In this document: positions 1-64,000 of the stretch, piece after piece
Position numbering within the stretch: the first letter of the stretch is position 1
Layout: every line of letters begins with the position of its first letter
Assembly: GCA_008632985.1 (NCBI GenBank)
Contig: QPGO01000059.1
Coordinates: forward strand, 1-64,000
Length of the DNA: 64,000 bases
Reading direction: 5' to 3'
Origin: Psammoneis japonica
Lineage: Eukaryota
The notes under the pieces: model-generated
The model's database searches: none
The model's input: only the letters and a program-made list of their open reading frames with translations
Told to the model about the DNA's origin: nothing
Translations under genes and position numbers: made by a program

Positions 1-620
1 GTTGAAGAGTGAAGAAACTGTGAGTGAAGTTTGGTTCAAGATTTGTTGGCAATGCCAAGTGGGCAACCAAAGAGAGGCGCCAAAAATGGCCATTCTCGCT
101 CATTCTCAAGAGGAGCTTGCGCTCATGATGCAGGGTCTGAAGCAAGCACCAGCCAAGACAACAGTTTTTCTCTCTGCCCCACTTAAAACACAGCCTTTGA
201 GTCAATGTGGTGCTCCTTCAACAACTCACGCACACTGGGAAGAGCAGCTGGAGCCAGGGCAGCTGGCCTGGCAGGGCTTGGCTGACACCCAAGCTGGGCT
301 GCTCAGCCTGGTGGCACACACTCAGTGCCACATTGTCACCCTCCTGCAACTGCAATGTGCCCCACTCTTTGCACCTGCAGCAACCACCCTGGATCAAAAG
401 AAGCCAGTGCAACTCTGGCCATGGTTGCATGGTCAATTGTGTGTGTGTGTTCAACGGTTGATTCCCCTCTTTTTTTCTCTTTTCCTTTAACCGGCCACGA
501 ACATGAAAAAATTGCCGAGAAAATGGCGAACGCTCGAAGATCGAAGACACGCCATCATGGAATGAGCACAGCCATCATCAGGCAATCACGCATCGCCTCA
601 ACATTCGGAGACAGCGTTTC
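1..620. other. TpA-depleted degenerate repeat-like DNA (end of an upstream repeat block)
   Basis: Almost no TA except in TTAA/TTTA contexts; ORFs are Cys/His-rich and lack Tyr; TA frequency recovers at ~620. Confidence 0.55.
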
Positions 621-679
621 TATAGTGTTGCTGCCAGTATCACCCATATGATATGTGGGCGTATTAGTTGTGCACTGCC

Positions 680-2092
680 ATGGTGTGCAGAGAAGCTCAG
701 TGCGACAGACAGCACTTCGCCACTCTGATCTTTTTCATATTCTGGAGCAGTGTCGCTTCTCTATCTTCAACCTCATTCTTGTTCACTGCCGTTCCTCCGT
801 CAACGAATCCTTCTTCGAAACTAAACCTTGCATGTCTGCAAGAAATAAGCGACAAGCTCCATGTTGTATCACCAGAACTGATGGACGGAAGAATTTGGTT
901 CTCAGCTTGTAGTGGGCAAAAAAACAGTTGTACGCCCCCTTTGCATACGTGGGGCAACCTGATTCGATCGGGAGTAAGATCGATTCGAATCGTAATTCTG
1001 GATACGTCATTTACGTCCGGTCGCGATACGGATATCCGCAAGGTTGAAGCATTGGTGGATAGCCTCATCGAAAAGATCAGGATCACTCGTGCCATTCGCC
1101 TCTATGAGCTGTTTGGCAACAAAGTGAACGATACTCCTTTTGTACATGTAGCTTGTCGAATCTATGCGGACTTTACGTTTAAATCTACCGTTAGCACGAG
1201 TGCCGTGACACGAGAACTTGCCCTGCGATTGGGACTCAAGTATGAAAACTGGAGCATGACACAAAAAGCGCGTGACGCACAACTACGATTACATCTTTTA
1301 CTTCACCAAGGCAATCGTGCCACTTTGGAACTTGTTGCATTGGTACCTTCCAATGTGGTTGGAGAATTACCCCATCCAGGCTTTAAACGCGTCGAATCGT
1401 GGGCTGTGGCCAAGTCCGCAGATATTCAGCCCGGCGATGTAGTCTTGGATCCAATGTGTGGTAGAGCTTCCTTTCTGGTGGAGGCAGCCACCTTTTGGCC
1501 AAAGGCAAGTTATGTTGGTATTGATCAGTCCGAAAAGCAATTGGTTAAAGCTCGACAAAACATTGAGAGCGCTAAAGTTCACGTCGAGTTGCACCAGGGC
1601 GACTCGACGAGTGAATTGCTACAATTCAAAGACGAGTCAGTAGACAAGATTATTTCGTGTCCGCCCTTTGGTCGTCAATACAAGATGAGCACAAATGCCA
1701 GCGACTTTTACAACAACATGATTCGAGCATGGAGTCGATTGCTAATAACTCGGGGCGGAAAGATGGTCTTGGTGATTGATTTGGGTAATCTTGAGGCGCT
1801 TACTCGTGCTCTCAACAAGAATGGATGCAAGGTGGATAGTCTAAGAGATTTTCGACTCGGCAAACTGACAGCAACCCTTGTGATTGCAACAAAGGGTGGT
1901 GATGTTGGACAGACTCCGGAGCATATCTTGCATGAGAAATCAGGCCTGCTTGAGTGGGAAAAAGAGCTCCTGCTGAGCACAGACGACGACTTTGATTATC
2001 GCAAACTGCGAGGTCGGATCTTGTGGAGCCAAGCACGCACAAATTGTCTCCCATCATTGGTGCCGGTCAATCCATCTTTTGGTAGAGCATAG
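680..2092 (+). CDS. SAM-dependent RNA (guanine-N2)-methyltransferase, THUMPD2/3-Trm14 (UPF0020)-like
   Basis: Motifs VVLDPMCGRASFLVEAA, YVGID, HQGD, DKIISCPPFG; first ATG at 680, true start uncertain. Confidence 0.75.
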   Translation: MVCREAQCDRQHFATLIFFIFWSSVASLSSTSFLFTAVPPSTNPSSKLNLACLQEISDKLHVVSPELMDGRIWFSACSGQKNSCTPPLHTWGNLIRSGVRSIRIVILDTSFTSGRDTDIRKVEALVDSLIEKIRITRAIRLYELFGNKVNDTPFVHVACRIYADFTFKSTVSTSAVTRELALRLGLKYENWSMTQKARDAQLRLHLLLHQGNRATLELVALVPSNVVGELPHPGFKRVESWAVAKSADIQPGDVVLDPMCGRASFLVEAATFWPKASYVGIDQSEKQLVKARQNIESAKVHVELHQGDSTSELLQFKDESVDKIISCPPFGRQYKMSTNASDFYNNMIRAWSRLLITRGGKMVLVIDLGNLEALTRALNKNGCKVDSLRDFRLGKLTATLVIATKGGDVGQTPEHILHEKSGLLEWEKELLLSTDDDFDYRKLRGRILWSQARTNCLPSLVPVNPSFGRA

Positions 2093-2714
2093 CATAGCTG
2101 CATACGCTCCGGTTGTGCCTGCTACATCAGACAGTGCCGTCTGTGTGCGATTTAGATGGGACAAGACAGAAGATGACCACGATGCTTTACTGTTCCTGGT
2201 AAAGGCTTTGTCAGAACTAGAAAGAGAGAGAACGGACTGCGCTTCCCGTCCAAAATTGGCATCCGCCAGATGGCATGCTTCTGTTCAGGTTTCCCACCAG
2301 GCATTACAGTAGGTGCGGGTACGCAAGAGGTAAGCTGTTGAGGATAGATCAGGATTCGATTGATTTATAGTAAAGTAGAAGCTTCTTTCCCGCCCCAACT
2401 CTTTCTTCAGTGCGAGTTGTTACTTGCCACTTGCCACTCTACCGGGCTGAGAAATGTCTACTATTATACTCTCTAATAGGAGAGAGCATAGGGCCCTCTA
2501 CTGTACAGTAGCTCTGGTAGCTAGTAGGCGCAGACGTTTTTATCGTCGCGAGAAAGAACGATGCGACCCAGCCGCAGACCCGAAGCGTTATTGCGCGAGA
2601 CGCGATCGAGACGCGAGACGGCATAACGTTCAATGCACCTTCGAGAAAGCAGCTACCATACATAACCTAAACACCGTCAAGAAGGACATCTATACCGGTA
2701 GCCAAAAACGGACG

Positions 2715-4151
2715 ATGTTAGCAAATATGTGCTCTTCTGTATTCTCATGTACTTTTCTGGTTGGGTTATGTTCGTCCGGTATGAGTCACGCCTTTGTTAC
2801 AAACAGGAATGTGGTGAGAACACCAGCATTCGCTGCAATCAAAACGCATCGAATGAGCTCCCTCTTTAGTGGATGGGACAATGACGACTTTCTCGAATCT
2901 CTAAGCTCCGGCAACACAGCTCAAGGCAATACGGAAGAAGTACCACAACAGCAGCAAGCGACGACAACTACGTTCCAGCAACGTCCTCCGCCTCCTCGAC
3001 CTCCACAGAATATCGACGCACCCTTACCTCCAGGATGGACTGAGCATTTTGACCCTACTTCACAGCAGCTGTACTTTCATAATGCTCAGGATGGAACGAC
3101 CACTTGGCAGAGGCCAATATCAGCAAGTAAACGGCCGCCTCCTCCGCCGCCGCTGCCACCACCACCACCAAACGACGCACCCCTGCCTGCGGGCTGGACG
3201 GAGCATCTCGACCCTGCTTCGCAACAGATGTACTATTATAATAATCAGGATGGAACGACCACATGGCAAAGGCCGTTATCGGCAGAGCGCCGCCCGACGG
3301 ACACATTAACTCAAAGTTTTTCAAGTAGCAACAACGGTTTATACCGCACAAGTACGTTTGATGAAAGTCCCAGCAATCCAGTCCTTACCGCGCCGGATCC
3401 ACTTGTGTCGGCAGAGGAACCAGACACTGATGAACAGCAAGATGATGTGTTGCCTGATGATGACATTGAAGGTGCCCAGCTGACGGACGAAATGAAGGAG
3501 AAAATGAAGGCAAGTCACACTCCCGAGGAAGACGCCTCGCAGGGAGGTGAAAAGTTTCGTCTCTTGATGGAACGAGCCAAGCAACAACAGCCACGACAAC
3601 AACTTTCCCGTCCTCAACCGGTCTCAGCCGCCACCAACAGTATCCAACTTCCTCCCAATGCCTTGCAATTGCCAATTGAAGAGCAAGCTCGACTCTATCG
3701 CGAACTTCTTTGGCGGCAAGAGCATCCAGATGCAGCCACTCAGGAACGGCCGCCTCCTACCTATTTAGGAGAAGCCGTGGGCATTGATGGACGCAAGATT
3801 GGTCGTAATCGAGAGGCTGAAGTGATTGCCAACCAGTCCGATGTTTACATGGCCAAACTCAAACGAGACTCTACTGTGCGCAATTTTGCACGCTATGCCG
3901 GAAACGATGCCCAAGCCAATGCTGTTTTTGCCGATCCGTCCATTCCTGACATTGCTGCTCCGGAAGAAAATCCATACAGGAAAGAACAAAGAGAACGGGA
4001 GCGTGATGCGTTGGAGACGGTGCCAGAGGAAATGTTGCTCTTTCAAGAATACAACGACCGCCCCAACGAGGCGCCACGGAAGGTTGTCTCTTACAGGGAC
4101 AAACTGGCGGAGAAAAAGGCAATGCGATCGTCTCGTCGACAACAAGACTGA
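2715..4151 (+). CDS. Protein with two WW domains and proline-rich linkers; probable signal + transit peptide
   Basis: LPPGWTEHFDPTSQQLYFHNAQDGTTTWQRP and LPAGWTEHLDPASQQMYYYNNQDGTTTWQRP; hydrophobic leader ending SHA-FVT (ASAFAP-like) followed by an R/S/T-rich stretch. Confidence 0.8.
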   Translation: MLANMCSSVFSCTFLVGLCSSGMSHAFVTNRNVVRTPAFAAIKTHRMSSLFSGWDNDDFLESLSSGNTAQGNTEEVPQQQQATTTTFQQRPPPPRPPQNIDAPLPPGWTEHFDPTSQQLYFHNAQDGTTTWQRPISASKRPPPPPPLPPPPPNDAPLPAGWTEHLDPASQQMYYYNNQDGTTTWQRPLSAERRPTDTLTQSFSSSNNGLYRTSTFDESPSNPVLTAPDPLVSAEEPDTDEQQDDVLPDDDIEGAQLTDEMKEKMKASHTPEEDASQGGEKFRLLMERAKQQQPRQQLSRPQPVSAATNSIQLPPNALQLPIEEQARLYRELLWRQEHPDAATQERPPPTYLGEAVGIDGRKIGRNREAEVIANQSDVYMAKLKRDSTVRNFARYAGNDAQANAVFADPSIPDIAAPEENPYRKEQRERERDALETVPEEMLLFQEYNDRPNEAPRKVVSYRDKLAEKKAMRSSRRQQD

Positions 4152-4806
4152 TTGACGATTCTGCCTTTTCATCTGTTTTCACACCCCCGAGTTAAGGATT
4201 GGGGATTGAGATGACGTAGTCTAGATAGAGAGAAGGGTCCGAGGCCGAACAGTTGATGTCCGACACGGAATCATTATGATGGGTCGCTAAACTAGATTCG
4301 AATGCTAAGTTATTGCTTGATTGTTACACAAGAGTTCCTTCTTCATAATATCATGACTTTCGGTTGGAAGGTGTTACTTGTACTTTCTCAACTATCTAGC
4401 TGCGACTCACTGTGATCTCCTGCTAGAGTCTCAATCATCCACCTTTGATTCAAGAAAAGCCGCCGGGACACAAGGTAACTGTTCGGCACTCTATTACGGA
4501 AAGCAAACTCTCCAGAGAAAAGGAGAATCTACTTTCCCACCCAAAATCTTCCTTCTTCACTGTATGAGACCAAGCATGGAAGCGTCTCACATTCGACGCT
4601 TCTGCTGCTTCAAAATCGGTATATCTTCCTGGACGCGTCTCGGGTATCAAGAAGGTTTAATGATTCTTGCTGAAGAGCTAAGCGGGACTAAGTAATACGT
4701 ATTATTTTAATTACCAATGAACTGATTCTGCTTTTAGTGAGAAACAGAAAGCAGCTCTATCCTACAAACTTTGAAGCGTCTTCCGTTTACTCGTAACGAC
4801 ACAAAG

Positions 4807-6321
4807 TCATCCCCATTTTCGACGATCTTGACTACCCCAATCTCTGTGGGAGATGCTTTCATATTTGTGGGAAAACCGTTCAATACAATTTTTAAGGCAC
4901 GACTTGCACTCCTCTTTAATATCGACATCTTCCCACCAGTAGTATCCGTACCGTCCAATGACGGCTTTGTACCACTCTCGATTCCAGATGTTGCATGCCA
5001 AGCAATGTGCGTACGGAACAGCGTCCACTTCTTGAATAGGACAAGAAGAGGATGAAACAATTAACGGAGCCATTGCATCTTCGAACGTACCCAGCTGGAT
5101 GTGAAGAGCGCCAAATAGGTTACCTCGCTTGATCGCCTCCAACTTTTCATCATCAATTCTCTTGACAACCTCCTTTTCATCAGGAAAATGCTCTACGCAG
5201 TATTCCCGTATCGCTCGCTCAATATCATCATCGAGAGAAAGAAACGAGAAATCGTGATAGTGGGATGCATAAATCGTTTCAAAGTCAGCCGTAATGTCCA
5301 AGGCAGCATCTTCTAGAGCTCCTTTTTTTGCTTTGCTCAAATGTGATAGAAAGTCTCTCATCTTTGAATTGACAAATCTACATTCAAAGGCAATCAATGG
5401 TACCTGAATCCCGTGCATGGGATAGGGAAGAATGCCATGATGGGCAAGTGCAATGTCTTTCCAAGCTTCTTCTGGAAGCAAACGAGACAGCTCGCTCACG
5501 ACATCTTGTGTTTGCGCTCGGCGTCTTTCGAGCACTTGAGCAAGACGCTGCTTCTTCTGCACTTCACGGACTTTTTCTAGGTACATACGACGCTCTCGAG
5601 AAGCAGCCTCCGACTCTCGGAAGGCCCGAATCACCTCGTCGGCGTCACTTGCATGTGGATCTGCACGATCTCTTTCCTTCAGCAGGTTTTTGAAGGATTC
5701 AGCATTCCAATCCTCCTTTGTGAGAATGGGACCGGCGTGAGCACCAGTGAATCATAATAAGGCTCTCTCCACAAGTGAGTATACCGGCCAAGATCATGAG
5801 TGGCTGTTCGTGACTGGTGCAAAATTGGCGCCCATTATACTGTTCGAACTTGGTCAATTCGCGGTCTAATGACACGTGAGAGACACTTTTGACACAACAA
5901 CACTCCATAGGCCATTCGACGGTAATCAGGGGGCGTAGTGCATCCCTCTCTTTCACAATGTTTCGCAGTCACCATTCGAAGCAGCCGCTGAGGAGATGGA
6001 ATGTAGATTTGGCGCTTTCTGACGAGTTTATACACTCTTCTTCATGGTTTCGTACGCTCGGTCGCCATGAAACATTGCTGCACGAACGACATGCTTGTAC
6101 TCGAGACTAGATCGTAGCGTCTTGTTACAAAATGTGAGGAGACGAAGTCCCTCGATATCAAGGAATGGCAAAATGAGCAAAATCAAGTCCTCATTCAGAA
6201 AGACATCATCGCTGGACAATAATAAGGGAAGATCTCGCTTTTGCTTCTTGCGACTGCCATCGCTTTCGTCGTCTTTCAAGCGAATCCGCTTCTTGCTTCT
6301 AAGGACTCTTTTGGGAGGCAT
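4807..6321 (-). pseudogene. Frameshifted F-box-like hypothetical protein (pseudogene or assembly indels)
   Basis: 6321-6028 has a basic N-terminus and F-box-like VFLNEDLILLILPFLDIEGLRLLTFCNK; reading continues in another frame (YKLVRKRQIYIPSPQRLLRMVTAKHCE..CQKC) and then into the 275-aa ORF 5634-4807. Confidence 0.5.
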
Positions 6322-6727
6322 GGTACCTTCAGGACTGTTCGTTTTGTGTTACTTCTATTTCTCTTCGTGCAATGTGCTTGGGTTCGCATTCCCCGGGTTG
6401 TCACGGAACTTCACTCATTTTGGAAAAAGTTGCGCGAAGAATTGCACGACAGCATCATATTTCAATATTAATGTATGAAGGAATGTATTTTGCATTTTTC
6501 TGCGCCAAGTTTGACCGATTCCGCGGAGGAGGAATCCACAGTAGTATGAACATGTTGCGGTCGCACATTCGAATTCCATTGGACGCCTCCAAAAAGTACC
6601 GACAGGGCTCTCAACAAGAAGACATTCTTCTTGATGTGTACTTTGTTTTCTCGAGAAAGCATCAATTGACGTTTCGAGACAAAGGAACACATCAGTTTCA
6701 ATTCACAATAGAAGCAGCATATTTCGA

Positions 6728-7522
6728 ATGAGAGCTGTTCTGGTCGTGACAGAGGCGTTCTTTCTCTTGATTTGTTTTTTACAGACTACAAACTTTGTTG
6801 AATCGTCAGGACCAACAAACGCCGGGCAACAGCCAGCAAGAGGTATTATTCGCAAACTGTTGAGCAGACTCCGAAAATCAAAGAACAGTGACATGGGACA
6901 AGCTGTGAGAATGATGAAATACGATCGAGCAGGAAATCTTGCAAACGCACTACCTGCGTTGGAGTTTCAGGGAAATCAGCTGTCGTGGCATCGTTTGGAC
7001 GATGGCGTAATGGGCGGCAAAAGTGAGACGGTCCACGAGAACGAGAATGGTCTTCACTTTTGCGGTACAATCAATACAAATGGCGGTGGATTTGCATCGA
7101 TTCGTGCTCCTATATTAGGTGGCTTGGCGAGCAACACGGAGGCTATCCGACTCCGGTTTCGTGGTGACGGCAAGACATATAAACTGTTGCTTTCCAATGG
7201 CAACGCGTCGCCGTTTTCGGGAAGTCCATCGTGGCAAGCCGATATTCCTACTGAAAAGCGAAACGAAGGCGAAGAAATGCAACAGATGACTATTCCACTC
7301 AAAGACCTGTCCCCATCCTTTGGTGGAAGAGCCGCGTCTCGACCTTCCAAGGATGAAATGAGTAAATACAATTTTGATCCCGTGGAAATGTCTCAGTTGG
7401 GACTCATGTTGTCGCTCAAACTCAGCGATGGTAGTCCAAACCCAAAGGAGACGTTTGGTGAAGGTATATTTCCTTTCTCGCTTCTTGTAGAGTCGATTGA
7501 ACCTGTAATGGCCAAGGAGTAA
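6728..7522 (+). CDS. CIA30/NDUFAF1-family (complex I intermediate-associated protein 30) domain protein with hydrophobic N-terminal leader
   Basis: WHRLDDGVMGGKS, GTINTNGGGFASIR, LRFRGDGKTYKL motifs. Confidence 0.85.
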   Translation: MRAVLVVTEAFFLLICFLQTTNFVESSGPTNAGQQPARGIIRKLLSRLRKSKNSDMGQAVRMMKYDRAGNLANALPALEFQGNQLSWHRLDDGVMGGKSETVHENENGLHFCGTINTNGGGFASIRAPILGGLASNTEAIRLRFRGDGKTYKLLLSNGNASPFSGSPSWQADIPTEKRNEGEEMQQMTIPLKDLSPSFGGRAASRPSKDEMSKYNFDPVEMSQLGLMLSLKLSDGSPNPKETFGEGIFPFSLLVESIEPVMAKE

Positions 7523-8255
7523 ATTTGGGTGAACTATTGTGCTAATAAGAAAAGCCGTGGCCGTGCTGAAAGCTATTTGGCTCTAGTATTCAGCATACGA
7601 CAGAAGCAGCACGACTATCTTGACAGTTGAAGTCGACCAGGGTACGAAGCTCTCTAAATATTTGTTTTTGACGATAGACTAAGAGTCCTGTTACAATAAA
7701 GTAACTACATGCTGTACTACGCTCTCTCTCTCGCTCTAGAGAGTGATAGGAGACGCTCGCAAACTACCTGGTACTCTCTGATGTTAGTCAGTAATCTGTA
7801 GAGAAAGAACGCGATAATTTGTCTCTAGCTAGAGTTAGGGCCCTACTACTATGGTACTCTAGCTACGGTCAAGACAACAGTTTCCTATCCTTCACCTTTT
7901 TAATGAGCACTCCGTCCTTCATTCCCCCCGCCCTGTGACACAAAACTGAAGATGAGGACCACGTCAGCATCAAATATCACACGATTTGCACTGACGTAGT
8001 TTGGTGCGTTGATTTCGTCCACTCCGATTGGTTCTCATTTTGTCCATACTTTTCTAAAACCATGTAGACATAACATAATTTCCGTCGAACGTCGACGAAT
8101 GAAAAAACGCGAATGCATTCTCGGGGTTCGCAACCAGCTGGCGAACACGTCGTTGCATCCGATCACAAAATCTCCAGAGTCACCTCAAACAGCCGACACA
8201 AACACAACATCGCTTATTTTCCCACAACTCAAAAAGCAATCAATATACATCCACA

Positions 8256-8507
8256 ATGGCACTCCGTCAAGCCCTTAGCAAAGTTATCGTTCCCAACTTG
8301 GAACGTGATTTGAGCCGCAACATTGGAAAGGAAGTTTCGGCCATGAGCGACATGGTTGAGAATCTATTGGCACCTCAAGTCTTTGGATACGAGAAACCTT
8401 CGGCGAGTCGAATCTATGGAGGAACTCCTCCTCTTGCCGGTCCCGCTGGAAGCGAACGATTAGTCAAGACTGTATATCCTCTCAAGGCACACGGATTGTT
8501 CGATTAG
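8256..8507 (+). CDS. Small hypothetical protein (83 aa), possibly mitochondrial
   Basis: ATG in ACA-ATG-G context after an A/C-rich leader; natural composition; MALRQALSK N-terminus. Confidence 0.55.
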   Translation: MALRQALSKVIVPNLERDLSRNIGKEVSAMSDMVENLLAPQVFGYEKPSASRIYGGTPPLAGPAGSERLVKTVYPLKAHGLFD

Positions 8508-9034
8508 ACATGCCCTCGGGGCGTGTGGGGCATGCTACTATGAAATCGCTTCTAGTAGGTTAGAACGAATTCATCTTCCAAGGATCTCTCTGAGAGGACA
8601 TTGGGTAGTGCTTGCGTTTTATCTACCGAGGGAGCTGCCTGATGTTTCTTTCAGCGGCATTCTTGATCGAGCCGTCTTTCAGCGATTTCATCATTATATT
8701 TATTAGACAACAAAGAGCAACGTAAAATAGCATAGCGTTTCTTCATGAAGCTCGTTCCATTTCGAATTATCTGCTAAGTTTCCTTTACTTGTGTGAAATC
8801 ACGGTTAATGCATGTTGTGGTTAGGGACTAAGAGACGTGGTTGCAATCGAGGGGTGATAATGTTGCGTTGCGAACCACTCATTTTCATCGGCATGCAGTT
8901 AAAAACAAGACTCACGCGATTCGGGTTCAACCTTCTCCTTGTGATGCACGAATGCTGTATGTGTGCTCAGCTCGTCCTATCTCACCAGTTGGAGATTCTG
9001 CAGCGAAGACAAATCAAACTTCATCATCTTCTAG

Positions 9035-9414
9035 ACAAGAATAATAGAGTCAACTAACAGCTGCTGCTACAGAAAGAACTTACCGGTAACCTTTTCTGGA
9101 TAAGCTACATCCTTGCCTCGCACTCTCTAGAGGGATAATACAAGCCTCACACCTTGCGTTTTTCACTTGCACGATACGTCTACTCTTTTTTCTGTTGTCG
9201 GTTGGGCATGTTGCGGCCCAACAAACTCTAGTTGCTACTAGAGAGGGAAAAAACGAACTTATCCTTTTAGTAGAATAATAGAGTCAGGTAATAGCTGCTA
9301 CTAGAGAAAGAGCTCAGCCTTTTGTAGACAAGCTACACCCTTGCCTCGCACCTTGCGCTGTTTTCCTTGCACGATACGTTCTTAGGTTTTCTTTACTAGA
9401 GAGAAATTACGAAC
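9035..9414 (-). repeat. Degenerate tandem copies of the 3' end of the NOP53-like gene
   Basis: gctacatccttgcctcgcac, cttgcacgatacgt and ctgttgtcggttgg blocks recur at ~9104, 9150-9230 and 9330-9380, matching 9415-9530. Confidence 0.75.
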
Positions 9415-10604
9415 TTACCCTTTTAGTAGATACGCTACATCCTTGCCTCGCACTTTTCGCTTCTTGCCTTGAACGATACGTCTACCCTTCTTCTGTTGTC
9501 GGTTGGCCATGTTACGGTCCACCAAACTCTCCATACGATCGGTAATCAAGCTCCCCTTGGACGAATCCGTCTTATGCTGCCGTCCACTTCCTCTGTGAGA
9601 GCGACAGGCAAGGTCGGTGCGTTTATTGGATCCTTTTCAAAACGCTTTTGAATCAAGTCTTTTCCCAGCACCTCTTTTTCCTTTGTCTGCTGTTTGAGCG
9701 TTTGAACCATTTCCTTGCGGAGTTGCAACTCTCGTTCATGCTTGGTCAGTTCCTTGTTGTGCTTTTTGATTTCCGACAGCTCGTTTAAAAACTGTTTCGC
9801 TCGCTTCTTCTTTTGCAGCTCCTCCTCTTGTGCCCGGATTCGCTTTTGACGATTACGAACCGCTCTAGTCTTTTTCTCTTTTTTCTTCTTGATTTGAATG
9901 GATGCATCATTCTTGTCATCCTCTTCCTCATCGCTGCTGCTCTCTTCGTCCGATGATCCCACCAAAAGGGCACGCGTCGTCTTGTCTAGCCCAGTACTAA
10001 TGGGAGCCTTGCTATCATCGTGTGCCTGCTGCCGTTTCAGTTCCAAAGCCAAGGCTTCTCCAATGACATCTTGATGCTGAGCCTCATCCGGGCGATAGGA
10101 TTGTCCTCCATGCGCCACTTGCACAGCAATGGTTGTTTTCAAAGGCTTTTGGTGGGGAGCACCCTTTTTCGACGATCTGACAGGCAGAGGGGCGGTTCCA
10201 GCCAAGGAAGAACCAATTCCACAGTCCGGTACAGCCGTCTGATCATTGTCTGATCCCTCTGTCGTCCATAAATCAAAAGGAGAGTCCTTCTTTCGCTTGT
10301 TGGGCTGTTTCTTTGCTGCTAATTTCTTCAATTCGTCGGCATTGTGGGTTTTCAAGAGCTTGTTGACTTTTTGCTGATCCTTCTCTGACAAACCCGTTGG
10401 TTTCTTGCGCTTCGTTTTCACCTTGACTATTTCAGCAATGGTTTCTTCATTATCAATGGTAAATAGCTCTTCGTTTGACTTTTTGGTAATACGAGAGCCT
10501 TCGGCTTGGATTGCAACTTCTTCTGCAAGTTGTTCCTGCAAAGCATCTGTGCGTTTCTTGGTCCGAAGCGCCGCTCCTGTTCTCTTTCTATTCTTTTTAC
10601 CCAT
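9415..10604 (-). CDS. NOP53: Ribosome biogenesis protein NOP53/GLTSCR2-like (1-bp frameshift near 9555)
   Basis: ELFTID, HGGQSYRPDEAQHQD, KKTRAVRNRQKR, LTEEVDGSIRRIRP; the C-terminus GSLITDRMESLVDRNM...LLKG* continues in the adjacent frame to a stop at 9415-9417. Confidence 0.85.
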
Positions 10605-11055
10605 ATTATTACAAATTGTATATAACTAACTGCTTTACGGTGTTTGGCGACTATTATCCACTCTGACTTTACGGCTGCAGCTTCTCTCGCTATCGCCTCG
10701 TCAACAAACTCTATCTTTTCGCAGAACAAAAGCCTGAAATTGTGAGGAGAAGAAATGGTTGGCTCGCAGATCATGCGAGATCGAAATTACTCGATGTTTC
10801 CATGCTAGCATGTCGAAATTTTTAGCTTTATTGGAAGCAAAGTGAATTGGATTGCATCCAATGCGTACTGTTTCACGTACAATTCTACAGAATTTTGGAA
10901 TTTTTGACCGACGCCGGACGCCGCATCATTTCACACCAACACTTAAAAGCACTGTAACAAAGACAAAAGCAGCGGCACACAACGTGTTGCAGAGGGTAGC
11001 AGCAGGAAGCCACCCAGCAAGCACAAGACGTATACAAGTACATCCTATCACTGTC

Positions 11056-12335
11056 ATGTCTGATTTGGGTTCCACGTTGCGCCGGACGGACATGACCGCC
11101 CCGGGTATTCAACAGAGCGCCGCAGCCATGATGGCATACTACGACCGGTCTCCCCAAGTCGCGGTGACAGAGTGGCGCAACGTCTTGCACAATTGCCGTG
11201 ACGATCAACGGCTTCCTTTGCTCTATGTCGCAAATGAAGTGCTACAAAACTCCAAACGCAATCGCGGGAACAAATTTCTGGAAGCCTTTTCTCCGATTCT
11301 GGGACAGGCGCTTGTGTTTATCTGTAAGGAGGATCCGACTCTGACGGAAAAAGTGCGACGCACAGCGAAAATCTGGGGAGACCGACGGGTGTTTAGTATA
11401 AGATTTGTCAATGAATTGTTAAAAGGCATTGAAGAGTATCGCAACAGTCGCTTTTCCCCAACGCCGGACGAGCCCCCGCAATCTCCGGTCAAACCACGGC
11501 CGAAACTGCATCAGTCGTCTCCCAAGCCCCGTGTTAAACCCGTTCTTCCCCCCATTGACGAACATTCCGGAGACGACGAAGAAGGAGGCTTTCTTGGTGA
11601 CTTTGAAACGCCTTCTCAGCATTTGGATATTGCTGTTCCGGTTGTAGCTGCTGTGGCTCCCCCATCGAGCACTAGCAAACGGTTGAAACGACGCAGCAGC
11701 TCCACATCGTCTCCCAGCAATGTCGAAGGAACCAAAAAGAAGCGACGCAAGTCGGTCTTGAGCACGGGAAGCTTGATGGATCTTTGGAATCAAACGTCTC
11801 CTTGCAGCAATCGTATGATGGCAGCATGGCGGCTCTTGCTCTCATTACTCCGCAACATTTGAGTACCGACCCCGGTTTGGTGGAGATGTTGGTGGGAGAT
11901 GAATTGATGGAGCAGCACAAGGCCGTTGTCAAATATCAGGAAACGATTGAAAAGCAACGCAAAGTCCTTCATGACGTGGCGTCACGTCGTCACGACTTGG
12001 AACAGGAGGCTGTTGCGTACATACCGTGGCTGAGGACCGCCATGAAACAAGACGTGGACGACGCCAAGTTTTGCAAGGAGCTGAAAGAGCAATCGCTCCT
12101 TCTCAAGGCGGTTCACGCGCGAGTCAAGGCCAAGAGACAGGCGCAGCGTGAAAAAGAAATGATGGAAAAGGAGAAACGACAACAGGCTCTTGCTAAAAAG
12201 AAGCAAGAAGAGGAGAGGAGGTTGGCGTTGGAAAAGGCCATGTCTGTTCAGACAGAAGCCAAAGAGGGGGAAGTATGGAATCCAGCGACCAGAGAGTTTC
12301 AAAAGCTTGATACTGAGGAGTCGTGGAGGGACTAG
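11056..12335 (+). CDS. RNA Pol II CTD-interacting domain (CID) protein, RPRD1/Rtt103-like, with C-terminal coiled coil (frameshift ~11790)
   Basis: RLPLLYVANEVLQNSKR...KVRRTAKIWGDRRVF is a CID signature; ORF 11784-12335 overlaps and continues it. Confidence 0.8.
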
Positions 12336-13254
12336 AGAGTGCTCGTTTAGAAGCACAAGATCCTGTAAGGAAATAACAGTATGATTTGCTAAAGCGATGT
12401 GACAGAACATAACGAGTTTGTGAACAGTGTTATGTGCCCATTACCGACTTTCTAAGGCGATGGATACACTACTACGGAATAAATGTCAAAGTATGGGTTG
12501 CGCGGTAAAGGGTATTTCGAACTAGTCATAATAGATGTTGCGATGGTTTTCACATTATTCCTGCCAAAGTCTATCTCTGTATTCGACCCCTTAGTATGGT
12601 GGAGCAGTCGATCAGTCATCTCTAGCGTTTGCAAAGTGGTTCTCTAGAGTTGCAACGCGGGAACTTATAGTCATCTGTGTCTTGCCCTTTCAAGGCTCTT
12701 GTTACGTAACGTCCGACGCACATCAGTTGTTCTATTCATTCATGTTGCTGTGGTTTGTGAAGAGACAAAAATCGTAGTCCAGCATTCTATAAAAGCACGC
12801 ACCGGCACGCATAACTGATAACTGCACTAAAATACTGACAATCCCCACTTTTAAATTCAGTAGCTGCATGATAAAGCCACCTATTCTCCTGTTCAAGAGA
12901 GTCAGTGTATCCTTGAGTGTGGCTGAGCTATACTACAGTAGCTCTACCTACCAATGGGTGGCTACTCTAGGGCCCTGCAGGTAAAAGCAGGGCTCTCCCG
13001 TACTGATGCTGCCACCATACTACCGGTAGGGGTCTATCTGTTTTGTCGTTCTGGCGCTGTGCGTGGTCGCGCCGCACAGCAAGTATTCTGCACCATGAAC
13101 ATCTATGGTGCGCCATTCCAAGGTCATGCTGTGCTAACCGTAAGATGGGGAGCTTATTCTGCACACGAGGAAGAGCGCGATCCGCTATAATCATCACGAG
13201 TGCTGACACAACCACAAACTCCACCATGCGTCCCGATGGAGCCTGTCGTTGAGG

Positions 13255-14437
13255 TCAGCCATTGGGTTTCTTCATTCGGAGCCCTTCATCAGTTTCGTAG
13301 ACTCCCACAAACTTTGCAGCCTCTTCCCAATGAATCTTTCCCGATGCTCCCGGCCTTTTGATTTGTCGCAGGCTCCGAAGCTCGGACTCAGTAGACTCCG
13401 GTGTGCATGTGTGGACATCTGTCAAATGCGTTGCTGCAATGTTTTGTGCTGCCTGCCAGATTCCTTTCAGTTTCGTCGGATGGCAAATGTTGCCTTTGGC
13501 ATGCTGGCAGTGAGGCAACTTTGTGGCACAATGCACGCACCTTGTCCCCACTTGTCCTGCATGAATCTGTTTCTTTCTGCCTTGGATGTTGCAAGTGGAG
13601 TCATCTTCGGTCGCCTGAAATGTTCTAACTGCTTCCGAGCAAGGATCTGACATTCCGACAGATTGTCAACATCAGATGACAAGAACATGCAATTGCCTCC
13701 GGATTTTGTTCTGGGAAACAAATCATGATGAGCAGGGCTACGTTGCCTGCTGTGAGGTGCTGCAGTGGCTCAAAAAGACAACATCTCAGGGGCTCCTGAT
13801 GGAGGATGGTCAACCGGGCCTAGAAGAGCTGCTGGCTGACCAGCCATTGCGTTCAACGTAAGGATGGACAGCAGGCTGCTGCTGGATCGGGAATTGGAGC
13901 AAGGGCCGTTGCAGCCTGTGCCGCCAGCATGCTTGGGTGAGGCACGATTTGTTGTGTCACTCCTGATGGCAGCAGAATGTTTGCTTGTTGATTTGCCACT
14001 GTTGCGGCATTGCACGGACCTTCTTGTTGCAGCAAGCCAAGCATGCCATGATGAGGAAGACCAGACATGGTCCTTGGTGGCATGTCAACATTTCTTGGAT
14101 GTTGATCCGTTCTTGAGTCGACTCTTGGTCTCGTTGCAAACTCTGCTCTCAGCCATGACAGTGATGCCAACGATGAGTCATTGCTGGTCTGCAACATTTG
14201 AAAATCATCATTGTTGCAGGAATCAACCTGGGCATTGTGCAAAGAAAGGATTTCATCTGCAAGAGGCACTGGTGTCCCATGCTTGCGGTGGTTTTCCATG
14301 ACAAACAAAGTCTGCCACATTTTGCGCTTCTCCTCCTCCTCCTCCTCTTCATCATCAAAGTGCACCACCAGCAAGTTGCTCGTGTTGCCACAGATTTGGC
14401 TCGCCCTGTTTGATGCCGTGCCTCCACTTGCTTGTGC
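13255..14437 (-). pseudogene. Decayed paralog of the QVGxRCxHC-domain gene at 62030-63850
   Basis: LSECQILARKQLEHF/ATEDD..QGRKKQIHAGQVGTRCVHC..GIWQAAQNIAATHL, frameshifted; runs into the N gap. Confidence 0.8.
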
Positions 14438-15259
14438 NNNNNNNNNNNNNNNNNNNNNNNNNNNNNNNNNNNNNNNNNNNNNNNNNNNNNNNNNNNNNNN
14501 NNNNNNNNNNNNNNNNNNNNNNNNNNNNNNNNNNNNNNNNNNNNNNNNNNNNNNNNNNNNNNNNNNNNNNNNNNNNNNNNNNNNNNNNNNNNNNNNNNNN
14601 NNNNNNNNNNNNNNNNNNNNNNNNNNNNNNNNNNNNNNNNNNNNNNNNNNNNNNNNNNNNNNNNNNNNNNNNNNNNNNNNNNNNNNNNNNNNNNNNNNNN
14701 NNNNNNNNNNNNNNNNNNNNNNNNNNNNNNNNNNNNNNNNNNNNNNNNNNNNNNNNNNNNNNNNNNNNNNNNNNNNNNNNNNNNNNNNNNNNNNNNNNNN
14801 NNNNNNNNNNNNNNNNNNNNNNNNNNNNNNNNNNNNNNNNNNNNNNNNNNNNNNNNNNNNNNNNNNNNNNNNNNNNNNNNNNNNNNNNNNNNNNNNNNNN
14901 NNNNNNNNNNNNNNNNNNNNNNNNNNNNNNNNNNNNNNNNNNNNNNNNNNNNNNNNNNNNNNNNNNNNNNNNNNNNNNNNNNNNNNNNNNNNNNNNNNNN
15001 NNNNNNNNNNNNNNNNNNNNNNNNNNNNNNNNNNNNNNNNNNNNNNNNNNNNNNNNNNNNNNNNNNNNNNNNNNNNNNNNNNNNNNNNNNNNNNNNNNNN
15101 NNNNNNNNNNNNNNNNNNNNNNNNNNNNNNNNNNNNNNNNNNNNNNNNNNNNNNNNNNNNNNNNNNNNNNNNNNNNNNNNNNNNNNNNNNNNNNNNNNNN
15201 NNNNNNNNNNNNNNNNNNNNNNNNNNNNNNNNNNNNNNNNNNNNNNNNNNNNNNNNNNN

Positions 15260-15885
15260 GCAGATCTCTTTGTCCTCCAATCTCGAAAAACTTAAACTGC
15301 TGGAAAGAGAGCTCTGCGTCGTCCTGGAACACATTGCAGTGAATTTGGTCTGCCTTGAGAGTCGCACCAATGACGCTTGATCGACAATCACCACGATCAC
15401 TGACTGCCCCTCTGGATTGCTCTGAAGCCCTTGGCATACTTGCAACATTGAATTGTCCATAGAAACAGAGGAGATCCAAAGAACGCGGATCTTCGCCTTG
15501 CTTCGTTGCCTCAGAAATGTGTGGCTCTAAATTCTGTTGCATCAGCAAGCAACATCTCTTCAATTTTTCCATGATCTCTCTAAGAATGAAACGAATTAGA
15601 GTCAGATCAGCAATCGTGGAGGCCCTGTCATTTGCATTTGCAATGTTCCACATTTTCTTCTTGTCAAAACTGTGCAAGTTGAAAGTGTCGTCGTTGCGGT
15701 CTTCCACGGAGAATTTATCCTCCATCAAAACGAAGCTTTCGAATTCGCTGGTGTGCTCCTCCGACAATTGTTTCCACTCATCGTCATTTTCGAGGTCTTC
15801 CTCGAGACTATCTATGATTCGCAACACCGGTGAGAGCTTCATTATTTGCATTGCTGGATTCTGTTTTGGCAGGAAGAGCAGCGAG
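15260..15885 (-). pseudogene. Partly decayed hypothetical gene, duplicated at 60332-61035
   Basis: ORF MQIMKLSPVLRIIDSLEEDLENDDEWKQL...; near-identical DNA at 60410-61035. Confidence 0.6.
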
Positions 15886-16097
15886 CAGCGTCTTTGTGGG
15901 ACAAACGCGCATTTCTTCCGAACGCTCGCGACGCACGTTTGAGGCCCACGATTCAACAAGAAGTCTTCCGCCGCGACTTCAGACGTGTGATGGACGACCG
16001 ATAATGCTCTCTACTCTCTAGTAGTAGAGAGTAGAGAGAAGCATCTCTGTGTGCAATCTCTTCATAAAACAGAGTAACAGAAACGAGCGAAGGAACC

Positions 16098-18301
16098 ATG
16101 TTGGAACAAACTGACAGAGATGTTACCAAGTCACGGGAACATGGTAGGCTCGAGATAGATGACCTAATTTCCCGCGTCGAAACTCTAGTTCTTAGCGGCA
16201 GGCCAACGTCACTTGTTCGAAGCAACCAAAGCAACATGAATGACTCCGCTTTACTAGAGTCACTTCTCGATAGGTTGGAGAAAATATTAGGAATATGCCA
16301 AGGAAAGGACAACAGCAGCAATCAGAGTGCTACTCAATGTCGCACTAGTAGCAGTTGTGAATATTTACAATGGACTACAAAATACTGGCTTCTAAAAAGT
16401 CAGCTCTATGGAATGAAACGTGACTATCTGTCTCTACTACACTCATCCGAAGGAGCAATCAACACATGCTCATCACTAGAAGCTCTCGAAGCAGACAGAA
16501 CTCCAAAAGCAAATTGCGAACTGAAGAAACAACTCGCTTCTGCTCTTGGATATAAAGGATTCTCGCTTGTCAAGCTTGGACGCCACAATGAAGCACTTCC
16601 ATTGCTCGAAGAAAGCATCCAGGTGCAACGAGAGCTAAACAATGATCCTCCTTGGGAAAACTGCAAAGAGGGATCATCTATTACGTACCACGAAAGAAGA
16701 GAGAGACGAGAAGCCGCGGCTGTCCAGCAAGCACTTTCAGAATGTTACCGGCTTCTCCATATCGATGCCCCGCCACCTCCAGTGATCAAATTTCCTCGGA
16801 CGGCTCACCTTTTTGATTCCGGTGGTACTGCAACCACGCCCGATGACTTGGTTGTATTGAACGATGACAAACTCTTAAAAGGCGTCTTCAAGGAGGGAAC
16901 ACGTTGGCTGACGATCGAAGAGAAGGTAGATGGAGCTAATCTTGGAATAAGCATGTGTCCGTACAGTGGCACAATTCTGGTGCAGAACAGAAGTCACTAT
17001 GTTTCATCAGCGGATCATGCCCAGTACAATGGGGTCAAGGAATGGGTAGAACAACACCGGGTCGGTTTGAACGGCATCTTCGAAGGTCAAGGACGTAGAG
17101 TTCGACGAAGAATTCTCTACGGCGAATGGGTTGTGGCACGACATTCCGTACCATATAAAAACCTCCCGGGATACTTTGTGGCTTTTGATATTTATGACGA
17201 AGTCTCTAAGAAGTTCTTTTCCAGAGAACGATTCCACAACAACTTGAACGGTACCGGTATTCCAGTTGTCCCTGTCATCGATAGCCAACTATTTGGTCCT
17301 TTTCGTGGGAAGAAGCAGCTCGACGGCTTCTATCATACTTTGAGAGCCATGCTTGACACCAAGTCGGTCTTTCGTTCAGACGGAGGGTTTGTTGAAGGAA
17401 TTGTTCTCCGAGTAGATGAGACTTCTCGCATCGACGGAAGAGCGCCACTATGGATGGAGCACAGGTGGAAAGTGGTGCGACCAGATTTTGTTCGAGGGTG
17501 TCAAGACTCGCACTGGGCAACACGCAAGATTGAGAAGCAGCAAATCAATTACGAATTTGCTCAGCGATACATCTCAGATTGCTATGTGTTTGCAGCCTCA
17601 AACGCATCGAGGCACCCTTTCTCATCGACAAATATGGATAGTTCAATAAGTGAGGACGATGCAACCGAGGCAGTAGCAAGAGACCCAGATTCCACTATAC
17701 CGCCCACTGTAAGCGTTAAAGATAAGGCTGAAAGGATTGAAAAGAGAGAGATGCGTGAGTTTCGAAAGCAGATGGAGCGAAGGCAGCGTCGAGTTCCACG
17801 CTGCATCATGTTGATGGGGTTGCCAGCATCTGGTAAATCTACCTTTGCAGCAAGGCTTGCACAAAACGGAGATAGCAGCTTGGATCCGACAAAACACAAA
17901 AAATGGACCATTGTTAATCAGGATTCCATGGGTAGAAAGGAATGTGTTGCTGTTGCCGGACGGCTAGGTCGGAGTCGTCGAATCATTCTCGACAGATGCA
18001 ACCCAACAGAAGCCGAGAGATCTGAATGGCTGGGAATTTTACACGACCCTCCCAAAGGAGACGTCGCCCTAGTTTACTTTGCTGCAAACTCTGAGACCTG
18101 CATCAAACGAGCAACAACCGTATCGGGCATGAGACGATCCCCCACGGAAGGGGCGAAAGAATAATTCTCGATCTCGTAAAGCGGTTGGAAAGGCCGACCG
18201 CACGTGAGCGGAAGGAAGTCTTTGCAACCGTTGAAACTGTAACCACTTTTGAAGAGTCTGATGCGCTTCTCCGGCGATGGGGCGTGGTCGACATGGCATG
18301 A
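16098..18301 (+). CDS. TPR + ATP-dependent RNA ligase + P-loop (AAA_33/PNK-like) kinase fusion (1-bp frameshift ~18114)
   Basis: TPR-like ALGYKGFSLVKLGRHNEALPLLEESI; ligase KFPRTAHL, EEKVDGAN (KxDG), LYGEW, FVAFDI, EGIV, KVV; kinase GLPASGKST, ILDRCN; ..HETIP..WGVVDMA* in the shifted frame. Confidence 0.85.
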
Positions 18302-18492
18302 TTCTGGATTCGTTCCATGTGCGGCATCGACGCCGCAAAATATTAGTGTCATAGTGTTGGTGCGTCATCTGTGAGGTCTCGCTACTCTCTACTAGCTAGC
18401 TACTCTCTCTGGAGCAGAGCTCTGTACTACCTCGAGTAGAGAGAGTACGGTACCGTAGCTAGAGTAGGGCCCTAGTGCCAACAGGTGTCATT

Positions 18493-18609
18493 TGCAAGGT
18501 CTAACAAGATAAAGACTTTATTGATAGGTAACAGAATTGTGAGCGAAAGACCGAGGCAACGAGGTCGCTGAGATCGAAATCAGCGAAGCCCGTTGCAACG
18601 GCTTTCTTA
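18493..18609 (-). repeat. Gypsy 3' LTR (TA and CG largely retained)
   Basis: Direct repeat of 25168-25280; adjacent to the purine tract. Confidence 0.8.
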
Positions 18610-21518
18610 TCTTCCCTTCCATGATTCGAATCATGAGAATCATGAGGGACTAAAAAAAAATTTAAATTTCCAATGACGAGGACAAAGGGAAACCCAGATG
18701 TTGGGGGTAAAACCCTTGACCTCAGCTTCGAAACGGTGCGACGCGCCGAACATTGAGATGTTCCACCACATGAGGCGCTCGTTGGACCGCAAAGGTGCCA
18801 CCAGCATGCAGGTGAGGACCGTGCGCTCAAGGAGCGAGTTTGGCAGGATCCGCGGTCTTGATGAGAATTTGACCACCGATTTGAAAATCCGCCAGTGCCG
18901 GGAGATCCAAAATCACATCGCGTTGGAATGCCATTGCACCCGGCAAAACCTTGAAAGCACGGGAAACCGCACATCACATGGCATGCACAGCTGTCGCCAA
19001 TGCATTGTCTGCCAATTGATTGGCCTGTCCAATGTTCTGTGGAGGACAAATGTGAAGCAAAGTGCACAAGACATTTCCAACAGTTTGATGCACATGTTCA
19101 CATGCCGCATTGGCCTGTGGATTTTGAGAAGTGGTTGGTGCATCATCCACTCCTGCCTGTTGCAGCAACAGTTGAAAATTTCTCCAATGAATTCTCCTCT
19201 GTTGTCATGAAATGCAATGGTTGGGACGAGGATGATGAGACAACCAACAGTTCTGAAATTGCTGAGCAATGTGAGACAAGGTTTTGTTCTCAATGCAAAT
19301 GAGTTCAGCGACATTTGAAACAGTGTCAACACAAGTCAGCGCATTGAATTCAATCTCTTGGCCTTGGATTTTAATCTTCCAAGGGCCAATGAGATCAACT
19401 GCCACTTCATTCCAAGGCAACAAAGACGCTTCACGTTCTGGCAGATCCCCACATCCAGGACCCAAAGTTTTCAAACATTGACAATCAGCACACAGGAAAG
19501 ATTCACAAGATTGACGCAAAGCAGGATGATGGAAATGCGCGCCAATGGCAGAGTGCATTCGATGCACTCCTGCGTGCCCCAAAATTCTGTGGTGCCAACG
19601 CATGTCAGGCAGCAAGGCATTGGAGCACAGATTTTCCACAAAGTTGTTCAATGACCAAGCGCTCGGGATGCTGTTGTTGCATTTGGTTCAATTGTCCATC
19701 AACAAATTGATGTTCCTGAATTTGTTGCACAGTTGTTGGGTTTTGCATTTCCTCAAGAGAGGGACAGTTTAAGAGTGATTCGCACAATTCCAGATTGTCC
19801 ACCACGGAGGAGCAAAAGAGGGACGATTGATCCTGACAACATGAAAATTGAGACACGTGACCCAACTCATCAAGCTCTTCTTCATGAGGCAACATTGCAG
19901 GGTTGATCGTCTTAAAGTCAATCAGCTTGCCCTTGTCAGGAGCACACTTCCCTTCCATTGGAGGATCCATGCAAGGCAGACAAGAGAAACAATCAGCCAA
20001 AATGTTGTCCTTGCCATCAATGCATGCAAAAGTGGGAGCAAAATCTTCCAAGAAAAGATGCCGCCTGAGTGCTCGTTGAGAATTGAGTGTGCGAAAGGTG
20101 AGATTTTTATGACCTGCAAACACAGCACAGTCAACAACCGAATGACATTGAACGAAACTCTTTGAAACACATTGCCACTGCCAACAATTCTTTTTTGATG
20201 GCAGAGCAGTTCTGTTGTGCTGCGCTGAGCTTTCAAGACCAGCATGCTGCCGGTTTGCTGTCTTGCATTGTCACCACACCCATTTGACAGTCGGAAGAAT
20301 CAGCATGGACATGGAAGGGCTTGTCATGATTGGGGCAGACCCAAAGGGTGTCATCCAACATCAAGGTCTTCATGTCCTCGAAGGCTTTTTGACACTCGGG
20401 CATCCACTCCAACTTGCTTTTGCCTGTCAGCTTCATGAGCAGAGCAAGTGTGTGAGAGCAATGAGGCCACACATTGCAACAGCAGGTTGCTGCACCAATG
20501 AACGAACGGAGCTGTGTCATGGTTCGCGGAGCTTGCACCCGCAGCACTGCCTTGACTTTCTTCTTCCACAGTCAAACTCCTGTTGGTGTGAGCCAATGGC
20601 CCAGAAAATCAGTCTCTTGGATGCACCACTCACATTTGAGTGGGTTGACTTTGAGATCATTTTCGTCCAGCCTGGATGACAGCTCATCAAGTCAATGCAT
20701 GTGAGCAGCAAATGAATCATCAAATTGAGCAATGTCGTCAATGCAGGCTTTGACATCAAGGCCTTTCACCACTTTTTCAACAATGGCTTGAGCAACATCC
20801 AGAGGCATTTTCAAAGCCATCACCAGTCAACAATGCCAAAATTTCCCAAATGGAGTGACAACAGTGCACAAATCCTTGGACTCTTCATCAAGCTTGACAC
20901 CATGGCAGAACACAGTCAAATCAAACTTTGTTAAAAACTTGCAGCCTGATTGTTGGTGAATGACATCTGAACAATCAGCAGAGGGCACACCTTGCGCTTG
21001 AGCACCTTGTTGAGCTCTCAAAAATCGGACATCCATCGGACTTGACCATCTTTCTTGGGAGCAACGAAGGTTCCTGCCGCCCACTCTGTTGGTCCCACAG
21101 GTTCCAGTGCACCAATGTTGCAAGAATGCTTCAATTCCTTCTTGAATGCCTCTTCATCCCTCTTGGATGCTTCACAAGCTTTAGAATGGAAGGGAACGGC
21201 ATTGGGGTCAACTTCCAAATGAACTTTCTCATGCAGGCATTTGCCAAGGGTTCCATCAAAAAGAGTTTTGTGCCGTTCAAGCACACACTGGAGCTGGTCT
21301 TGTTGTTCTGAGGTCAAATGAGATTGAGGCTGAGCCACTGCCTCCATTGATGCTTTCTCATGCTTCGCATCCAGCACAAAAGATTGACCTGGGAGTTTGT
21401 CACTGCATTCATCCTCCTCATGACTGTTGAGTGCATCTGACCAATTTTGCATCTGGCTCCAATGGTTGGCTTGTTTCATCAGAAGAGTGACATCGAACCA
21501 TTTCACAACTCCGAATCG

Positions 21519-23154
21519 TTCCAAGGGACATTTGGTTGGACAATTGCCATTTCTGGCATTCCATTGGTGGATTGTGCCAGCCCTGTCTTTGGTTTCAGAC
21601 CGTCTTTGCACCGTGCCAAAGCCTGTGGATCCCTTTTGGTCCTTCATTTTCTCTTTCGAATGATGGAGTGCTGTCAGCACGCATTTCTTCTTGGCGTGGA
21701 CCTGCATTGTGACAACTCCTCTTTAGCTCAGAATGTTTCAAACTTTGCGTCATTGCCTCCCTTGCCAGACAATCCAGAAGAATCTAAAAGTGAGTGTGGT
21801 TGTCATCAACGGCACCACATTGCAAATGCTCTTTCAGCTGAATGGGATGTCATTCATGAGATCTGCCAGTCCCTGCAGCAAATCTCGGATTTCTCTGTAA
21901 GAGGATGTTCCGGCACCTTTGTTGAGTTTCATTGGGCGAAAGGACATCAAGACAACGTCCTTCCTTTTGAGTCTCTGTCTCTTCTGGCAAAGTTGAATGT
22001 TCACGCAGATCGGCTGGTGGTGAGTCGACACCAACGCCAATGCTCCGGGGACTCTCTTCTTGCTCCTTGGATGCCCCACTGCCTGGCAAACTTGGTTGTT
22101 CAGAACAAGACGGTTTCTTGAACTTCAAACCCATCCTCCATTGCAAAGCTTCCAGCTCAGCTCTCATCACCTGCATGAAAGAGAAATGCTGTTGGTCTGA
22201 CATCGTGTTCGACTCGATTGATTGGATGGTCCATTCTAAATTGATGGCTGGGAACATTCGGCGGAAGGTCAGTGCAGTCAAATTGGTTCAAGATCTGCCA
22301 CCAACCAACAAGACAGTGCGCCAACACAATCCTGTCCAACCTGACTGTTGCATTCATTGCCAGCATCAGATGGAGGATAGAGACCACATTCTCTGATGTC
22401 CTCACAACGAGAATTGGTGCAGAAAATTTCTACAAGGTCTGCGGAAAAAGTGCGACAACATGCACACCTCCCCCTTGAGATTTGTGACTTGCTCATGTTG
22501 TCTCTTGAAGCATGGTTTTGCAACAAGATCCAATGTTCAGATGGTCTTCATCGCAGTGTGACATCCGCACTGCATTCTCAGGAGGCCATTGGATGGCGAC
22601 ACATTTTCAGTGGACGTTTTTTGTGTCAGTGGAACGTGTCCCAATGCTCTTGTCTGTTGTCCAGCGGCATTTGTCAAGAGCTCACGGACAAAGAACAATG
22701 CCCAGATTGGGCTGCTGCAGTGGGAAATTTCATTTGGGATCCCAAAGGTGGGATCTGTGGGATTCCCACAATGACGATGCACATGGCCATGATTTGGAGA
22801 CCAGAAAATCATCACAATGTAGAGACGCCGAAGCAGAGGTCAAAGTGATTTGCTCAAGATCGGACGAGTGTCTGGCCAAGGACAGATCACAACTGTCAGA
22901 CTTGGTCAAAGAGCATCTTACACACTCAACACACCATCTGCAAAACTGGGTTGCCATGGTCAAACCTGTGTTTGAGTCAAGCATCAAGGAAGCCAAACGT
23001 CTGGCTGTTTGCGGCACTGGAGCCATTGCAAGCCGCTTTGGCACAGCATCGCCTGCTGGTGATGCTGACTCTGGCCAATCGCCACATGCTCCTGCTGCAC
23101 GGTCAGTGTGCCAGGGGTGTGGATTGGCTTGTTGCCACAGATTTTTGGTTTTAT
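21519..23154 (+). mobile_element. 5'-truncated non-LTR retrotransposon (RNase H-bearing LINE) nested in Gypsy pol
   Basis: GTFGW, LHCDN, AEWDVI, HWAKGHQD, LNVHADRL RNase H motifs, CxxC..EDRDHIL knuckle; flanked by imperfect 20-bp repeats at 21499-21518 and 23155-23174. Confidence 0.75.
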
Positions 23155-25167
23155 CATTTCATGGCTCCGAATCGAAAATCGAGTGTCATTCCAGCCTTGG
23201 AAAGGAAGTCTTGGCCCAACATCATGTCATGCTTGCATGGCGCATCAAACACTTGGGCTGCAATGCCATCAACTTGTTTCAACTTGTCAAATTCGGGTGG
23301 CACCAGATCTTTCACAATGGCATGTCGGGAGGACTCATGTCGTCCAGCTGCCGTCTGAAAACTGAGTCGTCCTGATTCATTCACAGTGGGATTGGCTGCC
23401 TTCAGAAGAACTCGGGAGTGAACAAGGGTGTCAGTGCCTCCTGAATCTAATGGCGCACACACAATGCTGGCCTGCTCTCTTGGCCTTGAATTGTGCACGC
23501 CGCCATCAACGTTGTTGGAACCACATTCAGTGGTTTGGGAGTCACAGTTTTTGGGGTTGGCACAGTGCACTCCAAAGGGCCACACAGCACAAGATTCCAT
23601 TGGGTCTCCCACATCTTCATCAACATCAAAACACATGTTTTCATCACAACCACACAAAACACAAAAAGATTGAGCGACACACTCTGACTTGGGCACTTCC
23701 GTCCCTTGTCAATTACGCCAACTTCGTTGGCCTTGCGGGAGTCGACCACTCGATTGCACCCGTTTCCACCTTGCATCTGGCAAGGCCCTCCTTGATCAAA
23801 ATGGTGCAACTCCAATTGCCAGCCACCAGGAGGAGCTGCTCCAGCCAGATTTCCATGGCCTTGGGCATCACCACTGGCTTGGGTGCCATTTTGATTTTGA
23901 CAGCAAGATCTGCCACCTTGGGAATTCTGATGGTCATTTTGATTTCCATGTCCTCGGCCTCCACAGCCTTGGTCACCACAGTTGCCACAACCACCACGGC
24001 CTTGGAAGTTGCCATGACCTCCTTGGCCTTGCAATCCTCTTCCCTTGGCAGTTGCCATGGCCTCCTCCACAACCTCTGCCACGACCTCCACCACGGTCTG
24101 ACCTTGGTTGACAGTTTTGGCTCTCCGGATTCAAAATGCAATCCTTCCACTTGTGATCATGGTTGGCATGTGCAGGGCATCCAGCCTCTGAATCGACTCA
24201 AGTGCCACTCCCATGAGTGTGCCTTGAAGCTTGAGACAAGGAGCCACTGCTTTTCCTCTTCTTCTCTTGCTTCTTTGAGTTGCCTTTGTCCGCGAAGGAC
24301 TTTTTGTTGTTCGTGCAGCTGACAATCTCAGCAAGACTGTCGTTGGCCATCAAACGGCCTGCTTGGGTGTGCATCTCATGCCATGGACGAGAAAAGCTGT
24401 CAAATGTCAACTTTTTCTTCTGGGCTTCGTTTGCTTGCGGAGTGCCCCCCAGCGACTTGTTAGAGCACCAAATCAGCATCTCCATGTGATCAGCATGTGC
24501 CTGCACTTTGGATTTGAATGGCTTTTTCAAGGTTGGCAAGCACTCAATCATGGCATCACGTGCCTCATCATCACAGTGAGACAAGCAAAAACGATTTGTC
24601 TCCTGATTGAAATGCACAACCGTCTCATCTGCATCTGCAATCGAGTCACAGTCAAATTTGCCCACTTGTCCTCAGCAGCATCAGTCAATGCTTCTTCAAA
24701 ACTTTCAAACAACTCCTCGCCAGTGGCAAACTCCAATTTTGCAGCAATTTTACAAAAACAATCCTCAACAAACAACAACGCTTCAATGCCATGGGTGCCA
24801 TCAAAATGCGGACACTTTTTGGCATGAGTGCCACCATCATCATGCGATTGCAACAATTTTGCATCTTCCAAATCAGAATGTTCAAATTTTGCTTTGCAGC
24901 CAATGCACGGCTCTTTGAATGATTCACTCATGACACAGAATAGAATGCAACTGTTCAATGGTCCTCTCAAGGGCTTCTGCCTTTGACTCCAAGTGCTGCA
25001 CTCAACTTGCCAAGTTTTGTTTGTGCCGCTTTTGCTGTTGCACTTGTTTCTGATGCTCAACAGCCCAAACTCCTGCTCTTGCTTGCAGTTCTCTCTTCTC
25101 ATGTTTGGTCAATCTGTTTGCATTGTTCCCAGTCTCCATCCAGTTCTTGAGTCAACTGCAATTGCAG

Positions 25168-25280
25168 TGCAAGGTCCAACAAGACAAAGACTTCAGCGAC
25201 AACAGAATTGTGAGCAAAAGACCAAGGCAACAAGGTCACTGAGATTGAAATCAGCGAAGCCCTTTGCAATGGCTTTTGCA
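25168..25280 (-). repeat. Gypsy 5' LTR (TA and CG converted)
   Basis: TG...CA ends; aligns with 18493-18609. Confidence 0.8.
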
Positions 25281-25701
25281 ATGTCTGATGGAATCATTGA
25301 CACTGTGTGTCAGAAAATGAGGTGCACGTCACTGCATCATTTGGCTCTCATGGTCATCATGCAGAGATGGAATCTCCTGCGAAAGTGCATGACCAAGCAT
25401 GCGGTGCACAAGTGTTTGATGAGCCTCGGGTGTGAAGAACCCATTTTGAATGATTTTGCAGTGATTTTGAGAACACAATGTGTGGAGCGATAGAAGCTGC
25501 AGGTGCTTCTTGTGCAATGGTCCTTCCAATCTGATGTTTGGCTTTAAAGTGATCATTTGTGACGTTTTGCCCGCAGGGGTGGACAGGCACGTGTGCCCCG
25601 TGGCAACTCGACCATCCCCTGCTCCATCCAACGCAATGCATGCACATTGCATGCTGTCAACTGGCTGGGCCTGCTCCATCCCCATGTCTTGGCGCCCAAG
25701 C

Positions 25702-25955
25702 CAAGGAACCCCCTCGAGAAAGTTTGCAGCCCCCCAGGAATGCAAGCGCAAGAAGTTTCCAGAGCACCAGGAACCCCTGCAAGAAAGTTTGCAGCCCCCC
25801 CAGGAATGCAACCGCGGGAAGTTTCTAGAGCATCAGGAACCCACACAAGAAAGTTTGTAGCCCCACAGGAGTGCAACCGCAAGAAGTTTGTAGAATGTCA
25901 GGAACCCCTGCGAGAAAGTTTGTGGCCCCCCAGGAACCCCCCGCAAAAAAGTTGG
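25702..25955. repeat. Minisatellite, ~65-bp unit of two related halves, ~3.5 copies
   Basis: Recurring caggaaccc...gaaagtttgcagcccccc and caggaatgcaa.cgc..gaagttt. Confidence 0.8.
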
Positions 25956-26681
25956 AATCCTGTGAGTGGCAATGCGAGCTGAATGTTGCACATGGGATTC
26001 AATGGTTGTGACGCAATGACACATGTGCACTGCCAAAAATGCATGAAAAATGGACAACGCAGATCTGAAAGACTTGTGCAAAAACAAGAATGACCCTCAC
26101 CAAATTTTCATGGCGACAAAAGCCGCTCGCGTTGCTCCCACACTTTTCTGTGCTGCAAAACCAAGGCATGAATCAACACGTCTTGTCAATTGGACATTGA
26201 AATGCAACAATCTGGATCATCCATGACAAACTTGGTGCTCAAATCGAAGGCGCACTCTTGACACCAAAAATGATGCCCTGCAGAAACCCGCGCAAATTCC
26301 ACACAGAAATGAAATCACCCATCAACAACCCTGTTGCAAACGGCAACCGGCAATGCCACACAAACCACCTCAGCAATCAACCAACATGTCACGAGGTGTG
26401 TCAGACAATGAATGACACGACCCTGCCAACAAAAGTGCCACACCACACAAACGGCAATGACAGTGAGCAGGTCATTGTCAATGATGCGCATTTGTGCGAC
26501 TCCGATGGCCACGGATTGAGAATTTCATGCTGTGGGGGTGAAAGTGAAGACACACGGGCCGCAGACAAAAAAAAGCATGACCTTTGGTCATGCATTGTGC
26601 AGGAAAGCACCAGAAACAATTGTTTCAAGTGTGTCTGTCCATCCACATCTGAGTGCCAACTTCTTGCAAATCAAAACACCT

Positions 26682-27325
26682 CACTCTGCAGCCATTGTCT
26701 GTCTTTGTGTGTCATCGTTTGTCAGCCATTCTTTTTCTGTGATGCAGTCCACAGACTCTGATGGCAAACACACCTTTTGGTTCTCCGTGCCGTGCCGCAC
26801 CGCGCCGCACCTCAGGAAATGTGAAAGCACAGCGTGCTGCAACCAACAGAACCACAAACACAAAACAACACCAGCGATTGGCATTCTCGGCCCAGTTTGC
26901 CACAACAATGCCATCCACTGTGCCAAAAACAGACCAAGTGAAGAGTGGTGCAAACAATTTCAATGAGTGAGATGCTTTTTGCGCCGATGAGATGCCATGG
27001 TCAGTCGATGGCGACATCCGCACTTGCATCCATTGGTTTTTTGTGGGTCTGGTGTTTGTTTTCAAAGTCACACATGAACAAATGACATGTTGTCCGTTGC
27101 ACAATTGGATTTGTTTGACAATTTAATTTTGAAATTGTGCTGACATGTGCAACACACAAGCCCGTTGAGCCTGTTGGTTGCAGCATGCTGTGCTTTTAAA
27201 TTTCCTGAGGTGCTGCGCAGAGAATGAAAAGGTGTGTTTGCCATCAGAGGGCATGGGAGACCCGCGCCAAGCAAAGCAAGGGACAGACAAAGCAGGGGAC
27301 AGACAGACCCGATGGCTGCAGAGTG
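26682..27325. repeat. Imperfect long inverted repeat (foldback/MITE-like)
   Basis: 26756-26849 is the gapped reverse complement of 27171-27250; outer cactctgcagccat / atggctgcagagtg also pair. Confidence 0.7.
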
Positions 27326-28848
27326 CAAAATGCCATTGGTCAGGCAGCATTTCAATTGACTTCCCAAAAAGTCATTGGCCCTGATCACTCTCCGGTGTGT
27401 GTTGTGCACTTTTCTGCACAATTTTGCATTTTTCCTCATGTGAAATGTTGTTTGTGAGCCATGCAACATTTTTGAATGACCCCTGTTGTCTGCTTTGAAC
27501 TTGAGACAGTTGAGTGCTGAGAAACGATGACATCTTCACTGTTCACTTCCTCACTCCTCAAAGGCACCCAACGGCACCTCCTGCTCTGGTGGCCAGCTGC
27601 AGCAAAGTCTCTCTCTCTGGCCAGCAGCAGAAAGCAGATGGAGCACTGCTTTTTAGAGCAGAGGTTGTGCATGAGGAAAAAAATGGAAATTTCAATGGAG
27701 GTGGTCAGCAAAGCACTGCTGCAACTTCTTGGGGCAATGGTTGGCAACACTTGTGACAAATGCCACCACAACTTTCCTTGCAAAAGACAAATCTGCAGCA
27801 CTGGAGATCCAATGCAACAAATCATGCAGGGACTTTCTTTTTCTGGGACACACAGAGATCTTTGTTTTTGGAGATGACACTGTGCCGGACCCATGCTTGG
27901 CCTTGTTTGAGCTGTTCTTCATTGTTTTTGTTCATCAAAGACACAGATGTCACTTTTGGGAGGACGACTGGTTGGGTGAGGGCCTTGGTTTGATGAGAAA
28001 CGGAGTTGTGATTTTGCACAAATCAAAAAATGGGTCTAATTGCTGTTGTCAGCCATTTTTGAGCGGCAAAACCCACACTTTGATGTTCATTCATTCATTT
28101 CACTCAATCTCATGACTGTCTTTGATGGCATCGACTCACAACAGTCATGAAAAGATTTTGATGTCTTGGTGTGCTGTGGGTGGGGGCTGTGTCAAGAAAA
28201 ACATCGTCCTCTTGCATCTGCAAGAAACACCAAAAAGCATGGAATTGAATTGATCCATGCTTGGATGTTTGTTCATCCAATGCACATTTTCTGTTGCTTC
28301 CCTTTGTCAGCATCTCTTCATTGTAAAAGTGGAAAGCATCCCCTGTCTTGTGCATGCCATGTGTTTGTTTTGTGGCAAGCAAGGTTGGTTGCTCTCGTGT
28401 GGTCTCGCACTGGCATGTTTTGGCTGATGCTGACCCACACTTTGATGTTTGCTCACATTCATTTCCTCTCTTCGCTCACACTTCTTTGATCTGATCTCTT
28501 CTTTGCAGTTTCAAAAAGCTTGTTTTGTCTTGGACACAGTTTTGGTGATCTTTCATGCCAACTGGCGGCAACAGCAACCATCACACCAACTGGCGGCAAG
28601 AACCATCATGCCCATCAATGAGAGCTGAGAACAAGAGTGCTGCATCTCATGGGCGCATCCCTCCTCATGATGCAGGATGCCTTCTGCAGCATCGCATTGG
28701 ATGCCAGCCATGGCACTGCATCCAGTGCTGTCTGCAATGTCATGTTGGGTGCCAGCTGTTGCATGGCTTTCAATGCTGTCTACATTGTTGCATCGAATGC
28801 TGTCCATCAAGTGCCAATGTCACCATTTTATCACAGCCACCCGGCCAT

Positions 28849-30400
28849 TTAATCACCACCCATGTCCATCACAGGCATGCTGAGAAATTCCTTGTCAAGC
28901 TGCTTCAGTTTCTTTTTGGCAATTTCCTCACCAAGCACATCACGGAGACTCTCAATCTTGCACTTCTTCTCCATGTGCTCATCCACACTGCCCTTCTTGG
29001 TTGCCCTTTCCAAAGCATCTGCCATCTGCTTGCTTTCTGCCCTGCGCACTCCCTCTTCTCATCCAACTCCAGCCATTTCTGATCATTCAACAGCCATGCT
29101 TCCTCCTTCTTTGCCTGCAACTCCAATCTTTTCTTCTCATTCAAAAGGGCCATTTTGTTGTTTTCTTCTTCCAACATGCCTTGCTCTTGCAACTTTAGAG
29201 CCACATCAGCCATGATGGTTGCTGGTGATTTGCCCCTGCCGCCCTTGCTGGCTCCACTCTTGGGCTTGCTCTTTGCTGAGTGCATCGCTTCTGTCCGCTT
29301 GTCTGAAAAAAATGCAAGGTCTTGACCCATGTCACCACATTTCTCACAGCCATGCAATCCTTGTGAAGGACAAAGAACAATGTCATGCACAGTCGATCCT
29401 TCACAATCCACTGCACCACAGGACACAAAACCATCTGGAGACTCCTCATCACGGTCAACATCATTGCCACTTGCAACTGAGCCCATCACAGAATTTATGT
29501 TGTTGAGCATTTCTTTTTCTGGTGGGCCTTGGCTTGGCTGGATGATTTCTCCTTCCACAACTCAGCCTCAAACACCCCCTTCAGATCACACAGATCCCGC
29601 TTGCACAGTTTGTCAGCCGTGAGCACCAACCCATCTTCAAGTGTTTCAGGAGGTGCACCTCAACCAGCTGGGGTGTTCACACCCACCTGCCCCTCTCCCA
29701 CATGTGCTCCATTGCTCTCCATCTCAATGTTGGGGGTGCCATTGATGATTTTTTCCACCAAAGCTGTGCACCAACGAGCATCTTGCAATTCCTGGTGAGT
29801 GACACCACAACCGGCAGGAAACCAGCCAAAATGATGCTGATCCTGCAAAATCTTGTTCATGCAGCTGGAAACATCAGCATGCCTGTCATTGATCTTGCCA
29901 CCACAAGAATGCACCTTGAAGTCATTGGCACAATGGATGATTGTGTGCTTGAACAATGCAGGTTGCGACTTGTCTCAGTTGACAGCTTCCCTGGAGTTTT
30001 TTGAAGCAGCACTCCACCTCCTTGTTGGACAGGAAAGGTGCTCCTCATCTGTCATCTCAGAGGGATGCTTCCAATCCTTGTGTCCTGTCTTCTTCTTTCC
30101 ATGTTCAACACACTTGCATGGATGCTTGAATTTGTCATCTCGGAATGGCCTCACGTCTGCAGAGTTGCCATTCAGGCTTGCTGCCTCCAATGGCTGCATT
30201 CAGAATGAGCTTGCTCTTTGCATCAAGAGCAAGTGACACTCTTGAAGCACCAATGTCAGCATCAAAAGACGCAAGAGCACTGGTGGAAGAAATCTCATTC
30301 CACTGTTGTGCAAGCATTGTTCATGCATTCCGATCAATGTCAGCAGCAGCAGCAGCAGATGGTGCAGCACGGTGTGCGTGTTGATGCTCTGCTGAAAGTG
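28849..30400 (-). pseudogene. Decayed hypothetical gene with charged coiled-coil C-terminus (possibly a transposon accessory gene)
   Basis: Consecutive frameshifted protein-like fragments, e.g. ALKLQEQGMLEEENNKMALLNEKKRLELQ and IESLRDVLGEEIAKKKLKQLDKEF. Confidence 0.4.
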
Positions 30401-31964
30401 CAAGTCATTTCAGAGTTTCTGTGCAGCAACTTTCTCTGCACTTGCATCGCAAAGATGCTGCACAAGAACTCTGAACAGCAACCATTTTGGAGCGCAAAAG
30501 AAGAGAGTGCAAATCTGCTGCCGGAAGAAGTTGCGGGGCCATGCCGGCACACAAAGTTTGTGTTGCATGCAGCAGAGTTTCTGCAGCGCGTTGCTGACCA
30601 CCTCCAATCTCTCCTTGAGTGCAACACAAAAGACAGAAAGAACAAAACGAACATGTGCACAGCAGACAACCAATGAAATGCCTTGTTGTCAGGGCCCCAG
30701 AGTGCAAATGAATCAAGGGAACAGACTGCTGGTTTTGATGCATTGCGATTCCTTTGGTGGGAGGATGAGGAACAAAAAACCCTGGAAAGGAAAAAGGTGC
30801 AGGGATCACATTTTTGAAGCAACAAGATTCTGTGAAACAGGCATGTGACAACTGCCCATGCAAACAAGGGGCAGTTGTCTCGTGAGAGAGGTTCATCATC
30901 GGTGTGAAAGAAATTTACAGAAAATGGAGTCTGGCATCGGACGGGTCATGCAGGTGAATTTTTGGTCATTTTGTTGATGCTTTGTCAGCAACAGCCTGTG
31001 ACAAAAGAACCATGTGTTGTCTTGAAAGAAGGCATCCTTCATGAACCTGGTCCCTCAGCGTCTGCAGAGGAAAACAGACCCCGCTGTGGGGTCCAAAATC
31101 ACCCCCAAAATGCCAAACGGTCATGAAGTCAGAAAAGCTTGTCATGGATGGATTCGACAATTTGAAGTGCCTGGACAACAACTGGAGACAAAGCTCCAAA
31201 CAATGGCACAGCAGTCGTGGTTTGAACAAAAAAACACGCTGCCGCACAATGAAACACTTCAAACGACCGCCATTGAGCAGTTTCTCACCAAAAAGTCGGC
31301 CGGCCACAAAAAAATGCTCGAACGGTTCCGCGCGCAACTGACAGTGTACAGTGCTGCAACGCATCCGTTGAGAATGTTGCTGCCAGCACTCAGCACGCCC
31401 ATCTTGGATCTTCATCAGCTCGTTGCTGCACAGCACATCTTCGGGAACATCAAAGCAGAAATGACCCTGACACGTCACTGTTGAAAAACTTTGTTCTAAC
31501 ACTCCAAAGTGCCAGAAGCACTTTCCAGCAGAAAAACCTGCCAGAGCTGCGTCCCTCCGGGTTGGCACTTCCGGAAAATAAAACAGCATGTTCCAACATC
31601 CCCGGGGTGCCTCATGATGCCGTTTGTCTTTTCTGCGCACATTCTGCGCAGAACACATGCAAGCGTTTTAAGATCCCACGCACCACTGCAAGACTCCCTC
31701 CCGAGACTCGCAAGATTTGCATCATCAAAGTTTCTGCCACTCGCACCATTCCTGTCGCAACAATCAACCCACAATCTGAGTCCGACAAACAGCAACAGTT
31801 CACTTCATTGCTGTCTCCTGACAATGTCAACAACACAACATGCCAGGGGGGCGAACTGGAAGGCACAGTGGACGCGTGCACCCCCATCAGCGTGAAACTG
31901 ATGATGACACGCCAATCCTTGGGGGTGACTTGTCAGCGCCCAGCGACCTCGCCGAAAAGCACAA

Positions 31965-32353
31965 GACGCGTTCCAGGTCTAGGTGGGACCTCGTGCTGCT
32001 GAACTGTGACATCGATAGTTTTTTGAATCTCGTCGTATGTCGCGCACGCAGAATTCTACGTGATTTTTTGATATTTTGTGTCATTTTACGGTACACTTAT
32101 TGAGCGATCCGTCCAAAAACTTTTGACATTTTTTGTTACAGCGCGATTCTATAATGTCTTAAGAATCGCGTAGGGCAGGTGCATTTGCAAAAACGTCGAG
32201 TGGTAAGAGGCATAATTGCACCACAAACTTGGCCGTTTATTTGATGTTGAAGACAAATGTGTCCATTAATTAAATTCTCGTACTACGGAGCTCGCACGTA
32301 GAATTCTACGGGCCAAATGTCACACGGAGTCCCACCCAGGGCTGGAACGCGTC
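31965..32353 (+). mobile_element. MITE copy 1 (TA-retaining), TSD ACAA
   Basis: TIR GACGCGTTCCAGGTCTAGGTGGGAC...GTCCCACCCAGGGCTGGAACGCGTC with a 4-bp flanking duplication. Confidence 0.9.
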
Positions 32354-33017
32354 ACAATGAAACCGCCCAGTTGGAAATGGGAGATAAATGCCGACAAAAC
32401 TGTCGTCAGAGACTTGCACGTTTGGCCAAGTTTTGGAAGGAGAATGACCCTGAACATTGTTCTCTTGGCGTTAGAGAGGTTTCTGCTGAAGACCTTTGCG
32501 ATCCAACTGAGCACTGCTTCAATCGGTGCCGAGAAGACCTTGTGCATGCAGGCATGAATGACCAGCTTGCACTTCATTTCTCAGTGTCAAACAAGAAGAA
32601 GGCCAACGGAAAGCTCAAGTCATGTGACGACATCCAAAAACACAAAGACGCCATGATGTGGGGTGCCAAGACGGCAGACGAGCACTTGCCTGAGAGCTTC
32701 TGTGTGATGTTTGACAAGCTCCTCGCCGGGCACAAGAAGGAACATGCTCAAGCAAAAAAGAGAGGGGATGCAGATGAAAACTCTGCTGATCCTGTTCCCG
32801 TTTCCTTGCACAAGCTCATGCTGAAATGGAGCACAGAAGCCAACAACGTGTTTGTGCAGTTCTGGACCACTGCCCAGTGGAATTTCATGGCCCGGTCAAC
32901 ATCCACAGATCCCTTGTGGATGAAGAATTTCAAACTGGGTGCGGACAGCTTGATTGGAAAGCATGCAGAGAGGCTTTCAGAGAAAAACACACATGCCAAC
33001 CCACTGGATTGGACGAT

Positions 33018-33407
33018 GACATGCTCCAGGTCCAGGTGGGACCTCGCACTGCTGAGCTGTGACATCGACAGTTTTTTGAGTCTCGTCGCATGTTGCGCAC
33101 GTGGATTTCTACGTGATTTTTTCGATGTTTTGTGTCATTTTACGGTGCACTTGTTGAGCGATCCGTCAAACAACTTTTGACATTTTTTGTTGCAGTGCGA
33201 TTCTACAATGTCTTAAGAATCGCGCAGGGCAGGCGAAGTTGCAAAAACATCGAGTGGTGAGAGGCACAATTGTGCCACAAACTTGGCCGTTTGTTTGATG
33301 TTGAAGACAAACACATCCATTGATTAAATTCTCGCACTGCAGAGCTCGCACGCAGAATTCTGTGGGCCCAATGTCACACGGAGTCCCACCTGGGGCTGGA
33401 GCGCGTC
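33018..33407 (+). mobile_element. MITE copy 2 (strongly TA-converted), TSD CGAT
   Basis: Same TIRs and body as copy 1; cgat on both sides. Confidence 0.9.
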
Positions 33408-34585
33408 CGATGTGCTTTTGGGCGGGCGCGGGTGTTTGTTGTGCTCTTCGTGGCGACAAGTTTGTTGGCAACAATGCTCTCTTTTTGGACAAAGGTGTGA
33501 AGGAAGGAACGTGCGCCACCAAGCATTGTGAGCAGATTGCTGGAATTTTGCAGGCCCACTTGGACAAAATCACAAATCACATGGATCTGAGTTGTGTGAA
33601 TCCGCGTGGCATTCGAAAGAGCTCGGGGACCTGCGCCTTGAATGGGACCACTTCACCCCCCGTCAATTCCAGCTGTTGCATCTTTGGAGAGTGGACTGTT
33701 GGGAGTGTCCTTGATTGCTGTTGGCATTTTGGCAGCGTTGGCGACCAACATCTTGGGCGCATTCTTGCGGGTTTGGATCCGAACGATGCGTCGTTTGACA
33801 TGCTTCCACCTCATTGGAAGCTTGCAGATCCGATGTCAAATGAAAAAGTGAAACTTGGCATGATGAAAACATTTGGAGAGAATGTGACAAATGAGCACAA
33901 GACTTTTGTTCCTGTTCTGCTGTGGTGCTTTGCATGCATGACATGTTGCTCAGAGTCGCTGATTGAAGTTGTGGTGAGCGTGCCGGGTCACGACTTTTCA
34001 AAGCTGTCAATCCTCCACGACAGGAGACTTTTGGGGGAGCTGCAATCTCTTGTGACAACAGAGCCCACAGAAGGGGTGTTGACTGTCCCCACTGGGATGC
34101 CACCCCATGCTGGCATGGCAAGACAACTGTGTGAGTTGGTGCGCAAAGCCGATTTGATGCTTGCGAACATGGACTCGCAGATGGAGACGTTGGTGGTGGC
34201 AGCGTCGGATGTGACAGATCAAAAAGCATGGGATTCTGGACATGTGACAAGTGATCGTCTGAAAGGGATGTTCAAAAGTTTTCAGGAGGAGACGATGCAA
34301 ATGATGCATTCTGAGTTGGATGGTTTCAAGACCATTTTACGGTCCTTTCCCGCCAGCGGCGGCAACACGTGCATGAACGGCCGCATTGGTGCGGCTTCTG
34401 ATGACGGTCCAGTGGAAACCACCTTTTGCCATGACAACAAAACACACATGGCTCCAAAGCAATTTCGTCTTCCATCGGGAACAACAATCAAGGAAGGCCT
34501 GAGATTTTGGCTTTTTGGCCAAACCACATCAGTTGATGGTGCAAAGGTCATGCAACCTTTTTGAGACCTTGTGCCTTCCTCTCTC

Positions 34586-35014
34586 GACGCGTTCCAGGTC
34601 CAGGTGGGACCTCGCACTGCTGAACTGTGACATTGATGTTTTTTTGAATCACGTCGCATGTCGTGCACGTAGATTTCTACGTGATTTTTTTGACATTTTG
34701 TGTCATTTTACGGTGCACTTTTTGAGCGATCCGTCCAACAACTTTTGACATTTTTTGTCACAGCGCGATCCGTCCAAAAACTTTTGACATTTTTTGTTAC
34801 AGCACGATTCTACAATGTCTTAAGAATCACGCAGGGCAGGTGCATTTGCAAAAACGTCGAGTGGCAAGAGGCACAATTGCACCACAAACTTGGCCATTTA
34901 TTTGATGTTGAAGACAAATGCATCCATTGATTAAATTCTCGCACTGCGGAGCTCGCACGTAGAATTCCACGGGCCCAATGTCACACGGAGTCCCACCCAG
35001 GGCTGGAACGCGTC
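34586..35014 (+). mobile_element. MITE copy 3 with ~39-bp internal tandem duplication, TSD TCTC
   Basis: Same TIRs; gcgatccgtcca..acttttgacattttt repeated twice. Confidence 0.9.
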
Positions 35015-36884
35015 TCTCCCACCAGAGGTGAGGAGGGTTCACTCTGTTCAGTGGAGTCCTGTCTTTCGCTTCATTGAGAATGCACTGTCAGAACAAGATG
35101 AGTCACTCGGCGCCGACTCGGGTTTTGATGATTTGCACGAAAAGTGTGTCGTGTGCTTGAAGGAGCGTGCCTCGCATTGCTTTGCCAAAGGAGATCCTGT
35201 GGGGTGGAGCCTTGGAACTTGGAGCAACAGGGTGAGTCGTTCAATGACACTAAAAAGTGGCACCGAGTCGGACAAAGGATTTTTGAAAGCTGGTGCGAAC
35301 CGAAACAAACCTCGGCGCGCTGCAACTCGAAAGCGCGGTCCTCGCAACACGAAATGTCCAGGTCGCCAAAGCAGACACCTTGAGAATGAAAGCATGGCAG
35401 AATCAAGAGTGGGAGAAGAGGATGCCTTTGCCAAAGCTTTCAGTGGTGTAGAGGACAGAATGACAGATCGCATGCGTGAGCAAGACGAAGAAATCAGAGC
35501 TGAAGCAGAGCGGGAAATGGCGGCAGAACGAGCTCAGCAACAGAAAGAGTGGGCCCAAACTGGTGATGGAGTGGGCACTGACAGCACTCTTCTTTGTGCT
35601 CATCAGACGAATGGCATTGAATGGAATTGTGGCAACAACTCTTTTTGGCAAGAGTGTCGCATGGTGAAAAAGTTGGTCGTGCGATTGACTCCGATTCTGC
35701 TGGTGCTGGTGTTGGCATGGGCGAGGCGGGGACCAAACCAACTCAACCTGGTGTGTGTCCATTGTTGGATGCACTTGCTTTCGCACCGTTCCTGATCACA
35801 AGTGCAAAAACAAGAGCTGCAACAAGCACGTCCACTGCTTGTGTGCGCAACGTTGCAGCTTGGCGAGTGCAAGCAATGAACTGAGCATGCGTTGTTCAAT
35901 TGCATGCAAAGGCAGTGATTGGACATTTTGTCATTAGTTGGCACAGTGTCATCATTGCATTTTACTTTTACAATTTATGAGAGCAACCGAAGAAGTGGTC
36001 CAAGAGGCATCGCAAGCGGCCCACTGCACTGGGGTTCTCTAATGTGCCAAACACCTTTGGCACTGACAAGACTCTGTCTCATCTTGCCCGCTCCATCTTG
36101 TGATTAGCAGCACTGGACAGTTTAGTTAAAAGTGTTCAGCATTGTCAAAAATGCTTTGATCGTTCATTCTGTTGTTGATGCGCCTGTCTAACTTGCCAGT
36201 TCTGAGAGTGTTTTTTGGACAAAACAGAAATCCACAATTCTCAATGACACACAACGAAGACCAACCCAGTGGGATGCATTGTGCAATTGCTCCCAATGTT
36301 GAAAAAAGAAACGGAGAAATTGGTGCAAGCATCATTGAGATGTCACATCGTAAAGTGGGACACCGGCGGCACGCATCATTGTGCTGCTGCAGTTTCTTGC
36401 GTGTGACTTTGAAACACATGTTCAACGATGTGTGTCGGCAATGCAAGCAATGAACTTGTTCATTCCACTGTTATAATTTTGGTTTAGACATCTTTAAAAA
36501 ACACACAAGAATGATTTTAAAAGAATCACAGTCAACGGAAATTAAACGCAATGCGGTGCCTTTGCCAGAGGCAAAGGGGGAAATGCCTCCGACTTCGAGA
36601 AAATTTTCGAAGGACCGCCCACTTCGTGTTGCTGTAGTCACGTGAGAGGCTTTGCATTTTACATTCATTAAAATGAAATTATGGGTCTTGTAATCAAGTG
36701 AATCAATCCCGTTAAAACAGGTCTGTTTTGACGGGGACCCCCCACAAGTCTGTACGTCCATCCGCTTGAGCAACTTTTTCGAGTTGAACGCAACCCTTCT
36801 CGTGTTAATCGCCGTGATAAAATCCATTTCAGTCTGTTGCACACCAACCTTGTTGCAGCTGTTCTGCTGGCAATCCTTTTCAAC

Positions 36885-37410
36885 AAATCGTTTGTTCCAC
36901 TCCTGTTGCTGACATTTGGCGAAAAGGATCGCCAGCAGAAAGTGTTTTGTGACAATGACAATTGCATCTCAATGTCGCCGTCACCAATCAGCAGCGATGC
37001 CCCAAACGCCTCCACGCCCACCCAAATGGAAGAAAAAGCCGACGAAAAGAAGCGTGCAATCCTGGCAGATGATGCATGGTGCCAGCATGGAAGAAAACCA
37101 GGGTTTCAGTGCCATGGGTGAGTCGCAAAATGTTGATGTTCTTTGTCATGTTGCGCCAACGTCACGCATCTCACAAACGTTCGTTGGTCGTTGTGACTGT
37201 CCTGCTGTCAATGCTTGCCAAGAAATCGTTTGTTCTGCTCCCATTGGCGAGGTTTGATCAAAAGGATCGACAGCAGAAGGCATTTTTGTGACAGCAATTG
37301 TTTGTCTCCATGTCGCCATTGCCGACCCAGCGACACAACAAATGCCTCCACCATCCACCAGCCCACAGCCCACAGCCCACCCAAATGGAAGGTCAAGCCG
37401 ATGGAAAGAA
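36885..37410. repeat. Diverged direct duplication (period ~335 bp)
   Basis: aaatcgtttgttc...aaaaggatcg.cagcagaa...cccacccaaatggaag at ~36885-37050 and ~37222-37410. Confidence 0.65.
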
Positions 37411-39397
37411 ACAGAGGAAGAGGCGCAAGCAGGAGATGTGGAGCACCCTTGGCTGTTCCTTTGTTGATGGAGAAGTTTTGGATGTGAAAACAACCACAAA
37501 CGGACGTGTTCCAGTCCCAGGTGACGCACAAAACGACGATCGATTTTGAATGTAAATCATGCATCATTTAGTGTGTGGAGCATTTTCACACAAAATGCCC
37601 AAGCAGATTGGCTTTTGCAGGCATCAAGAGTGTGAACATTTAAACAGTTTTTTGTGGGGCATTCAAGTCCTCATGGGATGTGCATCATAAACTTCCTCAG
37701 TGGACTCAAAACTGATTGCACCTTAGTGGAATTATGCTGAGATTTCTCTGCAGGTAGAAAACCCACCAAGCAACATCGTAGAAAGACACATTTGGGCAAC
37801 ATCCAAATGACGGCAATGTTTTCGCCGAAAATCATCCGTTGTGTTACGAGTCTTTTAACGCAATGAAAAACATAGATGGCACAACAACAATGACATTGCA
37901 ACACTCACACGAGTCTTGTCAGTGTTGCAAAACATTCACATTTGAACAAATCTACACTTTTGGTGGTGAAAGTTCGATCGCAAGTTAGGGACCGCGCAAA
38001 AATCGCGCAAATGTCGTTTTTGTGCACGATTTGGTTCACGTGCGGCTGAAACACGTCAACGGTGTCTTTTGTGTGTTGGCGGCATCAAACAAACATGCAT
38101 TCAGTCGAGGCGCCGGAAACAAAACAAGAGCGCCAAACTGTCTCCTGCGAGATGTTCAACAATGCCTGCCCATCAGTGAACGATGAGCGCAAGGGTTTGA
38201 AACATTGTCTGAGCTGGGACAACTGCAACTGGATGTGATGCTGTTTGTCAGTGTGCACAGTGCACTCGCCACAACTCTAGATTCTAGGTTTTGATTCTGT
38301 GACTCTCGATTCCAGGTGCCTTCCATTAGAAATGCTCAACAAAGCATCACTTTGTAGTCTTAAAATGGCAATTGCTGCTCGAGCAACTCCCACACAACGA
38401 AATGGGGCCACCCAACATGCCAGTCGCGTTTCGTTTTCGCGGATTTCCCAATCCCGATCATCCGATCATGCTCTCTACAAACCATTGAATTGGTGTCTTA
38501 GAATCTTGTGTCAACACCCATTGCTGCTAAAGAAACTCCCCTGAACACCCAACATGACATCCACGTTTCGGTTGTGTTTTCAAGGATTGCCTGATTCCGA
38601 CAGTTGCTGCTGGACTGCTGGAGCTCACATTTGCAAAATCATCCGACAGATCAATGCAGACCAATTTCTCACCGGAGCCCATGGTTCTGCCATGATCACC
38701 AGTTGCATGTTCTGAATCACTGTGAGGTGGCACTTCTGAACTGCCAAAAGCATCGGGAGCAGCAGCATCGTTTCCATCCTTGTAGCCGGCTTCAGACAGT
38801 CTTCCACGACATTTGTGTCTTCCTTGTCTCTCACTTTGCTTGGCACCCGATCCTTAGAAGCAAACACCCTTTAGGCTCATGTGCTTCGTGGCAGCTGTGC
38901 TGGAGGTCTTCACCCGACCAAGTGACAGTGCAGTGGTGCAACCCTCGGCACAGTTGTCTGCGCGAAGGGCGACCGAATTTGAGGCGCCTCAGAAGGCAGA
39001 CGAGATGTTGGACTTAACAACTCCCAGAAAGATGCCACGTTGTAGGGCCTTAAACATGAGGCCACTGTCCATCCACACACAATCCATCCATACACATTGA
39101 AAGGTAGCCGGAAACGCGGTGATAAGAAGCCTTACGGAGTCAGTAATCTTCATGGTTGATTTGCTGTTTTTGTGTCGGAAAAAATATCGCGTGTCTATCG
39201 CGGAGCGGAATCGGCTACGGGCAACGTACAGACTTACGGGGGGTCCCCCGTTAACATTCCTGGTCACTCTACAGTATGAATACTGTGTATCCTATGTTGT
39301 GTACGGTACCCTACTACAGCACTACAGTACACCGCCTTTTTTTTTTCGGGGGTGGTCCCACGCTGCCGACGTTGCCTCTTGCCAAACCCTCTTGCGA

Positions 39398-41902
39398 ATG
39401 AGCGGACAACCAATTATCCTTGGCAAACGAAAAAGGAATAAAGAGGAGGATCCGGTTGAAATGATGCAGCAGGTCTCAATCGAAAACGGTGAAGAAAGTG
39501 CACCGGAATCGATGGAGCTCGTGGTGGACACTGCAGCGAGCGCCGTAGATTACTCGACCACAGTCATCGCCTCCGAAGTTGTGCAGGAATGGTTAAAGGA
39601 AATCAAAGACCCAGCCGCAAAGCGTGCCGCGGAAGAAAAGAAGGATCAAATAATTGAATGCCTGACGTCACTAGCGAATGAAAAAGAATGGTTGTCAAGC
39701 GAACGCGAAAGCAAAATTGGCTATGCCAGCGTTGAAATTGCTATTCAGCTGCAGCTGCCGGGAGACGTAGCCTCTGATGCAGCCATACACTTTGTGGACG
39801 CTATCGAAGCGAGCAGACGAATCGAGTGGAAGCAACGTGTGGCGACTCTGGACTACAAAATTGAAGAGATCGGGCTTTCGCACTCTCATGACGTCAACCA
39901 GTTTATGAAGCAAACCGTGACTGTGGCAAAATGGTATGAAGAGAATAACCAGTTGCAGGACGGCCCATATTTTTGCTTGATTCAATCAAGTGGAATGGGC
40001 AAGACTAAGATCATGTACCATGCCTGCAAGGAATTAGATGAGAAGGACAGGTGGCGGTGCTCCCTGGTACTCCCGAGTGAGATCAAGACGGGAAATTTAT
40101 CGCCTTCAAATGCACAAAACGTTTTCAAAAAACGAATAAGCCTCCAAGGAGTTCTTACGAAAAACAAACCCATTGGTCAAATAGTCGGTCAATGCTTTGA
40201 GGAATTGGATCAACTGGTGGCTGCAACTGTTGGAAAGGAGGAAAGCGCCGAAACTCCCAAAAACGGCTTCAAGCATGTCTTTCTTTGCTTTGACGAAGCA
40301 CAGGCTTATTTGGACTCATTTGAGGAAACAGAGAAGGAACCGAATTCACAGAGAGAGTTGAAAAGAAAGCACCCATCACTACTTTTCAGGATTATTCGTT
40401 TGTGGCTGCGAAAGAAGCGATCGGATGGTATAAGAATTGTTGCTTGCTTTGCCGGGACGACTGCTAATTTGAATAATCTTCGCTTCGAGTTTGACGACGA
40501 CAAAAGATTGATGAATACAGCTCCTTCACGTGATTGGACAGCTAAGGATGTTAGCTTCTACGACAAAGGATCGGAGATTTTTCCGGTGTTCACCGTGACG
40601 ACCACTATGGGGTGTATCACCAAGACGAACCAAGGAAGCGAATACAGGAAGGCGATTCGTTATGGGCGCCCTCTGTTTGCTGTTTTGGATGCCAACAATG
40701 CACTTGAAGCAAAGCTGCAGAATATTCTTGGTCGTATGCTCTTAAGTAAGTTGGATTGGGAGAAAAACTTGCCTGCGTGTCTCAGTGTTCTTGCTACTAG
40801 GATGCAGATGGGCCAAACGACCTTTTCAATTGCTTCCGATCTTGTTGCCAACGGATATGCAAACCTTACCTCGGTCTCATCGGGCGCTGCAAGAATGTGC
40901 TTTATGACCGATCCCGTGTGCGCCCGTCTTGCTATGCGCTTGATGGATCCAAAGTTCACATGCGGGCTTTTCAACGGGAAGGAACCACAGTGGTGGGTCA
41001 GAAAGATGGCCAAATTATTCTCTCGGGGTATCTGTAGTCCCGAGAAGGGTGATTTTGGTGAAGTGATGGTTGCCTTTTACTTGCTGGTCTGTGGGGATGA
41101 GTTGCGTCGACCCATGTCAGACGAAACCTTCTCTGTTTCATTGGACGATTGGCTGGGTACGGTGCAGTGTGGAGGGCACCCCAAAAAGCCCGTTGCGCCT
41201 TCCTCAAACGCCAGGGTGACGGTTAACTTCATTCAGGTCTGTCGCAACTACCTTCGTTCTTATGGAGACAGTTGGGATGGTTTTAAGGACCAAAGCTTCT
41301 TGAAGTACGTATACGAATCTGCCACCGCCTTTTATGTCTTTGGAGGCTGCCCTTTAATTGATATGGCCGGTGCTATCAAAATTTCCAGTCCAACCACGAG
41401 TGAGATATCCTTTGCGCCGCTTTTCATTTCCATCAAGTCACATCACTATTTTTCACCGAAGCAAGCGAAACAAGAATGTGACAAGATGTTGGTCAGGGCT
41501 GCCGAGAGTGGCTGTACGCAAGCGTTGTGTCTCCTCATTGTATTCGGGTCGCCAACGTCGTCTACCGACACGGACTACGCTTTTGACGGGGGTGTGGCAG
41601 AAAAGCTGGTTGGAAATAAACCTGTGGCTCGTATTATTCGCATCCCGGACGATGATTTTTTTGGGGTAACGGATGCTTTTGTCGAGCTTACATCAGGCGG
41701 AGCAGCTGTTGGTGAGGTTATGGCGTCACATCCTTATATTCGTGCTAACATTGAAGTGCCAATGGTGCTTGAACCCCAATTTGCTCTTCGGCGGGGGGAG
41801 AAAGATTTAGAAGCAAAGGATATTTTGACGGCTCTTTCGAAGGAACTCAGAAATGAAGCCTGGCCTACCGCAAACACGAGTGGGAATTCCGCGAGTAATT
41901 AA
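39398..41902 (+). CDS. P-loop NTPase with putative C-terminal restriction-endonuclease-like domain (Crinkler/CR-effector-like architecture)
   Basis: Walker A PYFCLIQSSGMGKTK, Walker B FLCFDEAQ, YGRPLF, KGDFGE, PLID...FISIKS; uninterrupted ORF with normal Tyr/TA content. Confidence 0.7.
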   Translation: MSGQPIILGKRKRNKEEDPVEMMQQVSIENGEESAPESMELVVDTAASAVDYSTTVIASEVVQEWLKEIKDPAAKRAAEEKKDQIIECLTSLANEKEWLSSERESKIGYASVEIAIQLQLPGDVASDAAIHFVDAIEASRRIEWKQRVATLDYKIEEIGLSHSHDVNQFMKQTVTVAKWYEENNQLQDGPYFCLIQSSGMGKTKIMYHACKELDEKDRWRCSLVLPSEIKTGNLSPSNAQNVFKKRISLQGVLTKNKPIGQIVGQCFEELDQLVAATVGKEESAETPKNGFKHVFLCFDEAQAYLDSFEETEKEPNSQRELKRKHPSLLFRIIRLWLRKKRSDGIRIVACFAGTTANLNNLRFEFDDDKRLMNTAPSRDWTAKDVSFYDKGSEIFPVFTVTTTMGCITKTNQGSEYRKAIRYGRPLFAVLDANNALEAKLQNILGRMLLSKLDWEKNLPACLSVLATRMQMGQTTFSIASDLVANGYANLTSVSSGAARMCFMTDPVCARLAMRLMDPKFTCGLFNGKEPQWWVRKMAKLFSRGICSPEKGDFGEVMVAFYLLVCGDELRRPMSDETFSVSLDDWLGTVQCGGHPKKPVAPSSNARVTVNFIQVCRNYLRSYGDSWDGFKDQSFLKYVYESATAFYVFGGCPLIDMAGAIKISSPTTSEISFAPLFISIKSHHYFSPKQAKQECDKMLVRAAESGCTQALCLLIVFGSPTSSTDTDYAFDGGVAEKLVGNKPVARIIRIPDDDFFGVTDAFVELTSGGAAVGEVMASHPYIRANIEVPMVLEPQFALRRGEKDLEAKDILTALSKELRNEAWPTANTSGNSASN

Positions 41903-42770
41903 AAAGTTTGGACGGTCAGTTGTAGTTAGCACAGCAGGGTATTCTTTACGAAACCTGATCTACGTAAAGCCGCAACATAATGCCTAAGTTAAATTTATGA
42001 CAATAGAATGAAGAAATACTCCGTTATGGTCCTAAACTTCTTGGCGGGTCAGAGCTTGTTCTTGAAATGATAACTGAGGCATGGCAAATGTGAGCTTTTT
42101 GCAATTAGATTCCAATGCTTTAAATCCCTGTATGATGGGCCAAAGTGTGTTGCAATCCCTCCTCTGCTTTGACTTTCTGATTCAACCAAGTAACACTTGC
42201 AAAAAATTTGGCCTCTGTCCAGTTTGTGTAGAAGTGAACCTGTGTGCACCCATGTTGCAAGGGGGGGGGGGGGGGTGCTGACTGCACCAGTGAGTTCATG
42301 GACAAACACATTGTCTTTGTTCTAGATTAATCAGGGTGAACACAAATGATGAAAAGATTTTGAGGATCATGACAAAGCATCTCAAGAACATTTAAAAGCA
42401 ATCTTCTCACTTCAACCCCTGTGCCAACGCAACAGCAGTCCCAAGGGTGGCCGCTGCAATCTCTGCTAAAGCCAGATGAGTTCCTTTTGATGTGGCTTGC
42501 TTCAAGTCATTGTCCACCATTTTTTTGACACATGTTGGATGATGAGACTCACAATGCTTGACAAATGCATCAACCATCATCTCAGATCGCCATTTGCTGG
42601 CAAATGGCACGCAAGGGTCAATCCAAAGGTCTGGAAAATTTCGTGCAACTCTGTGATGACACAAACTGCAATGCAGTTTCCAGGATGCTTTTGTTTTTGG
42701 CCACAAGAACTGCAGGCATGCAGTGACAAAAACAAGAGTTTGGCATTCTCACTCACTGCAAAGTTGCACG

Positions 42771-42915
42771 TTTGTTTGGGGGCTTAAATGGTTGACCCTT
42801 GCAGCGGTGTTGACCCAATCAATCCCAAAAGAAGATCAAGGATTTGTTTGGGGGCTCAAACGGTTGACCCTTGCAATGGCATTGACCCAACCAATCCCAA
42901 AAAAAGATCAAGGAT
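42771..42915. repeat. Tandem duplication, 72 bp x2
   Basis: tttgtttgggggct.aaa.ggttgacccttgca...aagatcaaggat twice. Confidence 0.8.
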
Positions 42916-43859
42916 TGAAGCAATGCAATTCTGTGACCATGAGGACAAGTCATCATTTGGAAGCATCCAGCCACTTTGATCCACTGCCAACCACACTTCA
43001 ATGAGTCGTCAGGCTTCTGTGGCCAACAAACAATGCAATGGGAGGCATGCCACAACCGCACAACCATGTGTCCCAATCAATTTGTTGTGCATGCGCGGGT
43101 GCTCAGCAAAGCAATTCCATGAAAAATGTCCAAAAGTCTTCCAACACTGCAACCTTGTCAGCAAAACAGGCCACGCGGGCTTGGAAGAAGGACTCAAGTC
43201 ATGGATCAGACAGAAGCCTTTTTCATGAGCAACCATGGAATGGGCATCATCAGGATTGTCATCATCAATGTCAAGCACCAGTTTTGTGTGCTTGTTTGGC
43301 ATCCATTTGAAAGCATCTCACAATTGTGATCATCCACCCAGAGTGTCAAAGTCAATGAATCAATCATCGTTGAGAATGTGGGCCATGATTTTGCCTTGCA
43401 ACCACATGGTCCAAGCTTCATTGAGCCAATGATGATCCCAAGTGGCATTGATGGTGACAAGATTCCTGCTTCAACTGTGCAAGATCTTGTGAGTGGCCAC
43501 CATGTCTGCCAAGGACCGGTCTGTGGCTGACAATGCAGGAGCAAGAAAGCAACCATTCACATTCTCCATGCCCTGGAATTTTAGAATTGAAAACCAGACA
43601 ATGCAAAAATTGGGTTGGTGTGTTTTTCTGTTTGAAGCTGTCCACATTTAAAAATGAGAAAGAAAGTGAAAGAACAAAATCCATTTTTGAGGGTGCTGCT
43701 GCACTGCCGCCCTGCAACTCTGGCAAATGAGCTGCTGGCCCACACCCCCAGTGCACAAAAATGCGTCAGGAATGCATTGTGATTAGACTGTTTTGACACC
43801 ATCTTGCAATGATGCCCCGCCAAAGTAGCTGACAATGGTGTGCGCACCACTCAGAGCAA

Positions 43860-45140
43860 AATGCTTTGCATCACAGATGCTCTCTCTGGACATGGGCTAA
43901 ACCATGGCAACCCAATTTTGTGGTCGTTGTGTGGAGTGTGCAAGATGTTCCTCTGAGGAATCTAACAGATGAGTGCAATCTTGAGCAAGGTGCTCTGACC
44001 TGCACAAATGAATGGCAGCAACCTCTGCCTCAGCATCTCAGTGTAAAGCAGATTTCTGTGTCTTGGCATCATCACCATTGGGCCCAGATGAAGTTCCCAA
44101 TTGTGGCAGCCCAGTCAAATTGTCCAGTTCTGTCATCCACACACGCACAAGACAAGCTCCAATCAAGCAGGCAACTCTGTTGGGCCACACTGCAAAGAGA
44201 GGAGAAACGTCCATTGAAAAGATGATGCCAGCCAATCCCACCCTGAGAGAGAGCCATCTCCCTGTCCGTTGCATGTGTTTTGTCCAGACTGAACTGTTCT
44301 TCCCGCAATTCTGCTTGGAGTGCCAAGAGAAGCAGGTCATGAACCGGGGGGGGGGGGGGGGCAGCATGGATGTCATTGCACTTCTTTTGAAGGCATTGCA
44401 GAAACTGACACTGTGGCCATGGCTTGTTGTGGTTGCAACAGTGGAGGACATGGTCCCTGTCTTCCTTTGCAGCCTGACAACAAATGCAGCCATCCAGGTG
44501 AGCGGGGTTCTTGCACCAGTGGACTGTCCCATCAGTTGGAAGAAGATCCTGCACCAGTTTGACAGTGCTGATGCACCTGCGAATGTTCCTTGACATCAGT
44601 TTGGAGTGAGCCATCCAATTGATCTCCTCAAAGACCGCATCAGACCATTGGTTCTTCTCTTTCATGTGTGCGATCAGAGGGGGAGTGGCTGCGTCATGTC
44701 AGAGGATGGCTTTGAAGTTCAAACCAAGGGCAGCACCCTGAATTGTGAAATTTGCAGGGCAGCGAGGCATTTGCAGAGCAACAGAGGTGTTGTGGGCATG
44801 CAGACCCTGATGTGGTCCGGCGATCCTGCCTGCTCTCACATTGAGCCTTGCCAGCAGAGAAAGTGATGACAACAGGAAGAGACAATCCTGATGTCCCTCA
44901 ACCCAGTGGAGAAAAAAAGGAAAGACTTGCACCAAAGGGGGGAGAATGGTGGCAATGCCAACAAATCACACCACCCACCCCATGCTGAATGCATGGGGTT
45001 TTGCTGTGATTTCTTTGGCAGGCATCAAACAGGCTTTGGTCAAGGCCAATTTGCGTGCAGCCACTTCAATGAGGTCTCATTCACACCACACCAAACAAGG
45101 GGGGGATCTGTCCAAATCAGTCACAGCAAAGACCAACAGA
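43860..45140 (-). mobile_element. Decayed RNase H-LINE fragment, same family as 21519-23154
   Basis: HWVEGHQD, WSDAVFEEINWMAHSKLM, VKLVQDLLPT, CICC..EDRDHVL; limits approximate. Confidence 0.7.
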
Positions 45141-45148
45141 CAGGAGGA

Positions 45149-45333
45149 TGTTTTGGTCTGTCCGTGTGTGGACAGACAAGGCTGCTGATGTGTTTGTTGG
45201 CTCGCTTCTTAGAAAGTGTGACTTTGATGATGTCTATGACATTTTGAAGACTTTGGCAGAATGCGGGATAGATCCAATCTAGGATCCTTTTCACAATTCA
45301 AACAGATCTTGTTTTTGACACGGATTCATTCAG
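45149..45333 (+). repeat. Copia 5' LTR
   Basis: Starts tgttttggtctgtc; matches 51978-52163. Confidence 0.85.
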
Positions 45334-47755
45334 CACTTCATCAGAGCCATCCCCCAGCCAACGATCGACGATGGCATTCACCGCAGTGCAAACCACTGCA
45401 TTCTTCACAGACAATGCACAGATGGGAGCACCCAACGCGACCCGTGCGCAGCCAGGATTGCCACAAGTCAACAGACCTTGCTGACTTCAATGAAGAAGGT
45501 CTCAAGCAAGTTTTCGAAAACCTCAAATGCCCTGGGGGTGCGATCCCAGACCCTGCTCCTGGTGCGGCGGCAGGAGCGATGACCAGGACTCTGGCATTCG
45601 TGATTGGAGCCAAGAGCATGATGCGTCTCAAGGTTGCGAGGCAAGTGGTGTGGCACTGTGAAGCTGTCAGTCGTGAGCCATCAGCGGCGAATGTGCGGTG
45701 GACTCCTGTGCTCAAGAACTTCCAAGAAGCGCGGAAAGCCCTCCAGAGCAGGAAGGACGAGGATGACCCGGATGTCCCAAGGATCTCCAAGTCACTGCCA
45801 ATTGTGAAGTGGACTGAAGCCTTCCGCGATCATCTTCAGCGTGTGATCGGCAGTCGGACCATTCCACTCTCGTGTGTCACTCAGGAGATGGTCGAAGTTG
45901 AGCCAACCGCACCCACTTTAGCTGCGAACCAACCTCATTTGGAAGAGCACGGCTCGCTGGAAGATGAGCTTGTGGCTCGCGCCAGTCACACTCACCCTTC
46001 ATTCCGCAAGGACAACTCTGGGGTCTGCTGTGCATTGGAAGAAGCCACTCGTGGTGCTTCGCACGTGGCTTCGATCAAGCCATTCCAGCGCCGGAAGGAT
46101 GGAAGGGGCGCATGGATTGCACTTGCGTCACAGCATGCTGGTGAAGACAAGTGGGCGGCTGAACTCAAGAAGCAGGAAGAGTTCATTCACAATGGGAAGT
46201 GGAAAGCTCAGTCAAATTTTTCTCTTGATCGGTTTGTCTCTCAACACAGAAATGCTTTCATTTCTGTGCAGCAGTGTGCGGAACATGTCACTTTCCAACT
46301 TCCAAATGAACACACATGAGTCACGCACCTTTTGGATGCCATTGAAACTTCGGATGCTCCATTGTAGGCTGCGATGGCTCTGGTTTGCAACAACATGGGA
46401 CCAAATGGCAAACGAAGTGATTTTGAGGCTGCGGTGGCATGTGTCTTGCCCTGTGACCCTGTGGCAAAGAAATGAGCCGCAAAGCGACCTCATGCGGAGG
46501 TTTCTGTGATTGATTCAAGTGCCATCAAGTCAGGTGTCAGCAAAACGGGTGTGGAACTCCGATGCCACACTCACACCGAATGTCGCAAGCTGGAGGCCGA
46601 CCAGAAGGCCGAATTGAAGGAATGGCGCTCCAATGAGGGGTCTTCCACTACGAAGAAGAAAGACAACAAGGCCAAGTCGTCGGGTGGTGGTTCGCAAAAG
46701 AAAATCAAGAAGATGATTTCTGAAGCAGTGGCCACCAAACTAGCTTCACGCGGAAAGAAGGATGAAAAGGGTGACGCCGAGTCTGATGATGCCAAAGCAG
46801 GAGCATGTCTCCTTTCCCTTGTTCAGGCAGCGTCTGCACAAGCAACGGCCCCTCCTCTGCCACCTCCACCTCCACCACCTGCTCTGGCTCCGGCACAGGC
46901 CGCGTCAGTTCACTTCAAGCCTCCCTCTGTTGCGTTGCAGTCCATCCTTTGATGTGCGGGTGCACAGAAATGAAATGCAGGGATGGCGCTGCGCTCCCAT
47001 GTCTCTTTGCTTGAGGGGAGAAATTGTGCCATCTGTGCCATTGAATCGCAGTCGCCGATTCCCAATTCGTCTGTTCTGAAATTTGTTGCTCGCCATGCAA
47101 TCTCTGATGCCACTTCAGGGACAATCGAAGAGACTCAAGAAGAGAGCAAAACGCGTTCTGAATTGGATTCTCATGCCAACATGGTTGCCATTGGAAGAGG
47201 ATCCTGCATCTTGAATGATGCTGGCCGTGCAGCTCAAGTCAGTCCATTCAATCCCAAGTGCAAATCAATGAAGGACGTTTGAATCGTTGAAGCACCATTG
47301 GCCTGTGATTGTCCACATTCTTTGAAGACGTGCTTGCTGGTCCTGCACAACGCGTTGCACATCCCGGCGATGGACCACAACTTGCTGCCGCCCTTTGTGC
47401 CACGTGAAGCAGGGGTGATCGTGAATGATGTCCCCAAGATCCAAGTGATGGGTCGCGAGCCTGCTGAAGAGGATCGCGCTTTGCTGTTCCCAAAGATGAA
47501 GATGCGAATCCCACCATCGCTGTGGGGGGTGCTCTCTTATTTTCCTTTGCGATGTCCAACTCTGCAGGAGATGCAAGATGTTGAAGACGCGCTGGTTCTC
47601 ACTCCGTCTGGACACACTTGGAACCCTCACTCAGATGCCTGCGCTTGCAATGAGGAGAGCATGCTGGGCTGGGAGGGCAACATGGCCAACAAGCGAGATT
47701 GGATCAAGATGCTTGTGGAAGATTTGCCAGAAGAAGACGAAGATCTCAGAGTCTC

Positions 47756-48151
47756 GACGGGTTCCAGTCCCAGGTGGGACTCCGTGTGACATTGGGCCCG
47801 TAGAATTCTGCGTGCGAGCTCCGCAGTAAATTTGTGCTGCAATGAAAATGCAAATGATCGCCAACAGAAAAAGAGGCAATTTTACGAACGCATCTCCTCC
47901 TTCACACTTGCAGCACATCATTGACAGTTTGCCCGGGCATGTTCTTCAGACATTAAAGAATGCACCCAGTGCATTTTCACTCTCATGAATGTTGAAAATA
48001 GAAAGCCTTTGGCTTCGCAAAACAGGGAGCATGAAACAATTTCGTAGAATGTCACACGTAGAAATGCACGTGCGCGACATGCGACGCGATCCAAAAAACC
48101 ATTGATGTCACAGTTCAGCAGTGCGAGGTCCCACCTAGAGCTGGATGCATC
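47756..48151 (-). mobile_element. MITE copy 4 (second subfamily) inserted in Copia pol, TSD TCTC
   Basis: Related TIRs in reverse orientation; different core; tctc on both sides. Confidence 0.88.
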
Positions 48152-51100
48152 TCTCGTCCATCATCTCTGGCATCGAAGCATTGGCAATTGACTGCAACCT
48201 GTCAGTCGTGGATCATTTTGAAGCTCGTGATGACCTGAGTGGATGTCCGGGGGCTGTTCGTGAAGCCATGCACGCTGCCCCATGTGACATTTCTGTCACT
48301 CTTGATCCTGTTTCACTTGCTGAAGATCTTCAAGACCGCCGAGACATTGGGGTGTTTGCTGCGTCCGTGGGCTCTGCCAGCGCAGGACATGAAGTGGACA
48401 TGGGTCAAGATGACGATGTTGATTTTGACATTTTCGAAGATGTCCAGCTCGACGACATTGTTGACGATCTCATGGACCACTTTGAATCTGATCCTCATCT
48501 CACTGTTGGTGGCACTGCAGCATCCAAGTCCAAGGGTGTGTCTCCCAAGCATCTTTCTAAGATCGGGAGGACAAGCACCAAGGATGCCGAACGCACAATG
48601 GACAACACGATGCAACCACTGCGACGAACCGATGACCCCACTTTGTCCAGGAACTTTTCTGCGAATGACAGAATGTTGCGATGCCGTCGAATTGCCCAAC
48701 ATTTCTTCATGGATGCCTTCTTTGCGTCCAAAGGATTTGCAATGTTGCACCGATGCGCGCTTGATCCGAGATTCCTCAGGCTCTCAAGATGTTCTCGAAG
48801 GAAGTTGGTGCTCCGGAGGCTGTTGTCTGCGGCAGCGACTCTGCTCAGAAGTCTGATGAGATTCGCCAGTTTCTTCACTCCATTGGAACCAGTTTGCGAC
48901 TTTTGGAGGAGGGAGCACCCTGGTTGAATTGTGCCAAGTTGTGCATCTGGCTTGCTCAAGGAGGCGGTCCGCAAGGATGTGAAGGCGTCACTCTGTCCTT
49001 TGTCTTTTTGGGATTGCTGTTTTGAAAGACAGGCTAGGATCAACAATCTTGCTGCTCGCAACCTGTTCCAACTTGAGTGGAGAAATCCACATTTCTCTGT
49101 GACCGGCAAGGAAGGTGACATTTCCAACCTGGCTCAATTTGGGTGGTGCGAATGGTGTCACTTTCGTGAGCACACTGATCCTTTCCCATTTGATGAAGTC
49201 CTTGGACGTGTGTCAGGACCCGCGAAAGGAGAAGGGAATGAAATGGCACAATGGGTGTTGAGGGGGAATGGCAACGTCGTCCCTGGGTGCAGTGTCCGAC
49301 GTCTCACGGTTGCTGAGTTGAACAGTGACTCCAAGAAACGGAAGCGCGAGATTTTTGATCAGTGTGTTGAGTCTCGATGGGGCTCTGCGGCGTGTCCTGT
49401 GTCTTCTGCTGGGAAACAATTTGTTCCCTGTGGAGACAAAGACAAGAAGCCACGTGAGTTCCCTGACTTTGATGACCCAGTCGACGCCACAGGGAACGCA
49501 GTTGATCCGACTCCGTTGCATGATGCAATGATTCATGCGGAGTTGGCTCTTCCCCAAGGCGACAAATTACGTCGTGCCAAAGTCGTCGGTCGAGCTGTGG
49601 ATCCGGATGGATGTTCTGTTGGAACCTGCAGCGATGACCCTGTCATGAACACCTTGGTGTGCGAAGTCGAGTTTCCTGACGGGGAGGTGAAAGAGTGTGC
49701 AGCCAGTGTCATCGCGGAGAATTTGACATCTCAAGTTGATCCCAAAGGTTGTTCACTGAACGCATTTGACAGTGTGCTCGATTTCTCCAAGGATGAAACC
49801 ACTTTAACCAAGGACAACATGTGTGCCAAGATTGGGAAACGTCTGCGAATTCGCAAGACTGCGTGTGGCTGGAAGTTCCTTGTGCTCTGGAAGGATAGAA
49901 CTGAGTCTTGGGTTCCCCTGAAGGACATGAAGGAGTCTCATCCTGTTGAGACAGCTGAATTTGCGCAGTGAACCGGCATTCCGTTGGTGGGTGCCGCACA
50001 CGCTGCGCAAGCGGGGCATCATTGTGTCGGCGGTCAAGGCTCGTGTGCGACGAACCACGCACAAGCATGGAGTCAAGTTGCCCAATGCTGTTAAAGAGGC
50101 TCTTGAACTTGATCGTCAGAATGGCAACAACCTGTGGGAGACAGCTGTTGAGAAGGAGATGAGCAATGCGGGTGTTGCATTTGAGATTTTGGACGATGAC
50201 ACACCTGCTCCTGTTGGCTGGTCCAAGCAGTCAGGTCACTCAGTGTTTGATGTCAAGATGACCATGGCCAGGAAGGCAAGGTGGGTCCTTGATGGACACA
50301 AGACTTCAAGTCCCGAGGGTTTGATGCATGCTGACGTTGCATCCAGGGAAAGCATTCGAGTTGCCTTGACGCACACGGCTTTGAACGATGTCGATGTGAT
50401 GGCGGCCGACATTCAGAATGCGCATCTGCAGGCTCCGTCATTGCAGAAGCACTGCATCGTTTGTGGGCCCGAGTTTGGTCTTGAGAACATTGACAAGCGT
50501 GCTCTCATTTGTCGGGCCTTGCATGGAGGAAAGTCAGCAGGATGAGACTTCCGAAACCACCTGCGTGCGTGTGTGTCTCACCTCGGGTTCAAGCCGTGCA
50601 AAGCTGATCCTGATGTTTAGATGCACGAGGCTCTTAAGTCCGATGGCACTGAGCACCAGGCGCATGTGTTGTTGCACACCGACGATGTGCTTTGTGTGTC
50701 AAATGATGCCAAGAATGTCATCAGGAATGAGATTGGCAAGCACTTCCCGATGAAGGAATCTTCGATTGGCCCCCCTTTGCCACATCTCGGTGGTCACCTG
50801 CAATGTGTGGAACTTGAGAACGGAGTCAAGGCATGGGCCTTCAGTTCCTTCCAGCATGTGCAGGCGGCGGTCAAGAACGTGGAGACATGTTTGGAGTCGA
50901 AAGGTTTGAAGTTGCCTTCGAAGGCTCCTGCTCTGCTTGGCAGTTCGCATCATCCTGAAGTCGACACGAGCAAGGAATTGCTGCCAGCCAAAGCAGCTCA
51001 CCACATGTCTCTCATTGGTGTCCTGCGATGGATGGTTGAGCTCGGACGTGTTGACATCTGTCTTGAAGTGTCTGTGATGTCTTTGCATGTGGCTTTGCCA

Positions 51101-51977
51101 CAAAGTGGACACCTCGATCAGGTGCATCACATCTTCGCATGCCTCAAGAAGCACCACAATGCGGAGATGGTGTTTGTCCCCAGTGATCCTGCAATTGATG
51201 AGTCCCCATTTGCTCAACAGGATTGGACGACCTCCGAATTTGGACTTGCTGCGAAGGAGGAGGCACCTGGGGACATGCCTCAAGCTCGAGGCATGGGTGT
51301 GATCGTCACTGCACATGTTGACGCGGATCACGCAGGCGATTCGATTGCTCGCCGATCGCGCACTGGTTTTCTTGTTTGTCTGAACTCTGTGCCTGTTTGC
51401 TGGTTGTCCAAGAAGCAAACAGGCATCAAGATGAGCTCGTTTGGGTCAGAGTTTGCCAGCATGAAGCAATGCACTGAGTGCATTCGAGGTCTTCGGCACA
51501 AGCTTCGGATGATGGGGATTCCGGTCACTGGTCCAGCCCATGTCTTGGGTGACAGCCAGTCGGTTCTGGCAAACACCTCCATCCCCGACTCAACGTTGAA
51601 GAAGAAATGTCACAGTTTGGCCCATCACTTTGTCCGTGAGGGTGCGGCCCGGGATGAGTGGCGGACTGCGCACATCAACACGCATTTGAACCCAAGTGAC
51701 TCATTGGCCAAGGCGCCACCTTCAGGGGAGAAGTGCAACCAATTCATTCGGATGATTCTACATTGTGTTGGAAGGAAGGTGGTGCAGGCTGCGCACCGCC
51801 GAACCACCTGCCATTGCAGAGGGTTTTATTTTGGAGTTCCCCACCGGTGGAGTGGGTTTTTGTTTGGAATTCCCCACTTGATGGAAGTTTGCATGGAGTT
51901 CGCCATTGCATGATGATGACACATCCCTTTGTTGGCAATCTAGATTGACAACATGACCAAGTCTAGATTGAGGGGAG

Positions 51978-52163
51978 TGTTTTGGTCTGTCTGTGTGTGG
52001 ACAGACAAGGCTGCTGACGTGTTTGTTGGCTCACTTCTTAGAAAGCATGACTTTGATGATGTCCACGACATTTTGAAGACTTTGGCAGAATGCAGGATAG
52101 ATCCAATCTAGGATCCTTCTCACAATTCAAATGGATCTTGGTGTTTTTGATGCGGATTTGTTT
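51978..52163 (+). repeat. Copia 3' LTR
   Basis: Immediately after the PPT; direct repeat of the 5' LTR; last bases uncertain. Confidence 0.85.
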
Positions 52164-53684
52164 TGTCGAGTCACTTTTGGCAAGGAAATGAGCACCTGTT
52201 GTTGCCAAACAAAGGTTTTGGCAGTGCCATTGTCGTTTGTGTGCGGAAATCAAAATGCTTGATGTTTGGGTGATGTCACATGTTCCCAACAATTTAGATT
52301 CGTCTGGATTTTTTTAAGATGTTGCTTGCAAAAAATCAACTGACTTCTGGGTTCCTCAATGCACTGAAGCAAGACTGGATTTGAGTGATTGGGGCCTGGT
52401 CACTGGACTGCAACAGCAGCAAAAGCATTGTGTGCTCAACAAGACAATGCAATTGTCATCTCATTGTGAGATCCAAGTGCTGATGGTGAGAGAGACAAAG
52501 CAGCCATTGAAACAGCAACTGTTGCATTCCCGCCAACGTCATTGCACATGACTGACAGACGACCATGTTCTGTCCTTTCTTCTTCCTTTTGATGCACCAG
52601 TTGGAAATTTTGGTGCCAAAAGTGCTTCAAAGTTCCAGACTGACAGCCAAGCCAAAAACTGTCTGGGGGTTTGAAGCCTGACAATGAAAGCAGAATCCAG
52701 GGTGCAAATCCTCCTGGGTTTGCCTTCATCAACAACTGGCTGATGCCGCGTGACAATGCAACAGTGTTCTCCAAGCAGCCAAAAAGGGCATGGCACAAAC
52801 AAATGCAAGTTCAAAGAGCTGAGTGAACTTGAGCAAACCTTCAGGCAAGTCTCAGATTTGCAAACGAGTTTCATCACAGCCGTTGGAATCAAACCGTTGG
52901 CTTTCGAATGACAACAAGATGCACAAAAACAGGGTCCTGTTGTTTGCTGTGTCTGAGAGACAACCTCCGGGTGGCAGAGCTCAAGCAAGAGATGATCAAT
53001 CTCCGGACAAATGCTCCACAGTCACAGCCCAGATGCGCAACCTGGACAGCAGTCGATCAGTCATCTCTGCCAGCTTTTGCAAAGTGGTTCTCTAGAGTTG
53101 CAACAAGTGAACTTGCAGTCATCTGTGTCTTGCGCTTTCAAGGCTTCTGTTGCGTGACGTCCGACGCACATCAGTTGTTCCATTCATTCATGTTGCTGTG
53201 GTTTGTGAAGAGACAAAAATCGCAATCCAAGCATGCACCAGCATGCACACCTGACAACTGCACTGGCAATTGCTTGCAATTCAAGAGAATCAGTGTGTTG
53301 CTGAGCTGCACTGCAGTGGCTCTGCCCACCAATGGGTGGCTGCTAGAGTGGGGCCCTGCAGGTGAAAGCAGGGCTCTCCGCACTGATGCTGCATGTTGCC
53401 ACCGCATGCATGGTGCCATCTTCAAGATGTTGCTGTCATTCTGGCGCTGTGCATGGCCGCGCCGCATCACAGCAATCAATCATCAGGTGGCATCTGCGCA
53501 ATGCCAGGGCCATCTGAAAACATCTGTTGTGCACTGTTCCAAGGCAATGTTTTGTGCTGAGCATGAGATGGGGAGCTTGTTCTGCACACGAGGAATGAGG
53601 AAGAGCGCGATCCACTGCAATCATCACGAGTGCTGACACAACCACAAACTCCACCATGCATCCCGATGAAGCCTGCCATCAAGG

Positions 53685-55700
53685 TCAGCCGTTGGGTTTC
53701 TTCATTCGGAGCCCTTCATCAGCTTCGCACACTCCCACAAACTTTGCAGCCTCTGCCCAACAAACCTTTCCCGATGCTCCCTGCTTCTTGATTTGTCGAA
53801 AACTCTGGAGGCAGGATTTGGTGGACTGGGGTGTGCATGGGCAGACATCTGTCAAATGCACTGCTGCAATGTTTTGTGCTGCCTGGCAGATTCCACGCAG
53901 TTTTGTCGGATGGCAAATGTTGCCTTTGGCATGCTGACAGCGAGGCAAATTTGTGGCGCAATGCACGCACCTTGTCCCCACTTGTCCGACACGAATCTGT
54001 TTCTTTCTGCCTTGGATGTTGCAAGTGGAGTCATCTTCGGCCACCTCGAAATGTTCCAACTGCTTCTGAGCAAGGATCTGATGTTCTGACAGATCATCAA
54101 CATCGGATGACAAGAACATGCAAATGCCCCCGGATTTTGTTCTGGGAAACAAATCATGATGAGCAGGAGCTGCAGTGGCTTGAAAAGAAAACCTCTCAGG
54201 GGCTCCTGATGGAGGATGGTTAGCTGGCCCAGAAAAGCTGCTGGCTGACCAGTCACTGCGTAAGGACGGACAGCAGGCTGCTGCTGGATCGGGAATGCTG
54301 TCGGAATGACCACAGTGGGACGCTGCAATGACAGCATTGGATTGAGTGCCATTGCAGCCTGCACCGCTGGTGTGCTCGGGTGCAGCCCGATTTGTTGTGT
54401 CACTGCTGCGGGCAGCAGAATGTTTGCGTGTTGACTTGCTGCCATTGCAGCATGGTGCTGACCTTCTTGTTGCAGCAAGCTGAGCATGCCATGATGAGGA
54501 AGACCAGCCATGGTCCTTGGTGGCACATCGACATTTCGTGGACATTGATCCGCTCTTGAGTCAACTCTTGGTCTCGTCGCAAACTCTGCTCTCAGTGACA
54601 AAGATGATGGTGCCAACGATGAGTTGTTGCTGGTCATGGCAACCATGCCCGACTGTCCCCCAATTGCTGCTGTTCTCCCTCTCCCACCACTGCTGCTGTG
54701 AGCAGTGTTGCCAGAGATGCCATTTCCACGAACTGAGCAAGCGACATTTGATGCCGCAACATGATCCTCGCTGGCCTCTTGGCATCCTCGTTGCATGATG
54801 CCCATGGAATTCACGCGATGCTTGCGACGGCTTTTGTTGGAGGAGGAGGATGAGGACGAGGTGGTTGTTGCGGTGGGGCTGGCAGCAGCAGTGCTGGCAA
54901 GCTGACAAGCAGAAGGAGCATCACTGGATGTGATGCTCCTGTTTGTTGAGATTCCAGCACAGCAAGTGACGTAGAAATCATCTCTTTGCACTGTCTTTTC
55001 TTGGGATTTGTCACTTCTGCCTCTCCTCCATCAGAACAGTCTTCAGCAGCTTTCAAGCAAGAGGATGGCCCACTGGCCTGAGTGGGAGCCACCTTGTCAT
55101 TTGCAGTCATTTGTTGTTTGCTCCTGTCGGGCTTCGTGGCGGCACCTTGTTGTTCCATTGCACTTGTTGCATCTTCATTTTCGAGTTGCTTCACATCTTG
55201 AACTGGAATCGTGTTCGCACGAGCGGCTGGCTCCTTGGTCTCCACTGCTCTTGTTGGTGGCACAATTTCTCGACGAAGAGTGCCGTCGCTTTTTGACGCT
55301 CTGCCGCTGGTTTTGACAGTTTTCTCCATGTTGTTCTTTCAACATGATGATGATTCAAGCACGAAACTCTGGACTCAGCATTGTCACACCATTCAGATGG
55401 CTCCTTCACCACCGGCACTGGTGCAGTTGTTTTCAGTGCACTGTCCGCAGAGCTTTTTTGTTTACGTTTGGCGATTGGCTGGCGACCTGAAAGCACGGAT
55501 TCAAGGTGCAGCTCTGAGCAACATTGGAGAAAGGGACTTTTCAAGAAACACCGTGACGTCGCATTGTCGGTGGAATTGCACATGCGGAGAAAATTTTGTT
55601 TGACAACTTTTGTGCATTCTCCTGATCAATGCTGAGTTGACTCATTGTTGCCAGCATTTGCAATGACAAGGAACAAGGAAACAACTGTTGGCAATGACCG
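53685..55700 (-). pseudogene. Decayed QVGxRCxHC-domain paralog, with duplicated 3' flank at 53045-53685
   Basis: LSEHQILAQKQLEHFEVAEDD..GQVGTRCVHC..GICQAAQNIAAVHL; flank aligns with 12600-13255. Confidence 0.8.
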
Positions 55701-55759
55701 CTGCTGACATGGCGAAGGATGAAGGACGCAATCAGCAATCGAACCGTGTTGCAGCTTCA

Positions 55760-57868
55760 ACGCACCTGCGAGCCACATGCGGGAAAGAAAGAGAGAAAAG
55801 AGAGTCGTCAAGACGAATGAATTGAGTGGCAACTGAAGGCAGTTTCCCACGTTCCATGTCGAGTTGCGGTGAAGAGCAATGGCGCTGATGGCGAAGAGGC
55901 GAAAAGGGACTGCCATTTTCATCAAGAACTCGTTCCACCAATGACAAGCGTGTCTGAGTGCCGCCAAGAGGAAGAGTTCGGCATTGCCCAGAGCAGTGCT
56001 GACACGATTGCAGCTCAAGATGCAAAGCGACTTGCAAATGAATGTGGAACAAGCACGATGCAATGCCAGGGCACCGACATGTCACCCATCCAGAGCAAAC
56101 GGTCTACACCTGCCAATGCCAATGTTGATCCTGCTCTCGCTCGTCCCACCTCTCGTCTGAAGGCTGCAGCAGAAGAGGACGATGCTGGTGGACGAGAGGC
56201 AGAAGTGGCAAATTGCGAAAGGCAGTGCAAAGAAGGGATTTCTAAGTCGCTCACAATGTTGCAACAACGAACAAGAAGAGCAGCACCAAGTCCTCCTCCT
56301 GATGCTCGTCGTCATTGTCCAAACAGTGTTCCCTCCTTCTCCTCGTCATCCTCGAACAACATTTTCTGTGAGAAGTCCAGCATGCAACGAGCAAGACGCC
56401 ACGGCCAAGACACCACCGGCGACGACAATCACGCAGCATTGTCAAGTGTCTCCAGCTCAGTGGCAGAAACAGCACCTCTGGGGACACTGCAGCAAGTGGC
56501 AGCGGTGGGACGAGGACGAGAAGCGCAACAACAACCACGGGAATGACATCAGCTGGGCCAGAAGACAACGCGACCAGCTGTTGCTCATCATCCTCTTCAT
56601 CGAGAGGGCTCTTTTCGACGAGGCCCAGAAGAAGCAATCACACCGGGCTGGGTCAGGATGATCAGGATGCCTCCCACTCAATCAGAAACGACAACTGCAC
56701 CAACACTTTGCGAGAAGATGAACACTGCCCCCCAATCCATCAACAAAATTCATTCCTCTCACATTCTTGCATGCTTCTTACCCTCCCCAACATGCTGGAG
56801 CACATGACTCATCCAGAAGAACGTCCTCACATGCCACCAAGGGACCAACATGACAAGTTTTTCTTCAAGGAACACGAAGACAAGTGCCAGCTGCTTCAGA
56901 TGAAGAAAGCAAAGCCGCCAACAATGGCATCAACTTTGCCTCAAGAATGAATCCAAATCCAAGAAATGCTGATCTGCCACCAGGGCATGACCTTCCTCAT
57001 GAACATGTGCTCAGTTTGCAACAAGGTCAGGAGAGGCATCGTCATCAGCAACACCATGCCACAGCAATGGCTCGACAGGCAAGCATGGCGCCACTGCACC
57101 CAGCAGTGACTCAACCATTTTTTCCTTTGCCAAGTTTGTCAGCACAGCCTGCAATGGTGTTTAATCCAATGGCACCATTGCAGTGTTCAACAAGCGTCAT
57201 TCCGATCACATCCCTGAATGTGCTTGCTCCTCCTCACACAATGCATGGTCAACCAGCAGCTCTTCCGGGCTTGGTTTGCCAGCCTCCATCAGCAGCTCCA
57301 GTGATTTCTCATCCAACCACTGCATCCCACAGTGCCCCGAGTGGACCCACCCATTTCGATTTGTTCCCCAGAACAAAATCCGGCGGCATTTGCATGTCTT
57401 TGTTGTCTGATCCTGACAATCTGACGGACTGTCAGGTCCTTGCCCCGGAAACAGTTAGAACATTTCGAAGCAACCAAAGGTGACTCCAAATGCACCACCC
57501 AAGGGAGAAAGAAAAAGACACATGAAGGACAAGTGGGGACAAGGTGCATGCATTGCACTGTGAAGCCTGATGTCGAGCATTCAAAAGGTGGCGTTTGCCA
57601 TCCGATGAAACTCAAGAGGATTTGCCAAGCCGCACAAAATGTTGCAGCTGCGCATTTGACAGACGCCTGTAGATGCACACCCCAGTCTACCAAGTCCGAC
57701 CTCCAGAGCCTTCGTCCAATCAAGAAGTTGGCAGCAGCAGGCAAGGTTTGTTGGTCAGAGGCTGCAAAGTTTGCGGAACTTTACGAAACGGAAGTGGGAC
57801 TTAGAATGAAGTCGGTGGCTGACAGCCGTGCTTCTGGCGGCCTGGCTCACTCTGCTCTGAGCGAATGA
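55760..57868 (+). pseudogene. Decayed QVGxRCxHC-domain paralog, head-to-head with the previous one
   Basis: LTDCQVLA/RKQLEHFEATKGD..GQVGTRCMHC..RICQAAQNVAAAHL; N-terminal part homologous to the 54811-55329 ORF. Confidence 0.8.
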
Positions 57869-58279
57869 GGTCTTCATTGAGCTGCACACATTTCCGTCTG
57901 TGTGATTTAAAAGACGTGTGCTGGCATCTGCTCAAGAGGAATGTGCCCAAAGTGGGGCCACCGACAGGCAAGCATCGATCGCTTCACTTGTGCATGCGGT
58001 GTCGCTCTGCTGCACTTGGAAATTCGTGGAATTCCCATTGTTGTTTCAGGTTGTCAGGTGGAATTTCTAATGTCACACACATCGCAGGAACAATTTGAAT
58101 TTACCGCAGCTGCTGTTCATGCTCATTGTGCGAACAAGAGGGATTTCTTAGACAATCTCTCTGCTGGTGGCCACCAGCTGGCTCCAGAAGCAGGTCGGTC
58201 TGGCAACTGCCGGTGCTGTGCAGTGCACATCGACCCTTGATCAAACAGAGTGGACTCTAGAAGACAGAATCATCTCCGA

Positions 58280-59594
58280 GGAATCTGTTTCTTTCTGCCT
58301 TGGATGTTGCAAGTGCAGTCATCTTCGGTCGCCTCGAAATGTTCTAACTGCTTCCGAGCAAGGATCTGACATTCCAACAGTTTGTCAACATCAGATGACA
58401 AGAACATGCAATTGCCCCCAGGTTTTGTTCTGGGAAACAAATCATGATGAGCAGGGCTGTGTTGCCCACTGTGAGGTGCTGCAGTGGCTCGAAAAGAAAA
58501 CCTCTCAGGGGCTTCTGATGGAGGATGGTCAACCGGGCCTGCAAGAGCTGCTGGCTGACCAGTCATTGCGCAAGGATGGACAGCAGGCTGCTGCTGGATC
58601 GGGAACACTGTCGGAATGACCACAGTGAGATGCTGCAATGACAGCATTGGATCAAGTGCCGTTGCAGCCTGCACCACTGGTGTGCTTGGGTGAGGCCCGA
58701 TTTGTTGTGTTGCTCCTGATGGCAGCAGAATGTTTGCTTGTTGACTTGCTGCTGTTGCAGCACAGTGCTGACCTTCTTGTCGCAGCAAGCCGAGCACACC
58801 ATGACGGGTTCCAGTCCCAGGTGGGACTCCGTGTGACATTGGGCCCGCAGAACTCTGCGTGCGAGCTCCACAGTGAATTCATTGAGCAATGAAAATGCAA
58901 ATGATCACCAACAGAAAAAGAGGCAATTTTACGAACATGTCTCCTCCTTCATGCTTGGTGTGCATCATCAACAGTTTGCCCGGGTGTGTTCTTCAGACAT
59001 TGAAGAACATGCCCAGAGTGTTTTCATTCTCATGAATGTTGAAAATGGAAAGCCTTTGGCTTCGCAAAACAGGGAGCATGAAACAATTTCGTAGAACACA
59101 ACACGTAGAAATGTGCGTGCGCGACATGCGACGTGATCCAAAAAACTGTTGATGTCACAGTGCAGCAGTGTGAGGTCCCACCTGGAGCTGGAACGCGTCC
59201 CATGATGAGGAAGACTGGCCACAGTCCTTGGTGGCATGTCAACATTTCTTGGATGTTGATCCGTTCTTGAGTCGACTCTTGGTCTCATTGCAAACTCTGC
59301 TCTCAGTTGTGACAGTGATGCCAACGATGAGTTGTTGCTGGTCTGCGACATTTTGAAATCATCATCATTGCATGAATCAACCCAGGCATTGTGCAAAGAA
59401 AGGATTTCATCTGTAAGAGGCACTGGTGTCCCACACTTGCAGTGGTTTTCCATGACAAACAAAGTCTGCCACATTTTGCGCTTCTCCTCCTCCTGGTCCT
59501 CTTCATCATCAAATGACACCACCGGCAACGTGTTGCCACAGATTTGGCTCGCCCTGTTTGATGCCGTGTCTCCACTTGCTTGTGCGTGATTGCC
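58280..59594 (-). pseudogene. 3'-truncated decayed QVGxRCxHC-domain paralog with MITE insertion
   Basis: LLECQILARKQLEHFEATEDD..QGRKKQI; DNA aligns with 13563-14437. Confidence 0.8.
58803..59199 (-). mobile_element. MITE copy 5 (second subfamily), TSD CCAT
   Basis: The empty site is visible in paralogs (gccatgatgaggaagacc at ~14045 and ~54488). Confidence 0.92.
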
Positions 59595-60331
59595 NNNNNN
59601 NNNNNNNNNNNNNNNNNNNNNNNNNNNNNNNNNNNNNNNNNNNNNNNNNNNNNNNNNNNNNNNNNNNNNNNNNNNNNNNNNNNNNNNNNNNNNNNNNNNN
59701 NNNNNNNNNNNNNNNNNNNNNNNNNNNNNNNNNNNNNNNNNNNNNNNNNNNNNNNNNNNNNNNNNNNNNNNNNNNNNNNNNNNNNNNNNNNNNNNNNNNN
59801 NNNNNNNNNNNNNNNNNNNNNNNNNNNNNNNNNNNNNNNNNNNNNNNNNNNNNNNNNNNNNNNNNNNNNNNNNNNNNNNNNNNNNNNNNNNNNNNNNNNN
59901 NNNNNNNNNNNNNNNNNNNNNNNNNNNNNNNNNNNNNNNNNNNNNNNNNNNNNNNNNNNNNNNNNNNNNNNNNNNNNNNNNNNNNNNNNNNNNNNNNNNN
60001 NNNNNNNNNNNNNNNNNNNNNNNNNNNNNNNNNNNNNNNNNNNNNNNNNNNNNNNNNNNNNNNNNNNNNNNNNNNNNNNNNNNNNNNNNNNNNNNNNNNN
60101 NNNNNNNNNNNNNNNNNNNNNNNNNNNNNNNNNNNNNNNNNNNNNNNNNNNNNNNNNNNNNNNNNNNNNNNNNNNNNNNNNNNNNNNNNNNNNNNNNNNN
60201 NNNNNNNNNNNNNNNNNNNNNNNNNNNNNNNNNNNNNNNNNNNNNNNNNNNNNNNNNNNNNNNNNNNNNNNNNNNNNNNNNNNNNNNNNNNNNNNNNNNN
60301 NNNNNNNNNNNNNNNNNNNNNNNNNNNNNNN

Positions 60332-61505
60332 TCAGGAAGGAACTCCACAAGGCTGCCTTTCAGCTCTCCAAGACACAGAGCATCGATGAGATTTTCTGGG
60401 GTGCGATCCGGATCTCTTTGTCCTCCAATCTTGAAAAACTTAAACTGCTGGAAAGAGAGCTCTGCGTCGTCCTGGAACATGTTGTGGTGAATTTGGTCTG
60501 CCTTGAGAGTCGCACCAACGATGCTTGATCAACAATTGCCATGATCGCTGACTGCCCCTTTGGATTGCCGTGAAGCCCTCGGCACACTTGCAACATTGAA
60601 TTGTCCACAGAAACAGAGGAGATCCAAAGAACGCGGATCTTCACCTTGCTTCGTTGTTGCCTCAGAAATGTGCAGCTCAAAATTCTGTTGCATCAGCAAG
60701 CAACATCTCTTCAATTGTTCCATGATCTCTCTAAGAATGAAACAAATTAGAGTCAGATCAGCAATCATGGAGGCCCTGTCATTTGCGCTTGCAGTGCTCC
60801 ACATTTTCTTCTTGTCAAAGCTGTGCAAGTTGAAAGTGTCGTCGTTGCGGTCTTCCACGGAGAATTTGTCCTCCATCAAAACAAAGCTTTCGAATTTGCC
60901 AGTGTGCTCCTCCGACAATTGTTTCCACTCATCGTCATTTTCGAGGTCTTCCTCGAGACTGTCTGTGATTCACAACACAGGTGAGAGCTTCATGACTTGC
61001 ATTGCTGGCTTCTGTTTTGGCAGGAAGAGCAGCGTCTTTGTCTTCAATTTCAAATTAGCACTGGTGCAACAAAAAGAGAAGCATGGATGCTGCGGATGAG
61101 TCATCAGGAGAGAATGACAGATGATTGGCATCGAGTTCCACGCTGCATCCGACAGAAGCCGAGAGATCTGAATGGCTGGGAATCTTGCACGACCCTCCCA
61201 AAGGAGACGTCGCCCCAGTTTGCTTTGCTGCAAATTCTGAGACCTGCATCAAACAAGCAAGCAACCACATCAGGCATGAGACAATCCCCCACGGAAGGGG
61301 CAAAAGAATGATTCTCGATCTGCAAAGCGGTTGGAAAGGCCGGCCACACACAAGCGGAAGGAAGTCTTTGGAGCCTTTGAAACTGCAACCAATTTTGAAG
61401 AGTCTGATGCGCTTCTCCGGCGGTGGGGCGTGGTCGACATCATGGCATGATTCATTCCAGCCATGTGTCGGCAGGCCGCATGATGGTGCTTGGTGCGTCA
61501 TCTGA
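60332..61505. pseudogene. Decayed duplicate of 15260-15885 joined to a decayed fragment of the RNA ligase-kinase 3' end
   Basis: 61130-61505 aligns with ~17790-18370 with an internal deletion (PTEAERSEWLGILHDPPKGDVA). Confidence 0.85.
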
Positions 61506-62029
61506 GAACTGACAAGAAACGATGATGTGAGAAATGAAACATGGAAATTTCAATCTCTCGTTGGGTGTGCGCGTGATGGCAGAAGACGGAAAGAACGAAA
61601 CAAACACGCATGGACAACCAACAAAATACCTCATCGCTGACAAACGAACCAAGGGAACAGACTGGTTCTCAACGTCCATTGTGATTCCTTTGGTGTGAGG
61701 ATGAGAGCAACAGACCAACCCGGGAAGGAAAAAAGGTTCAACTGCAACAGCAAAAATCTTTGAAACGCATAAATTATTTAGTGATGACGTACTTCTCTGT
61801 GGAAGAATTCCATAAATAATCAAAACAAGCTCAGTAGAAATGACCGTTTTGATGACGTCATAAATAAATGCTGTATTCCACAGGATTTTTTGTCACGCCC
61901 ACATAAATTCACAACTTTCAAAGTTCGTTGCTGAAACTAAGAACATCCCTAAAGCATGTGCTCTATTGTTTATGTATAAGCGTAAACGGCAATAGGCGAC
62001 GATTTTCTTTATCTAGGTCGCACATCACA

Positions 62030-63850
62030 ATGAAAAATATCTATCGGGGAAAAAACGGAGAAAGAGGGAAGCCAAAGGCAACCAATCCCGCTGGTAGTAA
62101 TGGGCGTTCGCTTCGTGAAAACAACACGACTGCATCTGGTGGTCCGAGTAGTGGCCATGGCGCTCTTTTCGATTCAAATCAAAGTTGGAGTATTGCAGCG
62201 CGTATCCATACCGATGAAGGCGACACGGCCCAAGCACCAGATACCATGTTTCTCCGGGGAGGCGGGCCAGAGAGAAGCAGCAACAAGAAGCGAGGACGAG
62301 CAAAGGAGAATCCCAACTTAAAGGGCGAAAGTGATCAGCACACGCAGAAGCGACAAAGAGAAGTCTATCAAAGCGATCCAGAAAGAGGAACTACTGATAC
62401 AGTTGGCGACGCAAACACCGCCACAACAAACGACTACATCAGCGGAGAAGAAGAAAGCAACATTTTCGATGGGGGAGAAGAGAGTTCAAGCGATCTAGGC
62501 ATCAATTTTTCCAGCGTCAACCAGTTTCTTCCGTCGAGCATGCTACCAAGATCACAGGCGATCCCACCTCCACAATCCTTGTTCCCACAACAGTCCTCAA
62601 TCTCCAACATGAGCACATCATCGTCGTCCAGCAATACTAATCAACAAGCATCGTCGTCCTCACTGCCACGACCCATTCAGCAACAACCACAACTTCAACT
62701 ACCAGTCCAAGTCGTCTCAGCAAGCCCTCCACAGGTGGACAACAGGCTGTACATATCAATGCCGCAGTTTCCGCAAGTGATAATGCCACCGTCGGTACCA
62801 GGTCTCCCGCCAATACCTCATCAGCAGGAGCCTGCGATGATACATGCGCGTCCCGGGCAGCCAAGCATTGTCAACATGTTTGCTCCTCCACCTCCACCAG
62901 ACTCGGCTCAAGCTTTACAACTTGCGCAATTCATCCTCCTTCAACAGCGTCTCGCGTCTCAGATGTGGGCCTTTCCTCCTGTACCGCCGATGATTCCTCA
63001 GCAACCGTTTGTACAACACCCCACCATCGGCATTCATCCTAACGTTACAGCTAGCGCAGGAGGCATACCAACGAGTGCCACAGTAGCAGCAACACCAAGA
63101 ACTATGCTGTGGCAACAGCAGACCCAGCAACAAGCCACTCGGCAGCAACCACCGAGTGCTGGAGGATTCCAGTATGAGCCACCATTCATGGTGATGAGGC
63201 AGCAGCCGCAGCTGTCTGTTCCCGTGGCAGCAGCCCCATCATCACCGAGTCTACCGTATGCTTCTGAAGAAAGTCCCAAACCAGCTCCAGCACCAATTGC
63301 AAGCCCGACGAGGGAGGCTATCGCTAGGTTTGAGACACAAGCCGTCAAGCCGAATCCAGATATGTTGATGTTCTTGCCGGAGGACAAGGATCGTTTATCC
63401 GAATACCAAATCCTTGTAAGGAAGCACATTGAATTCTTTGAAGCGACAGAAGCAGACGTTGCGCGAAACGTTCAGGGAAGAAAGAAGCAGCTTCACAAGG
63501 GCCAAGTCGGGCTACGATGCATCCACTGCTATCATGTTTTGCCGCTGAATAGACACAGACGCGGTTCGGTGTACTTCCCCATGAAGCTCCTTGGCATTTA
63601 CCAAGCGGCTCAAAATATTGCTACTACCCATTTGAGTGATTCGTGCATTTGTATACCAGTTTCGGTTAAGGCAGAGCTGAATCGACTACGCGAGTTTAAA
63701 GTTTCAGCTGGAGGTGGTAAGAAATACTGGGCCAGTACTGGTGAGGCCAAGGGGTTGTACGAGACGGAGCAGGGACTTCGTCTGCGTCCTCGCGAAGAAA
63801 AGGTAGTAGAGGGGGAGAAGGGGGGTGAAACATCTCCAGAGTCTAGCTAG
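62030..63850 (+). CDS. Intact protein with Q/P/S-rich low-complexity region and C-terminal QVGxRCxHC domain (possible transcriptional regulator)
   Basis: LSEYQILVRKHIEFFEA..QGRKKQLHKGQVGLRCIHC..GSVYFP..GIYQAAQNIATTHL..KKYW..GLYET; first ATG at 62030. Confidence 0.8.
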   Translation: MKNIYRGKNGERGKPKATNPAGSNGRSLRENNTTASGGPSSGHGALFDSNQSWSIAARIHTDEGDTAQAPDTMFLRGGGPERSSNKKRGRAKENPNLKGESDQHTQKRQREVYQSDPERGTTDTVGDANTATTNDYISGEEESNIFDGGEESSSDLGINFSSVNQFLPSSMLPRSQAIPPPQSLFPQQSSISNMSTSSSSSNTNQQASSSSLPRPIQQQPQLQLPVQVVSASPPQVDNRLYISMPQFPQVIMPPSVPGLPPIPHQQEPAMIHARPGQPSIVNMFAPPPPPDSAQALQLAQFILLQQRLASQMWAFPPVPPMIPQQPFVQHPTIGIHPNVTASAGGIPTSATVAATPRTMLWQQQTQQQATRQQPPSAGGFQYEPPFMVMRQQPQLSVPVAAAPSSPSLPYASEESPKPAPAPIASPTREAIARFETQAVKPNPDMLMFLPEDKDRLSEYQILVRKHIEFFEATEADVARNVQGRKKQLHKGQVGLRCIHCYHVLPLNRHRRGSVYFPMKLLGIYQAAQNIATTHLSDSCICIPVSVKAELNRLREFKVSAGGGKKYWASTGEAKGLYETEQGLRLRPREEKVVEGEKGGETSPESS

Positions 63851-64000
63851 CTATGATAGAGTAGAGACTATTAGTAGTGCTGACGGCATGGCTGTGTGAG
63901 AATGTTTTTGTGGTTTGTTTCAGTCCCGCAGCTCGGAGTTCGTCAGTGTAAAAAATCAACGGAGAACATCCGAAAACTTCGAGCTCGAGGAACTGCACGT

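Follow-up and report, generated by a model that had tools for sequence, protein, structure and literature searches.

What process could remove almost every TpA from transposons and duplicated host DNA while the neighbouring genes keep theirs? The question is raised by a window of 64,000 nucleotides (the whole stretch of DNA analysed here), for which the initial annotation proposed that TA had been turned into TG or CA across the repeats lying between 18720 and 61620. To our knowledge, the repeat-directed mutators that are known (RIP, APOBEC, and 5mC decay) all drive C:G>T:A. The compositional parts of the window are as follows:

1..550, unstranded: TA-poor block at the edge of the window, with 2 TA (observed/expected ratio (o/e) 0.06; CG o/e 0.33)
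18701..31950, unstranded: TA-poor block 1 (13,250 bp with 41 TA; TA o/e 0.05, CG o/e 0.41)
32401..35950, unstranded: TA-poor block 2 (19 TA, o/e 0.08; CG o/e 0.73)
38901..42250, plus strand: TA-normal gene island between two TA-poor blocks, an internal control (ORF 39101-41902, 933 aa, Tyr 2.9%)
42251..61700, unstranded: TA-poor block 3 (76 TA, not counting the N gap 59595-60331; TA o/e 0.06-0.07, CG o/e 0.54-0.70)

In sliding windows, the TpA o/e is around 0.05 (0-3 TA per 250 nt) in 18701-31950, 32401-35950, and 42251-61700 and lies between 0.5 and 0.9 in genes; it is similarly low outside the range first proposed, at 1-550 and 13301-15900. Over the 37,841 bp of pooled TA-poor DNA, there are 153 TpA, whereas the level in the flanking genes would predict 1,454 (the Poisson p value being given as 0), and the o/e values are 0.06 for TA, 1.63 for CA, 1.65 for TG, and 0.52 for CG, compared to 0.61, 1.14, 1.11, and 0.95, respectively, in 21,200 bp of pooled TA-normal DNA. 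The corresponding frequencies (TA-poor versus TA-normal) are 0.0040 versus 0.0416 for TA, 0.205 versus 0.140 for CA+TG, and 0.032 versus 0.054 for CG, so that the losses of TA and CG roughly match the gain in CA+TG. The borders are sharp (550/621, 13188/13298, ~15900, 18708/19372, ~42250, and 61627/61770): to the left of block 1, dense TA ends at 18708 and the next TA is at 19372, and to the right of block 3 normal density is back at 61770. The near absence of TA and the abundance of TG and CA in transposon and duplicate blocks next to normal genes are, therefore, as originally described, and the confinement to mobile or duplicated stretches amid normal surroundings holds (genes, TA o/e 0.6). 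Depletion is also found in the range 18720-61620, but not uniformly, since this contains TA-normal islands at 31965-32353 and 38901-42250 and, 3' of block 2, a patchy, partly depleted stretch (35951-38900). Of 63 scorable 1-kb windows, 30 pass the cut-offs Rho_TpA <= 0.43 together with Rho_CpA+TpG >= 1.52 of a preprint on the marine alga Bigelowiella natans (Mettrop et al., bioRxiv 10.64898/2026.01.13.699255), and they form runs of 12, 6, 3, 5, and 3; here, the combined Rho was calculated in a form of our own that may differ from the preprint's formula.

The direction of the change can be read from a segmental duplication:

12603..13260, plus strand: left flank of copy A, TA-normal (40 TA), the unmutated reference for copy B 53048-53710
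13301..15900, unstranded: TA-poor element within copy A, with paralogues at 53700-54635 and 58281-61034 and an N gap at 14438-15259
16098..18300, plus strand: intact host gene (TPR, RNA ligase PF09414, and P-loop kinase), TA-normal
53048..54635, plus strand: left part of copy B, TA-poor throughout (2 TA versus 40 in copy A)
58281..61034, plus strand: right part of copy B, TA-poor, paralogous to 13563-15883
61149..61473, plus strand: copy B pseudo-copy of the 3' end of the host gene, frameshifted (0 TA versus 7 in the gene)

In the duplicated flanks, the mutated side is copy B, which has 2 and 0 TA; the corresponding parts of copy A, at 12603-13260 and 18003-18326, have 40 and 7. The alignment of 12922-13010 with 53300-53390, in which nine TA had been reported to become TG or CA, is correct for all nine. 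The pseudo-copy 61149-61473 has as its ancestral partner the last ~100 codons of the host gene (18003-18326; in the window, the gene is frameshifted by 1 bp after 18113), and all seven TA of the gene have there become TG (three) or CA (four). Eight homologues align end to end with the copy A version of this 3' end and share its residues at the TA-containing codons; at these codons, the pseudo-copy has derived residues, and its changes at homologue-conserved positions include L>P, Y>C, R>H, I>M, and V>A. Since it is the TA-bearing copy that has the conserved residues, the intact gene is ancestral and the polarity is TA->TG/CA, as had been claimed. The TA-poor element inside copy A has sharp borders although the homology to copy B continues past them.

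In alignments polarised in this way, 68 of the 83 TA sites have changed to TG or CA, compared to about 4% of other A/T positions. An A after T has become G at 33/83 sites (13/323 elsewhere), and a T before A has become C at 35/83 (16/365 elsewhere). The odds ratio for TpA versus other A/T transitions is ~16 (p ~1e-16), or 19.8 (p 3e-20) in the host-duplicate pairs alone, which within this window makes clear the supposed excess of TA->TG/CA over other A:T->G:C transitions. Four runs tests for same-strand clustering gave P values of 0.14-1.0, and there is thus no sign of long one-strand tracts.

An extended context may also matter: RTAR has changed to CA 18 times and to TG 7 times, and YTAY to TG 17 times and to CA 4 times (p 4e-4; 0.001 without MITE copy 3, and 0.054 in the host pairs alone). 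This test leans on MITE copies 2 and 3 (see below), which share nine changes in the same direction and are therefore possibly not independent. Tetranucleotide counts in TA-poor versus normal DNA are 3 versus 236 for RTAY and 79 versus 164 for YTAR (ratios by hand arithmetic). The preferred site appears to be 5'-TAY-3' (A>G), which is the same as 5'-RTA-3' (T>C), RTAY being lost first and YTAR last. Some of the residual TA in the blocks may be new mutations rather than survivors.

Does this process act on DNA in situ? The mobile elements concerned are these:

19208..23708, minus strand: remains of a Ty3/Gypsy-type pol in colinear order, with an aspartyl protease (23157-23708), an RT-RNase H (20236-20571), and a weak integrase zinc-binding match (19208-19687)
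31965..32353, plus strand: MITE copy 1, 389 bp with 31-nt terminal inverted repeats, TA-normal (~23 TA) inside TA-poor DNA
33018..33407, plus strand: MITE copy 2, in which 17/22 TA of copy 1 have become TG (9) or CA (8)
34586..35014, plus strand: MITE copy 3, in which 13/22 TA of copy 1 have become CA (9) or TG (4)
45149..52158, plus strand: LTR element with direct repeats 45149-45326 and 51978-52158

At four to five sites (alignment columns 57, 90, 114, 285, and 388), one ancestral TA of the MITE has become TG in one copy and CA in another. The two LTRs are identical at 165/178 positions, and the 13 differences are all transitions (no transversions); 12 of them are of the TA or CG type and one is of another type, in what is one pair only, and 8 of the 13 make up four TG/CA discordances. 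Where such a discordance occurs with no TA in any copy, an ancestral CG is an equally possible source. Since MITEs, the LTR pair, and the segmental duplicate are all affected, with discordant products, the action is on DNA and in place.

The proteins of these elements have suffered accordingly. Tyr makes up 0-0.5% of 11 long ORFs in TA-poor DNA (0-0.2% in the long internal ORFs of the LTR element) versus 0.3-2.9% of eight genes, and Cys and His are raised in the TA-poor ORFs. A Pfam search with 136 ORFs of the TA-poor blocks found RT_RNaseH_2 and a weak aspartyl protease only, to which E <= 1 adds the weak integrase zinc-binding match. To the eye, the element at 45149-52158 looks Copia-like ('DADHAGD...SKKQ', 'HTDD' in place of YxDD, and, following the left LTR, a primer site that resembles tRNA-Met); however, Pfam at E <= 1 gave no RVT_2 for it and a PDB sequence search with ORF 50621-51910 gave no match, so that the Copia likeness is one of appearance only. 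An Rfam search at the gathering threshold and a tRNA scan of the window found nothing. Two joints in contigs of sequencing run X1 (18604>25284 and 18608>25294), considered as an empty site of the Gypsy-like element, were left unused; they have 24 letters on the shorter side and unmatched letters between.

TpA is not the only dinucleotide to be lost. The blocks are poor in CpG as well (o/e 0.2-0.8), with a gain in TpG/CpA, and a G after C has become A at 22/109 positions versus 14/300 elsewhere. At the level of sequence, there is a second process, CpG->TpG/CpA, which adds to the TG/CA excess and cannot account for the loss of TA. CpG depletion varies between blocks and TA depletion is uniform, so there are apparently two processes with different kinetics. 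Decay of 5mC at CpG occurs in these blocks and feeds TG/CA, but it cannot remove TpA; the TCG>TTG hypermutation that affects the repeats of some basidiomycetes is likewise unable to do so.

An important question is what is targeted. The initial annotation had considered the process to be repeat-restricted, and it is indeed confined to transposon and duplicate blocks; however, the intact duplicate partner and MITE copy 1 are spared, the latter having by far the highest summed contig depth of any element (136,097 versus ~59 for single-copy DNA), and some TA-poor stretches are single-copy at 90% likeness. Given the spared flanks of copy A, the TA-rich but high-depth MITE copy 1, and the single-copy TA-poor stretches, the target looks like the silenced domain, together with the time spent in it, rather than homology as such.

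The reliability of the sequence itself needs to be considered. Six pieces of X1 contigs, at single-copy depths of 55-66, span 20586-31485 and show 2-10 differences apiece; were the pattern a consensus artefact, TA should be present in the reads, whereas the contigs of this separate run reproduce the TA-poor sequence. Of 13 single-contig differences in 20063-25563, one restores a TA and 10 are CpG<->TpG/CpA, and part of the CpG signal may, therefore, be technical or polymorphic. Comparison of the window with the X1 and X2 contigs reveals 1-bp indel errors in the window, and these differences only suggest that the window and run X1, which is from the same sample as the run that best covers the window, are independent in platform. 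No RNA run is listed among those that contain the window.

Could these results be explained otherwise? An artefact of assembly or base calling, for example the miscalling of modified bases in repeats, would be in line with the indel errors and with the 10 CpG-type differences, but it is extremely unlikely given that independently built contigs of single-copy depth match the TA-poor sequence, that a single difference out of 13 restores TA, and that the pattern follows element borders and alters codons only in the pseudo-copy. A pairwise alignment alone gives no direction, and it might be argued that the TA-free state is the original one and that the TA-bearing copies come from a RIP-like C>T change at CpA/TpG; this is refuted by the homologues, by the TA-free copy being a frameshifted fragment, and by the ordinary o/e of the TA-bearing copies (0.6-0.9), a value of 0.05 across 38 kb being abnormal. 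Processes that are not site-specific, such as GC-biased gene conversion, repair bias, selection against TA, or the acquisition of TA-poor foreign DNA, could be invoked for the slightly higher GC content of the blocks (0.497 versus 0.476 in normal DNA). They have, however, very little probability, since A/T transitions outside TpA are at background, a copy of host sequence has lost its TA after duplication, and degraded pseudo-copies are not under compositional selection. Finally, transposon transcripts could be edited by an ADAR- or ADAT-like enzyme and the changes fixed by reverse transcription and re-insertion: such enzymes habitually prefer a U on the 5' side of the A they edit (according to work cited by Mettrop et al. 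in their discussion), and two of the affected elements are LTR retroelements. Yet MITEs and a segmental duplicate comprising intergenic DNA and a gene 3' end are mutated too, the LTRs of one inserted element have diverged after insertion with TG/CA discordances, and TG and CA products are interspersed and nearly equal in number (33 versus 35), whereas one edited RNA strand would yield one product; RNA editing is, therefore, very unlikely.

With the signature, its polarity and specificity, the action on DNA, and the restriction to domains established from the letters themselves, the process is most likely a locally targeted, DNA-level TpA->TpG/CpA hypermutation in silenced transposon and duplicate domains. 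It would convert A:T to G:C at TpA on either strand, coming to a halt within some 50-100 bp at the borders of these domains, and would act gradually or episodically until TA is almost gone, with ordinary CpG->TpG/CpA decay in parallel. All Tyr codons would become Cys or His, ATA, GTA, CTA, and TTA codons would be altered, and TA-containing signals would also be destroyed. Because TA->TG/CA makes no stop from a sense codon, the elements would be disabled by missense.

As regards the chemistry, one candidate is an ADAT2/TadA-like enzyme that the silencing machinery would direct to deaminate adenines in DNA, which we propose tentatively, at somewhat less than even confidence and with some weight kept for mechanisms other than the two named here; no deaminase gene was found within the 64-kb window. 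Another, which we consider unlikely, puts the primary lesion on thymine: a TET/JBP-type dioxygenase or similar enzyme would modify the T in 5'-RTA-3' of silenced DNA, and the resulting 5-hydroxymethyl- or 5-formyluracil would mispair with G to give T>C, read as A>G on the other strand. The spectra and motif can be read as 'T after R' no less well than as 'A before Y' and, since TpA is its own reverse complement, the adenine and thymine models are inseparable by sequence alone. The hydroxylation of thymine is biased towards TpA in the DNA of dinoflagellates and in the telomeric repeats of kinetoplastids, and 5-formyluracil gives T>C, which supports the thymine model. No such enzyme was seen in the window, however, and the sole study of this signature, that of Mettrop et al., proposes adenine deamination and names ADAT2 as the candidate.

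What might TpA hypermutation mean more generally? A targeted A:T>G:C mutator has been reported once before, in that 2026 preprint, where the enzyme is only a candidate. To this, the window adds saturation on ordinary transposons and duplicated host DNA, action in place on DNA, a distribution that follows domains rather than homology, and the TAY/RTA preference. It is conceivable, though doubtful, that these are two instances of a wider, perhaps ancient eukaryotic system of genome defence, the mirror image of RIP rather than the peculiarity of one chlorarachniophyte, in which silenced chromatin recruits an enzyme that deaminates adenine in DNA (or one that modifies thymine); if so, transposons, viral inserts, and stray duplicates would be crippled without stops, through the loss of Tyr codons and TA signals. 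If the host is not B. natans, the system would be common to more than one lineage and comparative genomics could name the enzyme, which a second, unrelated host with saturated targets would allow to be found by comparing two genomes. This enzyme could be a natural adenine editor of double-stranded DNA with a TAY preference, of relevance to genome defence and base editing. In practical terms, TGA is the only stop in TA-free DNA, so that spurious ORFs of great length arise, and the mutated elements escape domain searches.

How does this compare with known systems? Fungal RIP resembles it in the heavy, transition-only mutation of transposons and duplicates in one dinucleotide context, with genes untouched and a signature visible in dinucleotide indices. 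However, RIP is C:G>T:A, mainly at CpA, and creates TpA, whereas here A:T>G:C at TpA destroys it, so that the process does run opposite to RIP, as was first claimed and as the outgroup polarisation confirms; moreover, RIP raises the AT content, makes stop codons, and mutates both duplicate copies, whereas here no stop arises from sense codons and the intact partner is untouched. RIP also depends on a cytosine methyltransferase of the RID/Dim-2 type and on the sexual cycle. The ADAR hyper-editing of repeat-derived dsRNA and the APOBEC3 editing of retroelement cDNA are similar in being deaminase-type, context-dependent, and repeat-directed, and ADAR also favours U before the edited A (as cited by Mettrop et al.); these enzymes act on RNA or single-stranded cDNA and reach the genome only via retro-copies, with strand-clustered changes, whereas the targets here include DNA transposons and a segmental duplicate, and changes on both strands are interspersed.

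The closest system is that of B. natans. The initial annotation knew of no description of such a process, but Mettrop et al. report the same signature, a TpA-only A/T->G/C hypermutation of integrated viral DNA; in a literature search that mostly did not cover subscription journals, no other description was found. According to this preprint, two viral inserts had acquired 231 de novo mutations, of which 230 were A>G or T>C, with all the GC-biased ones on TpA, the rate was ~1000-fold above background and active in some lines only, and the long-term signature is one of scarce TpA together with abundant CpA+TpG, in clusters where reverse-transcriptase and DDE domains are enriched. Window genes are intron-free, with unbroken homology over 544 and 319 codons, whereas B. 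natans averages eight introns per gene, so the host is probably other than B. natans; this species also has many (AC)n loci, and no (AC)n array was found in the window. An exact cluster look-up of seven window gene products gave no match in the collection. Judging from gene structure and simple-repeat content only, this process is most likely of the same kind, but in another organism that is poor in introns. In both, TpA alone is changed, the products are TpG and CpA, and the mutated DNA is limited to particular stretches of an otherwise normal genome. In B. natans, the targets are giant-virus and virophage inserts, whereas here they are LTR elements, MITEs, and duplicated host DNA; depletion is near saturation here (TA o/e 0.05), whereas in B. 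natans the NCLDV region has a Rho of 0.45; CpG decay accompanies the loss of TA here and goes unmentioned in the preprint's main text; and a TAY/RTA preference and a spared intact duplicate are found in the present window.

Three long blocks of the window are almost without TpA in per-kilobase dinucleotide ratios and in TA counts per 250 nt over its whole length, and segmentation on these values also defines two shorter blocks beyond the range (18720-61620) to which the initial annotation had assigned the depletion.

TA-poor blocks defined by segmentation (o/e, observed/expected)
1-550, shorter block
13301-15900, shorter block
18701-31950, 41 TA, TA o/e 0.05
32401-35950, 19 TA, TA o/e 0.08
42251-61700, TA o/e 0.06-0.07

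The intervening genes have a TA o/e of 0.6-0.9, and the block borders are sharp: TA is dense up to 18708, after which none occurs until 19372, and at the right border of the 42251-61700 block a lone TA at 61627 is followed by dense TA from 61770. In the pooled figures, TA has a frequency of 0.0040 in TA-poor DNA (37,841 bp) versus 0.0416 in TA-normal DNA (21,200 bp), CA plus TG 0.205 versus 0.140, and CG 0.032 versus 0.054; the TA-poor DNA has 153 TA where the normal ratio predicts 1,454, and the gain in CA plus TG approximates the loss of TA plus that of CG. The sliding-window ratios and counts show that the depletion claimed for transposon and duplicate blocks, next to genes of normal TA content, is real.

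Pfam searches of 136 ORFs of the TA-poor blocks found remnants of a Ty3/Gypsy-type pol alone, on the minus strand.

Elements and duplications in the window
19208-19687, minus strand, integrase zinc-binding domain, weak match (Pfam)
20236-20571, minus strand, Ty3/Gypsy-type RT-RNase H (Pfam)
23157-23708, minus strand, Ty3/Gypsy-type protease (Pfam)
31965, 33018 and 34586, three copies (MITE1, MITE2 and MITE3) of a 389-bp MITE with 31-nt terminal inverted repeats
45149-45326 and 51978-52158, 178-bp direct repeats, 6.8 kb apart, around long ORFs: a second LTR element
12603-15883 plus 18003-18326, segmental duplication, copy A
53048-54635, 58281-61034 and 61149-61473, segmental duplication, copy B

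By eye, the LTR element at 45149-52158 looks Copia-like, a resemblance for which Pfam and PDB sequence searches gave no support. The MITE at 31965-32353 also carries an internal 19-nt inverted pair, and tandem repeats of 65 bp (3.6 copies, 25704-25936) and 72 bp (2 copies, 42771-42916) lie within TA-poor blocks. The neighbouring genes have ordinary cellular products: a methyltransferase, a WW protein, CIA30, Nop53, a CID protein and an RNA ligase/kinase. Two TA-normal ORFs, 39101-41902 (933 aa) and 61907-63850 (647 aa), match no Pfam family at E <= 0.01. The methyltransferase gene (680-2092, UPF0020/RlmKL-like with weak N6_Mtase similarity) adjoins the TA-poor block 1-550; its product is most likely an RNA methyltransferase, and nothing connects it with the mutation process. 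The WW-domain protein (2454-4151) begins with a hydrophobic stretch followed by SHA F, similar to the motif at which signal peptides are cleaved from plastid-targeted proteins of algae with red-type complex plastids, a very weak hint about the host lineage. The gene at 16098-18300 encodes a fusion of TPR, Rnl2-type RNA ligase (PF09414) and P-loop kinase, an architecture that differs from that of fungal Trl1. The protein is conserved across many lineages (1,948 representatives at E <= 0.001, of which the top match shares 50% identity).

The end of this intact gene (18003-18326) belongs to copy A. Its translation, with a 1-bp frameshift bridged by an X, matches eight homologues up to their extreme end, and its TA-containing codons specify the residues common to these homologues: both L and Y of the ALVYF stretch, the R of NR.GHET, the I of ERII and the V of V.TF. 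At the same codons, copy B encodes P, C, H, M and A, in addition to being frameshifted; all seven TA of the copy A gene end have become TG (three) or CA (four). Judged by these protein alignments, the direction of change is TA>TG/CA, as initially proposed, because the homologues share the residues of copy A and copy B is derived. The reverse polarity, as in RIP, is excluded by the homologue residues at the TA codons of copy A. The alignment quoted in the initial annotation proved exact, each of the nine TA quoted there being replaced by TG or CA at the partner site.

Specificity for TpA was evaluated in four alignments of a TA-normal with a TA-poor copy (two host-duplicate pairs, MITE1/MITE2 and MITE1/MITE3). 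Transitions affect 33/83 A preceded by T and 35/83 T followed by A, versus 13/323 of the remaining A and 16/365 of the remaining T. The excess over other A:T-to-G:C transitions, on which the initial claim depended, is therefore present, with odds ratios of about 16 (p 7e-16 and 2e-17); the host pairs alone (n=2) give 19.8 (p 3e-20). CpG transitions are elevated as well in these alignments, on one strand: G after C is changed in 22/109 cases versus 14/300 elsewhere, and C before G in 8/108, which is not significant. This lopsidedness (CG>CA 22/109 vs CG>TG 8/108) could be due to chance, context or a strand effect. The CpG decay in the same blocks suggests that these may carry cytosine methylation.

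The bases around TpA appear to influence its fate. RTAR sites mostly become RCAR (18 CA, 7 TG) and YTAY sites mostly YTGY (17 TG, 4 CA), a bias with a Fisher p of 4e-4 (0.001 without MITE3; 0.054 in the host pairs alone). Tetranucleotide counts, summed by hand, give survivors in blocks versus normal DNA of 3 vs 236 for RTAY, 33 vs 217 for RTAR, 38 vs 264 for YTAY and 79 vs 164 for YTAR. Product bias and survival both point to a preferred site 5'-TAY-3' for A>G, equivalent to 5'-RTA-3' for T>C. As to the chemistry, adenine deamination would be favoured over thymine modification. TadA/ADAT enzymes deaminate A34 of tRNA, which follows the invariant U33, and bacterial TadA reads U-A-C-G; this context would fit TAY and offers a lead by analogy.

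Could these changes have been made in RNA and then fixed by reverse transcription? Such editing does not fit: MITEs and a segmental duplicate have no RNA intermediate, and TG arises as often as CA, the two being intermingled along the sequence (runs tests, P 0.14-1.0). Among the 22 TA of MITE1, five are retained in all three copies, nine are changed identically in MITE2 and MITE3, four are TG in one of these and CA in the other, three are altered in a single copy, and one is TG in MITE2 and TT in MITE3; one extra alignment column reads CA, TG and TA across the three copies. The LTRs of one element are identical when inserted. Those at 45149-45326 and 51978-52158 differ at 13/178 positions, all by transitions. 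Read by eye from the alignment, eight of these differences make up four sites with TG in one LTR and CA in the other, one is TA versus CA, three oppose CpG to TpG or CpA, and the last belongs to neither class. TA and CG changes thus account for nearly all post-insertion divergence (12/13), a hint that the rate greatly exceeds background, the background here being a single change. The hypermutation acts at the DNA level, in place, on either strand.

A trigger based on homology, as in RIP, is at odds with the distribution of the TA loss. In the duplication, neither the non-coding flank (12603-13260, 40 TA, o/e 0.89) nor the gene end (18003-18326) of the intact partner is affected; the interior element (13301-15900 in copy A) is poor in TA in A and B alike, and in copy A its border sits within the A/B homology region. 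Moreover, the MITE with the highest depth (31965-32353) retains its TA despite the surrounding TA-poor DNA, two other copies being 60-77% converted. Restriction to repeats thus holds in that transposon and duplicate blocks are TA-poor, but not for the intact partner or this MITE. Because the intact partner is spared, the border lies within homology and MITE1 keeps its TA, the pattern fits a mark that tracks silenced domains and residence time in them; silenced transposon and duplicate domains would then be where TpA>TpG/CpA hypermutation occurs.

Another possibility is a consensus artefact. Contigs of sequencing run X1, from the same sample, reproduce the TA-poor sequence, and this reading does not hold: six pieces at single-copy depth, 688-1,974 nt long, span 20586-31485 and depart from the window by 2-10 letters apiece, and only 1/13 listed single-contig differences (20063-25563) restores a TA. 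Ten of the 13 exchange CpG with TpG/CpA (window TG/CA and X1 CG in seven, the opposite in three), so part of the CpG depletion is possibly uncertain; they could reflect polymorphism of hypermutable CpG, differences between alleles or wrong base calls where the DNA is methylated. X1 depth is about 59 over a gene and 83-1,530 in most TA-poor bins, so that the majority of them occur in several copies at 90% likeness, with some present once (e.g., 55.5 at 30666-31256). The MITE bin 31965-32353 sums to 136,097, about 2,300 times the single-copy level, summed contig depth not being copy number; a tiny run, X3, covers this MITE alone, its contigs being 47-154 nt long and matching either strand. The 1-bp frameshift in the RNA-ligase/kinase gene (18113-18116, where copy B has one base more) looks like an assembly indel because contigs of X1 and of another run, X2, each show one gap there. 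The CID-domain gene changes frame around 11826-11862, where MAA can be read in either frame, and several more 1-bp indels separate the window from X1. The indel differences from X1 suggest a different data type, and some indel errors seem to persist in the assembly.

TA>TG/CA never makes a stop from a sense codon, and the sole stop kept is TAA>TGA, which explains the long open frames in TA-free DNA: 33 ORFs of at least 250 aa are among those listed, many within TA-poor blocks. All Tyr codons contain TA; Tyr amounts to 0-0.5% in 11 long block ORFs versus 0.3-2.9% in eight genes, and Cys and His are elevated in the long block ORFs.

The initial annotation knew of no description of such a process. 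Full-text literature searches returned a single description of TpA-only hypermutation, that of Mettrop et al. (bioRxiv 10.64898/2026.01.13.699255) in Bigelowiella natans, and the signature in the window is identical in kind. In mutation-accumulation lines, 230/231 mutations in two viral inserts are A>G or T>C, and the GC-biased ones are stated to affect TpA exclusively, with a rate of about 6e-7 per site and generation; the genome has 124 clusters poor in TpA and rich in CpA plus TpG, the TpA-poor coding sequences are enriched for reverse-transcriptase and DDE domains, and an ADAT2-like protein is the proposed enzyme (bioRxiv 10.64898/2026.01.13.699255). However, B. natans has on average eight introns per gene and is (AC)n-rich, according to PMC13746701, whereas genes of the window continue without interruption through 544 and 319 aligned codons and no (AC)n array was found in the 64 kb. 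An X2 contig of 1,874 nt is colinear with the RNA-ligase/kinase gene. The window has five qualifying clusters in 64 kb versus 124 in 95 Mb, a density that would be extreme in B. natans. Gene structure, (AC)n content and cluster density indicate that the organism is probably not B. natans. The TpA>TpG/CpA hypermutation in the window is real, operates on DNA and affects transposon and duplicate domains that are presumably silenced; the window most likely represents a second host of a process described once, in 2026.

Follow-up and report, generated by a model that had tools for sequence, protein, structure and literature searches.

Flanks of surviving TpA steps point to a strand-wise preference in the hypermutation of diatom-like transposons

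Introduction

The DNA analysed here, a 64-kb stretch referred to below as the window, contains long transposon-rich intervals from which nearly all TpA steps have disappeared. Their loss raises two questions: whether the flanks of the few surviving TAs record the sequence preference of the process that removed the others, and whether that process would read the TpA step as duplex or one strand at a time. To date the only account of TpA-specific A:T>G:C hypermutation is a 2026 preprint on Bigelowiella natans, a rhizarian alga. According to its main text (Mettrop et al., bioRxiv 10.64898/2026.01.13.699255), integrated NCLDV and virophage DNA undergoes TpA-only A>G/T>C hypermutation, transposon-like coding sequences are TpA depleted, and adenine deamination is proposed as the mechanism. 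A word search of that main text found no occurrence of "context", "flanking" or "trinucleotide", and a flank rule is not given there. Literature searches returned no report of TpA-specific hypermutation for diatoms or for any lineage beyond B. natans.

Results and Discussion

TpA loss across transposon-rich DNA

In genic DNA of the window, the observed/expected ratio (O/E) of TpA is 0.60–0.64, and genes at 668–11862, 16068–18164 and 39101–41902 have a normal TA content. In the strongly depleted blocks (Table 1), by contrast, a TA O/E of 0.045–0.064 goes together with O/E values of 1.6–1.7 for TG and CA (range 1.55–1.72) across 13 and 19 kb. The edges originally assigned to the depleted region agree with the sequence, the last dense TA lying at 18708 and the first TA past the block at 61627. 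Depletion covers MITEs and the DNA between elements as well as the Copia and Gypsy relics. The identities of these relics were taken from homologue searches (Copia polyprotein homology spans 46995–51791), because among 104 ORFs from the depleted blocks that were scanned with Pfam, the sole retroelement signals were two weak ones, to an integrase zinc domain and an aspartyl protease. Many of the long open frames on both strands are spurious, a consequence of the loss of TAA and TAG. A TadA/ADAT2-type gene would be marked by HxE-PCxxC motifs, and no deaminase domain was found among the scanned ORFs of the window.

Table 1. Depleted intervals, repeats and relics of the window
Feature	Position	Strand	Remarks
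TA-rich paralog	12603–14189	+	46 TAs; reference; right part from 13500 also poor in TA; outside the range of the preliminary description
Strongly TpA-depleted block 1	18720–31960	none	40 TAs; O/E 0.045; CG O/E 0.42; TG/CA O/E 1.7
Degenerate Ty3/Gypsy polyprotein relic	18728–23633	-	within block 1; from homologue searches
MITE copy A	31972–32353	+	terminal inverted repeats; 22 TAs; O/E 0.75; essentially unmutated
Partly depleted mosaic	32360–39000	none	68 TAs; O/E 0.154; TAGA/TAAA half-site in 50/68 survivors
MITE copy B	33025–33407	+	5 TAs left
MITE copy C	34593–35014	+	9 TAs left
933-aa open frame	39101–41902	+	island between depleted blocks; TA O/E 0.56 (normal); no Pfam family
Strongly TpA-depleted block 2	42451–61620	none	72 TAs; O/E 0.064
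Ty1/Copia element	45149–52158	+	LTRs 45149–45326 and 51978–52158, 91% alike
MITE copy D	47756–48145	-	inserted in Copia; ends same, interior different; 8 TAs in 416-bp extract
TA-poor paralog	53048–54635	+	4 TAs; 76.7% identity to the copy at 12603–14189
MITE copy E	58803–59192	-	paralog of copy D; 3 TAs

MITE copy A forms a TA-normal island amid depleted DNA. Its depth in a sequencing run, X1, is ~60,000 against ~60, and the family would comprise roughly 1,000 copies; metagenome scans for further MITE copies yielded none, only two unrelated tandem repeats (L001 and L002). The run also bears on the possibility that the depletion is a sequencing or assembly artefact, in which a modified TpA in heterochromatin would be read wrongly as TG or CA. 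K-mer contigs of X1 reproduce the depleted sequence at ~60x (on block 1, the eight pieces listed, of 474–1974 bp, with 0–10 letters different each), although X1 may be the same sample as the assembly, so that this agreement is not independent support. Between the window and X1 there are 336 differences; among 20 examined, 15 are CpG changes and one involves TA. Among the sequencing runs a single sample contains the stretch, with no RNA set listed for it, and two further runs, X2 and X3, contain next to none of it. Since many transversions and indels also separate the paralogs, and since copy A reads normally inside depleted DNA, we consider an artefact very improbable.

TA is the ancestral state

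Copy A was taken to represent the ancestor of MITE copies B and C, in which TG or CA stands at TA sites of copy A. At several sites one of the two has TG and the other CA, which identifies TA as the ancestral state. In the alignment of the paralogs at 12.6 and 53 kb, TATA became TGCA three times. The polyproteins tell the same direction: 41 of 45 conserved tyrosine codons in the Copia and Gypsy relics are now His or Cys. The 34 Tyr columns of Copia read His 19, Cys 12, Tyr 1 and other 2, whereas Tyr is kept in 2739 of 2880 cells across 86 Copia homologues; the 11 columns of Gypsy, which lies on the minus strand, read Cys 6, His 4, Phe 1 and Tyr 0. Of 691 Copia codons with a conservation of 80% or more among at least 40 homologues, 550 are unchanged. 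The polarised changes of Copia comprise 38 A>G (25 after T), 31 T>C (26 before A), 19 G>A (15 at CpG), 11 C>T (9 at CpG) and 17 transversions. TpA is thus the location of 51 of the 69 A>G and T>C changes, split on the sense strand into 25 TG and 26 CA events.

These changes amount to a regional hypermutation of TpA to TpG or CpA, with A:T to G:C transitions at TpA steps alone, which removed ~92–95% of TAs in the transposon-rich intervals and spared the neighbouring genes and one, probably young, MITE copy.

Survivors share a flank preference

An inspection by eye had suggested that the remaining TAs fall mostly in TAGA/TCTA and TAAA/TTTA contexts, and counting bears this out. Among the 111 survivors of 19000–31960 and 42500–61500 (O/E ~0.05), 93 have such a half-site on at least one side, compared with 254 of 878 genic TAs (Fisher OR 12.7, p = 3e-29); with near-identical paralogous contexts removed, the count is 87 of 104. 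When both strands are counted, TAGA (61/222 in depleted versus 147/1755 in genic DNA, 3.3-fold) and TAAA (49/222 versus 127/1755, 3.05-fold) are the first and second most enriched of the 16 contexts, and TATA accounts for none of the 222 against 64 of 1755. Flank dependence is strong at both +1 (chi-square p = 1e-17) and +2 (p = 4e-22), and the half-site bias recurs in the partly depleted block as well as in three sub-blocks (p <= 1e-9 throughout). The survivor sets (111 and 68) are small and come from one 64-kb window.

The same preference appears where individual sites can be followed. In the paralog alignments, the TAs kept number 29 of 66 where one half-site is present and 1 of 2 where there are two, against 4 of 61 where there is none (p = 8e-7). 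TCTCTAGAG is retained in both copies at 12.6 and 53.09 kb and GATAGATCCAATCTAGG in both Copia LTRs, as the preliminary description had stated; its remark that sparing is partial also stands, the 12.6 kb/53 kb alignment containing GGTAAA to GGTGAA and TCTAC to TCTGC (CTCTACC to CTCTGCC). By the number of resistant flank positions (YYTARR), from none to all four, survival is 0 (of 69 genic-equivalents), 0.003, 0.048, 0.21 and 0.54.

Could this bias stem from transposon composition, the coding baseline or newly made TAs instead of differential survival? The genic baseline is coding DNA that avoids in-frame TAA and TAG, with TAR slightly under-represented (46% purine at +1), the original transposon flanks could have differed, and one CA/TA polymorphism separates the window from X1 (25011). 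However, alignments restricted to TA-rich references agree with the survivor counts, keeping 3 of 50 TAs outside half-sites and 13 of 28 within them (p = 5e-5). Normalising by product, as the ratio of TA/(TA+TG+CA) between depleted and genic DNA, likewise leaves values that span 0 to 0.26 (TAGA 0.26, TAAA 0.25, TAAG 0.17, and so on down to TACT 0.009 and TATA 0), so that survival is far from equal across flanks. The flanks of nine other dinucleotides shift mostly by <=15% and at most by ~20%, once the shifts that the loss of TA and CG itself produces are set aside. In addition, the survivors of MITE copies B and C are also present in the unmutated copy A, and so they were retained and are not new. 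A compositional origin consequently has very little probability in our view, and the survivor contexts point to the sequence preference of a DNA-editing defence.

Each strand may be read separately

Product choice, that is, whether a TpA step became TG or CA, was compared with its flanks at 85 de-duplicated mutated paralog sites. A purine at x2 favours TG (OR 6.2, p = 2.6e-4) and a purine at x1 favours CA (p = 0.002). This signal emerged only with positions tested singly: no association was found with TG-versus-CA pairs mixed in (OR 0.92, p = 0.79) or with post hoc two-base classes (p = 0.47), and the P/M/S flank classes had been derived from the same survivors. In a likelihood fit to the survivor counts, the negative log-likelihood was 347.3 for the null model, 273.0 for a (+1,+2) model and 258.4 for a (+1,-3) model, in which the adenine on each strand reads its own +1 and -3 positions. 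The fitted weights are T 7.3, C 3.8, G 1.5 and A 1.4 at +1, and A 1.0, G 0.8, C 0.43 and T 0.19 at -3, the -3 effect being based on 85–95 aligned sites together with the model comparison. Product choice and the likelihood fit point to 5'-R-N-T-A-Y-3', with the adenine as the edited base, as the putative strand-wise target.

The reading that we favour, to which we assign a probability of about 0.7, is a regional TpA hypermutation in which each adenine is edited according to the context of its own strand and the survivors are YYTARR. Editing of one adenine of a TpA step would not depend on editing of the other, and the rate for each would follow from the context on its own strand, 5'-R(-3) N T A(0) Y(+1)-3'; a TA would persist if both strands are unfavourable, as in TCTAGA, TTTAAA, TCTAAA, CTTAAG and similar hexamers. 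The first purine (+1) of TAGA or TAAA would hinder editing of the adjacent adenine, and the second, whose complement is the -3 pyrimidine of the other strand, would hinder editing there. With the purines of TARR each hindering a different strand, a single-strand motif would yield what looks like protection of both strands.

It was this apparent protection that had been taken to suggest an enzyme reading duplex sequence or shape. The enzyme-like preference, as opposed to drift, holds, with survival ranging from 0 to 0.54 by flank and the context model 89 log-likelihood units ahead of a constant-rate model; duplex reading is unnecessary, as product choice depends on the flank and the strand-wise (+1,-3) model fits better. 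A mutator that acts poorly on both strands together wherever a TpA step has a TAGA/TCTA-type flank would nevertheless have some points in its favour: (i) neighbours influence the stacking and flexibility of the TpA step; (ii) the resistant YYTARR and sensitive RRTAYY hexamers are palindromic classes; and (iii) with a lone TAGA/TAAA half-site survival goes from 0.02 to 0.2, an increase of about ten-fold that exceeds the expectation for two fully independent halves. This one-half effect is already reproduced by the strand-wise model, and which base pair changed can be predicted from x2 and x1 versus y1 and y2, a flank-side dependence that is not expected from a purely symmetric duplex reader. 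Duplex reading is therefore unlikely, if less so than the artefact and composition readings above.

Thymine chemistry would lead to the same products, for example if T were oxidised to a G-pairing form and T became C in 5'-R-T-A-N-Y-3'. TA being palindromic, A>G on one strand is indistinguishable from T>C on the other, and all product and spectrum counts fit either description alike. Adenine deamination leads to A:T>G:C more simply, and the B. natans authors propose it in their main text; on this argument, which is one of plausibility only, we regard a thymine origin as improbable, somewhat more so than duplex reading.

Under strand-wise adenine editing, several observations fit less closely. 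All Tyr codons have a pyrimidine at +1, which should favour Cys, although His predominates at former Tyr in the 3' half of Copia, so some regional or strand factor would act outside the rule. Runs tests for product clustering in Copia gave p = 0.002 (Tyr) and p = 0.044 (all 51 events), and three other alignments showed no product clustering, which suggests strand-coordinated tracts in Copia only. In 1-kb windows the TG-against-CA asymmetry had no extra dispersion in depleted DNA (sd of z 1.70 versus 1.84 in genic DNA), and TG flanks there give weak hints of the motif. TACG half-sites survive at 0.12, above what the rule for C at +1 predicts; CG-TAY codons in Copia are nevertheless often mutated.

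Relation to other hypermutation systems

The closest known case, as far as the main text of the preprint describes it, is the TpA-only hypermutation of B. natans. Both systems have A>G/T>C changes at TpA giving TpG and CpA, and in both TpA depletion is clustered, is accompanied by a gain of CpA and TpG in foreign or transposon-like DNA, and spares ordinary genes. The hosts differ, B. natans being a rhizarian and the present host a diatom-like stramenopile (the named Nop53 homologues are those of diatoms), and so do the targets, which are integrated viral DNA there and Copia, Gypsy and MITE relics plus whole repeat blocks here. Depletion is also far deeper here (O/E ~0.05 versus 0.45 for the B. 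natans NCLDV region), and the mutations of B. natans were seen live, at a very high de novo rate and sporadically between lines, whereas ours are read from the sequence. The chemistry would be enzymatic adenine deamination in DNA (A becoming inosine, which is then read as G), the substrate probably transiently single-stranded DNA and the guidance probably chromatin state rather than repeat homology; the process may be the same as the one seen live in B. natans.

Like the repeat-induced point mutation (RIP) of fungi, the changes described here are heavy, transition-only and dinucleotide-specific, affect repeated or mobile DNA and ruin its coding capacity while sparing genes. RIP changes C to T at CpA, creating TpA; it needs duplication and affects all copies. 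Here the direction is opposite, with TpA destroyed and CpA/TpG gained, the MITE family of ~1,000 copies has an unmutated member, copy A, which may simply be young, and the host is not a fungus; an early basidiomycete assignment, based on one database hit, was abandoned after the homologue search.

A deaminase-type hypermutation with a short neighbour preference also recalls retroelement editing by APOBEC3 and ADAR. APOBEC edits C, and ADAR acts on dsRNA with a 3' preference for G. ADAR-type RNA hyperediting copied into DNA was rejected because its changes would be confined to the sense strand of a retroelement, while the Copia events fall on both strands; moreover, DNA transposons and inter-element DNA are affected here, and a 3' pyrimidine is preferred, not G. 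The 5' neighbour favoured by ADAR is U (as cited in the main text of bioRxiv 10.64898/2026.01.13.699255).

Among tRNA-type adenine deaminases, the natural substrate of TadA/ADAT2, A34, follows the invariant U33 and so lies in a "UA" context. A TadA-like UACG target was dropped, TACG being among the better survivors. Amphioxus ADAT2 (BjADAT2) can deaminate A in DNA and has GAA as its preferred DNA context for A (PMC10354150). That is close to the opposite of T-A-Y, and the R-N-T-A-Y motif found here does not match it.

Implications

From what looks like a peculiarity of composition, the survivor contexts would derive an enzyme specificity, with R-N-T-A-Y sensitive and YYTARR resistant; across transposon copies, the rule would show per NNNTANNN context in how many TAs are retained and how many have become TG or CA. 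Such a specificity can be compared with the 231 published de novo TpA mutations of the B. natans lines, and it can serve in the in vitro screening of candidate deaminases and in detecting the process in other genomes. For annotation, Tyr-to-His/Cys changes and relics that Pfam does not see conceal transposons from standard tools. The flank motif is new for TpA hypermutation and testable, and diatom-like transposons are a further case of it; the same signature near completion in them suggests that the process is older or wider than one species. Tentatively, and with odds clearly short of even, diatoms and chlorarachniophytes may share a chromatin-guided defence, widespread in SAR, in which mobile and viral DNA loses its TpA steps to a putative natural adenine deaminase of DNA that reads the five-base single-strand motif R-N-T-A-Y. 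If so, this defence would do with adenine what RIP does in fungi and APOBEC editing in animals, and its specificity can already be read from the survivors.

TA-depleted blocks and their resident elements

Gene-bearing DNA in the window is interspersed with two long blocks that contain nearly no TA, and with a depleted mosaic (see the table). TpA observed/expected (O/E) ratios in flanking genic DNA are 0.60-0.64. The depleted DNA has elevated TG and CA ratios (1.55-1.72) and a lowered CG ratio (0.42-0.73). The boundaries are abrupt and lie where the preliminary description had placed them; depletion covers entire blocks regardless of the type of resident element, and TA content is normal in the adjacent genes and in a 933-aa ORF separating the blocks. 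Between 18720 and 61620, TAA and TAG have been lost, so that TGA is nearly the sole stop codon; both strands of the blocks therefore carry many long open frames that overlap one another. Of the 96 window frames reaching at least 150 aa, the majority fall within the blocks, and a gene caller run on such DNA is expected to yield spurious proteins. Strong strand asymmetry (TG 37 vs CA 114) within a 647-aa ORF without a Pfam family is probably that of a compositionally biased coding region, unconnected with the TA process.

Features of the window
Feature	Position	Strand	TpA O/E
Strongly depleted block 1	18720-31960		0.045
Strongly depleted block 2	42451-61620		0.064
Depleted mosaic	32360-39000		0.154
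Ty3/Gypsy relic	18728-23633	-	
Relic ORF	21021-21722	-	
Copia LTR, left	45149-45326		
Copia polyprotein homology	46995-51791	+	
Copia ORF	50621-51910		
Copia LTR, right	51978-52158		
MITE copy A	31972-32353	+	
MITE copy B	33025-33407	+	
MITE copy C	34593-35014	+	
MITE copy D	47756-48145	-	
MITE copy E	58803-59192	-	
Segmental repeat copy 1	12603-18326		
Segmental repeat copy 2	53048-61473		
N run, copy 1	14438-15259		
N run, copy 2	59595-60331		
RNA ligase-kinase gene	16068-18164		
ORF without Pfam family (647 aa)	61907-63850		
TG/CA asymmetry	62001-63000		

A Pfam scan of 104 depleted-block ORFs gave almost no matches. One ORF matched Ty1/Copia polyproteins (E 1e-164), and 86 full-length homologues placed by tblastn outlined a polyprotein region bracketed by LTRs, so the term Copia LTRs had been correctly applied. 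The relic ORF has 1512 relatives, of which three long ones (946-1490 aa) were scanned: all carry RVT_1 and RT_RNaseH, the two longest Integrase_H2C2 in addition, and one of those two rve as well; these domains, together with the minus-strand interval to which the long relatives map, identify a Ty3/Gypsy relic. The five MITE copies share terminal inverted repeats (about 25 bp) and form two subfamilies with common ends and different interiors; copy D is inserted within the Copia. Word depth of the family in X1, a sequencing run with contigs over block 1 and possibly from the same sample as the window assembly, is ~60000 vs ~60 for unique DNA, which suggests a copy number on the order of a thousand.

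The window genes are eukaryotic (THUMP-type methyltransferase, WW protein, CIA30, Nop53, CID protein and RNA ligase-kinase). The Nop53 search returned 107 proteins (top identity 45%), and all those with an organism name or taxid are from diatoms (Thalassiosira, Cyclotella, Conticribra, Chaetoceros, Minutocellus, Thalassionema and Asterionellopsis). The window is accordingly taken here to be DNA of a diatom or of a near stramenopile relative; a fungal origin, first suggested as Basidiomycota, is set aside. The RNA ligase-kinase gene is an unbroken 698-aa ORF with an RNA ligase domain, a P-loop kinase-like domain (AAA_33) and weak TPR matches, a predicted architecture resembling RNA repair or tRNA ligase enzymes. 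It sits between two pieces of a segmental repeat whose pieces occur in identical order at both places; in copy 2, the corresponding pieces are only ~115 bp apart. The two N runs, which were not worked on, occupy homologous positions in the two copies.

Direction of change

TA is the ancestral state, and TG and CA are the derived ones. MITE copies A, B and C hold 22, 5 and 9 TAs, respectively, and several sites are TG in B and CA in C. When the TA-rich stretch 12603-14189 (46 TAs) was aligned with its paralog 53048-54635 (4 TAs), TATA had become TGCA three times. In the Copia, 550/691 conserved codons (the same in ≥80% of homologues, with ≥40 compared) are unaltered, and the 34 conserved Tyr columns now read His 19, Cys 12, Tyr 1, Phe 1 and Asn 1; the homologues themselves retain Tyr in 2739/2880 cells. 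The 11 conserved Tyr columns of the Gypsy relic are now Cys 6, His 4 and Phe 1.

Polarised single-step Copia changes comprise 38 A>G, of which 25 follow T; 31 T>C, of which 26 precede A; 19 G>A and 11 C>T, of which 15 and 9, respectively, are at CpG; and 17 transversions. Since G>A and C>T fall mostly at CpG, a slower CpG decay runs in parallel with TA loss. Between the window (19000-36000) and X1 contigs, 15 of the 20 differences examined (296 more were reported) are CpG vs TpG/CpA, in both directions, and CpG decay is therefore the process now segregating in the repeats; the single TA-involving difference among the 20 is at 25011 (CA in the window, TA in X1).

Flanking context of surviving TAs

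The preliminary description had proposed that surviving TAs fall mostly in TAGA/TCTA and TAAA/TTTA contexts (half-sites), and this bias is far above chance. At least one half-site flanks 93/111 depleted-block TAs vs 254/878 genic TAs (OR 12.7, p 3e-29), or 87/104 after paralogous duplicates were dropped, and the bias is present in each of 19000-31960, 32360-39000, 42500-52200 and 52201-61500. With both strands counted, enrichment among the 16 TA+2 contexts is greatest for TAGA and TAAA, and TATA, TACT, TAGT and TACC are almost absent; normalised by each context's products, relative survival runs from 0.26 (TAGA) down to 0 (TATA). Flanks of nine other dinucleotides, as a control, shift mostly by ≤15% (maximum ~20%) between depleted and genic DNA. 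The survival check in paralog alignments, from which sites were removed if a gap or N lay no more than three bases away, gave the same answer: TAs kept were 4/61, 29/66 and 1/2 for zero, one and two half-sites (p 8e-7), and 3/50 vs 13/28 with TA-rich references only. All sequence examples named earlier were found. When resistant positions were counted (a pyrimidine at either of two 5' flank bases, a purine at either of two 3' ones), survival, scaled to the density in genic DNA, was 0 (0 vs 69), 0.003, 0.048, 0.21 and 0.54 for zero to four.

A proposed strand-wise target motif

Two earlier, coarser tests of product choice showed no effect. Tested position by position at 85 de-duplicated mutated sites, the flanks predict the changed base pair. 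TG is favoured by a purine two bases 5' of TA (OR 6.2, p 2.6e-4), a pyrimidine at the first 3' base (p 0.05) and a purine at the second (p 0.05), and CA by a purine immediately 5' (p 0.002). Product choice by itself leaves it ambiguous whether -3 or +2 of the edited strand matters, and survival by itself does not separate (+1,-3) from (-2,+2); combined, they leave a single reading, 5'-R-N-T-A*-Y-3', in which the edited adenine is preferentially followed by a pyrimidine (+1) and has a purine three positions before it (-3). A likelihood fit of survivor vs genic hexamers agrees (NLL: null 347.3; (+1,-3) 258.4; (+1,+2) 273.0), with weights of T 7.3, C 3.8, G 1.5 and A 1.4 at +1, and A 1.0, G 0.8, C 0.43 and T 0.19 at -3.

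Under this motif, the first purine of TAGA/TAAA hinders editing of the adenine on the same strand, and the second puts a pyrimidine at -3 on the opposite strand; because the two act on different strands, a lone flank appears to shield both. Of the earlier interpretation, specificity rather than drift stands, and this strand-wise five-base motif accounts better for the data than an enzyme reading the duplex. Two observations fit the motif poorly: TACG survival is above expectation, and His is commoner than Cys towards the 3' end of the Copia, in its second half. Across the Copia polyprotein homology, Tyr-codon products are mostly Cys (TG) to ~49.7 kb and mostly His (CA) past it. These products are clustered (8 runs where 15.7 were expected, p 0.002; p 0.044 for all 51 TA events), which may reflect a strand-coordinated or transcription-linked component; no such clustering was seen in three other alignments.

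Mechanism and comparison with known systems

Such a pattern requires a sequence-specific agent that works on repeat-rich chromatin. Its action is regional: whole blocks are depleted, the ORF between them and the adjacent genes are untouched and one MITE copy (A) is intact though inside a depleted block. Both strands of a retroelement, as well as DNA transposons, are affected; therefore, the substrate is DNA and not an RNA intermediate. Adenine deamination is the simplest chemistry and the one inferred here; since the same substitutions could be written from either base of the pair, a reaction on thymine within the mirrored motif is a further, less probable reading. A third poor fit is that amphioxus ADAT2, the only natural enzyme of the ADAT2 type for which editing of A in DNA has been shown, prefers GAA (PMC10354150). 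Fungal RIP runs in the opposite direction, and ADAR-type and APOBEC-type editing mismatch on strand, base or neighbour.

The literature considered here yielded one relevant report on TpA-type hypermutation, a 2026 preprint on Bigelowiella natans (bioRxiv 10.64898/2026.01.13.699255). According to its main text, two regions of integrated viral DNA acquired 231 mutations in mutation-accumulation lines, and nearly all were TpA changes of the A>G or T>C type; TpA-poor, CpA- and TpG-rich clusters and transposon-like coding sequences are described as well. Wider flanks are not discussed in that main text. As far as that text describes it, the signature is identical to that in the window, whereas the lineage is another, the targets here are transposons and the process is much nearer completion. 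The window adds a further case to a class of genome defence that was described only very recently, and supplies a specific target motif for TpA hypermutation that can be put to the test.

Follow-up and report, generated by a model that had tools for sequence, protein, structure and literature searches.

Within a 64,000-nt stretch of a diatom-like genome (the window, by which we mean all of the DNA analysed), three neighbouring copies of one short element, here called c1, c2 and c3, lie in DNA that is almost free of the dinucleotide TpA (TA), and yet they differ strongly in how much TA they contain. This raises the question of whether TA was lost or gained at this locus, whether the copies changed independently where they now sit, and what kind of process could have acted on them.

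The elements are non-autonomous TIR DNA transposons (MITEs) of a family that is very abundant in this genome, whose host is by protein homology a diatom or a close relative. They combine terminal inverted repeats, TSDs of fixed length, short non-coding sequences (389-429 nt) with high copy number, and empty sites. The terminal inverted repeat common to the copies is GACGCGTTCCAGGTC.AGGTGGGAC; its two ends match each other at 25 of 30 positions in c1 and at 23-25 of 30 in c1, c2, c3 and c5, with 13 of 30 in c4, owing to a 1-nt deletion. A 21-nt TIR pattern had five matches in the window where none was expected (100 shuffles), and all five copies are flanked by perfect 4-bp TSDs (Table 1), although a 4-bp TSD is by itself insufficient to name the transposase superfamily. 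The MITE DNA has a fold z of -6.5. The two more distant copies, c4 and c5, form a sister subfamily that has its ends (approximately 95 and 72 nt) in common with c1-c3 and differs from them in the core. Empty sites were found for three insertions: at the site of c5, paralogues A and B have no element and CCAT only once each (14046-14051 and 54489-54494); c1 is missing from a diverged paralogous contig, in which 31959 is linked to 32355; and c3 is missing from two contigs, also of diverged paralogues, in which 34579 is linked to 35013. The contigs compared with the copies came from the organism's own sequencing run, a single sample; with 5,189 contig pieces aligned to the copies, depth was 24,600-130,700 in MITE bins compared with 140-590 in the flanks, a difference of 100-fold or more, depth not being equal to copy number. 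Within the 64-kb window no autonomous partner was found, and an exact-pattern scan of metagenome contigs with the 21-nt conserved MITE stretch gave no matches. The strings that an earlier note on this DNA had quoted from the copies were all found in their places.

Table 1. Positions of the TA-depleted regions, the decayed host ORF and the MITE copies with their TSDs in the window
Feature	Position	Strand	Remarks
Short TA-depleted stretch	13200-15900		left edge inside repeat copy A (12603-14189)
TA-depleted block 1	18800-38900		TA o/e 0.00-0.16 per 500 nt at 19.0-36.0 kb, MITE inserts aside
Block 1, right part	36.0-38.9 kb		intermediate TA o/e, 0.0-0.3
TA-depleted block 2	42500-61500		TA o/e 0.00-0.19 per 500 nt; contains c4 and c5
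Decayed host ORF	32358-34561	+	interrupted by c2; multi-copy diatom family
MITE c1	31965-32353	+	389 nt; least eroded; 22 TA; TA o/e 0.75; CG o/e 1.45
c1 TSD	31961-31964 and 32354-32357		ACAA
MITE c2	33018-33407	+	390 nt; most eroded; 5 TA; within host ORF; 6 private CpG losses, 8 other private changes, 3 changes in left TIR
c2 TSD	33014-33017 and 33408-33411		CGAT
MITE c3	34586-35014	+	429 nt, with internal 39-nt duplication; 9 TA; 5 private CpG losses
c3 TSD	34582-34585 and 35015-35018		TCTC
MITE c4, sister subfamily	47756-48151	-	8 TA; TSD TCTC (+ strand)
MITE c5, sister subfamily	58803-59199	-	3 TA; TSD CCAT
c5 TSD	58799-58802 and 59200-59203		CCAT

Approximately two-thirds of the window consists of sharp-edged blocks with a TA o/e of 0.00-0.1, which are poor in CpG as well; block 1, which holds c1-c3, is CpG-poor and has a CA/TG o/e of 1.5-2.1. 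Over 500-nt windows, TA o/e correlated with CG o/e (Spearman 0.69) and inversely with CA/TG o/e (-0.82), and the depleted blocks contain 3,456 TG and 3,412 CA, which indicates strand symmetry. The transitions are steep: at 18.0-19.5 and 41.5-43.0 kb, TA o/e needs no more than 1-1.5 kb to change between 0.82-0.84 and 0.03, and single 500-nt steps lead from 0.14 to 0.82 at 39.0 kb and from 0.03 to 0.47 at 61.5 kb. Housekeeping genes are confined to the TA-normal parts. One edge runs through a repeat, namely copy A, which to the left of approximately 13.2 kb retains 28 TA sites that read TG or CA in its paralogue B; to the right of this point both A and B are eroded and differ by 18 TG<>CA doubles.

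Copy c1 has 22 TA in 389 nt, whereas its flanks contain 6 TA over a length of 1,663 nt, which bears out the earlier observation that this copy is TA-rich in depleted surroundings; its TA o/e is at the level of normal genes and shows no excess. Of 28 inferred ancestral TA sites, 22 are retained in c1, nine in c3 and five in c2. Fisher tests set c1 apart from both c3 (p=0.001) and c2 (p=1e-5), whereas c3 and c2 could not be distinguished (p=0.36), and therefore the graded series of erosion described earlier is one nearly intact copy accompanied by two heavily eroded ones. Even c1 is not pristine, as other genomic copies (contigs, listed variants) have TA at at least six places where it has TG or CA; per-site contig states are those of the 40 variant places, out of 436, that were listed. 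The differences between copies are highly specific: 35 of the 38 transitions between c1 and c2 belong to the TA/CG to TG/CA system, and TG<>CA exchanges make up 6/9 of the adjacent double differences between c1 and c2, 2/3 between c1 and c3, 8/11 between c2 and c3 and 12/19 between c4 and c5. Expressed as the negative logarithm of the fraction kept, TA loss amounts to 1.7 in c2 and 1.1 in c3, compared with approximately 0.2 for CpG loss; per site, TA was lost about six times faster than CpG in these copies. By comparative arithmetic, the TA-loss rate in c2 and c3 is roughly 60-140 times that of other sites.

That the direction of change is loss of TA is supported on four independent grounds. 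At the tggTAagagg site (column 306), c1 has TA, c2 has TG and c3 has CA, as the earlier note had recognised, and three further sites (columns 67, 124 and 409) show the same split between TG and CA, so that one site has given rise to TG in one copy and to CA in another. The contigs agree with this: TA is found in 94% of contig depth at 33103, where c2 has TG, and in 85% at 34968, where c3 has CA, and at least six places with a private TG or CA in c2 or c3 have CG in 80-96% of contig depth (listed variants). The non-MITE paralogues A and B differ by 32 changes from TA to TG or CA and by none in the reverse direction, with 16 outcomes of each kind. Finally, the direction is supported by the decayed host ORF, in which the conserved Tyr residues of nine homologues are replaced by His or Cys.

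This ORF reads through in frame once c2 is taken out together with one copy of the TSD, and it contains no Tyr in 385 aa, compared with 3.6% Tyr across the nine homologues; TA o/e in homologues from other organisms is 0.48-0.89. The family has no Pfam domain above threshold, with faint matches to Phage_int_SAM_1 in three of four homologues (E 0.11-0.4), and no PDB matches; it may resemble Crypton-type tyrosine recombinases, an assignment that the Pfam and PDB searches do not establish. None of 48 related metagenome loci was TA-depleted, in a search that was biased to intact copies, with Tyr in one of the two query peptides.

The resolved states of c2 and c3 agree at nine of 13 sites and disagree at four. 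If the copies eroded independently, 7.06 agreements are expected from the context preference measured here (P>=9 = 0.21), so that the concordance does not exceed expectation and no shared TA-poor clade is needed to explain it. This supports erosion copy by copy, as had been proposed, and c2 and c3 do not have the identical TG/CA states that would mark a separately amplifying TA-poor clade. In c1, c2 and c3, respectively, 0, 6 and 5 CpG losses are private, as are 2, 8 and 2 changes of other kinds. With the fewest private CpG losses and few other changes, c1 ranks as the youngest of the three, which fits the expectation that the youngest insert is the least affected; c1 and c3 are equal in other private changes and are separated only by CpG loss and TA loss.

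The losses have a clear sequence context, T-A-pyrimidine, which equals purine-T-A if the thymine of the opposite strand is the target. Strand choice at YTAY/RTAR sites was 45:17 (p=5e-4), made up of 28:12 in the non-MITE paralogues and 17:5 in the MITE pairs, and the weights of the 3' base were 3.4 for C, 3.0 for T, 1.4 for G and 1 for A. Contexts at -2 and at +1 have equal likelihoods from strand choice alone and were resolved through the classes of surviving sites. The 109 TA that survive in 33,240 nt of depleted DNA comprise 61 YTAR, 47 YTAY/RTAR and one RTAY, compared with 158, 470 and 235 among 863 TA in 20,700 nt of normal DNA (p=2e-20). In the order of loss shown by the MITE inserts, R-TA-Y comes first and Y-TA-R last. 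The losses of c1 are concentrated in the most sensitive class, with 4/8 RTAY sites lost compared with 2/20 others (p=0.04). TACG makes up 8/109 of the survivors and 102/863 of the TA in normal DNA and is not preferentially lost; two TA in this context (columns 108 and 139) are still present in c1-c3, and one of the two has been kept by c4 and c5 as well, which a strict TadA-like preference for UACG would not predict. The idea that in TACG the neighbouring CpG, if methylated, shields TA was dropped, as columns 108 and 139 were kept but 386 and 409 were lost.

From these results, we consider it likely that the MITEs landed in an approximately 20-kb block of dead repeats that was already almost fully eroded, and that a TpA-directed process confined to this block then eroded each insert in place and independently. 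Such a local process, changing TpA to TpG or CpA, would have run almost to completion in the block and would subsequently have hit each insert where it sits, copy by copy, so that the fraction of TA lost would track residence time. Copy c1 would then be recent, with 6/28 sites lost, mostly of the most sensitive class, and c3 and c2 would be older, with 19/28 and 23/28 sites lost. The process would affect both strands about equally, accompany CpG decay and end sharply at expressed host genes. We infer that erosion followed insertion and did not take place partly in the source copy. Targeting would probably follow a silenced or methylated chromatin domain and not sequence homology, which is disfavoured as the trigger because, in one repeat copy, erosion covers no more than part of the homologous stretch. 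The chemistry would be adenine deamination in DNA by a putative TadA/ADAT-like enzyme, in which A would be converted to inosine and read as G.

Alternatively, erosion could have taken place mostly before insertion, with c2 and c3 derived from TA-poor sources, in which case the series would record which lineage transposed and not residence time. The nine states common to c2 and c3 point this way, as does the fact that c3 has kept all the TA that c2 retains. At position 32016, C is found in 76% of contig depth where c1 has T, which is compatible with a common CA-bearing lineage but also with the context rule. MITEs are moved in trans, so that erosion need not keep a copy from transposing as long as its ends are usable; the comparison, moreover, comprises five copies only. 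We regard this course of events as rather improbable, given that four of the 13 states are discordant, that the concordance is within independent expectation, and that the survivor sites common to c2 and c3 are explained by context class. The private CpG and TA losses of c2 and c3 also contradict 80-96% of contig depth, and c2 carries three changes in its terminal 13 nt, unlikely for a recently mobile copy. As to the chemistry, the thymine of the opposite-strand TpA may have been modified or mispaired, for instance after being oxidised to 5-hydroxymethyluracil, and T>C at purine-T-A would then take the place of adenine deamination. TpA is self-complementary, so that every event can be read either way, and the context data fit R-T-A for thymine equally well as T-A-Y for adenine. 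In dinoflagellate DNA, 5-hydroxymethyluracil prefers TpA. While the sequence fits both readings alike, the preference for T-A-C/T resembles the natural TadA motif, UACG (PMC13170351), and the authors of a study on Bigelowiella natans favour an ADAT2-like enzyme (10.64898/2026.01.13.699255); a thymine target is unlikely in our opinion.

The direction of change leaves far less room. Read in reverse, differences between TA and CA/TG are also what fungal RIP leaves behind, and c1 would have gained TA through C-to-T changes at CpA/TpG while the TA-poor copies remained unmutated. We find this hardly credible: the supposedly unmutated sequence would have a TA o/e of 0.02-0.1 and a CA/TG o/e of 1.5-2.1, seen in no ordinary sequence, and c1 equals normal genes in TA o/e. 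Moreover, TG and CA alternate at one site, and the TA-normal homologues have Tyr at the His and Cys positions of the host ORF. It is also very improbable that the blocks are foreign, compositionally odd or selected against TA, with the MITE differences being neutral divergence. TpA is mildly under-represented in most genomes, and its o/e is 0.3-1.1 in the gene regions of the window; against this, TA loss between paralogues within the blocks and those beyond them runs one way (32 to 0), a block boundary cuts through a repeat copy, nearly all c1/c2 transitions fall in the TA/CG to TG/CA system, and the relatives of the host ORF are TA-normal.

The proposed TpA-directed process has a close counterpart. 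A literature search for TpA depletion or hypermutation, in diatoms and generally, yielded a preprint on Bigelowiella natans as the only match. Mutation-accumulation lines of this alga acquired 231 mutations in two integrated viral regions, of which 230 were A>G or T>C changes, each of these at TpA, and the new mutations arose at a rate approximately 1000-fold above background (Mettrop et al., 10.64898/2026.01.13.699255). As described there, changes from TpA to TpG/CpA on both strands, their restriction to particular regions and a long-term footprint of TpA depletion with gain of CpA and TpG are all alike, and the depleted sequences are enriched for transposon-type domains and unannotated genes. 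TpA>TpG/CpA changes and confinement to delimited regions amid normally mutating DNA were both found in our window. The lineages differ, B. natans being a rhizarian and the organism studied here a diatom-like stramenopile, as do the targets, which are integrated viral DNA in B. natans and dead repeats and MITE inserts here, where no viral gene was recognised. Depletion is deeper here (o/e 0.00-0.1, compared with the 0.45 given for the Bigelowiella NCLDV region), and a further difference is that CpG decay coincides with TA loss here. The 3' pyrimidine preference measured here is without mention in the main text of the preprint, whose supplements may contain it, and the preprint reports live mutations, whereas the process described here is known from sequence comparison.

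RIP in ascomycetes likewise ruins repeats and transposons by dinucleotide-specific transitions and leaves sharply bounded, skewed blocks, but its C>T changes at CpA create TpA, whereas here TpA is destroyed and GC rises; in place of the TpA excess in repeats that characterises RIP, we found removal of TpA and an excess of CA/TG. CpG decay through 5-methylcytosine gives TG/CA in the same blocks and the same MITE copies, but it is unable to remove TA and proceeded more slowly per site in c2 and c3. Editing by TadA, ADAT2 and ADAR is similar in changing A>G with a 5' U or T. ADAR prefers a 3' G, which was not seen here. These enzymes act on RNA in nature, whereas the MITEs and the paralogues eroded in place have no RNA intermediate. 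The TadA motif (PMC13170351) matches T-A-C as the most favoured context here.

Region-specific hypermutation that erases TpA has so far been reported once, in the 2026 chlorarachniophyte preprint, and the diatom-like genome would be a new case. Its signature in such a genome, near saturation and on transposons, would make the process a wider eukaryotic genome defence and not a curiosity of one alga. MITE inserts of differing age in an erased block would provide an internal clock and suggest that the process remained active once the block had been erased, and the T-A-pyrimidine motif offers a concrete specificity for testing candidate deaminases. Tentatively, diatoms and chlorarachniophytes may share a genome defence that edits DNA adenine at T-A-pyrimidine and targets silenced, CpG-methylated repeats irrespective of homology. 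If so, this defence would continue until saturation, so that Tyr codons and the stops TAA and TAG disappear, and dated MITE inserts would yield its kinetics per context class; it would mirror fungal RIP and represent, in eukaryotes, an ancient equivalent of restriction of the APOBEC or ADAR type.

Such blocks also affect annotation, as spurious long ORFs arise in each of the six frames and transposons escape detection by homology. The region at 18.5-63.8 kb has 70 long ORFs, 66 of them in depleted or intermediate DNA; among these 66, one has a weak Pfam match (aspartyl protease) and the others none. The depleted blocks contain no Tyr codons, and TGA is their only stop.

The three sequences quoted in the earlier note as neighbouring MITE copies are present in the window, and all are copies of one short element (c1, c2 and c3), each carrying the inverted repeat GACGCGTTCCAGGTC.AGGTGGGAC at both ends and flanked by a perfect 4-bp duplication. 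Two copies of a sister subfamily, c4 and c5, have ends in common with c1–c3 and a different core, with 4-bp duplications likewise present; c5 splits one copy of a repeat, whose two paralogues in the window lack the interruption and have CCAT only once at that site. The 21-nt TIR pattern was found at five places in the window versus none in 100 shuffles, and single-stranded c1 DNA adopts a long hairpin fold (z = −6.5). These elements are MITEs, and their family is clearly very abundant: in Logan contigs from one public sequencing run covering c1–c3 and their flanks, 5,189 contig pieces map to c1–c3, and contig depth, which is not a copy number, was 24,600–130,700 in MITE bins versus 140–590 in the flanks.

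Features of the window, with observed/expected TA (TA o/e) of the depleted regions
Feature	Position	Strand	Details
Short depleted stretches	1–500; 13.2–15.9 kb
Copy A (non-MITE repeat)	12603–14189		paralogue of copy B
Segmental duplication	13563–18326 vs 58281–61473
Duplicated piece	13563–14437 / 58281–59585		83–93% identity
Duplicated piece	15263–15883 / 60411–61034		83–93% identity
Duplicated piece	18003–18326 / 61149–61473		83–93% identity
N-run assembly gaps	14438–15259; 59595–60331
RNA ligase-kinase gene	16098–18164
Depleted block 1	about 18.8–36.0 kb		TA o/e 0.00–0.19 outside MITE inserts (500-nt grid)
Aspartyl protease match	23157–23708	−	E 6e-4
Tandem units	25704–25936		three to four, about 65 nt, 72–84% alike
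MITE c1	31965–32353		389 nt; TSD ACAA
Host ORF (decayed)	32358–34561	+	interrupted by c2
MITE c2	33018–33407		390 nt; TSD CGAT
MITE c3	34586–35014		429 nt, including a 39-nt internal duplication; TSD TCTC
Intermediate zone	36000–38900		TA o/e 0.0–0.3; about 60 TA in 2.9 kb
927-aa ORF (intact)	39119–41902	+	TA o/e 0.4–0.8
Depleted block 2	42.5–61.5 kb		TA o/e 0.00–0.19 outside MITE inserts (500-nt grid)
MITE c4	47756–48151	−	sister subfamily
Copy B (non-MITE repeat)	53048–54635		paralogue of copy A
MITE c5	58803–59199	−	sister subfamily

The larger finding is the TA-erasing process itself. Over the whole window TA o/e is 0.28, with CA at 1.49 and TG at 1.50; the parts between the depleted blocks have a TA o/e of 0.3–1.1. 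The block edges are sharp: successive 500-nt values are 0.84, 0.30 and 0.03 from 18.0 kb (block 1) and 0.82, 0.36 and 0.03 from 41.5 kb (block 2), and TA o/e rises from 0.14 to 0.82 at 39.0 kb and from 0.03 to 0.47 at 61.5 kb. These domains coincide with CpG loss: over 500-nt windows, the Spearman coefficient of TA o/e is 0.69 against CG o/e and −0.82 against CA/TG. The process is strand-symmetric (the 33,240 nt of depleted DNA contain 3,456 TG and 3,412 CA). The TA-normal parts carry host genes, namely those for an RMKL-like methyltransferase, a WW protein, CIA30, Nop53, a CID protein and the RNA ligase-kinase. Because TAA and TAG are gone, long ORFs fill all six frames of the erased DNA; among 70 long ORFs tested between 18.5 and 63.8 kb (66 in depleted or intermediate DNA and four in TA-normal DNA adjoining the blocks), no Pfam match was found except one weak aspartyl protease. 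This sole match in the erased blocks is of retrotransposon type and lies below the curated cut-off; it gives a hint that block 1 is in part a dead LTR element. The tandem units also lie inside this erased block. The intermediate zone sits between an erased block and a TA-normal ORF; it may consist of younger DNA or mark a domain edge that is graded.

The earlier note had described c1–c3 as a graded series of TA erosion and the flanks of c1 as depleted. The flanks of c1 are indeed depleted, with 6 TA in 1,663 nt versus 22 TA in the 389 nt of c1; on the 500-nt grid, the window with c1 holds 23 TA and each MITE-free window between 19.0 and 36.0 kb holds 0–4. From c1 to c5, TA counts are 22, 5, 9, 8 and 3, and CG counts 28, 23, 26, 20 and 17. 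Alignment columns with TA in one copy and TG/CA in others, or with alternating TG and CA, gave 28 inferred ancestral TA sites, of which c1 keeps 22, c3 nine and c2 five. The gradation stands for c1, which differs from c3 (p=0.001) and c2 (p=1e-5), and does not for c3 versus c2 (p=0.36), which are not separable in degree of erosion.

That TA was lost, not gained, is supported by several independent lines of evidence. The same TA had been said to resolve as CA in one copy and TG in another; this holds at column 306 and also at columns 67, 124 and 409, at each of which c1 still has TA, and columns 45, 321, 360, 362 and 439 are split between TG and CA without any TA remaining among c1–c3. TG↔CA interconversion requires two steps, via TA or CG. 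Adjacent double differences are mostly TG↔CA in four copy pairs (6/9, 2/3, 8/11 and 12/19). The contig states of other genomic copies come from 40 of 436 variant places listed; among these, A makes up 94% of the contig depth at 33103 (TG in c2), T 85% at 34968 (CA in c3), and CG 80–96% at 33196, 33249, 33363, 34664, 34804 and 34829, where c2 or c3 has TG/CA. The contigs of sequencing run X3 keep TA at 31995, 31998, 32049, 32254, 32259 and 32261, where c1 has TG/CA; c1 has therefore undergone some erosion too, and the real number of ancestral sites is above 28. The opposite case occurs once among the places listed (32016, C in 76% of depth, T in c1). Between copies A and B, TA in A is matched by TG at 16 sites and by CA at another 16, both copies have TA at two, and the reverse is never found.

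The host ORF around c2 (33407–34561) has homologues 37–54% identical in metagenomes and Seminavis robusta. It contains no Tyr in 385 residues, versus 3.6% in nine homologues; of six conserved-Tyr columns, two now read His, two Cys, one Arg and one Phe, while no Trp, Phe, Cys or Asn column has changed. Change of TAY to CAY or TGY replaces Tyr by exactly His or Cys. In 48 loci coding for relatives, found by a search that favoured intact copies, TA o/e was 0.48–0.89 (median 0.69) and no 500-nt window was below 0.15; the family is thus not TA-poor by nature. Contigs of diverged paralogues show paired TG↔CA at 32527–32528, 35198–35199 and 31960–31961, and the host element is therefore a repeat whose copies eroded independently. 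The family (homologues P0141–P0152; about 600–670 aa, motif KYDDSKADKAGEKLSEKN) occurs widely among metagenome contigs of diatom-like type. Pfam and PDB searches gave no match for it, and three of four homologues had faint Phage_int_SAM_1 matches (E 0.11–0.4); it could be a mobile element of the tyrosine-recombinase type.

The idea that c1 gained TA by a RIP-like process is rejected, as the same-site TG/CA states, the contigs, the Tyr loss and the asymmetry between A and B all oppose it. Fungal RIP is the mirror image of the process here and, its direction being opposite, is excluded as its family. The other alternative, raised in the earlier note, is a TA-poor clade with identical TG/CA states. 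At 13 sites with TA in c1 and loss in both c2 and c3, the latter agree at nine and disagree at four; with context weights fitted on non-MITE paralogues only, independent erosion predicts 7.06 agreements (P of nine or more, 0.21; P of all 13, 3e-4). The agreement thus matches erosion copy by copy, and such a clade is excluded at at least four sites and unneeded elsewhere; given the few sites, some inherited TG/CA states in c2 and c3 are possible.

Erosion copy by copy, the reading of the earlier note, is supported and would have followed insertion. Private TA losses number 3, 11 and 4 in c1, c2 and c3, private CpG losses 0, 6 and 5, and other private transitions or transversions 2, 8 and 2; the left end of c2 has three changes within its first 13 nt. 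These changes fit c1 as the youngest insert, in agreement with the claim that the youngest is least affected, and c2 as the oldest; c1 and c3 are set apart only by TA and CpG loss. Expressed as hits per site (−ln of the fraction kept; rough, from small counts), TA, CpG and other sites received 1.1, 0.2 and about 0.007 in c3 and 1.7, 0.24 and about 0.027 in c2, so TA loss in these copies was, on small counts, about 6 times faster than CpG loss and 60–140 times faster than change at other sites.

Erosion depends on the neighbouring bases. At informative TA sites, where the two strands read Y-TA-Y and R-TA-R, the change lay on the strand with the edited A before a pyrimidine 45 times versus 17 on the other (p=5e-4; 28:12 in non-MITE paralogues, 17:5 in MITE pairs). 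Whether the base after A or the one before T matters cannot be told from strand choice alone; the survivor classes do separate the two. Y-TA-R, mixed (Y-TA-Y/R-TA-R) and R-TA-Y sites make up 61, 47 and 1 of 109 TA in depleted DNA versus 158, 470 and 235 of 863 in normal DNA (p=2e-20). Scaled by length and assuming equal starting densities, survival is roughly 24%, 6% and 0.3%, respectively. R-TA-Y, with a 3' pyrimidine on both strands, is near extinct and Y-TA-R, with one on neither, survives best; the motif is thus T-A-Y, A later being read as G, and with thymine as the target it reads equivalently as R-T-A. The weights fitted to the 3' base were 3.4 for C, 3.0 for T, 1.4 for G and 1 for A.

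The MITE copies follow the same order: c1, c3 and c2 keep 4, 0 and 0 of eight R-TA-Y, 14, 7 and 3 of 15 mixed, and 4, 2 and 2 of five Y-TA-R sites. The losses of c1 are concentrated in R-TA-Y, the most sensitive class (p=0.04), as would be expected for an early stage of the same erosion. Two TA in TACG context, at columns 108 and 139 (32057, 32087 and equivalents), are retained by c1–c3, and one of these also by c4 and c5, although neither belongs to the most resistant class; a methylated CpG alongside may protect them, or functional constraint or chance may account for their survival.

The depletion edge falls inside copy A. Left of about 13.2 kb, 28 sites that lost TA in B still have it in A, with one TG↔CA double; to the right, A keeps TA at four more, and A and B differ by 18 such doubles. 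Homology to B thus exposed only part of A, which suggests targeting by domain rather than repeat recognition.

In the full-text literature on TpA depletion and hypermutation, in diatoms and in general, the only relevant find was a 2026 preprint on Bigelowiella natans. It reports that, of the 302 nuclear mutations in mutation-accumulation lines, 231 lay in an integrated NCLDV and a virophage region, that 230 of these 231 were A>G or T>C, always at TpA and in some lines only, and that TpA depletion also marks 124 clusters of the genome, in which transposon-type domains and unannotated genes are enriched; its authors propose an ADAT2-like adenine deaminase, and its main text does not mention diatoms or a 3' neighbour preference (10.64898/2026.01.13.699255). 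The process here belongs to the kind described in Bigelowiella, sharing the TpA signature and regional confinement, but differs in lineage, depth of depletion, a visible link to CpG decay and dated transposon inserts. The sequence shows its direction, its independence from copy to copy, the T-A-Y preference, the symmetry of strands and the sharp domains shared with CpG loss; its enzyme and trigger are inferred. The preference for T-A-C/T recalls the UACG motif given for TadA (PMC13170351), yet TACG sites here show no preferential loss. This kind of process was described only months ago and is here seen in a second major lineage.

The best named matches of the RNA ligase are in the diatoms Odontella, Rhizosolenia and Cylindrotheca, those of the 927-aa ORF in Nitzschia and those of the host ORF in Seminavis (best identities 48–54%); none of the three has an identical protein on record. 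By these matches the organism would be a diatom or a close relative of diatoms, and it is not Bigelowiella. The 927-aa ORF forms a 3-kb island between two erased blocks, has no Pfam domain and belongs to a multi-copy family with relatives 36–50% identical in Nitzschia and metagenomes; the two readings of it are a host gene under protection and an insert of recent date. In the segmental duplication, the RNA ligase-kinase gene lies between the last two duplicated pieces in the first copy only, and an N-run assembly gap occupies the equivalent place in both duplicates.

Follow-up and report, generated by a model that had tools for sequence, protein, structure and literature searches.

Introduction

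In ascomycete fungi, RIP converts CpA to TpA, enriching TA and creating TAA and TAG stops, and it mutates both copies of a duplicate within one sexual cycle. The first report of a TpA-specific A:T to G:C hypermutation, in integrated viral DNA, dates from 2026 and concerns the chlorarachniophyte Bigelowiella natans (Mettrop et al., bioRxiv 10.64898/2026.01.13.699255). In the mutation-accumulation lines described in that preprint, two integrated viral regions acquired 231 mutations, of which 230 were A to G or T to C, all of those lying on TpA, and its authors propose an ADAT2-like DNA adenine deaminase as the agent; RIP is cited in its Discussion.

The window analyzed here, a 64-kb stretch of DNA of the diatom Psammoneis japonica, carries a signature that matches that of B. 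natans and is a further case of a process of this kind; its host genes have the look of diatom genes. In both systems, going by the preprint, A:T to G:C transitions fall only at TpA and leave TpG or CpA depending on the strand; both are restricted to regions of foreign origin, with host genes spared; and in both a long-term TpA depletion with an excess of CpA and TpG is enriched in reverse-transcriptase and transposase genes. The two differ in host (a chlorarachniophyte there, a stramenopile here) and in targets (giant-virus and virophage inserts there; here LTR retrotransposons, short repeats, a recombinase-type element and the intervening DNA). TA depletion is near saturation in the window (observed/expected 0.03-0.08), as against a Rho of 0.45 given for the B. 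natans viral region, and strong CpG decay is co-located with it, whereas "CpG" is absent from the main text of the preprint. That main text does not mention tyrosine, stop codons, flanking bases or trinucleotides either; as far as it shows, the replacement of Tyr by His or Cys, the loss of TAA and TAG, and a preference for RTAY over YTAR are additions to the B. natans account.

RIP is likewise a dinucleotide-specific transition hypermutation of genomic transposon DNA that leaves a dinucleotide skew and dead elements behind, but its chemistry and direction are opposite: in the window TA is destroyed and TAA and TAG stops are erased, in place of TpA enrichment and new stops. Moreover, one copy of a pair may be spared here and loss is graded between copies, whereas RIP mutates all duplicate copies. 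Methylation-driven CpG decay accounts for the CG part of the pattern only and cannot turn TA into CA or TG. Hyper-editing of animal repeat RNA from A to I by ADAR-type enzymes shares the A to G change, the favored U/T before the edited A, and the aim at repeats (bioRxiv 10.64898/2026.01.13.699255), but it acts on RNA, whereas the changes described here are in DNA, follow integration, affect both strands and reach spacers that do not look transcribed. We found no report of TpA hypermutation from a diatom in the literature, and the terms dinucleotide, hypermut, RIP and deamin do not occur in the available text of a 2025 preprint on diatom transposons (10.1101/2025.10.24.684338).

Results

Tyrosine is missing from a Copia reverse transcriptase

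We aligned the reverse transcriptase-RNase H frame of a Copia (Ty1/copia) element (Table 1) with the best 60 of 1587 homologues, all 60 of which carry Pfam RVT_2. A sequence-only reading had quoted motifs with His in place of Tyr, and they read as quoted, all in this one frame: NAHLQAP, ALHGGKSAG, LLHTDD, HVDADHAG, LRHKLRMMG and AHHFVRE. The YxDD box is HTDD (50675-50686). There are 22 columns at which at least 80% of the Copia relatives have Tyr (48-60 of 60 per column); the window has His at 17 of them, Cys at five and Tyr at none. In the same alignment, the other 19 residue types are retained at 54-100% of their conserved columns (for example Thr 7/13 and Ile 7/11 at the low end, Cys 5/5 and Lys 17/17 at the high end). 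Overall, the window protein contains 0% Tyr, compared with 4.64 ± 0.35% in the 60 relatives, and at the relatives' frequency the chance of finding no Tyr over 579 residues is about 1e-12. The single Tyr attributed to the open reading frame (ORF) at 50621-51913 is indeed there, as a TAT codon at 51827 inside GGTTTTATTTT.

Two stops interrupt the 581 codons of the frame: one is TGA, near 50543, and the other TAG, at 50618. Only five TA dinucleotides occur in the 1864 bp of 50050..51913 (observed/expected 0.048), and the ratio for the whole element is 0.079. TA to CA/TG accounts for 30 of the 78 substitutions that fall in conserved Copia columns; a further 18 are CG to CA/TG and belong to a second process in the same blocks, CpG to TpG/CpA, whose marks also appear at conserved codons for Arg, Ser, Pro and Ala and between repeat copies.

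The element has an RVT_2-type reverse transcriptase followed by RNase H, with LTRs on both sides, as in Ty1/Copia. All of the 120 homologues listed among the 1587 have PF07727 (E down to 4e-259). A Pfam search with the raw ORFs of the Copia region gave nothing at E ≤ 0.01, the only match being RVT_2 at E = 0.27. Nested in the element is a copy of a short element of very high copy number, with a summed contig depth of about 1e5 compared with about 50; one contig omits 47751-48152, the short-element insertion, and further copies lie at 31965-32353, 33010-33416, 34575-35014 and 58793-59213.

Table 1. Positions of elements, domains and TA-depleted blocks in the window.
Feature	Position	Strand	Basis or remark
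Whole Copia, LTR to LTR	45142..52158	+	LTR pair 45142-45326 and 51971-52158
Copia (Ty1/copia) reverse transcriptase-RNase H frame, Tyr-free	50048..51790	+	Homologue alignment
Short element of about 400 bp, very high copy number, within Copia	47756..48145	-	Repeat and contig-depth comparison
Gypsy (Ty3) reverse transcriptase stretch, Tyr-free	20101..21000	-	
Gypsy RNase H-like domain	20236-20571		PF17919, E = 1.9e-10
Gypsy aspartyl protease	23157-23708		Asp_protease_2, E = 5.6e-4
Tyr-free ORF, tyrosine-recombinase-fold (Crypton-like) family	33305..34561	+	
TA-depleted block	13251..16000	.	Assembly gap 14438-15259 inside
Normal-TA island between two depleted blocks	16001..18750	+	
TA-depleted block with Gypsy	18751..32000	.	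0-3 TA per 250 bp
TA-depleted block	32501..39000	.	Patchy past about 35750
TA-depleted block with Copia	42501..61750	.	Assembly gap 59595-60331 inside

Gypsy and Crypton-like elements show the same loss

The Gypsy element has the parts of Ty3/Gypsy, namely a reverse transcriptase with a YxDD box followed by an RNase H-like domain, and an aspartyl protease upstream; its library matches number 44,452. The YIDD box was found to be CIDD (20734-20745, minus strand), as the sequence-only reading had it, and 21 of 22 normal relatives have Tyr where it has Cys. The stretch contains 0% Tyr (relatives, 4.48%) and, in 300 codons, six stops (five TGA and one TAA) as well as frame changes. The claim that Tyr replacement kills such elements without needing stops goes too far: TAA and TAG are indeed erased, but TGA stops and frame changes remain in the frames.

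The third family rests on an ORF bordered by copies of the 400-bp repeat. Its VLDVYW motif reads VLDCCW (33707-33724), again as claimed, with Tyr in 20 of 20 relatives at the second Cys; GDxYLGRIL reads GDQHLGRIL, and Tyr content is 0% (relatives, 2.71%). The label Crypton is supported no further than the level of fold, by a predicted structure with a mean pLDDT of 62.9. Using VIA-align, this model gave Z scores of 13.1 for the Ndc10 DNA-binding domain, 11.2 for Flp (rmsd 4.0, 206 residues) and about 10 for Cre; the best Foldseek rows are recombinases throughout, yet weak (E of at least 0.098). Ndc10/Cbf2 is described as Crypton-derived, and Cryptons are reported to occur in a diatom (PMC3212892). 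Over residues 332-385, where the VLDVYW motif falls, the model has low confidence (pLDDT < 50); lying close to where the lambda-integrase core alignment ends, the Tyr of this motif would fit the nucleophile of a catalytic R-H-R-Y set. A profile of the family had no match among PDB sequences at E ≤ 10, and a Pfam search with 16 of its members was set aside, its best match (E = 0.0078) being to an unrelated domain.

Thus, Tyr loss is common to three unrelated families, as had been proposed. Active-looking relatives of all three keep Tyr at the affected columns, and the 22 Copia columns give the spectrum of a mutation aimed at TA, not a random one. The expected codon fate, TGY or CAY, also held, while CGY (Arg), expected at some sites, occurs only once among the 39 Tyr columns listed for the three families.

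Could the element families, or a donor genome, simply avoid TA, for example because of a TA- or UA-specific nuclease, so that nothing was mutated in place? TA is mildly short everywhere, host genes included (0.61), as this idea would have it. It is nevertheless effectively refuted: the Tyr residues lost are functionally conserved ones, the frames contain stops and shifts, and copies of one repeat vary in TA with the expected polarity. Furthermore, TA observed/expected is an ordinary 0.47-1.02 in all 80 related environmental (metagenome) Gypsy loci, none of which is TA-depleted, in agreement with the earlier claim that the loss is not a family trait; these are the 80 best loci, a choice that favors intact copies and makes the set uninformative on how far the process has spread. 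Among 150 public Gypsy representatives from other records, eight are Tyr-free with His or Cys at Tyr columns.

TA is lost throughout blocks that end at host genes

TA observed/expected is 0.062 in the depleted blocks (36,941 bp) and 0.61 in adjoining DNA (21,000 bp), and CA and TG are in equal excess in the blocks (1.63 and 1.64). TA loss ends at host genes: on a 250-bp map of TA, the block borders are sharp to within 250 bp and stand beside intact host genes. The host ORFs are intact and intronless, have Pfam domains and occur only in parts with normal TA; the island between two depleted blocks, for instance, holds an intact ORF of 698 codons (16068-18161) with RNA ligase and AAA_33 domains. 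Ahead of the third block lies a 500-bp islet with normal TA (32001-32500); of all copies of the short element, this one has been mutated least. Since TA is lost throughout the blocks, non-coding DNA included, neither Tyr codons nor transposons as such are the target of the process, a refinement of the earlier proposal. TA loss is even across blocks, whereas CpG loss varies between them (0.19-0.84); in the Gypsy block CpG is low too, at an observed/expected of 0.19-0.74 per kb.

Stop codons follow the same geography. TAA and TAG occur at 1.6 and 1.4 per 1000 codons in depleted DNA, compared with 9.1 and 10.2 in normal DNA, and stop-free runs of at least 100 codons number 156 in 36.9 kb depleted and 43 in 21 kb normal. 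An ORF of 933 codons (39101-41899) matched only unnamed clusters of eukaryotic proteins, recognition being below the usual level.

Systematic miscalls, for instance at a modified TpA base, or errors of assembly were considered as a source of the pattern. Contigs of sequencing run X1, with a depth of about 46-64, agree with the window at every base over stretches of 396-472 bp, an exact reproduction that speaks against a long-read base-calling artefact; this best-covering run may itself be the source of the assembly, in which case the match is not independent. The gaps are sized runs of N (822 and 737 bp), the eight Tyr-free Gypsy representatives come from other records, and in B. natans the same signature is reported as heritable mutations. 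We therefore give an artefact next to no credence. A further run, X2, covers almost none of the stretch.

Mutation is directional, acts on integrated DNA and prefers RTAY

Comparison of repeat copies gives the direction of change. In the pair 31972-32353/33025-33407, sites with TA in one copy have CA or TG in the other with a polarity of 17:0; the pairs 18003-18304/61149-61453 and 12603-12785/53048-53234 have polarities of 7:0 and 6:0, and in these two the copy lying in the transposon block is mutated while the other is not. CA and TG products are nearly equal in the polarity pairs. In 21 repeat alignments, the adjacent double mismatch CA/TG occurs 105 times, the next commonest double ten times; such doubles may also stem from an ancestral CG, so some of the 105 may be CpG decay. 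TA loss is graded as well: 22, 8, 5 and 3 TA were counted in four of the 400-bp element's five copies. The copy with 22 is unmutated amid a depleted region; mutation thus does not set in at once, and copy number alone does not trigger it.

These comparisons bear on whether duplication is the trigger, as in RIP, with adenine chemistry but without direction to a domain. Much of the depleted DNA is indeed repeated within the window. RIP hits both copies of a duplicate, however, and in the two pairs above, as in the 17:0 pair, one copy keeps its TAs; the element with the highest copy number has a nearly untouched copy; and the hypermutated viral region of B. natans is, according to the preprint, single-copy. 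We consider a homology trigger quite improbable, and favor targeting of domains.

The same DNA argues against editing of retrotransposon RNA, in which an ADAR- or ADAT-like enzyme would convert A to I at UA and reverse transcription would fix the change in new insertions. Retroelements make up two of the three affected families, and UA is favored by known RNA adenosine deaminases (bioRxiv 10.64898/2026.01.13.699255), both of which would suit such a route. A single RNA is the template for both LTRs of an insertion, which start out identical, yet those of the Copia element differ at 13 sites, every one a transition; 12 of these fall on steps derived from TA or CG, three CA/TG doubles among them. 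Coding-strand T to C, which editing of sense RNA cannot produce, is the commoner change in Copia (the 17 His). TA mutation also reaches non-coding DNA, the recombinase-type element and, at 61149-61453, a fragment duplicated from a host-gene region, and depletion spans whole blocks across element borders. RNA editing is thus very unlikely to be the cause, and mutation of integrated DNA is the reading that we retain.

The bases around TA matter strongly. With neighboring host DNA or foreign Gypsy loci standing in for the ancestral sequence, TA survival, scaled to unmutated DNA, is 0-0.009 in RTAY and 0.15-0.37 in YTAR, losses about 40-fold apart. The TAs that remain are in YTAR contexts and RTAY is nearly gone; taking the 80 intact Gypsy loci as reference leaves the order unchanged.

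Discussion

A hypermutation of TpA at the DNA level, acting on certain blocks, probably explains the window. It takes in the direction of change, the dinucleotide specificity, the symmetry of the two strands, the timing after integration, the block structure and the flanking preference, all observed above, and adds an enzyme and a means of targeting. The blocks, rich in transposons, are probably silenced. In them A:T changes to G:C only within TpA on either strand, so that TA becomes TG or CA; the action follows integration, accumulates in each copy up to a loss of about 94% of TAs, and ends within 250 bp of neighboring host genes. Because every Tyr codon, like TAA and TAG, starts with TA, the wholesale replacement of Tyr by His or Cys follows, including in the YxDD box of both reverse transcriptases and at a conserved Tyr of the recombinase; A to G at first codon positions also gives Thr to Ala, Ile to Val and Met to Val, and TAA and TAG stops are lost. 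Ordinary CpG to TpG/CpA decay, such as cytosine methylation would give, runs in the same blocks.

The agent may be an enzyme that acts on DNA, deaminating adenine to hypoxanthine. The natural substrate of TadA/ADAT is an A following U, which makes a TadA/ADAT-like deaminase the obvious candidate. A Pfam and ORF scan found no ADAT2/TadA-like deaminase encoded within the 64-kb window. The geography of the blocks suggests targeting through chromatin state; this, or small RNA, and not sequence repetition, would direct the enzyme, possibly as genome defense.

No enzyme and no defense would be needed if TpA in heterochromatin merely mutated faster, through a context-dependent lesion, an error-prone polymerase or biased mismatch repair. 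The window contains nothing that identifies an enzyme, CpG decay, a passive result of methylation, is co-located with TA loss, and loss over the 400-bp copies is gradual, all of which would agree with such a cause. A roughly 40-fold gap between RTAY and YTAR, combined with A:T to G:C change at one dinucleotide, looks instead like the preference of a protein; the variable CpG loss and the uniform TA loss make the two processes separable; and in B. natans the process was on in only 11 of 15 lines, which the authors of the preprint read as regulation. A cause in repair or replication is therefore unlikely.

More broadly, it is possible, though we put it somewhat below an even chance, that diatoms possess a DNA adenine-deamination defense mirroring fungal RIP. 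An enzyme reading RTAY, directed to silenced domains and not to repeats, would act there together with the decay of 5-methylcytosine to turn TA and CG into CA/TG and would kill transposon proteins mainly through Tyr. With the same signature measured in B. natans, a rhizarian alga, the system would be shared across the SAR supergroup or have arisen twice, and could be read in any genome as Tyr-free transposon ORFs whose only stops are TGA.

TpA hypermutation would extend from one chlorarachniophyte to diatoms, which are major, genetically tractable phytoplankton in which a knock-out of the enzyme is possible, and the preference for RTAY over YTAR offers a testable fingerprint of the enzyme sought. 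Near-total TA loss abolishes Tyr and the TAA and TAG stops and inflates spurious ORFs, and it blinds profile searches, Pfam having missed the broken Copia reverse transcriptase ORFs; annotation of transposons and LTR-based dating are consequently biased in such genomes. The B. natans figures (211 mutations, 3,132 generations, 6,169 TpA; bioRxiv 10.64898/2026.01.13.699255) would correspond to a rate of about 1e-5 per TpA per generation and a TA half-life of roughly 6e4 generations. At a similar rate here, saturation would be fast on an evolutionary scale.

Strand balance

Asymmetry between CA and TG per kb is mostly within |z| < 2 and bears no relation to element orientation. Strand-coordinated (kataegis-like) tracts were considered and rejected, as 18 same-strand repeat alignments gave 89 runs compared with 88.2 ± 5.3 after shuffling. 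The five Cys columns of Copia include four consecutive ones (residues 365-478), which look clustered and are alone without significance. The ratio of His to Cys at Tyr columns differs between elements: Copia, which lies on the plus strand, has 17:5 (binomial p = 0.017), and Gypsy, on the minus strand, has 3:7. A purely symmetric process does not predict this difference, and raw counts of CA and TG do not mirror it.

TA loss in transposon-rich blocks

A sequence-only reading of the window had claimed that replacement of tyrosine by histidine or cysteine inactivates the Copia, Gypsy and Crypton proteins; the underlying effect is loss of the dinucleotide TA, not of tyrosine as such. In 250-bp bins, depleted blocks are sharply bordered against TA-normal stretches (see table). 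Pooled, the depleted set (36,941 bp; 146 TA) had observed/expected ratios of 0.062 for TA, 0.53 for CG, 1.63 for CA and 1.64 for TG, compared to 0.61, 0.95, 1.13 and 1.11 in the normal set (21,000 bp; 881 TA). The normal parts held long unbroken ORFs with UPF0020 methyltransferase, WW, CIA30, Nop53, CID, and RNA ligase plus AAA_33 domains, and the depleted parts held Gypsy, Copia, a recombinase-type ORF and repeats. The RNA ligase/AAA_33 ORF forms a TA-normal island flanked by two depleted blocks, and an unbroken 933-codon ORF with normal TA and no Pfam match likewise lies between two such blocks; the protein-atlas clusters nearest to the latter were unnamed eukaryotic ones (Oomycota, Basidiomycota), with a Crinkler-domain cluster scoring lower. 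The Nop53 ORF had 107 relatives (best, 45% identical), and those named to organism were all diatoms (Thalassiosira, Cyclotella, Conticribra, Chaetoceros, Minutocellus). Long host ORFs free of introns are likewise compatible with a diatom, and the host is therefore a diatom or a close neighbour of diatoms that lacks near kin in the protein collection; that none of the listed relatives exceeded 45% identity speaks against Bigelowiella natans. The window begins in a further depleted stretch (1 TA per 250 bp), which runs to about 500, before the methyltransferase ORF.

Observed/expected CpG was 0.19–0.47 in depleted DNA at 19001–31000, 42001–45000 and 52001–54000, and 0.6–0.84 in other depleted DNA, for example Copia. 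Since CG loss varied (0.19–0.84) while TA loss was uniform, CpG decay is a separate process, and the two decays therefore differ in history or rate. The co-located CpG decay fits cytosine methylation of silenced DNA.

Positions of features in the window
Feature	Positions	Strand	Basis or remark
TA-depleted blocks	13251–16000; 18751–32000; 32501–~39000 (patchy); 42501–61750		0–3 TA per 250 bp
TA-normal stretches	501–13250; 16001–18750; 39001–42250; 61751–64000		about 5–20 TA per 250 bp
Depleted window start	1–500
Methyltransferase ORF	668–2089
Nop53 ORF	9549–10625	-
RNA ligase/AAA_33 ORF	16068–18161
933-codon ORF	39101–41899	+
Copia-type reverse transcriptase + RNase H frame	50048–51790	+	motifs, homologues
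Copia in-frame stops	TGA near 50543; TAG at 50618	+	frame translation
Copia YxDD box (HTDD)	50675–50686	+
Copia LTR pair	45142–45326; 51971–52158
Gypsy reverse transcriptase stretch, no Tyr	20101–21000	-	relatives
Gypsy YIDD box (CIDD)	20734–20745	-
Recombinase-type ORF, no Tyr	33305–34561	+	22 relatives
400-bp element, 5 copies	47756–48145; 31965–32353; 33010–33416; 34575–35014; 58793–59213
Repeat pair, TA-keeping / mutated	31972–32353 (22 TA) / 33025–33407 (5 TA)		TA→CA 8, TA→TG 9, reverse 0
Repeat pair, TA-keeping / mutated	18003–18304 (7 TA) / 61149–61453 (0 TA)		TA→CA 4, TA→TG 3, reverse 0
Repeat pair, TA-keeping / mutated	12603–12785 (8 TA) / 53048–53234 (1 TA)		TA→CA 3, TA→TG 3, reverse 0
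Positions differing from sequencing run X1	44572, 45955, 45980, 49995, 50017–50018, 50510, 50749, 52067, 52154, 52165

Loss of tyrosine in three transposon families

Searching with the Copia frame protein (E ≤ 1e-5) returned 1587 proteins, the best 120 of which were 54–70% identical, all with Pfam RVT_2. In an alignment of the window protein to the top 60 of the 1587, we scored columns with Tyr in at least 80% of these relatives: all 22 had changed (His, 17; Cys, 5), and Tyr content was 0% compared to 4.64 ± 0.35% in these relatives. The other 19 residue types were 54–100% retained at conserved columns. The motifs that had been quoted for Copia are indeed read in this frame, the His/Cys spectrum claimed for the replacements holds at every conserved Tyr column of Copia, and ORF 50621–51913 has, as reported, a single Tyr (codon TAT at 51827, within GGTTTTATTTT).

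TA loss removes every Tyr codon, those Leu, Ile and Val codons that contain TA, and TAs across codon borders, the last giving A→G at first codon positions; such changes at conserved Copia columns were Thr→Ala (4/13), Ile→Val (3/11) and Met→Val (2/9). Stops per 1000 codons over six frames, in depleted compared to normal DNA, were 1.56 and 9.07 for TAA, 1.35 and 10.19 for TAG, and 24.0 and 17.4 for TGA. With TAA and TAG erased, depleted DNA is rich in long spurious ORFs, and dead elements retain long frames. The claim that motifs die without needing stops is overstated, since TGA stops and frame changes also break the elements and missense change is not their sole lesion.

In the Gypsy stretch, Tyr was 0% compared to 4.48% in relatives, and Cys 7.48% compared to 1.82%. 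At the 13 columns with Tyr in at least 60% of 22 relatives of normal Tyr content, the window has Cys at seven, His at three, other residues at three and Tyr at none, and the YIDD box is CIDD as had been read. When metagenome contigs were scanned with a Gypsy alignment, the best 80 related loci had TA observed/expected of 0.47–1.02, compared to 0.045 in the window Gypsy; their ordinary TA bears out the assertion that the loss is not a family trait. Among the best 150 public Gypsy representatives, eight (P0254, P0257, P0261, P0320, P0328, P0329, P0345, P0395) combined Tyr ≤ 0.6% with raised His+Cys, and the three of these that were aligned (P0254, P0257, P0261) had His or Cys at most conserved Tyr columns. 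As the eight are at most about 47–50% identical to the window Gypsy, other element families carry the same footprint, possibly in other organisms. Three tandem copies of a ~65-bp unit, 72–84% alike, lie at 25704–25931 in the depleted block adjoining Gypsy.

The recombinase-type ORF had 0% Tyr compared to 2.71% in its 22 relatives, making it the third family in which the predicted loss was found. VLDVYW reads VLDCCW, as claimed for the Crypton site (column Tyr in 20/20 relatives), and GDxYLGRIL reads GDQHLGRIL (Tyr in 19/21); its five conserved Tyr columns hold His (2), Cys (1), Met (1) and Arg (1), and no Tyr. The relatives had no Pfam or PDB sequence matches, and the only one named to organism is from the diatom Seminavis robusta. 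With one of the relatives modeled structurally (mean pLDDT 62.9), the top Foldseek rows were Cre/Tre, XerH, XerA, lambda integrase and Ndc10 (E ≥ 0.098), and in VIA-align the model scored Z = 13.1 against Ndc10, 11.2 against Flp (206 residues at rmsd 4.0) and about 10 against Cre. Passages of Kojima and Jurka (PMC3212892) describe diatom Cryptons and state that Cbf2/Ndc10 contain Crypton-like recombinase domains; together with these modeled tyrosine-recombinase fold matches, including Ndc10, this supports calling the ORF Crypton-like. The Tyr of VLDVYW may be the nucleophile, in a part of the model that is of low confidence.

Direction, timing and strands

Substitutions at conserved Copia columns (n = 78) comprised TA>CA (20), TA>TG (10), CG>CA (11), CG>TG (7), other transitions (12), transversions (10) and multi-step changes (8). 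Repeats aligned within the window (21 alignments, each 140 bp or longer) gave 591 transitions among 820 mismatches, and the adjacent double mismatch CA↔TG occurred 105 times compared to 10 for the next commonest double, as expected if a single ancestral TA (or CG) was converted separately in each of two copies. Where one copy retains TA, reverse polarity was rare (see table); a 115-bp repeat retains TA and CG at 18493–18605 and has them converted at 25168–25276. The LTRs of one element are identical at insertion; those of Copia now show 13 differences, every one a transition, and 12 fall on steps derived from TA or CG. Some of the process, at least, therefore took place in DNA once the element had integrated. 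The two strands were affected about equally, and strand choice showed no runs. His:Cys was 17:5 in plus-strand Copia (p = 0.017) compared to 3:7 in minus-strand Gypsy, with an excess of Cys only in the recombinase-type ORF; neither element orientation nor raw CA/TG counts accounted for this imbalance.

The 400-bp element is of very high copy (summed contig depth in the public sequencing run X1 of about 1e5, compared to about 50 for unique DNA), and one X1 contig skips exactly 47751–48152, an empty site inside Copia. Four of its five copies hold 22, 8, 5 and 3 TA, showing the mutation process at graded stages. A several-kb segmental duplication (12603–18304 and 53048–61453) is 84–93% identical in pieces; its first copy holds the 2.1-kb RNA ligase/AAA_33 ORF, the segments flanking which are 115 bp apart in the second, and the second has an additional 4.3 kb bounded by 53993–54494 and 58281–58804.

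Sequence preference and proposed mechanism

We expressed TA survival as the density of each context in depleted DNA relative to neighbouring normal DNA. The ratio was 0 for ATAT, 0.009 for ATAC/GTAT and GTAC, about 0.05 for ATAA and ATAG, about 0.11 for GTAA and GTAG, 0.15 for CTAG, 0.26 for CTAA and 0.37 for TTAA, so that the surviving TAs are a non-random sample of contexts, and intact Gypsy relatives (339 kb) gave the same order when used as the reference. Loss of RTAY (R, A/G; Y, C/T) is thus about 40 times as thorough as that of YTAR, a preference in which the -2 and +1 bases are inseparable by survival alone, since both strands contribute to each context. TG product excess was greatest before C. 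The substrate loop of TadA is U-A-C, which the excess before C would fit, although CpG decay also feeds that class.

The change is a TpA-specific A:T→G:C conversion in DNA, on both strands, post-integration, blockwise, copy-graded and flank-dependent, which supports the TA-directed mutation originally proposed and confirms the observation behind it. An enzyme may convert adenine at TpA by deamination into hypoxanthine, which then pairs like G. Targeting would be by silenced chromatin domain rather than by repetition, given that mutation can spare one member of a duplicated pair, that the gene island 16001–18750 is untouched and that the 400-bp element, of highest copy number, has a nearly intact copy. 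The process might serve as defence.

The same TpA signature is known from mutation-accumulation lines of Bigelowiella natans (Mettrop et al., bioRxiv 10.64898/2026.01.13.699255), for which the preprint's main text reports that two integrated viral regions took 231 of the 302 nuclear point mutations; of these 231, 230 were A→G or T→C, each on TpA, and the rate was about 6e-7 per site per generation, with only 11 of 15 lines affected. That genome has 324 low-TpA coding sequences, among which DDE and reverse-transcriptase domains are over-represented, as well as 124 clusters of windows poor in TpA and rich in CpA+TpG; the authors propose that a DNA adenine deaminase resembling ADAT2 acts as a defence. 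Our window differs in host, targets, near-saturation, co-located CpG decay, and protein-level and flanking-base consequences; the preprint's main text has no occurrence of tyrosine, stop codon, retrotransposon, copia, flanking, trinucleotide, CpG or diatom. A literature search found no report of TpA hypermutation in diatoms, and in a term search of a 2025 diatom transposon preprint (10.1101/2025.10.24.684338) the relevant terms were absent. The case is one of TpA hypermutation of selfish DNA, in a diatom-like host, at saturation.

Sequencing support

X1 contigs (depth about 46–64) reproduced Copia stretches of 396–472 bp with no differences, which is weak independent support as X1 may be the assembly's own source. 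Against near copies, 212 of 245 listed differences were transitions, and 27 of the 40 displayed were TA/CA/TG/CG interchanges. At the Copia locus, differences between X1 and the window, in which alleles and near copies are indistinguishable, were mostly CG↔TG/CA, with TG↔TA once and a CA↔TG double once. Contigs over this locus had roughly single-copy depth (about 39–64).
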